Assembly: GCA_964247055.1 (NCBI GenBank)
Contig: OZ176051.1
Span: 9,672,001-9,736,000 of the forward strand
DNA from: Paragordius varius
Taxonomy: Eukaryota; Animalia; Nematomorpha
DNA: 64,000 bases
Reading direction: 5' to 3'
The notes under the pieces are model-generated. The model was not told where the DNA came from, did no database searches, and saw only the letters and a list, made by a program, of their open reading frames with translations. Shown one piece after another: positions 1-64,000 of this stretch. The position numbers and the translations under genes are program-made. Every line of letters begins with the position of its first letter. Positions within the stretch are counted from its first letter, which is position 1.

Positions 1-100
1 ATTAGCCCAAAACACAATTTATTTTTAGGTAGGGTGAATTTGAATTGTTAAAGGGTAAATTTAAGTTGTTGTTCGAGGGTGAATTAGAATTGTAAATGGA
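1..100. mobile_element. Right arm of foldback/MITE family F1 (21-bp subrepeats), cut by the window edge
   Basis: gggtgaatttgaattgtt-type repeats ending gaattgtaaatgga; aligns by eye with 5468-5585 and with the right arm of 63206-63564. Confidence 0.7.
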
Positions 101-173
101 TTTCACCATTTCCATACACTATTAATTCATAAAAACTTAATTATTCTTTATATTTTACAACAACAAAAATTAA

Positions 174-3100
174 TTAATTTCCAATCGTTTTTCTGCGCCT
201 CTCATTTGACAATGATTGTGATAAATTATTATTCCCAGTTAGGGATTTTGATTGGGACGAGGTGACAGGGATTAAATTTTGGTCTCCAAAACACCATATT
301 TCAACACTATCAACCATAAAATCTTCTTTACAGGTCAGAGGTTCATTCCCAAAAGTTGAACATTCATGCGTTCGACCATGATTAAAATCAGCATCTATCC
401 ATAATCCGTATTGACCTCTGTTCGAGAAAAAAAGAAAATTATTACCTGATACTGTATTTGTGGAAAATATAAATTAGGAAACAAATAAATAACTAGTCTA
501 CGATAACTATTTATCTTACATATCGCTATGTTTTATTTAAATTACATAATCTCTTTCTATTAATCAATTTTTTAAACAATCATAGTTTAAAGGAATTAAA
601 AAGGATAATATAAAGTAATGTTAAGGTACTTACTTGCTTACTCCAAACGCTATGTAATCGGAGTTAGCCTGTATAATGCAATTATTATCACCGGTCCAAT
701 GATATACCTAAAGGAAAAAAAAGATATTAAAAAGATATAGTTATGAATAATTTCACATCTATATTTTCTAATATTAATGAAATAAAAATCAAAGTGTATA
801 AAACTAAACAACAAATTCTGACATTTGAGAATTTTGCATTATCTGATATTTACTATTTTAACAGTAAGTCTGAATTTTACTCTATATCAGGTATTTAGGG
901 GGTTAATTACTTTATTTAATAGAAACTGTTAAGTATCTAATTATAAAATCTGAATATTGATTAAGTTTATTATAAATTTAAAAACATCCACTAAACAATT
1001 TTTGAAAATTAACAGCTGACTGCTTAAATCAGTTTCAAATCTTATTTCCCTTGTATCCTCAAATATTTATGGATTTAAAAAATAATTTCACTATCCGAAA
1101 TTAAAATTAAACTATTTAACATTTTGAAATAGCGGAGAGTTTTGGATTTTTTAGTAATATGTTTAAAGGCCATAGGATGCAATCTTTTAATTATTGATAC
1201 TTTTTAAGAAAATTCGAAAACGGGCTAGCCTAATAAAAACCCCAATATATAATGAAAATGTATAGGTATACTATTTCGCAAAATTATAACAAATATTTTA
1301 CCGCATCTCAAATAATTCGGTCTATTTTCAAAAAATAAATCGAAAAATATCATTTTCAAAAAAGTTATTGTTTTTTATAAATGTATTATATATATATATA
1401 ATATATATATAATATGTTAGCTTTGCTTTGCCAAATAAGCGATAATATGCATATGATAACAACTTAAATGTTTGCCATTCGGTCAACACGCTACCAAACA
1501 ATGCTTTCAGCAAACAGATATATAGTTTGAAAATATGCACATATATATATTTATATACATAATTTAACCTTGAAAGTTGGATAAAACGTGTAAAGAAACG
1601 ATTCCCCGGTCCCGAAAAAGTTATCTTGTTGTTTGATTGGGCAAGAAGCTAGAGCCCCGAAAATCTGTAATAAAAATTGAATACAATAGACCGTATTTTG
1701 TTGTAATCCGTTAAATTTTTTATAAAATGCCTAATTACCGAAAACCTGCTTATGCTAAACTTCAACATTAGTTTCACTAAAACAACTTTGTTGTTTCTAG
1801 TTTTTTGGCATCAATACTACTTTTTTACTTAAATGATTTAATATATGTTTATTTGTAAACAGAAAATTTTATACTGAAAAATGTCATAAAGACTCAAAAA
1901 AAATTTATAAAAGAAAATTTATCTGACATGAATTGAATATATAACCGTTGTTCGAAAAGCTCATAGTAAGTCAACGTTGCCAACTAAACTATGAAACCGG
2001 TATAACAAAATCAGATGTTTTTTTCGAATATAAAACTGTAAATTTGACTATTTTATATTACTTATCCAAAATGTTAAATATCTTAAATTAAATAAAAAAA
2101 TATTTTATACATCATACGTTTAAAGATGTATCCCTCACAACTAATAAAACTGGAGAATCGGGGCGCACCAATTTATGCATTTTACGAAACATTGTTTGAA
2201 GAGAATAACCATCTCTTTGTGTACTATAAACCAGTATCCAATTGTAACCAATTGCACGGGCTTGCAATTCTCGGCTAATCTGTGTACGTATAAATTATTA
2301 GTACTACTTGTATCATTTATAGAGAAAAATACTATTGTGCCAGAAACAATCATGCCGTAAAAATTTAACATTGAAGAATTGAAATGGTTTATTTTAAAGA
2401 AATGGAGAGAGAATAAACAAGTAATAAACACTCGGGCCCTGACATAGTATAAGCGACCCGCTAAAATTTTAAAAAAATTACCAAAAATAGTATAAATTGC
2501 AAAATCAACAAAATCCTAATATAAAATTGATAGTTCAACAAATTTTCTAGTGAATAATTCCAAATTTTGGCAATTCACTAGCGAAAATTGGTGAAATAGC
2601 ATTGGTGTTGTCTTCGTATTTTTATACAGTCTTATAAATTCTAATGGAATATTTATGAATGCCCATATAATTTTTGAATGCGGGGCCGGGTTGTCTGAGT
2701 AAAAATGCGGTCGCAACTCATCTGTTTAAGAGAGCAGCCCAGTAATAAACTATTATAGACTACGCTATTTATGATTTAATTATCCATAATATAATAAAAT
2801 TCGTAAACTGGAAACTTTAAAACCTTTAAAAAGATATGTTTATAATATTACTCGCGAAAATGCGGATCATAAAATTATCTTAAATATGGTTATATAAAAA
2901 TATTTACCTGTTTAATTTGGGAATCATCCAATATATAACTATTATCCAGCATATAGGGTTCCTCATGAACAACATTTGAAAGAGATTTTGCATGTCTTTT
3001 TTCTAACATCTATAGATTTTTTTTATAAAATATTTATTAGTGATGGTTAAGAAAACAACATTTCTGCCTACTTGCCAATCAGTCGATTTTAGTTCCGTAT

Positions 3101-3191
3101 TCCCTAAACACGATGTAGTGTGATTACTGAATGATTTGTGGGTGATGGATAGTTTAGAATTAAGTTTTTTGCGCATAAATTTCACAAACAT
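174..3191 (-). CDS. TLDc-only OXR1/NCOA7-family paralog, ~265 aa, 6 exons (3191-3072, 3009-2908, 2279-2118, 1664-1569, 707-634, 417-174)
   Basis: All introns GT-AG and phase-compatible. Translation contains ISRELQARAIGYNWILVYSTQRDGYSL, IFGALASCP..FFGTGESFLYTFYP, VYHWTGDN and GQYGLWIDADFNHGRTHECSTFGNEPL..EDFMVDSVEIWCF, which are TLDc hallmarks. Start codon is inferred. Confidence 0.8.
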
Positions 3192-3340
3192 TATTGCATA
3201 CTTAATAAAAATTTTAATTATATATAAGGGTGTATAATTTTGAGGAAAAATATATATAGGTTTGAATAAAAGTAGAAATATTAACGGTATTTACTTAAAC
3301 AATAACAACGATCACGTTCGTTTTTATATTTTAATATTTA

Positions 3341-3536
3341 CAGTATGTGTAAGAATACTTTGGTAGAAAGTTATCAATTATTGCCAAAAAGCATATACAA
3401 CAAAGGGCAAAATTATTGGCTTATTATAGTTATTTTTTCACTTTTTACTTTTATTAGCCAATAATAATTCTCTTTGTTGCATATGCTATTTGGCAATAAT
3501 TAATAACTTTCTAGCAATATAAACTTACTCACACTG
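3341..3536. mobile_element. Palindromic Tc1/mariner-type MITE (same family as 10067-10252)
   Basis: TA|CAGT...ACTG|TA ends; long inverted arms (tagaaagttat..ttattgccaaa..gcatat / atatgctatttggcaataa..taactttcta). Confidence 0.7.
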
Positions 3537-3944
3537 TAAATACAACCGAAATTATTTGATGTTAATTAATTCAAAATGTTTGGATAAATCATTAATATTA
3601 ATTATTTACCGCCTGATTTACAACTACCGTCAATTTATTTTTTAATTAATCCAACCCGTTATGCGAAGTAGTATTTTTTCTGACTTAAGAAACTCATTGT
3701 GAAATTCAACAATTTTCACCAAATAAGCATCGAATTTTCAGTTTATACCAGAAGTTAAAGTAGAAAACAGACTACTGTTTGAAAAATTGTTGTTGCTAAA
3801 ATAAAATTATCAAATCTTCTTCTCCTGTATCCGATAAAAAACTGAAAATTTTCAGTTTTTTAACTTTTAGGGTTTTAAATTCAAATAGTTGCAAAAGACG
3901 ATTGAAACGAACAGGTGATATTCAAATCAATAAATATTAAAAAT

Positions 3945-4215
3945 TTGCTGGTAAACTGTTATTTAAAAGCTTTAAAAAGTTAATTATTTATATTTTTTAA
4001 CCATAATATACATTTATTTGCCTGTGTTCACGATTCAAAAAAGTTTAAGGAAAATGGCGGCAAAGAAGTTTAAATGAAGATTTCTACAGTTTTACAAAAA
4101 TATTTTGTCACATGCACTAAAAGGCTAAAATATATTTTTAAATTTGACCCAATGCTAAAAATATTTATTAAGATATATAAAAAGAGCCCTGGTGTATAAA
4201 ACTACCTCAAAAAGT
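3945..4215 (-). mobile_element. Fragment of piggyBac-like MITE family M2, reverse orientation
   Basis: ctggtgtataaaactacctcaaaaag is the reverse complement of the M2 subterminal motif; the interior matches 30679-31170 and 46999-47474 by eye. Confidence 0.55.
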
Positions 4216-5257
4216 TATAAAGTGTTAATTTACAAAACGTATCCCAATATTTTATTAGAGATATATAAAATTATGATTCAAATGTTTTTAATGATAATTT
4301 CCGAAATACTACCAAACACTTTGATATATGTAAATTAATTAGGTACCCATTCACCGTTTTTAACAATAATTATAGATTTTTTACTGGCTCCAATTCTCTT
4401 TCGCATCTAATAATAAAAAATTATCAAATTTAAAAATGATATTTTTAATACAACCCCTTACATAAAAAATAGTTTTATTGCTGGTGGACACGCTTTAGAC
4501 CAGAGTTGTTCAATACGGGGCCCTCGGGCCGGGGGCTCTCTACAAATATTTCCGCAGCCCGCGTGAAAAAATTTAAATATATGATTTTACAAATTAATTT
4601 CTTTAGCAAATTTTCTGGTAGTTCTTTCCGAATTTTGGCAATAAACCTGCAAAAAATGTTAAAAAGCCTTATGGTTAAAAATAATAAAATATTTGTTAAA
4701 CCTATTTGCGAATGCAGGCTTCCGGATTTTTTGATTCAAAATTTTAAAAAATAGTATAAATACCTATAATCGAGAGGATGGGGACATATATAATCCAATA
4801 GCGTAATATGAATAGATTTTACATGTGACATAAACACACATGCACCAATTTAATTGCTTAAATTTGAGATTTTTAATGGAAACAAAACTCCATATCCTCC
4901 GAGACTAGTACATTTTTTATCCTTTTGTATTACACTTTGCTTTTAAACAATTATTTCATATAAATACAGATAGCAAATAACGAAAAATTTTGATAAAATT
5001 TCATAATTCCCTTATATTTTATTATAATTTAAATGTATGTTGTGGTAAATATATATAATAAAATCTAATGAATACCTTAAATGCAAAAATTAAATAGGAA
5101 TGTGCAAATTGTGTCTATAAATAATTATGTAAGTAATAAACTAAAAATGTTTCACAAAGATTGTCGAACTATTTACAATATACAGACAATTATTAGTGAC
5201 CATTTTAGCTTGTAAATTTTCAAAGCGTATAATACAGATGAATGACTGTGCTTAAAT

Positions 5258-5585
5258 ATACCATTTAAAGTTCAAATCCACCCTTGAACAATTCATATTC
5301 ACCCTTGAACAATTCAAATTCACTCTACAATAAATTATGTGTTTTTTAAGATTAAAAACTACCTATATTTTATATTTTTATAAAAAAGAAACGTTTAAAA
5401 TTAATATAATACTGAAAAAATTATAAACTGTGCTATAAGAATATATTTCTTATTATTAATAAGTTATATTAGCCCGAAAACACAATTAATTTTTAGGGTG
5501 AATTTGCATTGTTCAGGGGTAAATTTGTATTGTTCGAGGGTGAATTAGAATTGTTCAAAGGTGAATTTGAATTGTAAATGGAATA
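5258..5585. mobile_element. Foldback/MITE family F1 with 21-bp subrepeats in the arms, just downstream of the OXR1 stop codon
   Basis: Left arm tataccatttaaagttcaaatccacccttgaacaattc..., right arm ...gggtgaatttgcattgttc...tgtaaatgg; same structure as 63206-63564. Confidence 0.75.
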
Positions 5586-5656
5586 TCACCATTCCCATAT
5601 GCCATTAATTCATAAAAACTTAATTATTCTTTGAATTTTACAACAACAAAAAATAA

Positions 5657-8600
5657 TTAATTTCCAATCGTTTTTCTACGTCTCTCATTTGACAATGATT
5701 GTGAAAAATTATTCCCAGTGAGGGATTTTGATTGGGACGAGGTGACAGGGATCAAATTTTGGTCTCCAAAACACCATATTTCAACACTATCAACCATAAA
5801 ATCTTCTTTACAGGTCAAAGGTTCATTCCCAAAAGTTGAACATTCATGCGTTCGACCATGATTAAAATCAGCATCTATCCATAATCCGTATTGACCTCTG
5901 TAGAGGAAAAAAAGGAAGTATTACCATAAACTGTATTTCAAAAGTATAAATTAGGAAACAAAATATAACTAGACTGATTACTAATTACAAAGGCTCTTCT
6001 TACTCGCTAGGTTTTTGTAAATTACATAATCTCTTTAATTATTAATCAATTTTTTGAACTAGTTTACAGAATTGAATTTTTTGAACAATATAAAATGTTA
6101 AGGTACTTACTTGCTTACTCCAAACGCTATGTAATCAGAGTTAGCCTGTATAATGCAATTATTATCACCGGTCCAATGATATACCTAAAGGAAAAAAAGA
6201 TATTAAAAAGATATAGTTATGAAGTAATTTCATATAATCTTTTCAAATATTAACAAAATAAAAATCAAAGTGTATAAAACTAAACAACAAATTCTGACAT
6301 TCGAGAATTTTGCATTATCTGATATTTACTATTTTAACATTAAGTCTGAATTTAAAATTATAATTCTACATAAGAATTTTTATAATTTAATTTTTTATAA
6401 TTATGCGCACTTTTTTTAATAATTAAACTAAAAGTTTTTTGAAAATATAAAACAAATTCCCATTTGTAATATATCATTTGAAAGAGTAAAACTATCATCG
6501 ATAGTAAATATTAGACATAGGAAGCAAACATCCCGGAAAGAGCTTTTTAGTCAATAAATAAATTTTAATCTAATAGAAGAACATAGTTCAAACTTTGTAG
6601 ATGGTAATCAATGTCTAAAACAATAACCCATTTTTTACACTTAATTGCTTTTATGTCAATTTTTTTATTTTAAAAAATTACCATATCATCAATATTGATT
6701 TACGCTAGAAAGCTTATCAATTTTAAAGATTAAAAATAAATAAGGTATTCTTGATCATTTATAACGATTATGCAAAATATAGTTTTAATTATGGATTGGC
6801 ACTAATTAACATAATTTTGATAATAATGATTTTTATTAAAAAAGAAAACCAAGAACTAGATTTTTTTTAATTTTTACTAATGTACCTTAATAATTATATA
6901 AAATTAATATATATAATTTTAAAATCAGTTTGCCTGAGAAAATTAACTTTATGGGTTGAACATTTTAACCATCAAAGCCAAATAACTTTACACCAGAATG
7001 AATAACTAACTACCAATCGAAAGATTCAGTTTTTTGCGCTCTTCCATTTTATATAAAATATGGTATATATCTAAATCTTTTAATCTTGAAAATTTCCTTA
7101 ATGCTGAATAGGGGCCAAAATTTTTCGACAAGCTCTAATAAAAAAATCTTAGATGTTAGACCAGCTTTTTCAGATATAAAATATATGTACTTTGATGAAA
7201 TAATTTCAATTCACAAAAAAACACTTAAAAAAGTCAAAATTTATTGTTTGGAGCAATGAATTATGCTTATAATTAAATAAAAAATAGAATTAGCGTATTT
7301 ATTTGCGAAACCATTATTTTTTGTAAATGAAATATTTATATATCAACAAGGAAGTAGTTATTATTTTACAAACTAACCTGCGATAATGAAAAGTAAGCCT
7401 AATGTATATGTAAACGTTCATTTTGAATAAAATTTTCAAATACAAAAAATATTTTTTGTTGATAAACGCTTATATATTTTAGCGTCGTATTGTCAAATAA
7501 ATGATATAAGTATGCATATTATATGCGCTATAAACATGTAAAAATATTAACATTAAAATATAAAAATAATTTATTGAATAAATAAAACGTTTGTAAAGAA
7601 TTTATAATAATTTTAACCTTAAAATCTGGATAAAATGTGTAAAGAAACGATTCCCCAGTTCCAAAAAAATATTCTTGTTGTTCGATTGGACAGGAAGCTA
7701 GAGCACCGAAAATCTGGTGATAAATCATATATCAGATTATTTAAAAAACCTTAAATATTTTTCACGAAAATCGCATAAAAGCGTTTAAATAAAAATGTAC
7801 CGTGGCTTTTTTTTGCAGATGTGAAAAAAAAAATTATAATCAAAAAATTAATATAACTTTAATAAACACCTTTAATTTTGTTTAAAACATAATCTATGTT
7901 TTGTTGAAAGTTAAAAAAGAGATTTTAAATTTTAAAAGTAATTTATTCATAAGAATTTCCATAATTCTATAAAAGTAAGTATTTTTGATAGCATATTACA
8001 AAAAGGCCATACTAAAACTCAGTAATGGGTTAAAAATAATTTTTAAATAATATAAATCCGTATTTTATAAAGTGTTTCTTTTATGACTAGCATATAAAAA
8101 ATAGTAGTAACCAAAATATTTTATTAATTCTAAAAAAACTATGTAACCATTAATTAATAAAAACACATTAGTATTTCATAAATAATATGTAATCTAAAAA
8201 ATTAACCCTTTTATTTTTGATAACAAGCGCGTTTAATACAAAGTAGATAAATATTTAAACAAATGCCATAATTTTTATTTTTAAGTAAAAAATTAAACTC
8301 TCTCTTAAATATATACATATATAATTTAAACAATATGCTACATTTGAAGATGTATCCCTAACAACTAATAAAACTGGAGAATCAGGATCAGCTGATTCAT
8401 GCATTTTTCGAAACATTGTTTGAAGGGAATAACCATCTCTTTGCGTACTATAAACCAATATCCAATTGTAACCAATTGCACGAGCAGGTAATTCTCGGCT
8501 TATCTATAAACAAGAAATCGGCCATAATGCAAAACGAATAAAACAAAACAATACTTTTTAAACCTTTGTTTGTCACAATAAAAATATGTATATGATTGTA

Positions 8601-9401
8601 TATTAATATTTTTGTAAACGTTGATTTTGCTTCAATATAGAATAGAATAATTAATTAACCAAAATTTTTACTGAAAAAACCACATCAAATTCGTCTATAT
8701 AGGGAAAGAATTTAAAAAAGATTGCATCCTTTTGTAAAGTTTTTAATAAATAGGCCAAATGCATATTATCGATGAACATTATCTATTGTAAATTATTCAT
8801 AAAAATTAAATAATAACTTTCACCTGTTTTATTTGAGATTCATCCATTATATCACTATTATCAAGCATACAAGGTTTTTCATCATAAACTACATTTAAAG
8901 TGGGGCCTTTAGGGCTCTGTTCTAAAATCTAATTAGTCGAAGAAAAATATCAGCAATCATTATATGACAAAACTAAAAAAATCAAATTAATTTAACGTTA
9001 ACATTTCATTTATCAGAGTAAACTTTAAACTCAAAAAATAACACACAGTTAAAAATAATATTCAGACGAAAACTAAAGTATAGTTACGTTTAAAACTAAA
9101 AAGATTCAATGTAAAATGTATAAAAGTGTATTACCAATATTTGCATTTGTATTCCTTATTTAGCAAAACGATAAATTATATATGTTCAAAAACATGGCCG
9201 ATTAATATGTTGTCTTTTTTTATAAATTTGTCACACAATTTCACTGAAAATGAAAAAATAATAATTTTTTCCTGCTTACTTGCCAATCATCGCCTATTCT
9301 AGATTCCGTATTTGCTGGTAGTGATATAGTTCGACTTATGCCCGATTTGGGAGAAATGCGCATTTTAACATTTTCACGTATAAATTTTATAATCATGATA
9401 G

Positions 9402-9439
<38 letters not shown>

Positions 9440-12400
9440 TTATATGTAATCTTTTTAATATTTATATCGAATATGTTTTTTTAATTTGTATCTAATTTAG
9501 TGTATGCTTTTGTTTTTCTATTTTAAATTTTTTCCAATTGACAAAAATTACTTGGAGGAATCGAAAATTCATGCTAATATATGAATTTAATCATTTGTAA
9601 TTTTAAGATTTCCCAATATTAATATCACAATTTTAAAGAAAATATATATATATAGCATGTGAATAAAAAAATTAAAAAATTACTCAAGTTCGCTCATACA
9701 ATACCAAAAATCGTTTGTTGTTTCAATCGGATTGTCTGAACCCGTTTGATTATCTTTATTTGATTCTGGGTTATCATTGTTTGAGGATGTTTGACAAAAA
9801 GTTAAATGCATGAAAATAGGTTTAACATCTTGTGAGTTGGTGTTTGTTTCAGAGGCCTTATTATCCGTTATGACATTTAATTGTTTTAATTTTTCATCTA
9901 ATGTAAATGAGGAATTATTTAGAAAATAAAAATGAAAACGGAACCATGTTTCCGCAAAAAATTGAGATTTTTCCATTTTCATAAAAATACAAATTTTTTA
10001 ATTATCATTTATTTGTTCTTTTAAACAAGGTGTTTTTTTAATTATTTCATAAAAAATGTAAATATACAGTATAAATATACATTGCTAGAAAGTCATTAAT
10101 TATTGCCAAATAGCATATACAACAATGAGCGGTATTATTGGCTTATAATTATACTTTCACTTTTTACTATTATAAGCCAATTATATTTCTCTATGCTGCA
10201 TATGCGATTTGGCAATAATTACTAACTTTCTAGCAATATACAACTTATACTGTATTTTAAATTTAATATCTATTCATTTGCATTGCAATAATAGGTACGT
10301 ATAAATGTAAAAAATTCACAAAAAATAATTGTGTTGAGGCGAAAACTTTGTTTAAAATCGTTTATAAAATATATATGTGAAACTGGAACCAAACCAGATG
10401 AAAACATATGATCATAGAATTAGCAAAAATAATCGCATACTTATAATGAGAGGCACATCTTGTGAAAATACATCTTTCCATAACTTTTTGTTTGTAGCAA
10501 GGGTGTCCTGCTCTATATTCGCCGTGTCTATTTTACTGTCATTACAATGAATGGTTGACAGAATGGTTTTCAAACTTTTGCCGTAATTTTTCGTTTCCTC
10601 CAAGATGATATTTTTATCGTCATCGATGGGGACATCGTTTTCCTTTTTGTTTTGATGATGATGATGGGTCGTAAAATTATTTTCAGGGGATTTAGATCTC
10701 GAACTACTTTCTGTATCAGAGCTGGAGGTATGATGGTAAGTAGGATCATTTTCAAACAACAAATATTTCGTGAATTGTATGAGGTGAGATGATATTGATG
10801 TTCTAACCCCAGGCGTAGTCAATGATTCTTTGGGGGCTTTAGTTTTATCAAACTTTTGAATGTATTTGTCTAGATCGGGGGATTGTACAGTCAAAGCAGC
10901 ATCCCAAGAGGCAATTAAATTGATTGGTTTAAACGACAAACTAATAGGGAAAAATGCATTAAGTAAAGACATTTCAACAAAGGTTAAAAACAATATGGTA
11001 AAACGATGTTATACTTAATCGTTGGGCTAGATTCCTGATATGTATTAAGCTCATGATTTTTAGATTCTGCATCATTTTTTAGAATGTACACATCCCTGTA
11101 TAACTCAATTTTTTCAAGATCTTGAACGGGTCTTGACATCGATTTAGAACAAGTATCCATTTCTTGTAAAGCAGTAATTTTATCTTGATTTATGAGGGAT
11201 TCATCTTTAAGAAGAGAGTTATTTTCATCCGTTTCATGAGAATAAAAGTGAGATTTAGATTCATCGTCTTTTACTGGCTGGTTAGAGTTGTCAATTATTT
11301 TTTTATCACAATCAAACATTATCATGTTTGGAGCAAATAATAACGTACCCAATGTATGCGAGGGGATGTGTGTCGCCTTAATGAAAATAGATTAAAATTT
11401 AAAATGAGATAAAGTCATTGTAGGAAAATATTTGTCCTTAAAATTTCGTTTTTAATAAAAAAAATTACGTTTCAACATAAACTATGCTTGATATAAAATA
11501 AGTTTATTTACAAAATTTTCTTTGAAATAAAGTGCTATAGATCGACATTTAACAAAATTTTGTATAGCAGGATCATGTTCTTCAATGAAATCCTTAAGGA
11601 GTTCCCCCTGACTAGTATTATTTTTGACAGGCATATTTTTATTTGCCATTAGTTCCTTTGTGTCGGATTCCTCTAAAACAATATATATTTTTAAAGTTAT
11701 ATAATGAAAATTTTATAACACAGTAAAAAATATAAAAAATTTATTACGGCACAAAAAGTTAAGAGTAGGGATAATAATATATTTAAATATTATGGAGTTT
11801 TATAAATATTTTTTTGAAATAAAAAACCATCTACTAATTAAAATTATCTTTGTGATAATAAATCGATAAAATACAGTAAAAACCGGATTATACGGACAAA
11901 TCGTAAAAATATAACGACAAATATTTTTTCCTAAAAGACAACCGTACTTTTTGAATATTGGTTATTTTAATATAACTAATGGTTTTAAACTGCAAAGTAT
12001 GAAATTGATATGGGTAAAACAATTAATTATATAATTTAAATTGTAGTTATATAATTTATATGAGAAAAATTAAGGTTTAAAAGTATGGTTGTCTTTTGAA
12101 AAAAAATATTTGTCTTTATATTTTTACGTTTTGTCCGTATAATTACAATTTTTACTGTACAATAAAATATATGAAATAAATTTAATAAAACCTTGTTTTA
12201 CGTTGGCGTCAAATGTAACTCGACTAGTATATTGTTTCAATGATTGTGTTCTGATTGGTGATGTAGTCTAAATATAATAAAATAAATCATATTTAAAAGC
12301 AGCATGAAATTTTAATTAAAAGGAATTATAATATTATATAATTGTACTTGTTGCCTTTAACACTAAAGTATAAAAATATAATTTATTTTGGATAAAATAG

Positions 12401-13477
12401 ATTTTTAAGTTCAAAAAACACCTAAATCACAGCTTATTTCGATAGAAGAGGTTGATATCTAAAAATCCCTAATTGTGCAGCCATAATAATATACCATGCA
12501 ACAGTATAATAATATTTTCTCAGTCAATAAATTTTTCCAATCAATAAAAGACTTTTTTATTTAACAAACAATTAATGGAATATTTAAAAGTATTTTATTG
12601 TTTATACTCCAACAAAAATCATAAATGTCTTTTTTAAGTGATCATATGCATTTCTTTTTTCATGTTATATTTTATTAATATTCTCAATGAAAAAAATATG
12701 TGTTAGCTAAATTAACCAACGAGATAAATATTTTTTGGTTTTTCATTTTTTTATTACAGTACCTTAGTAGGTAAATTATTTCATTTATTTAGAAGCACAT
12801 AATGTATTTTAAGGATATTTTTGGATCTATTTAATTTTGGATATGTAAATAGAATATTCAAGATTGTACACTAGTAGCAATTACAAAAATTGTATTTATA
12901 TCCATTTAATGCTCATTAGAAAACGTTATATACCAAAGCCTGTTAATAATTTAATCTTTCCAAATAAAAATTATAAAAAAATCCAAAGAAGAATTTTATA
13001 TTAAATAATTATTATAATTCATCCAAGATATGCCTGTATAAAATTATATTGTAATATTTGGCCAAATAAAATTATTTCGTTAAATCAGATAATTATATAT
13101 CTCCTAAAAATAATATAACCAACCTTATAATCTTTAGAAGTTTTATTTGCAACAGTTGAACTTCGGTTTCTTGTTGAGGGTGATGAATTATTATCGGGTA
13201 TTTTCATTATCTGTTATTAATAACAATTATATTTTAAAAAAAATATAAATTATTTTAGCATTTGCACAACCTGTCCGGGAAAAAGAGTTCTTGAAATTAA
13301 TTTATTGTATTTTAATAACTGTGATGGAAGAATATTATATTTGAGAGATATGCTTTCTATTGTATCATTGTTTTTAACCTAGAAAATAACGCGTTAATAT
13401 ACTATATAGCTAGATTTTTCATTATCTGTATCAGATTCCATATTCATAAATTTTAACGATATAATATCAGTGGACAT
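5657..13477 (-). CDS. OXR1: Full-length OXR1/NCOA7 (mustard) family protein, LysM-GRAM-TLDc, 794 aa, 14 exons (13477-13403, 13378-13271, 13210-13124, 12267-12192, 11672-11512, 11376-11015, 10940-10441, 9897-9684, 9403-9280, 8928-8824, 8503-8342, 7713-7618, 6184-6111, 5897-5657)
   Basis: Exon sum 2385 nt and all phases match. LysM SYIVKNNDTIESISLKYNILPSQLLKYNKLISRTLFPGQ; GRAM-like GTLLFAPNMIMFD; KPIFMHLTF..NDFWYCM; DDWQ; complete TLDc. Small extra exons near 12300-12460 are not excluded. Confidence 0.9.
9406..9433. repeat. (TA)n microsatellite abutting the OXR1 exon 9 acceptor
   Basis: Uninterrupted TA run directly before the AG at 9405-9404 (minus strand). Confidence 0.9.
10067..10252. mobile_element. 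Palindromic Tc1/mariner-type MITE in an OXR1 intron
   Basis: TA|CAGTATAA...TTATACTG|TA; near-perfect inverted arms; same family as 3341-3536. Confidence 0.8.
11874..12157. mobile_element. pogo/Tigger-like MITE in an OXR1 intron
   Basis: TA|CAGTAAAAA..tatacggacaaa..gacaaatattttt..aaaagacaacc and its inverted counterpart ending TTTTACTG|TA. Confidence 0.75.
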
Positions 13478-13893
13478 TTGGAAGAAATAAATTCATAGGC
13501 GAACTAGATATAAGAACATATGAAATACCATGAATACATTATCCAGGGCGCAAAATATATATATTTACCTTGTTTGGAAACAATATCGCGACTCTTTTAG
13601 TACTTTAAAATCAATTTAAAATGAGGAAACTGCCTATTAAATTATTAAAGAATGTCAAAAACCTTATCCTTTTATTTTCACTAGCTTTTCACTTTGTCTT
13701 AGTTTACATTTAAGGGTAGTTTATACCCCAAAAAATTTTAAAATTTAATTATCCCAAATTGTTCTAGTGTAATAGAAAAAAAGCTTAAATTTTTTACAGT
13801 TTCCTGACTTCAAAAAATAGGGACAGCTTTTATTAAAAGAAACAAATATTTAATATAAAAACATCAAGGTTTGGCTGGTTAAATGTAGCTTAA

Positions 13894-14465
13894 CACTTCG
13901 ATTCAAATTGGATTATCTAAATACCCCAGACTAAATTTGAGTTAGGATTTTAAAAACTAGTTAAGAAACGGTCCCAATTTAAATTTATGCTTCTATCCAT
14001 AAAAATTATATAAATATGCCAAAATATCTAAATAAAATTTTGTTTTAAAAAAAAGTTCCATGTCAAACTACTTCGACGCTATTTATATTTCACAAAATTT
14101 TTGGAAAATATCGTCTTCATTTAATTTTAAGGGTAAAATTAAAGTTTTTTATTTAAATTACATCTAGCAATGATAGAAATAGAAAAAGCTGTTTATTTCG
14201 TATTATTTTTTAATTTTACCATTGCACGCATGCCACGTTGACTAAATTTTTACCTTTCGGTTTTAGCTTAAAATAAGTAATATCAAGTATTTTTGAATAA
14301 ACTTTTTTATATATTTTGGTTTATTAATGTTATATAAGTGCAAGATTTTGCCATGGTTTCGATTCCTTCCATATTTTTTAAAGGATTTAATTTTAAACAG
14401 GCCTAGGGTTTTTAACTACCCTAATTTGAATCGAAGGACTAAAATGAATGTGTTGTATCCAAGTG
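13894..14465 (+). mobile_element. piggyBac-like MITE family M1, complete ~572 bp copy
   Basis: TTAA|CACTTCGATTCAAATTGG...cctaatttgaatcgaa-spacer-TTGTATCCAAGTG|TTAA; TTAA target on both sides. Confidence 0.85.
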
Positions 14466-14524
14466 TTAAAGTAATTATTTATATTTTATAAATATAATAT
14501 AACACTGTGCAAAAAATAAGCTGA

Positions 14525-14526
<2 letters not shown>

Positions 14527-14564
<38 letters not shown>
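14527..14564. repeat. (TA)n microsatellite
   Basis: Visible TA run. Confidence 0.85.
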
Positions 14565-14566
<2 letters not shown>

Positions 14567-14623
14567 TATAATAGGAAAATGCATCATTAATGCCTTTGGT
14601 TTTGGGCCTTGTGAGTGATTTAA

Positions 14624-15100
14624 TACTTCTAGTTAAATTAGGGTATCAAGCTATTTTCAAGTAGTATTTTTAAAAACTACTGAAAGAAACTTTTAAATTT
14701 TAAATTCATGCTTTATGCTAAAAAAATTTATATATATTCCGAATTATCAAAATAAAATTTAGTTTTCGTAAAAAGGTTCCGTATCGAATTTGCGCCATTT
14801 TTATTTGTCATTTTCAAAAAATATCGTGTTTATTTGATTGTAAGCCTAAAAAATTTTTATTTTTCCATTCAACATTGATATAATCAGAGTTTTTTTTGAA
14901 TTTGTATTTACTTTATGCACACATATCATGTTGGCCAATTTTTCCCTTAGGTGTACCTCTAAATAAGTAATATCAAGTATCTTTGAATAAATTGTGCTTT
15001 ATATTTCGGTATATTAATGTTATAAAAGTGCAAATTTTTGCCATGATTCCCATTCCTTCCATTTATATGCGTTGTTATGCCGTTTCCAAAAGGCCTCAAA
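14624..15100 (+). mobile_element. Degenerate M1 copy
   Basis: Interior motifs (aaaaactactgaaagaaac, aaataagtaatatcaagtat, aagtgcaaatttttgccatg) match 13894-14465. Confidence 0.65.
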
Positions 15101-18100
15101 ACACTATAAAGTACGCTTAAAATAAATTTTACAGTTAAATTTTTGAAAGTATGCATTTTTTAAAAAAATTTATATAATTAAAATCTAGCATGTATTTAAT
15201 TTAATTTAATAGAGAAGTGTGCATTTTTGTTTTCATTTAAAAAGGCTGGCCGATTTTAGAAGAAAGAAAAAATTGGGACCGGATCCCACATAAAAAATAA
15301 ATTTTTTAAAATATTAATTTGCTTTTTATATGTAGAATTTTAGTTAAATTTTTTGGGATGAAGCATTTAGCTTTCAACAAAAAAATTATTAAAAAAATGT
15401 GCTCGAATTTTGTCATTTTCTGATATGGACTTACACAAAAGCGTCCACTGTATTATATAACTCGTAAGGGGTAAAACCAAAAGCCTGTAACATTTCTATA
15501 TGGAATATATATTTCATCTTGATATTTTTTCTGTACACTATATATATTATATTTTTGAAATAAAGCATTTAGCTTTTAACAAAAACTGTATAACCAACTT
15601 AATGAGTTTTATTTGACGATAGCAAGCAATTACCACAAATGTAAATTATATAATATAAATTTTAAAACTAAAAGCCCAAAGAGAATCTTAGTACAACATC
15701 TATTAGTTATATATATATTATCAAGATTTTTTATACTTTTCCATTTTGGGTGAATTAATTTCTATATGTTTCTGTTGGATATTTTTTACTTGCCTATATG
15801 TATTCGTATAAGAATTTAAAAGAATAGGTATGAAGTGCATTTGGAAGAGTGTGGCGAAACCGCATCGATTTCTCTAAGGCCATTTGTTATCATTGTAAAT
15901 ACTAATAATGCGTCATCATTTGTTTGATTTGAAATCAAGAGTATAAATTAATCATTTTTTATAAAAATTATAGGATGATTTATTTATGTGAGAAATTATA
16001 AAATATTGTAATTTACAATTAACACGTAAAATGATTAAAAAACCTTTATATTTGATATTTTTGAGAAACAATGAAACGGTCGAAATTTAATTTTATATTT
16101 CCACCCTAATAAAAATTATATAAAAAAGCGGAAATTCAATATCAAATTAACTCGACGCCATTTTAATTTTTAAACATTTTTGCAAAATTTCGTGATAGTT
16201 TAAAAAGCTCAAATTAAAGGTTTTTTTTTAATTTATATCATATCTCACATTGTTAATAGTAAAAGTCAAATTTTCAAACAAACGGGGCTAAAAATTGGAC
16301 AAATTCAAAAAAGACTCTATTACCCGAAGCATTAGCCAAAAAACAACTAAGTAGGTCTACTCTAGACATTCAAAAAACTATTGGGTAATGAATGGAACAT
16401 CTATTTAGGAATTCTACCTACATTTTTTTAAACGGTTACAATGGGCTATTAATCGGAGATTTAAATTGTCAATAATAGTTTGAAAGTTGTTGTTTTAATA
16501 CCAAACATCATTTCCCTCAATTATAAAACTTATATTTTTCACGGTAGCAAATATTGAGAGCTAAGGACACCATTAACTTGATTATTTAAAAATTATTCAA
16601 TTTTCTGACTGAATGCAATCTATCTCATGTTAATTACACTAGACAACAAATTTTAACTTTTTTTAACTGCCATTCTTGTAAATTTAAAATTTATTTCATT
16701 AAAGTACATAATTAGTATATCCGAAATAAAAATTGGTCTTACATGGAAGAATTTTTTTATATAAGAGTTTATCGATAATTTTTGGCCCCGATTTAACATT
16801 AAACTCGAAATTTCGAAAATTCAAAGTTTTAGATATGAAGCCATGTATTTTATATCATTCGAAAGAGCGCAAAAAACTGCATCTTTTAAATGGTAGTAAG
16901 TCATTTAAATCCATCGGATGTAAAAGTTATTTGGATTTAAATATTCAAAATTTTTAATCCTTAAATAAGTCAGGAATTTTTACAGACAAACTAATTTGAA
17001 AATCATATAAATTATTTTAATATAATTATTAGGGTTATATTAGTATTTAATTTAAAAAAAATGTTTGGAAAAGCTTTTGGTTTGATTTTTAATAAAAATT
17101 ATTATTATCATAAATATTTTACCTAGTGGATACTAAAATGCATAGTTATAACTGTAAATTTATTACATAATGGCTATAATAGATTAAAAATACATTTAAC
17201 TTTGTTTTTATCTTTAAATTTTCGAAATTATCAGCCTTGTAAAGAAAATAAATTAATATTGATGAGATGGTAATTTTTAAAAAACAAAAAACTTAAAAAT
17301 GGCTGTTTTGAGTGACATAAAAGCAATAAAAAATGTTTAATCAAAAAAAACTTTCTTGTGTTATCTTTTTTGGACATTCATCTCCATCTAAACAAAATTT
17401 GAGCTATTTTCATCCATTAGTTTTAAAAATATAATAATTAAAAGAAATGCTCTCGCTTCGCGCGTTTGTCGCTCTTTGTGTCCAATATTAACTGTCGATG
17501 TAATACATATTAGTATACATTTTATGGAGTTTTTAATACTCTTTCGAATGATATATTACAAATGGGCATTACTTGTATATTTTCAAAGAAAAACATTTTT
17601 TAGTAAAATTTTGATAAAGAGGGCGCATAATCAAAAAAGTCAATTTATACAGAATTCTTCCAACGAGTTATAATTTTTATTTCAGATTTACTGTTAATAT
17701 GATATTAAATATAAAAAAATGCAAAAAACTCGAATGGCAGAAAAATTTGTTGTCTAGTGTTATCTACATTTTGTATCCATAATATATATTCTGTATATTT
17801 GCCATTTAAAACTTTATTACCTTTGAGTAGGATTTAGATCTCAGAAAGATGGAAAATTTACAAATTAAAAATGTAGTTTCTTAGTTTTTTGGGCCCATAT
17901 TTTTAATTATTTGATCATTCATCACATTTTCCCCACTTTTCTAAAAATTTTTAATTCAAATACAGCAGTCGAATAAGTGTATATGGTTATTTAAATTAAC
18001 ACTTGGGTAAAACGGATTCATTTTAGTCCCTCGATTCAAATTGGGGTAGTTAGATATGTTTAAATATAAATATTACAAAAATATGTAATATATTAATGGC

Positions 18101-18516
18101 AAAAGTTTGCACTTATATAACATTAATGAACCGAAATATAATAAATATTCATTCAAAAATATTTGATATTACATCTTTAGGGGTAAAACTGCAAGGTAAA
18201 AATTTAGCCAAGATGACATTTGTGTATGAGCCAAATACAAATATAATGCAAAATATACCACTTTTTCTGTTTACTGTATATTTATATTATCAAAAATTTA
18301 TTTCATTAACTGGGTATAATATAATTTGGTGAAGAATACAAAAACAAGAGCTCTATAATATTAACCATATCATATTCATTAGTAAAAGAAGTGTGGGGGA
18401 AGGGCGTTGGAAATCTTAAGTAAAAAAATAAAAATCTTAAAATATTGTTAAAGGGGAATGGTAATATTTTTTTTTTAGCAAAATATATATTAATTTTTGA
18501 TAAAATTTTTATTTAA

Positions 18517-19093
18517 CACCTAGATTCAAATTGGGGTATCTAAATATACCCCAAACTAAATTTGAGTTAGGATTTTTAAAAAACTAATTAAGAAACGGTT
18601 CCAATTTAAATTTATGCTTCTATCCTAATAAAAATTATATAAATATGCCAAAATATCTAAATAAAATTTTGTTTTGAAAAAAAAAGGTTCCATGTCAAAC
18701 TACTTCGACGCCATTTATTTTTTACAAAATATTTGCATAATGTCGTCTTCATTTAGTTTTAAGGGTAAAATAAAATCTAATTTTTTATTTAAGTCACATT
18801 TAACATTGAGAGAAATAAAAAGAGCGATTTATTTTGTATTATTTTTCAATTTTACCATAGCACACATGTCACGTTGACTAAATTTTTACCTTTCGGTTTT
18901 TGCTTAAAATAAGTAATATCAAGTATTGAGTACGTTATATATTTCAGTTTCTTAATGTTATATAAGTGCAAAAATTTGGGATGGTTTAGATTTTTTCCAT
19001 ATTTTTTAAAAAATTTAATTTTAAACAGGCCTGGGGTATCCAACTACTCCAATTAGAGTCGAAGGACTAAAATTAATGTGTTGTATCCAAGTG
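18517..19093 (+). mobile_element. Complete M1 copy inserted inside the Tc1-like element
   Basis: TTAA|CACC..GATTCAAATTGGGG ... TTGTATCCAAGTG|TTAA. Confidence 0.85.
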
Positions 19094-19563
19094 TTAATAA
19101 CCACCTAAATATAGATTTTTATGTATAGGTAAAAAAACATTTATATATTTAATAAAATATCACAAATAAAACAATCATATAACGGACAAAATACAAGGAT
19201 GTAATCGATTGTGTATATATATATAAGGGAAAACATAGGAAATGAATATGGAATTATATAGCGTTTATAAAAAAATATTATCGAACTTAATGCGTTTATC
19301 CTAAAATGCTCTGTTTGGGAAATTTAAAATACAATCAAATATATGCCAGTTTACCACTATTTAACCCTATTGAATGTTTTTTTCTAAAATAATTGTTTTG
19401 AAAAAGCATATATCTGGAAATTATTTTTATATCGGATTGTGTGATCAAAGAAAAATGAAATCGTCTCTGATACTTAGATAAAATTATGGTTAAAATTTTA
19501 TTCTCCAACCTTAGTTTTTTTAAAGCAACAATAATTAAAATTCTTTTTAAAATTGAAGAGATT

Positions 19564-20514
19564 TTAGTTTTCTTTCGTCGCACAATCTTTTGATTCTGCA
19601 ATATTGTTTCTAGAATATAGTGCATCTTTTTTTTCATAATAAAATTTTAATTCGTGAAAAAAACATTCGATAGGATTGAGCTGGGGCGAATAAGGTGGTA
19701 AATATATAAGCTTGTTTCTTAAATTACCCAAAATAGAAACATTTATGAATGGGTGCGTTGTCGCATATGACAAACGCATCCTGTGGTAACATGGCCAAAA
19801 ACTCCTCCAAAAATGGCTTAAAAGTCTCGCCATTGAACGCTCCCTGTTTGATGCTATAATTAACAACACCCTGTATGCCAATCATACACAACAAAGAGAC
19901 GTTTTTACCTATAATACAATAAACATATACCTTTATTAAAGCCCTTTACGATAGGTGCCTGTCCTGACGGTGCCCGACGGAATATATTTTTTGCTATCAA
20001 TGAAAACCCTGATTCATCTAAATAATAGATTTTGTCTAAGGGTATACCCTTCACAAGAGAGGCATACTCTAAATCGTTTCTGAATAACCAGCGAGGAATT
20101 GCGCTGTTGAGATTCCATATACACCTTTTGCACGTGTAGTATATTATTTTAAATATTTTATATAAGGTTTTTTTGGATAAATTATTCTGTAGGTAATTTA
20201 TTCAGAATCTCATCAGTCAATTCACAATCATTATCGAGGATTGTTTTGACCTGCTTGACTAGACCTTCATTGCATTTCGTTTTCCTAACCTTTTTCAATG
20301 GCTCTTTCTTTATTCCCAGATTTTCGTCTCATAGCATTTATGGAACTTATAGACATGTCTAAATCATCTACAAAATGACGAAACGATAATTCATGATTTC
20401 TTCCCGAAAATTTTGTAGGCCTTAGACTTTTTTTCATCTGACCAAAAATGATATACTAAAATTAACAAAAACGGTACTTTTCTTTTTTCCTCTACGGTTA
20501 AATGAAGTTGTCAT
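19564..20514 (-). pseudogene. IS630/Tc1-mariner (DDE_3-type) transposase pseudogene with 22-nt introns
   Basis: QQRNSSLVIQKR..IYYLDESGF (D1), FNK|GKNVSLLCMIG..GAFNGETF..FVICDNAPIHK (D2), LIYLPPYSPQLNPIECFF (E); HTH-like SFRHFVDDLDMSISSINAM; several frameshifts (near 20402, 20075, 19745). Confidence 0.85.
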
Positions 20515-20536
20515 ATTTTCATTCCCGATTTCATTA

Positions 20537-20810
20537 TTAAAGTCTAAATGAAAAAAAAACCATCGTTGCCAGGTACAATATTTTGTGTGGGTCTTATATC
20601 TTCGTCAACATAATCTGAATCTAACATTATAAAGGAAAAAACCATCAAGGACACCAAGACAAGTCTCTAATATCAATTCCTTTCCGTCTCATTATCACCT
20701 AAAGTCTAAATGAAAAAAACCATCGTTGCCAGGCACAATAGTTTGTGTCTGTTTTATACCAGCGTCAACATATTCTATATCTAAAATTATAAAGGAAAAA
20801 AATACCGCAA
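20537..20810. repeat. Direct tandem duplication, period ~161 bp, upstream of the transposase
   Basis: aaagtctaaatgaaaaaaaccatcgttgccagg(t/c)acaata...gtcaacata...attataaaggaaaaa occurs at ~20539 and ~20701. Confidence 0.85.
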
Positions 20811-21960
20811 TACCAGGGTTACATCCTAATGAAATTGGAAAGTGATTATTTAATATAGCATCTATCGCTAATATCCCTTTTAAAATCGTTTCCATATCAA
20901 AATAAAAAAAATTATAATTCAGATAAAAATTACGATTTTCCCAACCCTATATAAAATAATTTTTAAGTGAAGGGTTAGTTGTTACTGTATTTTAATTTAT
21001 TAACAAAGATTTCCGACGCCCTTCCCCAACACTTCTACTCTTTTAATGAATATGATATGGTTAATACCACAGAGCTCTTGTTTTTCTATTCTTTACCAAA
21101 TATTTATACCCATAAAACGAAAAAAAGTAAATTTTTGACATAAAGTATACATGACTGTATATCAATGTTAGATGTTATTTTAATAGAAAAGTAAACTTAA
21201 TTTTAGGCTTAGAATCAAAACACGATATTTTGCTAAAATGTTGCAAAATGAAAATGGCGTCCAAGCAGTTTGATGCGGAACTTTTTTTTCCCAAAACTTC
21301 ATTTTATTTAGTTTTGGCTTATTTATATAATTTTCATTAGGATAAAAGCAAAAATTTAAATTAAAACCGTTTCTTTTATTAGCTCTTTAGAATATCAATT
21401 TGAATTTTGTCTGGGGTATTAAGATACCCCAATTTGAATAAGTGTTAACTCTATAGAGATATGAATTGACCAGCAAAGATTTAAAATATATTTATTCTAA
21501 AATCCACTGTTTTTATCATTCTTTTGGAGCTATAACATTTGAAATAGAAGTTAAATTACTGTAAAATATATATTTTATTTACAGGAGAACAATGTTTGAT
21601 GCTTTTTAAAGTTTATTTACATTTTTAAGCTGTGGGATATAAAACTACCCCAAAATGTCTTCGATAAAAAGCATAAATATAATATAAATTGTTACCAAAA
21701 ATTAAATTATGGCCAAAAAGTTTTCAAAGATGATTAATTTTTTAGTCATGAACCTAAAAAGCTTACCAATGCCATATCATTACTTTTTAAGATTTTAATT
21801 TAAAAATCCAGATAATAAATTGTGAATAAATTACTTCAGACATCGAAGCATCTACAAATCACAAAAATTCTACGCGTTTTCTCCAATGCCTCAAAGATTT
21901 TCATTTTTATACATAAGTACGCATGCATTGTTGGGTTATTTAAAATTTCATATTTTAAAA

Positions 21961-24900
21961 ATGAGAATTTATGTCATTTTGTTAGCAGTGATATTTGGCG
22001 TTCTTCACTCTTTATTTATTAATAAATTATTCGAAAATGATAAAACATTTTCGCTCCTGTCAACTATGGAGCGAGAACTATCTTTTCGAACGGAAATGGT
22101 AAATCTAATTTATATTTAGGGTTTTTATTATTCTTTTTATAAAGAAATCGTTTATCAACCTAATATTCGTGAAGCTATAACTAATTTACTTCAAAATAAT
22201 CATACCGAATATCCGAAACAAATTAACGCTTTAAAACGGTTTAACATTTACCCAGAGGTATTAGAATTTATAATATATAGCTATTTATAGGTATGATGTA
22301 TCGGATATTAAATTATACAACATTTTCAAAAAGTAATAAATTTATCGAATGTTGGTGGATTAACCGGGCTGAAATGCCTTCAGTCAAAAGTTGTATTGGT
22401 AGGTTTTAACATAACCTAAAATACATTCTTGTTTAATATCAACACGAATATATTCCTTTATTTTTATAATTTTGATTAGGCATTGGAGATCCAATTTATT
22501 TCTATGTTTATTGTGTAATAGCCCTCTCAGGGCTAACCGCTTTTTCACTGTTTTTGATAGGATATTCCCTAAGGTAATCTTTTTCATCTTATTAATGTTT
22601 AGTGATTCTGTTTGGGGCGGATTGATTACTACGGCGTGCTTTTACTTTAATCATTCTGAGGTATTTCATTTTTGTATTTTTTTCAAAACATAGTATAAAA
22701 TAAATCAATATTTAACAAGTTTTGTTATTATTTTACTTATATTTAAATAAGATAAATATTATTGATATGATATGTTATAGGCCACACGGGTTCAATGGAC
22801 TATACCGCTGAGAGAAAGCTTTGGGTATCCGCTATTTGTTGCTCAAACATTAACTCTGATACTCATGATGAAGTATTTAATTTAAACTGTACAATTTTTA
22901 ATAATGATGACAAAAATTGAATTTTATGATAATTTTGATATAAAAATTTTTTTATATATAGAACTCAGAGAAATCAAACAGTTTTATCCATTTTATACTT
23001 ATTGTTGTCAATAATGCTACATCTTTCCTGGCAAGTAATATATAACTATTTATAATATGAATTTATATCGGAAAATACATTTATTACATATTTTACATCA
23101 TATTATTTATTTAGTTTATGCCATTTATTATGTTTACGCAAGTGGTATGTTTGGTTTGTACCTATTTAGCCTTATATCAGCCTTTGGATTGTTATAAAAA
23201 TTCTTGCAAGGATACAAATAGCGTTAATGATAAACACGAAAAAATAGCTGAAATCAACACATTTTGGCGGAGGAAAGCCCTGTTTTTGCGATTTTTATGT
23301 CTACAAATGGTATTTTAATTAATTTAACATAATATTTTTTTGATCTTGTATAAATTTAGTTAGATTACCATATAAAAAACGCATTAAAACATCAAATTTT
23401 TAGAGTTTAAATCCAAAATAACTATTCGAGCTTTTTTTAATTGACGATTAGATTTTTATAAGATTTGTTAGAATCACCCTGGTCCTTAATTCACAAACAC
23501 GACAGTTTAAGTTTTTACCGTGCAATAACGGCGTTTTTAGAAAAAATTTGTACAAAAAATGAGTAGTTATATTATAATAAATAGATTTTTGTGCTTTTTA
23601 CTAGATTTCATTGATCGTATCATGGATTCTCCTATTTTTTAATCCGTCCTTACTAATATCTTTTCATTGTTCTTCCATTGTGATTGGTTTTGTAAGTTTT
23701 AAAAATTTATATGATATTCCAAATTAATATAATTTATATATTGGTATGATTTATACATGACATTTTAGATTGCCATAAGGTATTTTGAAGTGCTCGCCTT
23801 TAAAAAATTGGATAAAACTCAATCATTACTCACCGGCTTTGGTTGGAAAGTATAGCTTAAATTGTTTTAAATAAAATGTTTATAGATGCTTTATGCGCTA
23901 TCCTACATTTCACTTACAATCGGAATGAAAGCGCTGCTCTCTATTGCTTTGAATTACAAAGATGATGTAAACCTTTTTATAGTTTATATGTATTGTATAT
24001 GGCCGTATAATTTTATTAATATAATTTTGAAGTTGTTTTAAATGTTTTGAAAATTAAGAATTATGTGTTAATATTGAAAAATAAACAATAAAAAGGGAAA
24101 TGATTATATCATTTTTATAATTTGTTAAATTTATTTTATTTGTGTAGAATCATGTGTATGAAATATTATTGAACAAATTTTCAAATTATCGGACAATCCA
24201 TACCATGCTCTACACTTGTAGTGCCGAATTCAATTTTTTGGCTTATGAGGTATTCATCTTAATTTAAAATTTAATAGTATCAAATTTGAAAATTGAAAAA
24301 AAATAGATATTTTGTGTTTTAATCACATATTTTTGATTTCAGACTTACCGGAAACTCTTTAATACTGGATTATTACCACTGAGCATATTGTCCATCACAT
24401 TAACCCTTTTAAAAGTATTTTTTATTATAATATGTAAACAACCTTACTCTAAATACTTATAAAATACCATTATTTTTTAGATAACAATTATTTTTTGCAA
24501 GATTGTAACTTATACCGTTCTATGTTTAATTTGAAATAAATTTTTAAACCATTTAGAGTACCTTAACCGCGGTTTTGAAAAATATAAAATTTTAATCTTT
24601 CTTTATTCCAATATTGAATGAAGTAAATATAAAGGTATTATGAATCTTTATTTTTTTACGAAATCATTTTTCTAACTAAAAATAGTGGTTTCTATTGAAT
24701 ATCGGATTAAAGTTAGCAATCGTTTTTAGTGATTCCTGACTTAAATAATCAAGAACAGAAAAAATACATTATAAAATTTTCGTGTTATTACCATCCTAAT
24801 ATTTGATATACATCATTATATAGTTAGAGCTTAACTAAAGTATGTAATGAGATTAGATTCATTCGAATAAATAATGTTTGTAAGCCAATTTTAATATTTT

Positions 24901-27900
24901 TTTAAAAAAACTGAATTATTTAGGAATTCCCGTTTTTAGAGAGTTAGGACGGCATTAAAGATAAAAAATTAATCTTTCTAATGTGTTACCCTTAAAACTT
25001 TCGCTATACTCATATTAAATATTGGAGTTTGTTGTAATATCATTCATGAAATTATGAAATTTATAAAGCCGTTATGGTGGGGCAAATCTAAATCGAATTT
25101 TTTATCGTTTTCAACATCTTTAATGATAAACAACATTTATGTAAAAAACAATTTTTTTTTATTTTTTACGCCAAATATCCGATATTTACATAAATGAATT
25201 AATCCAATACATTGTGATGTATTAATAAATTATTGTTAATAGTATATGTGTGATGAAAAACGCCTCATACACTTAAAACAAATTAACTCATTAGCAGACC
25301 GCAAAAACGAACAAAATGGAGTTTGTAATTCGAATAAAACAAACCCTGCCAATGATAAAATATTAACATCTAGCGATCTCACCTATGATATTAGTCCAGA
25401 GGTTTAAATTTTATTTTAGAAAATATATATGTTTTGTGAAATATATATTTTTGTTATATAGGCAATGTTTACGCTACTGCAAACTGTGATATTTTGCATT
25501 CTTGCTATGCTGATTATGCGTTTAAAATTGTTTGGTACTCCACATCTTTGTATCATTGTATCCATGTTGGCTAATAAAAAGGTTGTATGGCATATTATTG
25601 AAAATCTTAAAATATATCTCCCTTAACGTTCTGCGTTAAAATAAATATTTAGCTGTACAAAAATTGTTTAGTTAATATAATTTATACGAAATTTTTTTAT
25701 AAAGATTTTATAGATATGGAAAATGTATATATATTTTTATTATCTTATCCTACTACATAAAAGTATTATTTAATAGATTTATCCAAAAAGTATATCCAAA
25801 CACCTATTTAAACATGGAGGAAAGAATTTAGAAAATGGCTCAAAATTTTATTTTGTCTCTTGCATGATACTTATTTTATCGATAACTTCTTATCATGGTA
25901 TTAAAAATATTAAGAAACAATTATCAATGCATGGTGAGTATATGAACATAGATCAAGAGGATATGATGAATTGGATTTTGGAAAGAACTCCCAAAGGTCT
26001 ACTAGCAATTAATAATAAATTATTTTGAATTTTATATGGATTTATTAACGAATTGAATATATATTTAAATATAGTTTTACAATAAAATATAAGGTCTACA
26101 TATATCATGTTAAAATATATTTTCTTTATAATATATATATAATATTCTTTTTAAATAATTTTTCTGTTAAAAAATAATAATTATGAAAAAAACGTTTAAA
26201 TCAAAAGGCAAATATTTTTAAGGACTAAAATTTTATATTTCTTCAATATTTTAGTCCTATTAGATTGCTAAATAATAAAGATGATGTGGGATCCACATTT
26301 TTAACTTTATCAATAGGTGTAAATAAATAATTAAGGCAAATATAGGATATATTTTAAAAGCTTTTAGCTTTCTTTTGATGTTTCGTAATATAAATTTTTA
26401 TACTTTAGTATATATAAGATTTTGAAATATAAACTTTAAAGATTAAACGTATAAATATTATGTATATGTCAACATTGCAGATAAATCATTTGCTGGACCT
26501 ATGTCAGTGATGGCCAATATTAAATTATCCACCGGGCGCCCTATAATTAATCATCCCCATTATGAAGATGCTAATTTACGGTTTATTTGTTAACAGTTAA
26601 CTTACTTTACTTTTTAAGCTAAAAATTTAAGACGAAATAATATTCATAAAATGGTAAATAGAAAACATTTGAAACGCTTAATACAAATGAAATTTTTACA
26701 AATTTTTTTGATTATACTTATTTTTAGGCACAACCTATATCTATCATTTTATGCTTAGTTAAATTTTTTTTAGTATCATTTGTTTTATACAATTGTGTTT
26801 TTTTGGCTGATATGTTATTATGAATTTATTAAGGTATTATATTTCGTAATTGTGACCATTATCTAAAAATAACCAGACAAATATTTTATTGAATTATTAT
26901 TATATTTATATTGATATAAATAAATGGTATAAAAGTTAAAATTTGAGAAAAAGTTTTATCTCATAACTTTGTGAGAAATAAAAATGTCTACAAATGAAAT
27001 CAACCATATATTAACACGACAAAGCTTGTTGTTTAATATAATCCTGGCCGCATTTATAAGCGGTCAGATCGGTTATTATTGTTTTATTTAAAACCGATTA
27101 TTAATAATGCCAGATACATATCGATTATTAATAATGTCAGATACATATATTGTTTTATAGTGAAATAACCGAAAAAGTTTACACGCTGTTTAGTCGAAAG
27201 CCATTAGAAGAGGTTCACGCAATATTGCTCAATCTTTCTGTCCATTATGCTGTGGTTGAAGATAATTGGTGCTTTTACCAAGCGTAAATTACAATTTATA
27301 TTCCTTTTTTTTGTTTCCAACATTATCACAGTGTATTTTTTGGTTCATTATTTTTAATACAGGGAGTTATTAAGCGCCGCTTACTATTTTAATCTTTAAA
27401 ACTTAAACTATTCTAAATAGCATTCATTATCAATAGGAATATTAAAACTAAAAATGATTTTTTTGTATAATCACCATATTCAACCTATTTTATATAACGG
27501 AATCGAACGCAACGTTTAATTGTGTTAAAATTGTAATTGGAAATTATGGATTGTTGCATATAAAACACATTGCCTTTTTTATGAATGGATATGCTTTGTT
27601 GACTATGTTAAAAAAGGTTAGAGAAAATTATTTTTCTATTCTAAAAACAGACCAAAATATTAACCTTACTTAATATTTTATATTTTAAAATTCAACAATA
27701 CATTACCTATTTTACCTAATAAAATAATTGTGAAATTAGATGAAAGAATATTACGGAAGCTAGTTTTAGTGCATATTACTTTGAACCTTGCGCTTTATAT
27801 ATAATACCTTCATGCAGTATTAACGAATGAATTTGCAATAATATATCTTGATCATTTTTATTTTAATTTTTTTAAATTGAGATATAAGACATCAAATAAT

Positions 27901-29236
27901 GCCCTGAATACTATTAAATGTTTTATAGAATTTTTTTTACTTGAGGTATTGAGTTATAATTATAAAATCATAAAATCAGGTAGGATTATGAAGTTAGATT
28001 GTAGAGATTACTTTCTAATCAATATAACTATAAATGGAAAATGCTGGCTTTGTGATCTGTTTTTGGAAAACCGGTAGACCCATTCAAATCCAAATTTAAA
28101 AGAATATAATCATTAATGGATGCCCTGACAATAGCTTTGCCCTTTTTTGAATTAGGTCCCCAGTTCGGGCCCACCCCGTGTAAAAAACGGTTTTTTTTCT
28201 TGAAAACAGTCCACAAAAATCGTGTCTTTGCAATCGGAAAACGTGTTGGACCATTCGATTTCAAATATGAGTTTTTTTACATTTTTCCCATTGCGCCAAA
28301 CATTGTCGGCTTGCTTTTTTAATTTAAACCCTTCCTCTCGTAAAATGCCATTTTTTACAAAAAAATTAAGTACACAAAAATAATTTTTTGAATCTATTTT
28401 TCGCCAAAGGTATGAGACCGTAAAAATTCATTAAGAATTTCGGATATTCCCTTTTAAAAGGCAAACTTTTTATTCGTGCGTTTTTTTATATTGGCTGCTG
28501 GGTATACAGATACCCGCTAAAAACTGCCCGGTCATATCGAAAAAGCGTGCCTTTGGAGCTAAATTTCAGAAAACCTATCAGGCCATATGAATTTAAAGGT
28601 TTTTAAAATAACACCCCTAACAAGGCAAAAATTTAGATCGTGGGGTTGTTTAAAATCAGCCGGTAATTAGGCCCTTCACGCCCTGAAAAATGCGCCGCCA
28701 TAGAACAATTTTTTAGTTATGAAGCCATATTTTCAAGAACTTATAAGAACATATGAAATCCATTATTCCAGATATTCCCTATATAAAGGCAAAAATTTTG
28801 CCTAACGCTTTTTTTATACCTGACCCTAGATAAGAAGCTACCCGCCAAAAACTGCGCCAACGCTAGTAATTTTATATAATTTAATGCTTTACTATTTTAT
28901 ATTGATGGAACCACAAGATAATACTAAACCAGCCAAACTGCTAAACATATTATTAGTGTTATATTTTACTAATAAAAATTAATCGACAAGTTTCGTTTAT
29001 ATAACACTATTTAGTTACAGTTAAAAAATTTTTATATTTTATTTTATATTTATAGATCATCTGAATGCACATTACCGGCTATATGGGATTTTATGGATCC
29101 TGACAATAAAAGAAGAGAGCCTGTTTGTTCAATTCTAAGACATAGAGCACACGACGAAAAATTATTTAAAACTTTGTATGAAAATCCCGAATGTACCATA
29201 GTTAAAATACTAAAGAAAAAACGGAAAAAATATTGA
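21961..29236 (+). CDS. DPY19: DPY19-family C-mannosyltransferase, multi-exon (first exons 21961-22098, 22120-22257, 22281-22398, 22480-22573, 22603-22660, 22781-22872; last exon ~29057-29236)
   Basis: [24 protein letters not shown]|[33 protein letters not shown]|[21 protein letters not shown]|[78 protein letters not shown]; all match recalled DPY19L1 motifs in order. Confidence 0.93.
28019..28866 (+). mobile_element. Truncated Helitron-like family H copy in the last DPY19 intron
   Basis: Reverse-complement homolog of the right ends of 31985-33729 and 43570-45498 (accggtagacccattcaaatccaaat..., ccccgtgtaaaaaacgg); begins A|TC and stops near a CTAG|T. Confidence 0.7.
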
Positions 29237-30076
29237 TATATATATTATGTTTGATATATTCTTTATAAAATACTTTTTGGAGAAAAACCCAATTATAATA
29301 TATATATGTATATCCAAATAAAAATATTTATTATCAATTTTGGATTTTTAAAATATTCAAAAAAAATATAATAAAAACTATTTTTCTGGTTTAAAAATTT
29401 ATGATATTTTATTTGCTTAGCTCTTCATATTTAATACACAATAAAATTAAAAATTTACATATTTATGTCCTTTGATGAAAATTGGGATATTTTATTCCAT
29501 TTTAAATTTGGAGAATTAGCAACATACTTTATGCATTAAAATTAATCCCTTTTATGTTTCGACTCGACTCGAAGTTTCGACGACTTTAGATTGGCGTTTA
29601 AAAAGTGCAAAAATGTTACCAATTTACCATTATTTTTAAATGAACATGTGAGTTTTGGACATAGCCTTTAGCCATACCGTATAAAGGATATTTAAAGATT
29701 TTAGATACTTTGGTGTATAGTTTATAAAAGAGTTTCTAGGAGCTGAGATTATGTGTTAATTCAATATCTATTTAAAGTTTGTCCGTGTTCATCAAATATC
29801 TAAGATTTTATCAGATTGTATATTTTATTGATATATTTTAATGATAATCCATTAATAAAATATTTTTAAAAATATTTTAGCTGGTTTCCATAAAAGAGGA
29901 AGTTCAAAACCTTATAATTGATTTAAAATTATTAATTTATGAGATAAAAATACTCATAACAACAATTCGTAACAAAAACAACGAATAATATATATCAAAT
30001 TGAAGAACCGTAAGAACATATTGAACACCTAACATACGGAAGGTAAACATGTGGTATTATTTATGCATGTTTTAAC

Positions 30077-30416
30077 ATGCTGAAATTCTTTACACTAAAT
30101 TGGACCCAATATGCTAATTTTAATTCAAATTTTGCCTCTATCTGCAAGATGCATCGAAAAATTTATCTACGCCAATATCCAACAATAATTGTTCAACCAA
30201 ATGGGTCAACTATATCAACAAAATATTTTGAACCAAGAAAAATTATTAAAGTACATTCCTTATTATGTTTAGCTTCCGATTGATTTGTCAACTTTAACGC
30301 AAGAAGAAAAAAATAGAAGAGCCGCTCGATTGAAACCTAAATTTCAGATGAATGAAAGCGAAGAACTTGTCACAAAAATATCGAGAACAAAATATCTTAA
30401 AATTATGGGACGTTAG
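30077..30416 (+). CDS. MRPL55: Mitochondrial ribosomal protein L55 (bL31m), 105 aa, exons 30077-30250 and 30273-30416
   Basis: NSNFASICKMHRKIYLRQYPTIIVQPNGSTISTKYFEPRKIIK|LPIDLSTLTQEEKNRR matches the recalled MRPL55 pattern (..YPVLLVxxDGSTI.IRY.EPR.....PIDL.TLS.EER) once a 22-nt intron is removed. Confidence 0.9.
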
Positions 30417-30678
30417 TATGCGCAATATGTGGAAAAATAATTGGCGATAATGTTATGTTTTTTTAAATTATCATAACTGTGAAATTAATTGTCTGAACTT
30501 TAAAATGGATGCATAAATAATTTTTCAAATCCACGAAATTTAAATAATTTTTAAATTCGCTTTAATTGTATTACAAACTTTGGCATTGTTCGTGCTAATT
30601 TTTCATTGGGTCAAGAATACACTGTTTGTGTGTATTTTAAACTGGTGTATCTAAATTAAATTATAAAATTTATACTAA

Positions 30679-31170
30679 CATTCCATTACCTTTTGGCGTA
30701 GTTATACCCAGAGCGTTATATAAAATACCTCAACAAGTATTAAACTATTAACCCGAATTTTTAATATGCTTTCTTTACCTTTTTAGCATCATTATACAAA
30801 TTTTTTAAAAAAATGTAAAAGTGAAAAATCTTCGTACTTTTTTGCCGCCACTTTTTCTGTATATTTTTAAAATTGTTGATGCAACTGGCAAATAAATCTA
30901 TATTATAGTTAGAAAATGTTTAATTAACTTTAAAAAGCTTTCAGCTACATATTACCAGCAAGAACGTGATCTATATATTATGATTTTAATATCAGATGTT
31001 TTCAAGAAGCTCCCCCAATTTTACACGATAGGAGTCACAAAATTGTATAAAATATAACCTTTTATATCTAATGCGTGAGAACAGTGTTTGATAATTAATT
31101 TTTAACTAAACTTCCAAAACAGTAAGTTATTTAGAAAATCGAAATCTGGGATATAAAACTACCCCAAAAA
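30679..31170 (+). mobile_element. piggyBac-like MITE family M2, degenerate copy
   Basis: cattccattaccttttggcgtagttataccc(c)agagc ... ctgggatataaaactaccccaaaa. Confidence 0.7.
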
Positions 31171-31984
31171 TTAACATATTTTCTAAATACAACAAATAAT
31201 CCGAAGCCTTGTTTTATAGTTTATTGTCATTGTATGATATGTCATTTATGAATTATAGTTTACTAGCTTATAATTTTTATGTGTGTCTGAGCACTTTCAT
31301 TGAATTCTTATTTATCACACTATGCAGCTCCCAAGCATAAATGCATTGTTACCCTATTACATAATCTACTGATACATTTTTTATGGATAGGTTTCTCAAA
31401 TAAGCGTTGTTTTCCTTTCATGAACTTATACCCTTTCGATATTTCAAACCCTGTAGCGGTCCTTTTAATTTGATTTTATTATATGATTTTATCCACCTGG
31501 CATTCTATAAGAGGGTTAATTATTATGTAGATATCATTCTTACTTATTTTCCGTTTTTTTCATGTTAGCAGCTCGTCTTGCATACAACTTCCCCCGCAAA
31601 TTAAGCACTTTCGCATTCTTTTTAAAATTGCTAGAAGCAATATTATTAACGACAAAAAATGTAGTCTTTAAATCAACTAAATGTTTTCACCGTATTCTGG
31701 AGGGGAGCGGGGCAAAATTTTTTGCCTTTATACGCGATCTGCATTCCTAATTATTTTATTATGTTCTCAAAATTATGGGGTAAAATAGCCTTAAATATAT
31801 TGTTAAGCGGTTTTAAGGGTATTAAGGTTCCAAGCACATCAAATTTAAACAATGATAAAAAAATATTTATTCTGCAATGATCTTAGTATAAAATACATAA
31901 GCAATTATTGGGTGAAACGTGCAAAAAAGCTTTATTTTTGACATCGGTATAGAAATGATAAAAAGGACATTATCAGTTTTAAAA

Positions 31985-33729
31985 GACGTCTCCCCTAGAC
32001 CTATATGGAAAAAGCGCTGAGTTAAATTCTTTCCTTTATAGGGCAAATATTTGAAATTATCTTTAATACCATTGTCTCATGGGTTATTCGAAAAAATACC
32101 TTAACACTAAAAAATCGTTATATGATGGCGTATTAGGGCATAAAGGTTCCAAATTAATGGCTAATATAAAAACGCCTGTCCTTAATTTTTTCCTAGTTAC
32201 AGGTAATATTTAAGGCTTTTAGTGAGCTCATATGGCTTTATAAATTTTCTGTAAATTAGCTCCAAAACAACGCAATTTATATATAGTGGCGCAGTTTTTG
32301 GCGGGTAACTCCTTACCCAGGGGCTGATATAAAAAAGCGGGCAAAATTTTTGTATATGGGGGATATCTGGAATTATCATGGATTCCATATGTTCCTATAA
32401 GTTCTTGGAAATATTGCTTCAAAAAATGTTCTATGGCGGCCCATTTTTCAGGGCGTAAAACTTTACTCAGCGACTCATTAAAAAAACCCCCTATACTAAA
32501 TTTTTTTTTAAGGGGTAATAAATATTTTAGACCCTTATGGAACTCACATAGTGTCATAGGTTTTCTGAAATTTGGCTCCAAAGGCATGCTGTATCGATAT
32601 GGTGAGGCAGTTTTACGCGGGTAGTCAACTAACCAGGGGCGAAACAAAAAACGCTTGATAAAAATGTTAACCCTAATTCGGGTAATACCTGGATCATGAT
32701 CGATTTTATATGTTCTTAATCGTTTTTGGAAGAATGGCTTCAAACCTAAATCAAAGCGCATTTTTCAGGTCGTAAAGGGGGCCTAATTAACGGCTATTTT
32801 AAAAAAACCGCTCGACTTAAATTTTTGCCTTTTTACCGGTAATATTTCAGGCCATTATTGAACTTATATGGCCTGATAAGCAATTAACTCCTGAACAACG
32901 CAATTTCGATATGGTGGCGCAGTTTTAGGCGGGTAGCTCCCTACCCAGAGGCTGATACAAAAAAGCGCTTGAATAAAATTCTTGCCTTTTTACGGATAAT
33001 AGTTGGAATCATGATTGATTCTGTACTCTCATTAGTTTTTGTAAAAATTGCCTCAAAACCAAATAATCTTTCTATGGTGGCGGGTTTTTCAGGGCATGAA
33101 GGACCTAATTAACGGCTAATCCTAAAAAACCGCACGAAAGTTTTTGTCTCATTACGAGTAATATTTTAAGCACTCATTGAACTCATATGATCTCATATGT
33201 TTTCTGAAATTTAGCCCCAAAGGCACGCTATTTCGATATGACGGGGCAGTTTTTAGCGGGTATCTGTTTACCCAGCAGACAATACGCACGACTAAAATTT
33301 TTGGCTTTTAACCGGGAATACCCGAAATCTTCATTGAATTTCTACGGTCTCATACCTTGGGCAAAAAATAGATTCAAAAAATTATTTTTGTGGACTTGGT
33401 TTTTTTGAAAAAAATGGCATTTTACGGAAGGGGAAAAAAGCGAGCCGTCTATGTTCAGCGCAATCGAAAAAAAGTAAAAACTAATCATAGAAATCGAATA
33501 ATCTAACATTTTCCGGAAAATTGTCTCAAAGACAGAATTTTTGTCGACCTCTGGTTTCATAAACCCGTTTTTTACACGGGGTGGGCCTGAAATGGGAGCC
33601 TAATTCAAAAAAAGGGCCAAGCTATTGTCGGGATATTTATTAATGATTATATTTTTTCGACATTTGGATTTGAATGGGTCTACCGGTTTCCGGGAAAGCC
33701 AACTTTTTTCATTTTTATAAATATATAGA
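31985..33729 (-). mobile_element. Non-autonomous Helitron-like element (family H) with internal ~158/~317 bp tandem array
   Basis: Minus-strand 5' end A|TCTATATATTTATAAAAATG at 33729; four ~317 bp units (anchors at 32291, 32607, 32919, 33246); colinear with 43570-45498; left (3') end not located. Confidence 0.65.
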
Positions 33730-34094
33730 TTATTATCGAATTGCAACATTCTCTCTTGAAAAGGTGAAAAATTAAGAGTAATATGCAAGCTAGTATTTAA
33801 TTTTCCATTGTAATTTCCGTTAAAATAGAGAAAGCTTATTAATTTAAATAGATTTTGGCATACTCTTCCTATTATTTTATGGAAAATGCAAAGAATGTAA
33901 ATTATATCTGCAAAATATTGGGAAATATTTCAATGTGAGAATTATTTTTGGATGAAACGAAAAATGAACTCGTTATTACCATAATTATTGTTTATTTATT
34001 TAAGTAATTAATTGATTATTACTTATATTACATGAAATATGTGAAAAATTTATTTTAAAAAAAATCCAACTTTTCACAACGGACAGTTAAGGTG

Positions 34095-35566
34095 ATGGTA
34101 CTTTTATTGAAACAAAAAATTATTGGTGCTAATACGTATCGTTTAGAATTTGCTTCCTACAAAAGTCTTATACGTAATAGTACATATTATGGTTTAAATC
34201 AGAATATCACCTGCAACGTTTATAAATCTTATAAACCAATTGAGTTGCTTATTAATAAATGGGTTGGGATTGCCGCAATCATTATACTTATTCTTGGTGT
34301 TTTGGGGAATTCCATAGGATTACACGTAGCTTTAAAAAGTGAATACGCATATATTCGAGTGTATTTAGGGCGAGTATTATATGCTATTAACTTGGTGAAT
34401 GCGATATTTCTGCTTCTATACCCGGTTCTGGATATCTTTGGAAGAAATCGATTGAAATGGTTTCAGTAAGTAGATATGCATCTTTTTATATTTTAAATTT
34501 TAACAATTTATAAATTTTGGCTTTATTATTTATAATTATAAGATTCGGAAAACCATGGAACCGCTACCTCACTACACTGCATTTTCCAATAGCGAAAACG
34601 TTCGTTAATTTTTCGTTTACCATTTACCTTATTTTCGCTTCCTGTCAAATGCTAGCTATAGCCTACCCAATGTATTATAAAACAAGAATTACCCGTCGCA
34701 AAATTAAATTCACTCTTTTATTCTGTTTTATATTTCTCTTGATTTGGTACATTCCCGCTGGTTGGTGGTTTGAATATAATGGAATCTCCAAAATTTGTGG
34801 GCTGAATAATCCAAACCAAACTCTTTATCACCGACAGTTTTCAAATTATGTGAGTACGCGGGAGAAAAGATCATGGATAGCGTATGGCTTTTTTCGAGAA
34901 ATCATAACAAAATTTATACCTATAATCCTCATCATAGCCTTAAAATATGTATCAGCAAAACGTCGTAAAAGCTCACCCCAAAAATTTATAACAACCCTAC
35001 CGTCCAAAAAACAACAATCAATCAGTCCATCGTGCATCACAGTGGAAGATGTGTGCACTAATGTGAAGACTTCTTCGCCAGTCAAAAAATTATCGCCTGA
35101 TGAGGGTTATGGTGGAACTCCTTTTTCACCCGAACAGATTTCCCCTAAGGAACTATCTTTTACGTTTTCTCCAGACAGGCCAGGTGGCCCCACTTCTCCA
35201 ACATCCTTTTTTAATGCCCCGACGACAAAAACAACCGCTTCCTCTAGCTTAGAATCACACAGTCAATCACCGACAACATTAAACAGAGCTAAACGAAGAG
35301 AGCTCGAATATCGTATCAGTATTCGCATGTTGGCAATTATGATGGCTGAATTCGTGATTTTCCTTCTCCCCGTGTCAATTTATATTCTTGTCGTAGATTT
35401 CATTGATTATTTATTGTCCTCTAATACGTCAGAAATTGCATTCGCTATCTGTACCTTGTTTGAATATGCCTATGTATCCCTAACATTCCATCTAAATTAC
35501 ACTTTTAACCCTGAGTATAGGAGGAGTGTTAATGCCGTCCTACAAAAACAATTCAAAAAAGTGTGA
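34095..35566 (+). CDS. Class A (rhodopsin-like) GPCR, peptide-receptor-like, 464 aa, exons 34095-34465 and 34543-35566
   Basis: Seven hydrophobic segments; TM1 LILGVLGNSIG; TM4 LLIWYIPAGWW; TM5 KFIPIILII; TM6 MLAIMMAEFVIFLLP; phase-2 intron CA|gtaagt..ag|A; start codon uncertain. Confidence 0.85.
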
Positions 35567-36245
35567 TAAAATTGTGTTTTATTGTATTGATATATGTAAA
35601 TCTTAGCAATAAATGTATAAATAATTGACTTATCTTAAAATTTTATATTTCTTAACACTAGACACACTATTTTGGATCCCTTCAAAACATATAAAACATT
35701 AAATTTGGCCCAAGTCGTTAATTTAATTTCGTCAAAATTAGTTTATCATTATTAAACTAATCTAATGACAATGTAAGTTTTAACTATAAATCTATATTTT
35801 GAATTAATATTAATTAGGATCTTGTATTGTAAAAGATTCTATTGTTATCTCCGTATTCTTGTAAATAATAATAGGTATGTTAAGTAGATTATCTTATGTA
35901 AAAGGTATGCCAAACCTTTTATCATATCGACATATAAGATTCCTTCTTTGAGTAGTAAAATGCGTTAGTTGTATCGGAAATCTTTGTTTATGTAAAAATG
36001 ATACATAATTGGATGGATGAATTTGGTAAATTTAATAGAAATAATAATTAATTAAATTAGGGAAAGAAAATGATAATTTATATAATTTAAATAGCTAATT
36101 TTTTTTGCACCATACATTTAACCAATTTAACTTCATATTCAGCTCCCCCAAGACTTCGAATATGTTATCCTCAAACTGTAATGCGCAATGAACCCTTTTA
36201 ATTTTATTTAACTAATTCAATTTAGCTATAAATCATATATAAAAT

Positions 36246-38812
36246 ATGCCGTTACACCGTTTACAAAATTTTATTCAGGAACAAAGGTTTTTTATGACCA
36301 AACAAAACTTAACGGATTATAAGGCTGAAAAAAATTGTACATTCTTTAAAATTTTATCGCCACTTGAACAAACACTCAAAGATATCATAGAAGTTGCCGC
36401 ACCATTGATATTGATATCCGGAATTCTGGGTAACAGCATCGGTCTGTACGCTTCTCTTCAAAATCATGCTGGTTATATTAGAGTATACCTTATGCGGGTG
36501 TTTTATGCCATAAATTTGGTGAATGCCGTGTTTCTTTTTCTTTTTCCCGTATTGGATGTGTTTGCCGAAGAGCATTTCTTACAATTCAGGTTATATAATG
36601 CGCCTTTTTAAATTTTATGCTAACAAAGTTAAATAATGCATAATATGTGACCAGTTTTTATTGGTTATTTTCCTACTGAACTGATATAAAAATTTGCATT
36701 ATGCTTATCATAATATAGCCTACTTTCCACCTGATCATAAAATCCTCATGCTCATTACTGTTTCTTTAATTTACGAAATACAGGCAAACTATTATAGTGT
36801 TATTTATGGTTAGTGCTAAGGCATCAATGAATTAAATATATAATTTTAGTTTTAATCATTTATATTTATTTTGTAATTATTAAATCTAAAAAAAGAAAAA
36901 TATTATCAATTGAAAAGGGTTTAATAATATTATTTATGATGATACGGATAATGAGGCATAATACATATTGTTATGAGGTCAGGATTCTCTTATTTTATTT
37001 ATATACTCTGTCAATTATTTTCAAAAACAAATACTCTATTTTTGTGCAATTTTAAAGAGCTTTATCAAAGGTTTAAAAGAGTAAAGTAAGAACTTAAAAA
37101 CTATTCAAAGAATTTTATTATCTGTAATTATAGCGTCATGCCTTTTATATTCACATACGGTTTAATGAGTAGTCTCTGAAAAGTAGTCAGACGATTAATT
37201 TGACACACACTTATTTTGTTCATTAGACATTAAATGTATACAAAGTTGAGTCTACCAAAAACAAGCGTATTTTTTTACCATTCGGTAATGATGTCTGCCT
37301 GAAGGAACAATTGCGATGAGCATTGTTTTTCATATTCCAGGAAAAAGAGTGTTAAGTCAACGTTTGCTGGTAGATACATATGGTAAATATGCTCATTTAT
37401 TAAAACATGTGAAGTTCGAACATTTAAAAGTTGTGATATCAATGTACAGGAAACTAAGAGATCTGGTAACCATACAACTGAGAAGACCATATGCATGTAT
37501 TATTGGGTGATGACCCAATTCAAACTTACCATTGATTGGCAGATGCAATACATGGATCGCAAAAAACAATCAGCAGACATCTACCAACAATTGGAAAGGT
37601 CAATAAAATTGGGTCACAAAATTTGAATAAACGTCAAAAAATAGCAAAATAACCTATGTAATCCTGCTCATTGAAAGAAAATTATTTTTGCATCGATTTG
37701 GGACCAATGGTGCTTAATTTTGCTAATTCAAAGCTGAAAAAACATGGTTTTGTCTTGTTGAGCCGGCCAATCAACATTTAAGCCAGATCACTTCGGCATA
37801 AAGATCATGCTCTGTATCTGTGTACCATAGCAATATTGAGTGTAAAATTCTGAAGCCCGTAGAAACCATTAAACAACGCTATTGCCAACAACTGTTTAGT
37901 TTAAACCAGTGGTAAGCATGGGACCAAAAAAAGGTTTTTATGGCCCGAATAATATATTAATTGTTTATGTACTTATTTGGGTATAAATACCTGCAAATGT
38001 GTTAAACAGCTATAAAATCCTTATAATGGTTGGCTTTTGACACAAGAAAATGTATTTTAAATTTTCATATTGAGTACCACTGATTTAAATTATGAATTAA
38101 TCGACAAACCACCGGAATGAGCCAGAATAAAAAGTGATCCCGGAATAGCAAAACCATTAAGACAACTTGAAATAACCTCCTCTGTAGATTCTTTCGCATC
38201 CGGCGTATCCTAATATGGCGCCATCTGAACAACTCATCGCATCAATGGGATGCATACTCACTAAGTAGCACTTCAAAAATTTCGAAAACGTCGGAAAATG
38301 GCTAGATAAATGGTTTCCCGCAAAAGACATCAGTTTATTGGCATGACATTACATATAACCTGAGAGATAGGCAAAATGTGTGGAAGCAGACGGACAATAT
38401 TGAATAAAAATCGATCTCATGTCGAGAGTCGTGCTTAAATATATTCAGCGGTTATATTGCTAAAAGATTTTTTATTTAGTATTTACTATTAAATATATAA
38501 TTTAACGCAATAAAATTTTTGAATTAATGTGCTGGTAAGAGGTTTCCTTAATAATTCCACGTCTGATAGGTTTACTGGTTATTTAATATCTACACCATAA
38601 CTTATGTATACATGCTGGTATTAGTAGACACTTTTTTGTTCATATTTGACTATATAATATTAAAAATAATTGAATTAATTTATATTTTTTATAATTTAAA
38701 TTTAAGACATAATTGTTTTTAGATAGTATAAATTTTTAATTGAATTCGGCCACTACATTATAAAATCAAAAAATGATTCCGCAAACTATCTTATATTGAA
38801 TTTTGAATTGTC

Positions 38813-38851
<39 letters not shown>

Positions 38852-41249
38852 ATATCAGGGGTGGCCAAACGGTAGACCGCTGTCGATTTCGTGCCCGCCT
38901 GAAAATTTTTAAAATAAAAAAAATATTTTTGCAATTTTTTTTCACGAAATAATTTTTTTTTATTTTTGATTTGCAATGTGCAATTTTTCTGAGATATTAC
39001 ATCGAATAACTAAATGCGATTTTAGATCTTTAATTGTGGATATGAATAATTTTTCCTCTGTAATAGATATATTTGTAGTAAAAATTGTCTTACTCTTTCT
39101 AAAAATGCAGCACGATTTAACCATCTTACATCTGTAAAAAATTGCGGCACGATACTTTTTTCGATTTAATGGGATTTACTATCTTGAAGCTTATGTCCGT
39201 TATTTAAAAACATGGCATGCAGTAATCCATAAAATCTGGTAAATTATAAAGATCTTTGCAAGAGCTAAAAAACCATTTTTTACTTCAATCTTGACTCCGT
39301 CGCAAGATGTCAGTTAATTATCAATTGTAAATTTAATAAATTGGATAAAATGTTTTAGTATGTGTACTGCGAGGTCTTCTGAATCATCGCAATAGTATTT
39401 TGATAAAATTATGATTTTATATAAAAAACTACTCAAAAATAAGTATTTTTGTGATATTTATTTTGAAATGGCTTCTGCTAACCCCAACGTTAATAGAGAT
39501 ATATATTTGTGTTAAAGTAAATGAATCTTTTAATGCCTAATATTCATGCGTGCCCGCGGGAAAAAAGGTTGGCCACCCCTGATATATGTATATCCATTTT
39601 TTAAAAAAAATTGGGTTTAAATAATATTTATTAGACATTTAATATATGATTTAATTAAAAGGCTTTATGTTTATATTAAATTATCACATCTTTATAACAT
39701 AATCGCATAACACTAAAATCCAAATAAAATAAGCTTTAGAGAAATAATATATTTTTTGAGCTTTAAAATATTTCAGATCCTTTACCGTTGGTATTTTGAG
39801 GCCAAATTTGATAGGATGTTATATTTCACAATTTACATTAAATTTAACTTATATTAATATTTTATAATATCACTCATGTGGTAAACAGATGTTATAGAGT
39901 TTTTGGCTGCTTTATATAGCGGACACAGTCACGACACCGGTTGAATCCTAGTTATATAATCGGATCTTATGGAAGTTTTGCAACAACTAGTTTTGTGAAA
40001 AAAACTAAAAGTTGGCCCCTAAAAATGATGTGAAAATGTTATTAAAATTTAATATTTTTATAATACATTTTATGTAAAATTTTATATTTAAAATTAAAAT
40101 ATAGGGAAATATTATATAACAACTTAAAAGTTGCTTTATAGTCAAAAGTTAATAAATAATGCATGGAGGAGCTGTTATTTAATGTATATGTATTTTATTT
40201 TAATCTTTATTCGTTATAGGTTTAATCAACCATGGAAATTTTATATAGTATTCATCCATTTTCCCATTGCCAAAACTTTGGCAAATTTTTCTTTTGGAAT
40301 TTACGCTACTTTTGCCCTCAGCCAAATGATAGCTGTATCCTTTCCTCATTACTATCGCCATCATTTTACCCGCAAAAAAGTTCAAATCTTTATTATTTTT
40401 TGCTTTTTTTACTATCTTTTTTGGTATATTCCTTCTGGGTGGTGGTTTGAAATTGTAACTATCTCAAACATTTGTGGTACGGATCCAAATTTAACCCTAT
40501 ATTCAAGACGTTTTACGCAATATAAAACGGCACGTGAGCGAAGGAGTTGGATAGCTTACGGTTTTATGCGTGAAATATTGACCAAATTTATCCCAATCAT
40601 AGCAGTGCTAGTTCTTAAATACTCGTCACTTAATAAACGCAAACGTATGTTTGGGGGAGGTACTCGAGTAGCCCCGACCCCTGTACAGATTATACCACCC
40701 ATATCGGGTGTCATGTCCCAAGCCTATGTGATAGACGTAGTTACCCTGCCCAAGGATCAAAAGGAAGAGGAAGCAGTTTTAGCGAATTCCAGTGGTGCTT
40801 TAAATGTCGATATCCCAATCTCTAAACCAGGGTCTCCAACCACACCCAAATTTTTTAAGGATGATGTTGGGGATGGAAATATTGATAGATTAGACAAAAT
40901 GGCGGATAGTTTACCAGCTGTTAGTGGAGTTGCTCCAACGTCCATTATTACACCGTTTGTTGCGGAAAAAATTAGAAAACGGGAACGAGAATATCGACTC
41001 AGTCTCCGTATGTTAGGTATCATGATGTTTGAATTTGTGATATTTTTGCTACCAGTTTCATTCTTTTTGTTGACAGTTGATTTTTATGATTACCTTTTGA
41101 CATCCAATATGTCAGAGATAGCATTTACCATATGTACTTTATTTGAATATTCATACGTTTCATTTACATTCCACCTTAATTATATCTTCAACCCGGATTA
41201 CAGAGTAAATGTCCACCAAGCACTCCAAAACAAAATCATTGAAAACTAA
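36246..41249 (+). CDS. Tandem paralog of the upstream GPCR, 457 aa, exons 36246-36589 and 40220-41249
   Basis: ILGNSIGLYASLQ..GYIRVYL.RV.YAINLVNA, HFPIAKT, YIPSGWWFE, ERRSWIAYGF.REI.TKFIP, EFVIFLLPVS, SEIAF.ICTLFEY.YVS.TFHLNY.FNP shared with paralog; same phase-2 intron position. Confidence 0.85.
38817..38855. repeat. (TA)n microsatellite at the hAT insertion site
   Basis: Visible TA run ending at the element TIR. Confidence 0.85.
38856..39581 (-). mobile_element. Internally deleted hAT (Buster/SPIN/Charlie-like) element in the GPCR2 intron
   Basis: TIRs CAGGGGTGGCCAA...TTGGCCACCCCTG; minus-strand remnant IVNPIKSK...TDVRWLNRAAFLERV resembles the hAT 'TEVRWLSRG' motif; 8-bp flanks only partly match (gtatatat/atatatgt). 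Confidence 0.8.
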
Positions 41250-42277
41250 CTTAATGCAAAAATTATAAAATTGAATAAATAAATTATAATAATAATATAT
41301 GAAGTAAATTTTACTTAACATATTGATTTAATAATTGCAAATTTTATTATATTTATTAAGATAATACCGAAAAGAAATTCAGGGGTGTGCAACGTATATA
41401 GCTTATGAGCCGCGCCTTTTCGACCCAAAAAATCTGGCTCTGACATTCATAAAATATGTTGGGTAGTGAAACAATATACGGTTTAATTAATCAAAATTTT
41501 AAACAATTCTTTCATATAAACAAATTGAACACTAATTTGATTTACTTAGCTAATTCTGGTCAAATATAAAATTAAAATAAATACTTTTTCAGATAAAAAA
41601 TTAAATTATTCTTGGTTGTTAAAATTTGCCCACAACATTGTTTTCATCGTAAACCTCATTTCTTTAAAATTTAAGTGGTCGCTTAGTCAAAAAATCTATT
41701 TTTTAATAGGTCATTATGAGGCAAAGCACATATTTAAAATATAAAGTATCATTTCGTTTAAAGTAGTTAAGAGTGCTTACTACAATATAAATGTGACGTA
41801 TACTAGGGGTTTAACGGAATCAATTTTTGTTTTTGTTATGGTGCAGTTGACTTTAAATAGTTTTTCATTTATTTTTGAACAGAAAATAATTGTTTCGTTG
41901 TGAAATGGTTTATTTTTCTTTATTTTCGGATAGTCTTTTACGATACAACAAGCTACGTAATGATGAAGTCATCATATTAAAAATATAACAATATCATATA
42001 TATTATCAAATGATAATATAAGCATATATAAGCAATTGCTCTTTGTAACTGTTTGTCATGTCAAATTGCTCCAAAAGCCAATATAATTTTTAGAGCACAA
42101 GTGAACTCCTAAACAAAAGAAAATAGGAATTCATTTGTGTTAATATTTTTTTAACTTCATAGACATCTATGGTGAGCGCAAACATACAAGTCAATTTCGA
42201 TTAATAACCTTAAAATCTAATTAATTCGATAAATGTATATTTGTGATCGTCAATTTTTATTGTATTAACTCACTTAC

Positions 42278-42343
42278 CGTATGATCTGCTTCATTTATAT
42301 TACAAACAAGTGATAAATAAAAAATTAGTACCCATTTTAACAT
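42278..42343 (-). CDS. Possible first exon of a small secreted protein (MLKWVLIFYLSLVCNINEADHT)
   Basis: ATG, hydrophobic signal-like stretch, perfect gtaagt donor; downstream exons not resolved. Confidence 0.25.
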
Positions 42344-42601
42344 GATTAGTCAATGTAAACAGTCAAAAACAATTTTTAGGCACATAAATTTTTTAATAAT
42401 ATGCCGACATTGACTGTTTTTTAACAACCGACATCAATAAGGTCTATACATATTAATTAGATTTACCCAAAAGGCTTTTTATTAGTTTTGAATTTATGTA
42501 CCCATTGACTTTAATGCATGGTAATACCATTTTGGGCAGAAAGATTTTAAGATTAAAATATTTCCCGCCAAAAAACCTATAAAAATTAAAAATAATGTTA
42601 A

Positions 42602-43098
42602 CACTTCGATTCCAATATCTAAATAACCCCCGTATTATATGTAAGTTGATAATTTTAAAAAAATACTGAAAGAAACGGTCCAAATTTAAATTAAGCTATC
42701 CTAATAGACTAAATCAGACAAATATCTAAATAAAATTCAGTTCTAAAATCCATATAAAACTACTTCGACGCCATTTTTTTACAACACTTTTGCAAAATAT
42801 TTAGCAACTAAAATTAAAGGTAATTTTTATTTAAATCTCGTTCATCATTAAAAGAAGCTGAAAAAGTGCTTCATTGTATTATTTTTAAATTTGACTAATG
42901 TACATGGAATGTTGACTAAACTTTATAGGTAATATCAAGTATATTTGAATAATTTTTATATTCGTTTCATAAATGTTATATAAGTACAAGCTAGTGCCAC
43001 GGCCAATTTATTCCATATTTTTGAAAGTATATAATTTTAAACAGGCCTGAGGTATCCAACAACCTCAATTTGGCAGGACCGAAAATGTGTTGTATCCA
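42602..43098 (+). mobile_element. Degenerate M1 copy
   Basis: TTAA|CACTTCGATTC start, aaactacttcgacgccattt interior, gtgttgtatcc end. Confidence 0.7.
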
Positions 43099-43149
43099 TA
43101 AAACAGATTACTATCAATTCATTCAAAGGACAATATTTTTATAATATAA

Positions 43150-45498
43150 CTAGCTGGCCCTGTCACTCTTCGCTCTGACGTAGCCTCACTGATAATTATT
43201 CTTTATAATTTACAATAAATAGAGGTAATGGAGATAAAAAATAATAAAAAAAATAATTAATAAAAAGAATGTCTTTAATTATTCTTTTACGGGTTTTCCC
43301 ATAGGTTTAAATATTGTTTACTCGAAATTGACCATATTTAAAGTGTCCCTTATTAAATTCAATATTCAATTATCCTTGTATTTATTTTAAGATTTTTGTT
43401 TTACGAAATCATGGTTAAAAGTTATTTTGAAATGTGTTCACACGGGATCAAGGGATATATAAATCGTTTGTGGTCCCTTTAAGGAAAGAATCATATCATA
43501 ACTATTCCCCAGAAATGTGTTTAATTAAACTCGTATGGCTTTTATTTTTAAAAATTCCCCAAAATTCCCCTTACCCGGTAGATCCCTACCCATAGAACTA
43601 TATGGAAAAAGCGCTGAGTTAAATTCGTTGCTTTATAGGGCAAATAGTTGGAATCATCTTTGATACCATCGTTTCATGTGTTCGAAAAAATATCGCAATA
43701 CTAAGGATGGCGTATTTTTAGGGCATAAACAACTTAAGGGCTAATAAAAAAACGCCAGACCGTAATTTTTACCTAGTTACGGGTAATATTTTTAGCTTTT
43801 AATGAGCTCATATGACTTCATAAATTTTCTGTAAATTAGCTCCAAAACAATGCGATTTCTATATAGTGGCGCAATTTTTGCCGGGTAACTCCTTACCCAG
43901 AGGCAGGTTTAAGAGCGTAGGGCAAAATTTTTGCCTTTATATGGGGAGTATCTGGAATTATCATGCATTCCATATGTTCCTATAATTCTAATACCTTTTC
44001 TAAAATTTGGCTCCAAAGGCGTGTTGTATAGATATGATAACGCAGTTTTACGCGGGTAGCCTTCTAACCAGGGGCGAAACAAAAAAACCTCGATTAAAAT
44101 TTTTGCTATTCGGGTAATACCTGGAATCATGATTGATTCCATATGCTTTGAAAAATTCCCTCAAAACCCATAAGTCATTCTATGGTGGCGCATTTCGAGT
44201 GCAAGGGCCTAATTAAGGGGTAATTTAATAAAACCGCTCTACCTAAATTTTTGCCTTTTTACGGGTAATATTTTAAGCCCTTATTGAACTCGTATGGCCT
44301 GATAAGTTTTTTAAAATTTGCCTCCAAAGTCACGCTGTATCGATATGATGGCGCAGATATAAGCGGATAGCACCCTACCGAGAGGCTAATATAATAAAGA
44401 CGTTCGATATAAATTTCCTATATAGGGGAATACTTAAAATCATCTCATTCTATATGTTCTTAATAGTTTTTGGAAGAATGGCTTTAAAACTAAATAGTTA
44501 AATGATAGCGCATTTTTTAGGGCGTAAAGGGCCAAATTAGCAGTTAATATAAAAAATCCGCTAAACTTAACTTTTTGCCTTTTTACTGGTAATATCAGGC
44601 CCTTATTAAACCTATGAGCCTGATAAGTTTTCTGAAAAAAAACTCCTAATCAACGCAATTTCAATATGGTGGCGCAGTTTTAGGCGGTTAGCTCACTACC
44701 CAGAGGCTGATACAAAAAAAGCGCTTGGTTAAAATTTTTGCCTTTTTAGGGAGAATACCTGGAATCATCATTCATTCCTTATGCTCTCAAAATAGTTTTT
44801 GGAAAAATTGTCACAAAACCAAAAAATCATTCTATGGTGGCGCATTTTTCAGGTCGTGAAGGGGCTAATTAACGGTTAATTTTAAAAAAACGCACGCCTA
44901 AATTTTGCCTTGCTATGGGTAGTATTTTAAGGACCTATTGAACTCATATGGACTGTAAGTTTTCTGAAATTTAGCCCCAAAGGCACGGTATTTCGATATG
45001 ACGGGTCAGTTTTTAGCGGATACCTTACCCGGCAGCCAATATTAAAGAAACGCTCGACTAAAATTTTTGCCTTTTAGCAGGGAATAAATTTTTACGGTCT
45101 TATATTTTGGGCGAAAAAAGGATTCAAAAAATTATTGTTATAAACTTAATTTTAAAAAAATGACATTTTACGGGGGAGCGGGTAAAAAGAGAGCCTAAAT
45201 TAAAAATCGAGACGACTATGTTCGGCGCAATCGAAAGAAAGTAAAAAAAAATTATTTAAAATCGAATGATCCAACACGTGTTCCAAAAAATTGTCTATGC
45301 GATTTTTGTGGACCTCTGTTTTCAAAAAAAACGTTTTTTACACGGGGTGGCGAACTGGAGGCCTAATTAAAAAAGGGCGAAGATTGTCTGCGCTTTATTA
45401 ATGATTATATTTTTTCGACATTTGGATTTGAATGGGTCTACTGGTTTTCCAGAAACAGATCACCAATCCACCACTTGTCATTTTTATAAATATATATG
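43150..45498 (-). mobile_element. Non-autonomous Helitron-like element (family H) with internal tandem array
   Basis: Minus-strand 3' end gtca-gagcgaagag-tgac (decayed hairpin)..gggccagCTAG|T at 43150; 43570-45498 colinear with 31985-33729 with about five units; assignment of 43150-43570 to the same element is inferred. Confidence 0.65.
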
Positions 45499-45865
45499 AA
45501 TAATGGACTTCTTATAATTTTTTGCTGAACTTTGGATATAAGACGTTTAAAATGCATAATTTTAGCAATTCGCTTAACAGATAATGAGCCACGTGTTGGA
45601 ATATTTAAATTGAGTTGGTAAAGGGATCATTTGATAAATGGTAAATTAATTTAAAAACTTTTGGTTATCATGTGTATTTAAATATCAAATTTTATAGTGT
45701 TTGCAACTAACTATAAATTAATTCTGAACAGAGTCATTTCACATTGAAACAATAACACAATTTTAGAAAATTAAATCCTGGATGCATTAACAAACAAGTA
45801 ATACCTGCGATGTTTTTGAAAAATGTACTTGAACAATATTGTGCACAGCTGTAATTTTTAATAAA

Positions 45866-48800
45866 ATGGACGCTATTATGGATCAACTTTTGACGGCATA
45901 TAATTTAGATAAATCTTCAATAATATCTCCGTCGGATACAATTAGTATACTAAGTGAAAATTCACAAACTACCCATTATATTCCCACACCGCATGATAAA
46001 TCTTTGTCACCCAATTTTATTACGCTTGGTTCTGTGGATTATAGAAATTATTTCATGAAATTCAAAAATAATATACCGGCTAAATATTCTAATTTACGAT
46101 ATAAATGTCCGGGATGTTCCCTATCCTTCAATACTCAATCCGTGCTCAATTTTCATTTTGAAGTTAGCAGCTACAAGATACATTTATCCTACTACGATGG
46201 TAAATTGGAGGAACGTATCTTTCAAAATCATTGTCAAATGGTAGCATATCTAAAGTCTCAGTTCAAAAAAACTGGATGGCACATTAATATCCATTCTGTT
46301 TCGTTTCCAAAAATCAATGATCATCTACCTATCGATTGGTCTCCTTTAATAGATAAGGTAGATTGTATTTCATTCAATGATCTTCAACCTTATACAAAGC
46401 ATCTTAATGCTACCAGTCTTCGTATTCTTGGAAACATTGTAACATCTCCCAATTCATGTTCTAGCTACATCGGTACACCAAAGCTTAAAAGTATTAATCC
46501 AAACACTGGCATGCTATCTAATTCTGAAATGTCTTTAACAGAAATTTCAAACACATTAGTTGAGGAGGTTTTGTCAACAATTTCCAACTATCCCAAAACT
46601 AAAAGTAAGTTTCGCATTGACACATATATTTTTAATTCATATCATTTTATAATGAAACCTCAAAAAATTTTAATCAAAAGTGATTTCCAAATAATGCAAT
46701 ATAATAATTTTTGTACACAACACTTATTTCATTATCTTTTGATTTGAAATGCATATCGCGGTGTTTTATATCCATATTATAATTAAAAATATAAATATTT
46801 TTGTATTCTCGATTCTAAAATTTTGTCAATCCAATTAAAATGAACGGCTGATTTTAAATATCAATAGGACCTGGATTGTTGTTAAATCTATAATCACAGA
46901 AAAAATTTTGCGCTAAGTTTGAGAAGATGGTAATTTAATATTGTTTAAAATATTTTGAATAATGCATAAAATAATTCTAGGGTAGAAAACTACCTTAACA
47001 CTCCAAGCTTTTGGGGTAGTTCTATATCCCAGAGCGATTTAAAATTTGAATATCTTAAAGCGTTTAAGCTATTAAGCCGAATTAAAAATATGCTTTCTTC
47101 AGTCTTTTAGGCGCATTATACAAATTTTTTTTTAAAAAAAATGAAATTGTAAAAAATCCTTATCTCAAACTTTTTTGCCGCCTTTCTTCTTATAATTTTT
47201 TTACTAATCACTATTGCAACGACAAATACATGTATAATATGCTTTGAAAATGTAAATAATTAATAAAAAGCTTTCAGGCTACATTTTACCAGTAAAATAA
47301 TTTTAATATTAGCTGTTGTTTTAATCGTGTTTTCGAGCTGTCCCAATTTTAGACTCTAGAAATCATAAAACTGTAAAAATTAAAGTTTTTTATCTAATTT
47401 TACAAAATTGAGCTCTGGGATATAAAACTCCCCAAAAGGCAAACTGGGACAAAAAAGTGAAAAGGTAATGGAGTGTTAAAGGCAATAAAGGTTTTAAGTT
47501 AAGCATGTGGTAATGTTAGTTTTTTTCTCAGATATTTGTTTGGAACTAATCAAAGTTTTTTTAATATTAACATCCACTTTGTTTTGAAAAATTATAGATT
47601 TGACAAATGTTCATACGTAAATTTTTTTTAATTAAATATATTTTATTTTAATTCTTTTCAAAATTTAGATCCGGTGGAAAAAATTCATTTTGAAATTTGT
47701 TCGAAATGTACCGTGCCATTTACAAAGAGCGCCGCTCTCAAGGCCCACCTCTCCACCCATTCCATCCATACGGGGCAAGTGTTGAATGGTGCCAAATCTA
47801 TAAGTTGTTCCACTTGCAAATTGCAATACCCATCAAAGTTTGATTTTATCAAACATTTGGCTCAAAGTTTGCTCAATCTCTATGACATGGAACACAATCT
47901 TAATGCATGTGGTTTAACCATGTGTCAACGCCTATTATTCAAGTGTCCGGCTCTCATCAATTCAGCCTCAGTCAACAACGAAAACAATAATATGTTTGGG
48001 TCTGATGATAGTTTAGTTCGATTCTATACATTGTCAGATCTCGTGGCTCTGGATCAAGTTAGTTTACCATCGGGTAATTATCAATGCTGTTATTGTTTCA
48101 CCTTTTTCAAAAGTTTGAAAAAGTTAACTCACCACCTATTGTTGTGCTGCGCATGTGATAACCGTTGTGTTATTTTCCTCATTTGTCCTCTTTGTTGTAG
48201 CCAAGGTGTGGAGAATGTCCAGAAATTATTGGGCAAAAAATCTCTTCGGGTTGTTAACTCCAATATTAATCATCAATCCTCACCATCATATTCATACGTT
48301 TTTGGGCCTTATTCATCTAGCCTGTGTGTCGCCTTAATTGAACATTTAATGCGGGACCACAGCAGCGATCCAGATAAATGTGACACCAACTGTGTAACTA
48401 AAACACAAATGGAGCAAGAGTTAGCGCAACAACTCACAACCCTGATAGATTGTCCGGCACATTGTAAGATATGTGGCAATTTTTTTCAAGATGCTACATT
48501 ATTAGCTAATCACCATGTTTTATGTCACAATCAAATACGACAATCTGAAAAAAATGACAGTCACAATAAACTTAACGGAGATGTATCGGTGAAAAAAAAG
48601 TTCAACAAATCATCACCGGTTAATCATCGATCAAATCTCCTAAAGTTATCCAATCAAACAGGGACGAAAAATTACATTGATACTAATGTCGAAAATGACA
48701 AATCTGCTCCAACTATAAATCTAAATGAACTTATAAATGACATTCTTTTGCACAGTACAAGCGACGATATTGATAAAACAACCCAAAATCAAAGTACAAT

Positions 48801-50245
48801 TTACGAGCATGACATTGATACCATAGCTCTTTTAGAAAACCGTGATCCAGTCGGCAATATATTTAATATTGGCTTGGTAGATGATTTTGTGTTGGATGTA
48901 TTAACAGCCGAACAAGTATTTAATGCTGTAAAAGCGATAAATACTACCCCCAAAAAATCAGTTGGCAGGAAAAGGAAAAAAGACATTACGCAAAAAACAT
49001 CTCAAAATGGGTATTATCCTAACAAAAAAGTTGTTTTCAACACAGACTATTTGTTGAATGATAATGACATATTTGATAATATTTTTGATGATTTAAAACA
49101 TTCAACCGATGCCATAATCAAAAATATGGCCCATGATAATAACCCAGTGCATAAATCAAACAATCAAGTTATTACTAGGCCCCTCCCTCCCGCCGATTGG
49201 ACATGTCTAGTGTGTCAACTTAGGTTTCAAACCCAACTTGATTTAGTCATTCATGGTGCCAAGCATATGGCAAATCATTCATTTATGTGCTTTCTCTGTA
49301 ATATGTTAAATTTTAGTTCACAAGAAGCTTACAACTCACATTTACACACATACCATAAATCAGTTATCAGGTAAAAAATGTTACATATCGCAAAGTTATA
49401 TTTATGGGTTAAGCTCAACGGTCAATTATAATTGAATTAAACTTAATTTTCTTAAAGTTATAATTGACTAGCGTTAGACTTAGATAAATCTTGAAAATAT
49501 TATATGTTCCTTCATCGAAACAGATATTTTAAATGATTTTACAGGAAAGTTTCTGAGGGAATTAAACCAACCTGGCTTCTGTTGTTTTAAACATCCTTAT
49601 GGTTAATTCAATATTTGCTTTAATTTTTAATGTTAAAATTTTTACTCCTTTATTAAAAATTTTATTCAAAAATATATTAATAATCTTTTTTACAAAAAAA
49701 ACCTGCATAAGTTACTCCTATCGTTACATATATGCCTGCTAAAAGGCCACAAATCGGCAACGATTAAATTTTTATCAATCATTTTATGTTTATGCTTATC
49801 ATTATATATAAATTCTAGTTGTTTCCATTGCACAAACACATTTATGACTACGCCAGATTTGTTAAAGCATTTGTACACGGCTTTCAACATTCCACCACCA
49901 ATCAAATGTTCCATCTGCAATTTAGAAATCTCAATATTTGCATTTAATTCTAATCTTACTGATAATGAAATTAATGGGGACAAACTGGTTACTCCCTTAA
50001 CTCGATTCCCAACAACATCTAATGATGGGGACAACAGTTTAAAGATTGCACATATTTCAAAGTTTCATCCAAATGGGCATGGGCATACAAATTGGACCAT
50101 TTATCCTTGTTGGATTTGTCAAGAGGCTTGTTTTTCCACTGATACGGACCTTAAAAGGCATCTTTTAACGTATCATTCGGAAATGGTTACGGCCTTTGAG
50201 GATATCCTTGATTCACTTATAAGCATTAATAAACTTAATTCATAA
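45866..50245 (+). CDS. Multi zinc-finger (C2H2 and atypical) protein, ~955 aa, exons 45866-46604, 47669-49370, 49819-50245
   Basis: YKCPGCSLSFNTQSVLNFHF, ICSKCTVPFTKSAALKAHLSTH, HCKICGNFFQDATLLANHHVLCH, WTCLVCQLRFQTQLDLVIHGAKH, FMCFLCNMLNFSSQEAYNSHLHTYH, YPCWICQEACFSTDTDLKRHLLTYH; splice phases match; 5' end uncertain. Confidence 0.8.
46999..47474 (+). mobile_element. piggyBac-like MITE family M2, complete ~476 bp copy in zinc-finger intron 1
   Basis: TTAA|CACTCCAAGCTTTTGGGGTAGTTCTATATCCCAGAGC ... GAGCTCTGGGATATAAAACTCCCCAAAAGG-spacer-AAAAGGTAATGGAGTG|TTAA. Confidence 0.85.
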
Positions 50246-50995
50246 TAGCTAACCGGTTTTTATTAGATAGTTAAAATCTTTTATATATGGCAATCTCGTT
50301 GAATCTATATACTTAAATTTTATAAAAAAAACAATATAAATATCAGATCCATTTCCATATTTTTAAATATGTTGTCGGTGTCAGATTATAAAATAAATAT
50401 ATATGAATTATTTTTGATCGAAATAGTCACTCAACGATATATGGTTAAATATTGTGATTACATTTTATACATTATCTCATTTTATACTCTAATTATATAT
50501 ACATATAATATTGCATTTATTTTGGAAATATTAGCACCACCCCGTAATTATTTCAATAAATTATAAGCAAATTATAATTGTGCTTTAGTCGTTAAAATAC
50601 AACATTAGTCAATAAATCATGCTACTTTTATTACAAAATGTTACACATAATGAAAAGTATTTTATGTGGATATATTTAAAGAGGGAAAATATAAAAATTT
50701 GGTATAGTAATGAGTATTAATACAATGAGAATACTGAACATCCAGATAGGTAAAGTCTGACCGGCTAGTCAAAACTCTTAACATATGTTCATCACATGAT
50801 CAAAATTTATATGAAATTTTAAAACCAAAAATGACTGCATCATTAGTAAGACTAGTTATTAAACTTTACCGGTCAAAAACTTAACCTTACATGTTGTATG
50901 CTTGATTTACAATTTTGATAAGATATAACAAATATTTTTTCTATTTAAAAAAAATGTCATCATATCATGTGAAAAAAAAGGTTTAAAGCATATTA

Positions 50996-53237
50996 TTAGG
51001 ACATAATTTTCGTATCATTCAGCGTTTGATTCGGTAAATTTGGCGTTGTGTTTTGGGTGTTTTGTTCTTTGAGATCTTTATCGTCGGTTTTATCATTATT
51101 GGTTGGATTTTCATTTGAGGGATGTGACGATGATATAAATAATAGTGGAAACATTCCTATGATACATCCTATAGTAATGCCTAAACAACGCCCCTAAAAT
51201 TTATTAAATAAAACACTTTAATTAGTTAATTTGAAAAAAAAGTAAATATTCATATCAATAAACGTAGTGTGTAAAAATGTAACTAGTTAGACTCGGTACT
51301 CACTAATCAAAAATTAAAACATTAAAATCATTATAAAATTGTATAAATAAAATCAATTATGAAAATTATATGGCTAGTTTGATACCCTGGAATAAATATT
51401 ATAACTTTAATAATAAGTTTATTACTTTTCACCTATAAAAAGTCATTATTTGAGTATTCGTTTAATGTTAAATCAAGTTTCTTTATAACGGTGCCATTGC
51501 GGGATTAAAATTTAAATAAAAAATAATATATTATCTTATGTATGATAATTATCATAAGGTGCTTTGTATACTATGTTATAAATAAAATAATTATTTTTAT
51601 GTAATACCTAATTTATATTACAAAATATCTTAAAATTATCGCCTATGTTTGCATTGGATCGTCAATTAAATTATAGAGTTAAAATTAATGTATTTACTAA
51701 TCAAGCTAAAAATTTTAAATTAACAAAAAAAGTGTCAAAAACCCGATTCTCAGTATATTAAATATTCGATACCTAATTAAAATACCCAAAAAATTTGACT
51801 TAATGGGTTCGTATTTAGACAATCATTTAAAATAAATATATTTAGCTCGTTGCAAAACTGAACGTATTAATTATTTTAAATTTACAGCAAAATCAGGAAA
51901 ATAAAAGTTTACGAATAAAGTTTTACAAAGGTTTAGGTGCAAAGTATTTGCTTATACCCATACCTAAATAACTCTGTAGCATTTTATATTGTATAAATGT
52001 AATTGCAATAGAATCTTTGATATTTTGTATTAAATTTTTGTAGTAAATTTAGTAGTTCAATAAAATTTGCAATATTATAACTTTTTATTAATGTTATAAA
52101 AAATCTATAAAAACTTACAGCGTTACTCCACAATTAAAATTATTGCTAAAATAGTAATAATCAGTTTTTAGCGCAATACGTATATCTTTCATGAGTAAAA
52201 TTTACAAATATTTTGTTTCCAAAATCCGTTCTAAATAAATGTCTCAAAAATAAGTTTGATTCTTTATGAAATAACCGTCCGTGTTTGCTATTTATTTTAT
52301 AATATAAAATATTTTTGTGCGAATGAGAATTTTCCTCACAAAACTTGTTTATAGTTTAAATTCGATATTGCAATTAAAACTTATTGATGGGACGTGAAAA
52401 AAATATGTCATATAAGTTAATGTTAAAATAATTATTTTGTGATTAATAGATTTTATCATTATAAATGAATCTGATTAATGGATAATTTAATATCGCGCAT
52501 AAATCATATTAATCATTTAATATAATAAAATGCTTTAAAACAAAATTTATATATGATTTTATATAAGTTCAAAAGATTTCTCGCTAAAACTGATAACTTT
52601 GTTAAATTTAAAAAATATTATTGAATGAAAATATACTTACAAAGTTTATGGCCAACATAACACTTTTCAAACTTTGTTGTTTATAATTGAGATTTGGTAC
52701 TGGCAATCCTAGAGATGATGCCAAAACTTCGACATAATGCGACAATCTATTACGTAAAAGAAATTAAACAATATATATGCGCACATCCAACTAGTGTATT
52801 AATTATAAAAAATACCCAATCCCTGCAACGTCAGAAACAATATTGCCCCAGGCGGCAGCTAAAATATATATACACAATACCAGCCATAGTTGAAATATTT
52901 AATACAGCTCCAAGCTTGTAATCAATATATTCACCCGCAGTAATTAAAATTATATTGTCTACAATTCCAAAACCCATAAATGGTATTCCATTATGAACCA
53001 TTACAGTAATATATTGGGATAATGTTGGCTTTTCGCACAAAGTTCGGCCTAATAATTATAACGTGTAACCTTACTATTTTTAACTTGATTATCAAAATAT
53101 TCGCGGATATATTTTTGTTCATCCTTGTTTAATTGATTAACAAAACGTGTAGCATCATCAACACTAAGAATTTTGGATATATAATGCCGTGAACGACAAG
53201 ATATAAAAATTCTTTTAAAACTTGGCTTTAAAAACAT
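50996..53237 (-). CDS. TMEM65: Transmembrane protein 65, 225 aa, exons 53237-53075, 53048-52881, 52858-52816, 52746-52641, 51193-50996
   Basis: PTLSQYITVMVHNGIPFMGFGIVDNIILITAGEYIDYKLGAVLNISTMAAAAWGNIVSDVAGIGLSHYVEVLASSLGLPVP...GRCLGITIGCIIGMFPL matches the recalled TMEM65 core; exon sum 678 nt. Confidence 0.92.
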
Positions 53238-53302
53238 TTAAATAAAATCTTACGGATTCACGCACCACATCTGTTTTTTAATTTTGATATGCTGAGCTTT
53301 AA

Positions 53303-54423
53303 CACTTGGTATTTCAGTCCTTCGATTCACATTGGGGTGGATACCACAGGCCTATTTAAAATTAAATACCTCAGAAATAGAAGGAATTGAAATCATGGCA
53401 AAAGCATGCATTTATATAAAAGAACCGAAATATGAAAAAAAATAATTCAAAACTTGATATTACTTATTTAAAAGTAAATAGGGTAAAAAGTTAATATTTA
53501 CTCAACTTGACATGTTGCATTACCAAAATTTAAATATAATACAAAATAAACGATTTTTCTCCTTCTATCAATATTAGATGTGGTTTAACACTTCGATTCA
53601 AATTGGGATATCTAAATACCCCAGACTAAATTTAAATTAGTATTTTTAAAAAACTACTGAAGGAAACGGTTCCAATTTAAATTTATGCTTCTTTCCTAAT
53701 AAAAATTTTATAAATATGCCAAAATATTTTAATAAAATTTTGATTTGAAAAAAAAGTTCCATGTCAAACCACTTCGACGCCATTTTTATTTTACAGAATT
53801 TTTGCAAAATATTGTTTTCATAAGAGTAAAATTAAAGCTAATTTTTAATTTAAATTACATCTAACATTGATAGAAATAGAAAAAGAGGTTTATTTTGTAG
53901 TATTTTATAATTTACCATTTCACACATGTCACGTTGACAAAATTTTTACCTTCAAGTTTAATTTAAAATAAGTAATATCAAGTATTTTTAAATAAATTTT
54001 TTAATATATTTCGGTTTATTAATGTTATATACGTGCAAAACCTTGCCATGGCTTCGATTCCTTCCATACTTTTTTAGTATTTGATTATAAATAAGCCTGG
54101 GGTATCCAACTACCCCAATTTGAATCGAACTAAAATGAGTGTGTTGTATCCAAGTGTTAAATAACACATAGCTGTAATTTTATATCAAAAAAAATAAACA
54201 CGATATTTTGCAAAAATATTGTGAAATGCAAATGGCCTCCAAATAGTTTGATATGAAATTTTTTTTCAAAACTAAATTTTATTTAGATATTTCGTACGGA
54301 TTATTTATATAATTTTTAGGATAAAAGCAAATATTAAAATTGGGACTGTTTCTTTCACTAGTTCTTTGAAAACATCAACTTAAATATGGTCTGGGGTATT
54401 TAGATACAATTGGAATCGAAGTG
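53303..54423 (-). mobile_element. Reverse M1 copy split by a forward M1 insertion
   Basis: TTAA|CACTTGG at 53303 and GAATCGAAGTG|TTAA at 54423; halves join across the duplicated TTAA at 53585 and 54157. Confidence 0.75.
53589..54156 (+). mobile_element. Complete M1 copy inserted into another M1
   Basis: TTAA|CACTTCGATTCAAATTGGG ... TTGTATCCAAGTG|TTAA. Confidence 0.88.
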
Positions 54424-55029
54424 TTAAGTTAACTCAAAGGTAAAAATTTGTAGTCAACATGACATGTGTGCAATAGCGAAATTCAAAAATACAAAATTCG
54501 AGCTTCCAAGCAAGTGAGGTTAAAGGAATATGAGAATCATTTTATCATCAAGAGTATAAGTGATTTTGCTTTCTTAGTCACAGCCCCTAAAAATAAAATC
54601 TTAGAAGTATTCGGACAAGTAGGCCCATTTATATATAACGAGATTAGCAATGATGACAGCGCTTCTATTTAAAATTTACCCCGAGTTATCGCCTTACGGT
54701 TATAAAATTGGGGTTTTTTACTTATATATTGTTTAAAAATAATCAAGAATACATTAAACTATTTATAATGAGATGGCTTTTATTTCAAACGCACCGAGCA
54801 TGAATTCACCATTAAGTTAAATAGCCCATTTCAACACTTTAGGTATTATACAAATATTAGATTCAAAACGTTCAAAATAAGCTGCTCCCTTTTAAAAAGC
54901 TGTAATTTTTTATTTGTAGTCCGGACCACATTCCTCAGTTCATCTCCGCCAAACTTAAAATGGGGGTTTCTATTATTTTGCGGTAGGGCTTAGGTTTATT
55001 TCAAATACAAATTGAAAATCATTTATTAA

Positions 55030-56143
55030 CACTTGGATACAAAAGATTCATTTTAGTTTTTCGATTCAAATTGGGGTAGTTAAATACCCCAGGCCTGTTT
55101 AAAATTAAATTCTTGAAAAAATATGGAAGGGATCGAAACCATGGCAAAATTGTGCACTTATATAATATTAATAAACCGAAATATATAAAAAATATTATTT
55201 AAAACTACTTGATATAACTTATTTTTAGCTAAAACCGAGAGGTAGAAATTTCGTCAACGTGACATGTGTGGAATGGTAAAATTGAAAAATACTAAGGAAT
55301 AAACCGCTTTTTCTATTTCTATCAATGTTAGATGTAATTTGAATAAAAAATAGCTTTAATTTTACTCTTAAAATAATCGAAGACGATATTTTGCATTTTG
55401 TAAAATAAAAATAGCGTCGAAGTAGTTTGACATGGAACTTTTTTTTCAAAACGAAAATTTATTTAGATATTTTGGCATATTTATATAATTTTTATTAGGG
55501 AAGGAGCATAAATTTTAATTGGGACCGTTTCCTTCAGTAGTTTTTAAAAAATCCTAACTCAAATTCAGTATGGGGTATTTAGATACCCAAAATTGAATTC
55601 GATAACCCAGACTAAATTTAAATTAATATTTTAAAAAACTACTGATAGAAACGGTCCCAATTTGATTTTATGCTTCCATCCTGATAAAAATTATATAAAT
55701 ATGGCAAAATATCTTAATAAAAATTTGATTTTAAAAAAAGTTCCATGTCAAACTATTTCTACGCCATTTTTATTTTACAAAATTTTTGCAAAATATCGTT
55801 TCATTTAACTTTAAGGGTAAAATTTAAGCTATTTTTTTATTTAAATTACATCTACATAGATAAAATTAGAAAGAACGGTTTATTTTGTATTATTTTTTAT
55901 TTTTATAATATTATACATGTCACGTTGACGAAATATTTACCTTTCGGTTTCAGCTTAAAATAAGTAATTTCAAGTGTTTTTGAAAAATTTTTTATATATA
56001 TTTCGGTTTATATATAAGTGCAAAATTTTGCCATGGTTTAGATTCCTTCCATACTTTTTAAGTATTTGATATTAAACAGGCCTGGGGTATCCAACTACCC
56101 CAATTTGAATTGAAGGATTAAATGAGTGTGTTGTATCCAATTG
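55030..56143. mobile_element. Head-to-head fusion of two M1 copies (~1.1 kb imperfect palindrome)
   Basis: TTAA|CACTTGGATACAA at left, TTGTATCCAATTG|TTAA at right; junction near 55600 (…aaaattgaattcga/taacccagactaaattt…) where both left termini are missing. Confidence 0.8.
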
Positions 56144-56701
56144 TTAATACTAAAGAATTGCCAAATTAGTTTTAATATATACTCTAATCCGAAGTTCTAG
56201 TCCTTTTCAAATTTAATTATTAATTTTACGAATTGTCCAGGGGATAGATCAATTTATTAAATTAACCGCTCGGTTTCCACCTCTGAAATATGGATAGTAA
56301 TATTTTCGAAAACATGGTAACCTTTTAAAAATAAAATCATGTTTTTTGCTAAAATATAACTCAAAAAATGGTCCTTAAGTTTTTTGATTAACTAGGGCCA
56401 TTAATTGATTAATGATCCGACTCATCTGTTTTGTAAAATATTGCTCGCCTTATTATAGCCGCTAGGCCCTACCATCTCTTACTCTTCAAAATTAAAACTT
56501 GAAAAACACATTTCTGGATTCTATAGCTTCTCATCGATTTAAACCGTAACATGATAAAATTATTTTTTTCTGATAGAAAAATGCATCAGGGTTTTTATGG
56601 TAATTTTGAACATTATGAGTCATAAAAAATAAGACTTTTGTAGTAATTGTTCCATGTAGGAAATTCGAATTCAAACATATAAATTTTTTGGTGAGTGTTA
56701 T

Positions 56702-57197
56702 TAGGGTTGTGCCGACCAAGTCATTATTTTTTGACCATGGTCATTTCAGCTGTTTTTTGAAAAATTGTTGGTTTTTTTGGAAGAAAAATAGTAAGTTATT
56801 TTTTAATATATTTTAAAAAAAATATATATAAATATTTAAATTTGCTTATTTAAAAATTTAAAATGTTAAACATACATCCTTAAAACATTAGCATTTAAGC
56901 ATATCCAGTTTCGAAAAAGAAAACAATCCAACTTTTTATAAAATATTCAGTTATTCCATATATGTGAATTAATAAAATGAAAAAACATTTTATAATTGGA
57001 TATTTCAATGATCAAAGCAAGTGTAAAAGAAACAGGAAAAATTTTATTTGAAATATCCAGTATTAAAAGCGAGGTATTGAAGATTCAGAAATAAAATCCA
57101 ATATCGCATGGTATTTACTTAGGTAAAGTGGTCATGACCATGGTCTGACCGGGTCTGACCGGACTTTTTTGAAAAAGCAGTCAAATGCACAACCCTA
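56702..57197. mobile_element. hAT-like MITE
   Basis: 11-bp TIR TAGGGTTGTGC...GCACAACCCTA with gaccatggtc subterminal repeats; no clean 8-bp TSD. Confidence 0.6.
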
Positions 57198-59443
57198 GTC
57201 ATAATCTAACGATATATTAAAAGTTCTCGCCTTTTGGATTTAATTTTAAAATTTGATTGTTATATTTTGATATCTTTTGGGAAAAAGAACTTATTACACA
57301 AAAAGACTTTATTTACCATAAATGTATGCTTTGCGATTCTAGATGGAGTAATTATCACAAAAGTGGAAATATTTTTCTTAAATGACTTCTAAGGGGCAAA
57401 ACAAAAGTACCATAGAAACCCTGATATATTTATATTTATCAAATTATATACATTATAAAATATTTTTTAATCTCCCTTGTGCACAGCTAAAATTATACAT
57501 ATTTCTAAAAATAATTTATCCAAACTACTATGGAAGGTTCAAAGGAAGCTAAATAAAAATGACAATTCCACCTTTTTCTAAAAATTTACTTTATTTTTTA
57601 TAAGCAAATGTAATTTTAAACTGATAATGTATTTAAATCTTTGTAAAAATACATAATTTTGCCTAATATTTTAAAATAATATCCATAACCATATATACAT
57701 GCCAAATAATTTTTGCGGATAATTTGGGGGTCATGCAAACAAACTTGATTTAGTATTAGGACAATAACTTTAATTATATGTGATTAATGCATTTAATTGG
57801 GCTATATACCGTTTCAATTCATAGAACCTGACATTGAGACACTAAGACTCCAAAGTTTGAATTTAGAATAAAATGACCTATAATTTTAGTCGCTAGTCCT
57901 GAGGTATTTTGATTTATTATAAATGCTTAAGTAAAGTAAATCCGTAAAAATCTCACTGTTAACTAACAATGTTAACCTTTAATTCCTGGAACTATTGTGA
58001 ATAATCGTTCCAAAAAAATTAAGCGATTTTTGAGTTAATCTGAATGAGTTTTTCACTTTTTTATCTTATCACACGCATCATTAATCACCACATCACTTAT
58101 ATTAATTTTTTTAATGAAAATTTGAAGAAGATTATTCAAGAAAATTGGTGTTTTTTGGATAAAAAAACAATAATAAAAATAATTAAGATATGTAAGTAAA
58201 TGCCTGTAGTTTTTTACATATAATTTATAAATTTTACTCTTGAATTCGATTTCATCTTTTGCACAAAAAACTATGATTGATTAAATGTAAAATTAAATAA
58301 ATATCTAATTTTGGAGTTGTGTGTTGTCCAGTTTTCGACAACATGCTAAATGCCGTATACACTTTCTTTAAAATGTTCATTATTGGATAAAAGAAGAAAG
58401 TTTTTTCCCTACCGAATTATGATTAAAAAAGTTGATAGAAATTTCTTTAAAAGAATTTTTCCGAAAATAAAACGATATTGTTTTGCGTGCGTGCCCTTAT
58501 AAAATTCATTAAAAGGAGTTTGTCGTTCTTTTTGTTAAAATCAAATTACTGAAATTAAATTTTATAGAAGTTATGATAGAACTACCGCTTTTACAAAATT
58601 TTTAATCATGTTTAAAAATATTTCAGTATTGAACAATTTCGGCTACAAAGAAATATTTATCTGTATTAAGAATTTTTACACATTTCTCTGTTCAAAGAAC
58701 TGAAAGGATATTGAATTATTTTATCATGGTTTTGTCATATTAAGCTTTTTCGATATTGATATCACAACTTTTTATTAGTTTGTAATACAAAGTATTGGTG
58801 TAAAAAAGCCATGTTTTTAAACACAATATCGATGTATCTTAATAAAAATTTATCGGTGAAAGGATAATTTAATTAAGCTGGTTACCTAATATTTTTATGG
58901 TTAAATAATTGTTGTCACTTGTGGTATCGACTGCCATTATTCTATCTTCAATAAAGTTATTAAAAAGTTTGAAGGTTAGATCTAAATAAATTTGAGAAAC
59001 AACATATAAAAATATTGTCTCATCAGAAAATATAAATGTACCCTAATTAAATTATTTTTGGTGGTTTTCTAACCAAAGCTAATATTTAAGGTTTTTATAA
59101 ACGCACTTCAGATTTTTGAACAGTTTATAATTTTATCTTGACGCCAGAGTTTAAGGTTCTGTTAGTTTGAAGGTTTCATCCGCATCAAGCGCTCCAATTT
59201 TACTGGATGGCATAAATATATATCTATATATATAAGGTTAAAATTGTTTTTTATTTGAAAGGTAATTTCAGTCTTTTACATGGTGGAACTAAACTCAAAT
59301 AATCATTTATATCCCTATCAAATATCAACAATGGATCCTTATTAAAAAAGTTGACATAATAAATCAGAGAGATAGCCTAATATGAGCACCATAAAAATTT
59401 ACAACAATATCAAAAGCAATTGTACTAGGACACAAATTAAAGC

Positions 59444-59717
59444 AATGGTTCCACACCTTTTTTGTTCTAGTCCCAGCAATTTGTAAATAATTTTTGCGCC
59501 CCCTCTCCAAACCAAGATAAAAATGTAAAATATGTTATGTTATTATAAAAATCCCTCTAAGAGATCCTGATACAATTTGAATATTATTCCATATGGTGAC
59601 AAATCTCGATAATTTGCACCTGAAATGCTTCAATTTGTTTATAGTTTATAATTCTCCTAATTTTTCGCGTCTCCCTAACATTTTTCTAGACTGACTTCTA
59701 ATGTGTAAGAAAACAAT
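59444..59717. mobile_element. Degenerate hAT/Charlie-like MITE
   Basis: Left end caatggttccacaccttttt resembles CAGTGGTTCCCAACCTTTT; right end degenerate (gtgtaagaaaacaatg). Confidence 0.35.
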
Positions 59718-60677
59718 GTCATATATTAAACAATTATATAATATTAAATTTTATCTTATATTTAACGCTTACTCCTTATCAACGTTGTTCTTTAGGAGCA
59801 ATATTATTCTTGGTGTAGCCAACTAAAATTAGGGTCTATATTATATATGAATAAATAAGGTCGGAAAAAAAATAATTAATTCCTCAACAAACCAGTGCAA
59901 AACAAACACCAAATCGATAATTTTCTATTTTAAGAATTACAATCGGGAAAAATTGGATATGAATGTCTTATTCAAAAAATGTTAGAGCTTTAAAATAAGA
60001 AAATATATTTTAATGATGCATATCGAATAAACTTTAAAGCTTATATAATGAAATTCGTGAAAAACTGAAAACATATCTCTCCTCTTACAAGATTATATTT
60101 GATCGGAATAGTAGCCTTATTGGTGAGAAACATTAATTGAGTAATATGCAGAATGTATAATTAATGAGTAGATAGATGGTATAGAAGATGCACTAAATAT
60201 TATTTATAGATAAATATTTTAAACGGATGATACGTTTTTGGGATTCAATTAATTTTATACGTCTATGCTAATTTTTTAGGGTAACTGATTAATATTTTAG
60301 CTAGGTAACCCATTTCAAACAGTATTAAGCAGAACTTATTAATTATATCATTTTGATCAAAATAAAATAATACTCTTTAATTTATTTAAATTAATTTATT
60401 TCTATGATCATAAATCTAAATGGGCCGTGTATAAGATGAGATAATACGTATTTTAATTTTAAATCATTAACAAGATAGTGACTCTAGCAATAGCATTATG
60501 ACATAATAATATAATATTAGAAAATTATACACATCACTAAACGGATATTCTTAAAATTGTTGAATTGTTTTATTTTATACATTGTTTATTGATTTAATAT
60601 TTTTTGATTCAAATTCAAATTTGTATTGTCAGAAAGTTCCAACCAAAAGATATTTTTTTCTTGCAAAAATCTTAGAA

Positions 60678-60908
60678 ATGAAATTCTTTATACTCTGTTT
60701 ATTAATTACGATTAGTGTGGAAGCGTTGTTTGCCCTAAACTGCAGGTAAATATTATTGTCCTATTTTTTCACTTATAAAAGAATTTATATAACTTGCTCT
60801 TTTTATAAATCGATCAATTTTCTTCGTATGATAGTAGCTCATGGGCTGGGTTTGATAAAAATATTCGTTTAGTAAATCTTAGGCAATTCATTTTCATTGA
60901 AAATAACG
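60678..60908 (+). CDS. Possible 5' exons of a small secreted protein (60678-60745, 60835-60908): MKFFILCLLITISVEALFALNCSSSWAGFDKNIRLVNLRQFIFIENN
   Basis: Signal-peptide-like N-terminus, AG|gtaaat donor, phase-compatible second exon with gtaggc donor; 3' part unresolved. Confidence 0.4.
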
Positions 60909-61355
60909 GTAGGCTTTGATATATAAACTTAATTTATATATTCTTTTGATTACATTATCCAAATCACCCAAAATTATTATCTAAAAATTTATCAGATTAA
61001 TTTTAATTAATTATTATTACATTTGAAAGTCCAGTCATCAATGCAGGTACAAATTTAAATATTTTTACCTGGTTGCAAAACACCGGTTTTTAGATGTTTA
61101 ACCCCGATCTAGAGGACACACGAACACAACCTGAGAAGCATATATAATATTAATATTTTTATAAATTGAAGAGTTAAAAACTAAATTATAAAATCTAACT
61201 GATTTTGGGTACAAATAGTTACAATATGCTTTTTTCCCCTGCGTTTCTTTATAGTTTTCGAATTTGTTTACATATATTTGAATTTAAATTATTGATACAG
61301 CAACTTTACTGGTTAAGAAAGATAATTTTGGCATCAAATATATAAAGTAATTTTA

Positions 61356-61408
61356 GGTCCCTTACTAATATCACGGAAAACTCGGGTTCGAATCCCAGCG
61401 AGTGTTAT
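61356..61408 (+). other. tRNA-like B-box/T-arm fragment (possible SINE head or tRNA pseudogene)
   Basis: cgggttcgaatcccagcg T-arm motif; no D-arm/A-box or acceptor stem found. Confidence 0.3.
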
Positions 61409-62816
61409 AGTTTAACCCATGTTGGGCACGGAGGCAATCAAAATTAAATAATATAGTGCGTATTATTGAGATTTAAGAGTTTTAAAATGATTCTCACACA
61501 TATATCTAATATCTACCCAAATTTTGAAATGTTAGGTTTCTTTGCATGTGTTTCACTAAAATCATATTTGTTATTTGCCCTTATTGTTCTTGCATGCTAA
61601 TTTTTAAATTTTACATCAATTTTCATTATGGAGAAATAGAGTGATGCTATACAATTTACCATTGATGTATGGATAAACAATATTATTCAATATATTTTTA
61701 GTTAGGTTTTTTTCACATACTAAACGATCAAATAAAATTAATCAGATAAACTGAGCTCTATAACATTTTTTATGTAAGGTTATAGTTTATGTTTAGTATA
61801 TTTAATAGTGTTCTGTAATTTAATACGATTTTTTGTGACTGATTAGGATCATAACCTATAAATTCATTTTTTCTATCAAAAGTTTATTTAGGTAATTTTT
61901 TAATCAAAATGTGTAGAACACCCAGTTTTATAATTCGCCGCCGTTAGAGTGATTTATCCATAGATTGAAACAAGAAGTGGAAGTAATGCTTCTTAACCGT
62001 TTAAACGAATTAGGAGAAATAAAATCCGCTTTTGAAATAGATATTTATAAATCTTTTTTTAATTCTAAATATGCTAAAATAGTTATTTTTTTAGATTTTC
62101 TCATTGTTAAAAAGAGAAAATAACCTATCTATTAAAACGGAGCCGGAATCCCTGCCAAAAACTTTAAAAAATGAAACCAAACTCTTTTCCTAAAATTTGA
62201 TAAAACCCCGATCATTTCTGGTCTCCAAATATTTTTGGATTTTACTGCTGTAGTTCTATTGAAAAAATTCAATAAAACCTAATTGACCAAATTATCTTTT
62301 AGGTAAATAAACCTATTGGTGCAACATACTTAAAATTAATTGAACAAAACAGATTAGTTTTTGTTCATTAAGTGTGTGGGAGGTTAAAAGGGAAAAAAAC
62401 ATAAGAATCAATTAAAAGCCATTAGATTTAAGTTGCAATTTACATGTCTTTTAAGGTATTTATATTTGGGATATTCCCTTTGATATTCACGAAATATATA
62501 CCAACTTAAGAAGGCTTGTACATGCGCTATGTTTATAGATTTACTTAAGTGCTCAACAAATTTTGCATTGCCATTATATTTTTACATAATTTAGAATAAA
62601 ATATTACATATAATAATAAATAAAGTGAATGTTATTAATTAAAATACATATATTAGGCGGCCATAAAAAAGATTCCAACCAAACCAATAAAAAAGGCATT
62701 AAAGTATATAAATTTGCATTATAATAAAAAAATATTACGAATTACGACAAATTAAATTGCAATAAATTGATCACATGCAAATGCAACCAACACAATATAT
62801 GACAAGTTTTTATTAA

Positions 62817-63690
62817 CACTCCATTACCTTTTGGGGTAGTTTTATATCCCAGAGCTGCTTGTCTTAAAAGTATATATGGTATTAGGCTGAATTTAAAATA
62901 TGATTTATTTAGCCTTTTAGGCGCATTATAAAAACAATGTTCTAAAAAAATGTATAACTGTTAAAAAAATTCTTTCTTTAAACTTTTTTGCAGCCATTTT
63001 TTTCCTATAAATTTTTTTTCGCCATAATGCAACAGGAAAATAAATGTATATTATGGTTAGAAAATGTAAAAATTATTAAAAAATCTTCCCGGCTACATTT
63101 TACCAGCAAAAACTTGATATATTTTCATTTTATCAGCTCTTCTTTGCAATCTTGGAGGTGTTCCAATTTTAGACTCTAGAAGTAACAATACTGATATAAG
63201 TTATATATACCATTTACAGTTCAAATTCACCCTTAAACAATTCAAATTCACCCTTGAACAATTCAAATTCACCCTTGAACAATTCAAATTCACCCTAAAA
63301 ATAAATTATGTGTTTTCGAACTAATATAACTCATTATTAATATAAAATATACCTTTATGGCATAATTAATTATTTTTTTCAGTATTATTTTAATTTAAAA
63401 CAAAATTTTATTTTTTAAAAATATATTAAAATATAGGTAATTTTTAATCTTAAAAATCATGTTATTTATTTGAGGGTGAATTTGAATTGTTCAAGGGTGA
63501 ATTTGAATTGTTCAAGGGTGAATTTGAATTGTTTAAGGGTGAATTTGAACTGTAAATGGTATATAATACCTGAAAACAAGGTTTAATAATTAATTTTGAC
63601 TAAAACAACTTTCAAAACTGGATTATTTACAAAATGAGCTCTGGATCCCAAAAGGTAAACTAGGACACAAAAGTGAAAGGTAATGGAGTA
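62817..63690 (+). mobile_element. M2 copy carrying a nested F1 foldback element
   Basis: TTAA|CACTCCATTACCTTTTGGGGTAG... AAAGGTAATGGAGTA|TTAA. Confidence 0.82.
63206..63564. mobile_element. Foldback/MITE family F1, best-preserved copy
   Basis: tataccatttacagttc...gaactgtaaatggtata; each arm has about four tandem 21-bp units (caattcaaattcacccttgaa). Confidence 0.85.
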
Positions 63691-64000
63691 TTAATACATT
63701 CATATTTTAACTTAAAAAAGACCACATTTTTAAAGTATTTAAGGAATGGGATTGGATGTTTTTTCTAACCTTTGGTTTCAATCCTTATTACAATGTCACC
63801 GTTTAATGTTTTAAAATATCATAAATATATTTAATTTGATTTTTTTAGACAAACTTATACAATATATTTTAATATTAACTGAAAAAGATACTGAAAACAA
63901 AAATGTTGGACCCAAAATCATTTTTATGGGACAGTTTTTAATAATATACAGACGACACAACATAATAAAAATGACTTAAAACCAATAATCAATTTGTTTG

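Follow-up and report, generated by a model that had tools for sequence, protein, structure and literature searches.

The window analysed here, a 64,000-nt stretch of Paragordius varius DNA, carries four conserved animal genes (OXR1, DPY19, MRPL55 and TMEM65) set in long, repeat-rich intergenic DNA, and the coding frames of these genes are interrupted by seven very short segments with GT-AG ends:

13379-13402, minus strand: OXR1 intron 1, 24 nt, phase 0, junction probable
22099-22119, plus strand: DPY19 intron 1, 21 nt, phase 0, junction exact
22258-22280, plus strand: DPY19 intron 2, 23 nt, phase 0, junction exact
22574-22602, plus strand: DPY19 intron 4, 29 nt, phase 2, junction exact
30251-30272, plus strand: sole MRPL55 intron, 22 nt, phase 0, junction exact
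53049-53074, minus strand: TMEM65 intron 1, 26 nt, phase 1, junction probable
52859-52880, minus strand: TMEM65 intron 2, 22 nt, phase 1, junction exact

The first-pass annotation had described these segments as seven GT-AG introns of 21-29 nt, and its coordinates, strands and lengths were all correct, with every segment running from GTA to TAG (7/7). Its further statements, that retention of a segment breaks the reading frame and that removal joins particular flanking frames and peptides, were borne out as well: the 21- and 24-nt introns, whose lengths are multiples of three, contain stops in frame, retention of any of the other five causes a frameshift, and the expected peptides were recovered on both sides of the junctions (SYI/VKNNDT, RTEM/GFYY, YPE/LFIG, YSL-S-DSVWGG, KIIK/LPIDL and STMA-A-AAWGN, with a slash for the junction and a split codon between hyphens). 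The corresponding peptide at TMEM65 53049-53074 is NQVKN-S-RTLCEK. Exons were searched singly, and frames were verified from exon lengths. Five of the seven junctions (the three in DPY19, MRPL55 and TMEM65 52859-52880) could be fixed to the base by a Pfam profile or by Caenorhabditis elegans DPY-19, since the residues flanking the GT and the AG occupy neighbouring positions in an independent profile or in the orthologue. The junctions of OXR1 and of TMEM65 53049-53074 are graded as probable because they lie at or outside the edge of a domain, where the evidence is continuity of frame.

In DPY19, position 37 of the Pfam Dpy19 profile ends exon 1 and position 38 begins exon 2, which in turn aligns with residues 73-118 of C. 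elegans DPY-19; retention of the intervening intron 1 would introduce an in-frame stop. Exon 2 ends opposite residue 118 of the C. elegans protein and the first residue of exon 3 stands opposite 119 (residues 5-40 of this exon align with 123-158), so that intron 2 is bounded just as tightly, and its retention shifts the frame. At intron 4, the phase of which was checked by exon lengths, C. elegans residue 188 corresponds to the end of exon 4, 189 to the split codon and 190 to the start of exon 5, and the Pfam profile continues unbroken as far as exon 6, which starts at profile position 156. The same gene contains four introns of ordinary short length:

22399-22479, plus strand: DPY19 ordinary short intron, 81 nt
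22661-22780, plus strand: DPY19 ordinary short intron, 120 nt
22873-22961, plus strand: DPY19 ordinary short intron, 89 nt
23035-23114, plus strand: DPY19 ordinary short intron, 80 nt

All four start with GTA and end with TAG, and the exons that they separate are collinear with C. elegans DPY-19 and with the Pfam profile.

The sole intron of MRPL55 falls between positions 67 and 68 of the Pfam Mitoc_L55 profile (the alignment reads 66(+1), then 68), at a motif, PRKIIK/LP.DL, that is also found in Gordionus, krill and bees. Gordionus montsenyensis (GCA_954871325.2), a member of the same phylum, has an annotated intron with GT-AG ends at the identical codon boundary, 43 nt in length; the bee orthologue is intronless and lacks it. 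Positional homology with Gordionus introns was compared for this one gene and, as judged from its position, the tiny MRPL55 intron is an older intron that measures 43 nt in Gordionus. The introns seen in Gordionus (42 and 43 nt) are, however, about twice as long as the tiny class described here. Gordionus also supplies the best match to MRPL55 exon 1 (59% identity), shares with this window alone an N-terminal signature of MRPL55, and accounts for all nine database relatives of a neighbouring receptor gene (E 1e-37 to 1e-73); no protein of the present species turned up in the collection searched. These matches place the window in Nematomorpha, and identities of 29-59% between its proteins and their Gordionus relatives indicate a species other than G. 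montsenyensis. A synteny check of the 10 kb surrounding Gordionus MRPL55 did not detect DPY19.

TMEM65 contains two of the tiny segments, followed by two longer introns:

52747-52815, minus strand: TMEM65 later intron, 69 nt, Pfam TMEM65 profile unbroken from position 53 to 54
51194-52640, minus strand: TMEM65 later intron, 1447 nt, Pfam TMEM65 profile unbroken from position 88 to 89

At 52859-52880, position 38 of the profile ends exon 2, the split codon encodes position 39 and exon 3 continues from position 40, whereas retention shifts the frame. The segment at 53049-53074, which lies upstream of the Pfam domain, links a 54-codon exon starting with ATG (53075-53237) to the exon in which the TMEM65 domain starts, and its retention leads to a stop. 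Exon 1 has no relative among PDB structures and no usable Atlas match, and an alternative intron of 41 nt (53029-53069) is likewise open in frame. The 69-nt intron contains an unused look-alike of a tiny intron (52791-52815), formed with a TAG 25 nt past the donor; its use would give a stop.

The 24-nt intron of OXR1 would bring two in-frame stops into the message if retained. The exon that follows it begins at position 3 of the LysM profile, and the last two residues of the preceding exon, Y-I, fit positions 1 and 2. Support for this intron is weaker since the upstream exon (13403-13477) extends for just 25 codons from its ATG, and the OXR1-like identity of the gene is confirmed by TLDc exons further downstream.

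A further 22-nt GTA...TAG segment (19909-19930, minus strand) is located within the frame of a DDE_3 (IS630/Tc1-type) transposase, with 90 open codons on one side of it and 60 on the other, and the Pfam DDE_3 match begins at the first residue past it. A second 22-nt intron in this transposase (19.5-20.5 kb) was considered and rejected, as the frame near 19730 is not restored by the removal of any GT-AG segment; on account of this frameshift the transposase may be a decayed copy.

Fifteen introns were placed in the window, with lengths of 21-29 nt (seven), 69-120 nt (six), 1447 nt and 3630 nt and none of 30-68 nt, so the separated size distribution proposed by the first-pass annotation holds at the scale of the window, in which the tiny introns are not a majority (7/15). 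Counting all sizes, GTA starts 14 of the 15 introns and TAG ends 14 of the 15. Since these ends are common to all size classes, the simplest reading is that one spliceosome would serve introns of every size. GTA is invariant among the seven tiny introns, and the bases at 5' positions 4-6 differ (TAT, AAT, TTA, ATC, CAT, AGG and TTG). No classical pyrimidine tract is present in the tiny segments. In a post hoc comparison of eight tiny segments, T was found at -9 from the 3' end in 8/8, and W-A-T at -10/-11 in 7/8 as against 19% of 160 other GTA..TAG segments in the window. A second interval, from -6 to -8, gives an equal score in this small sample. A scan of the window against Rfam gave no matches.

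The pattern of the ends does not by itself identify such introns. GT..AG segments of 18-45 nt and GTA..TAG segments of 20-30 nt that bridge open frames were counted against eight control end pairs, and in this window of 26% GC neither was in excess of the controls. The pattern was therefore discarded as evidence, and it is homology that identifies these introns. Where the open frame extends for 30 codons or more on both sides of a site, the stated GT/AG pair is the only one that fits, except at TMEM65 53049-53074 with its 41-nt alternative.

The claim of the first-pass annotation that very short GT-AG spliceosomal introns occur in conserved animal genes is thus supported comparatively, by the five exact junctions, the positional homologue in MRPL55 and the shared consensus. 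We consider it very probable that the segments are genuine U2-type GT-AG spliceosomal introns that have shrunk to 21-29 nt, and we infer from the sequence that they are excised from RNA. Their removal would most likely be the work of the spliceosome that also handles the longer introns of these genes (69-120 nt and kilobase sizes), with recognition taking place across the intron by way of a minimal 5' GTA, a 3' TAG and a candidate U-A-U branch site some 7-11 nt before the 3' end. Unspliced RNA would always contain a premature stop, which may render splicing errors harmless.

It is unlikely that the gene models are instead wrong, so that the mRNA keeps the segments or is spliced at other sites, and that the fit arose by chance in an AT-rich genome. 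Such an error would accord with the pattern counts, which do not exceed the controls, with the open 41-nt alternative at TMEM65 53049-53074 and with the dependence of the OXR1 intron on a 25-codon first exon, but it would leave unexplained why the exons on either side of five junctions align to independent profiles or an orthologue without the gain or loss of a residue, why each retained segment gives a stop or frameshift within an otherwise intact conserved gene, and why an intron is annotated at the corresponding site of Gordionus MRPL55. Removal from DNA, as with the internal eliminated sequences of ciliates or programmed DNA elimination, in which case the assembly would represent the germline state, appears very improbable; the sizes resemble those of short ciliate eliminated sequences and DNA elimination occurs in some nematodes, yet the segments share their GTA...TAG ends with the introns of 69 nt to 3.6 kb in these genes and are not TA-bounded repeats, and the MRPL55 site is occupied by an ordinary 43-nt GT-AG intron in Gordionus. 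We give equally little credence to the genes being decaying copies, or the interruptions being functionless assembly insertions: the genome is rich in transposons and the transposase at 19.5-20.5 kb has a true frameshift, but here seven independent interruptions, all GT-AG, lie in four otherwise intact genes and their removal restores the frame exactly. Excision by an endonuclease and ligase outside the spliceosome, as in XBP1/HAC1, is scarcely credible despite the 26 nt of the XBP1 intron, given the GT-AG ends and the consensus common to long introns, the location in unrelated housekeeping genes and the fact that the segments can be explained without conserved paired stem-loops.

A survey of 51 animal genomes (September 2026) found introns <30 bp only in myxobolid myxozoans and Dicyema, and predicted further lineages with such introns (PMC13644364). 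In the literature other than the main hairworm genome paper (Cunha et al., 2023), no report of hairworm introns of such size was found. The spliceosomal introns proposed here resemble those of Dicyemida (Dicyema japonicum and Dicyema sp.), which have GT-AG introns that are mostly <30 bp with a median of 27 bp (PMC6543705, PMC6736024), conserved exon-intron positions and a 5' signal reduced to GTa (PMC13644364). In Dicyema, however, most introns are tiny, the genome is a compact 67.5 Mb and the animal is a parasite of about 30 cells (PMC6543705, PMC6736024), whereas in this large macroscopic worm the tiny introns form a discrete class beside introns of 69-120 nt and transposon-filled introns of kilobase length, and the 3' TAG is well kept (14/15 introns). 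The Myxobolidae (Henneguya, Thelohanellus and Myxobolus) are likewise parasitic, with median lengths of 22-27 bp, intron positions conserved relative to other animals and reduced splice motifs (PMC13644364). Their candidate branch A lies farther from the AG in longer introns (PMC13644364), while the candidate signal described here keeps a constant distance to the 3' end in a small sample (n = 8). The present lineage also differs from them in belonging to the Ecdysozoa and in having a genome that is not compact.

The ends of the tiny introns of ciliates resemble GTA...TAG. Ciliate introns reach the same sizes (about 25 nt in Paramecium, 15-16 nt in Stentor, and Nyctotherus in addition), and in Paramecium, too, retention always gives a premature stop (PMC5014332, PMC9505925). 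Ciliates differ in being non-animals with only tiny introns; in this window all three standard stop codons are used. Human ultra-short introns (43-65 nt) are also spliceosomal and below the usual limit, and receive special handling, with SPF45 in place of U2AF (PMC4463651, PMC8363638); they are, however, still roughly double the length of those described here, and they occur as rare exceptions instead of forming a class.

We tentatively suggest, as a possibility that falls somewhat short of even chances, that hairworms could represent a third animal lineage in which introns <30 nt arose independently, and the first in which the shrinkage does not go along with genome compaction. In this view a discrete class of 21-29 nt, located near the 5' ends of genes, would share its consensus with introns of 70-120 nt and with kilobase introns swollen by transposons that lie farther along the same genes, and its members would be roughly half as long as their homologues in a hairworm of another family. 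If this is true, the lower size limit of an animal spliceosome can drop fast within a phylum without miniaturization. Both animal groups with known introns <30 bp are tiny parasites with compact genomes, and a large ecdysozoan with a free-living stage and a transposon-rich genome would decouple the miniaturization of introns from that of the genome. The presence at the same site of an intron of about 22 nt in one member of the phylum and about 43 nt in another could also help to reveal what sets the lower limit of the spliceosome.

Should such introns prove general in hairworms, programs for gene prediction or read mapping whose minimum intron length is set near 20-40 nt may break many hairworm gene models, and the reported loss of universal animal genes from this phylum could then be an overestimate. 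Gaps of less than about 20-21 nt are read as deletions by many mappers. Annotation and mapping software that does not allow for very short introns would cut the genes described here short or put them out of frame, which bears on the low completeness reported for hairworm genomes; the Gordionus genome paper, in which introns are nowhere mentioned, gives a completeness score of 71.6%.

The first-pass annotation placed seven GT...AG segments in conserved animal genes and read them as 21-29 nt spliceosomal introns. All seven were recovered at these coordinates and on these strands, each with GTA...TAG ends:

13379-13402, minus strand, OXR1, 24 nt
22099-22119, plus strand, DPY19 intron 1, 21 nt
22258-22280, plus strand, DPY19 intron 2, 23 nt
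22574-22602, plus strand, DPY19 intron 4, 29 nt
30251-30272, plus strand, MRPL55, 22 nt
53049-53074, minus strand, TMEM65, 26 nt
52859-52880, minus strand, TMEM65 intron 2, 22 nt

Reading the exon frames returned the flanking peptides and phases as annotated, and the expected cost of retention held for every segment: if kept, the 21-nt and 24-nt segments (multiples of three) bring in-frame stops and the remaining five shift the frame, so that an unspliced transcript would always end early. The GC content of the window is 23-33%, and look-alike segments are everywhere in DNA so AT-rich. All 18-45 nt GT..AG and all 20-30 nt GTA..TAG segments bridging two open frames were compared with control end pairs of equal base composition, and neither type was in excess over the controls in the window, so the case for introns rests on homology.

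Each exon was compared separately with Pfam profiles or with C. elegans DPY-19 (PDB 7zlg), and phases were taken from exon lengths. In DPY19, the last residue of exon 1 falls on position 37 of the Pfam Dpy19 profile and exon 2 covers 38-83, aligning with C. elegans residues 73-118; residues 5-40 of exon 3 lie opposite 123-158, which puts its first residue at 119. Across intron 4, C. elegans residue 188 ends exon 4, 189 is the split codon and 190 starts exon 5, while exon 6 begins at profile position 156, as expected. In MRPL55, exon 1 reaches one residue past profile position 66 and exon 2 takes over at 68; in TMEM65, exon 2 ends at 38, 39 is the split codon and exon 3 runs from 40, with 54 as the first position of exon 4 and 89 as that of the last exon. 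Because profile and orthologue positions run uninterrupted across the junctions, five tiny introns (three in DPY19, those of MRPL55 and TMEM65 intron 2) are, by sequence comparison, fixed exactly, without a single extra or missing residue. The 24-nt OXR1 intron is graded probable because its upstream exon, which ends in Y-I, is just 25 codons long; the exon downstream picks up the LysM profile at position 3. Also probable is the 26-nt TMEM65 intron, which lies upstream of the domain and connects in frame to a 54-codon exon that opens with ATG; a 41-nt alternative is likewise open in frame, and searches of solved structures and the Atlas with exon 1 found no helpful relatives. The comparison thus supports the seven segments as very short GT-AG introns in conserved genes, predicted to be removed from the RNA.

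For MRPL55 exon 1, the database search gave a single relative, a protein of the hairworm Gordionus montsenyensis (GCA_954871325.2; 59% identity), and the two share an N-terminal signature that arthropod orthologues lack. A search of 5.8 billion proteins with the neighbouring receptor gene (34514-35563) returned nine relatives, every one a Gordionus protein (29-43% identity); the proteins encoded by the window itself are absent from the collection searched. Gordionus-only relatives at these identities mark the window as that of a horsehair worm of another species. Introns of 42 nt and 43 nt interrupt the Gordionus MRPL55 gene (L001:3001-3439); the 43-nt one falls between exactly the same two codons (K|L in PRKIIK|LP.DL) as the 22-nt intron here, so this intron predates the split of the two worms, with a roughly twofold length difference. 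The bee orthologue is intronless. MRPL55 and the receptor genes lie within 5 kb of each other in the window; in Gordionus they are loosely linked on one chromosome, OX940783.2 (MRPL55 at 88.86 Mb, receptors at 84.1 and 88.6 Mb), and DPY19 was not found within 10 kb of MRPL55.

A September 2026 survey of 51 animal genomes reports introns <30 bp only in myxobolid myxozoans and Dicyema, and expects further lineages (PMC13644364); dicyemid introns have a median of 27 bp and a mean of 38 bp (PMC6543705, PMC6736024). The Gordionus genome preprint and two other papers using hairworm genomes do not mention introns, and full-text searches for hairworms and intron size, whose coverage excludes Cunha et al. 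2023, returned nothing relevant. The present comparison supports horsehair worms as a third animal lineage with introns <30 nt; unusually, the tiny introns here make up a separate class side by side with long ones, and the genome is not a compact one.

Size classes of the 15 introns placed exactly (later DPY19 introns, roughly 0.1-1.8 kb and not base-exact, are outside the count)
Tiny: 21, 22, 22, 23, 24, 26, 29 nt (7 introns)
Middle: 69, 77, 80, 81, 89, 120 nt (6 introns)
Kilobase: 1447, 3630 nt (2 introns)

The bimodal look of the lengths, already remarked on in the annotation, is borne out within the window, none of these 15 introns measuring 30-68 nt. Independent of size, 14 of the 15 start with GTA and 14 end with TAG, and these shared ends argue for a single spliceosome with a single consensus. 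All tiny introns lie no more than about 610 nt from the start codon and rank no later than fourth among the introns of each gene, and kilobase introns are mostly further downstream; this 5' bias, seen in four genes only, is a lead. Copies of a repeat whose short reading frames are related (e.g. ...PLEPNFRKP...) occur in both orientations (28000-28900, 32200-33100, 43900-45400), one of them within the last long DPY19 intron; this repeat is probably what swells the long introns.

Past GTA the 5' end of the tiny introns is variable, as is reported for Dicyema and myxozoans. When the seven were aligned at their 3' ends with a 22-nt segment of a transposase gene, T stood at -9 in 8/8 and W-A-T at -10/-11 in 7/8, vs 19% of 160 other GTA..TAG segments, the motif having been chosen post hoc; a second window (-6 to -8) scores equally. 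A hypothetical branch site would lie 7-11 nt before the 3' end. In the 69-nt TMEM65 intron a TAG lies 25 nt from the donor (52791-52815, minus strand), and in the 120-nt DPY19 intron 5 one lies 33 nt from that intron's own donor (22661-22693, plus strand). Use of either would create a stop; these skipped look-alikes indicate that GTA...TAG is insufficient and that something besides it decides the choice of site.

The transposase (DDE_3, IS630/Tc1-type; 19540-20620, minus strand) carries its host-style GTA...TAG segment at 19909-19930, and no GT-AG segment mending its frameshift near 19730 was found; either the copy has decayed, or its transposon family carries a tiny intron. OXR1-like TLDc exons occur twice on the minus strand (177-2515 and 5660-8503) as near-identical blocks about 5.5 kb apart, each with matches to positions 14-66 and 114-169 of the Pfam TLD profile, which suggests tandem duplication of the gene's 3' part or alternative 3' ends. 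The receptor family (34059-35563, 36243-36589 and 40220-41246, plus strand; only relatives the nine Gordionus proteins) has two copies with an intron at one shared codon and phase, of 77 nt (34466-34542) vs 3630 nt (36590-40219). The two Gordionus receptor genes examined (P0007, P0012) are intronless, so the intron was gained here or lost there, followed by a swelling of ~50-fold.
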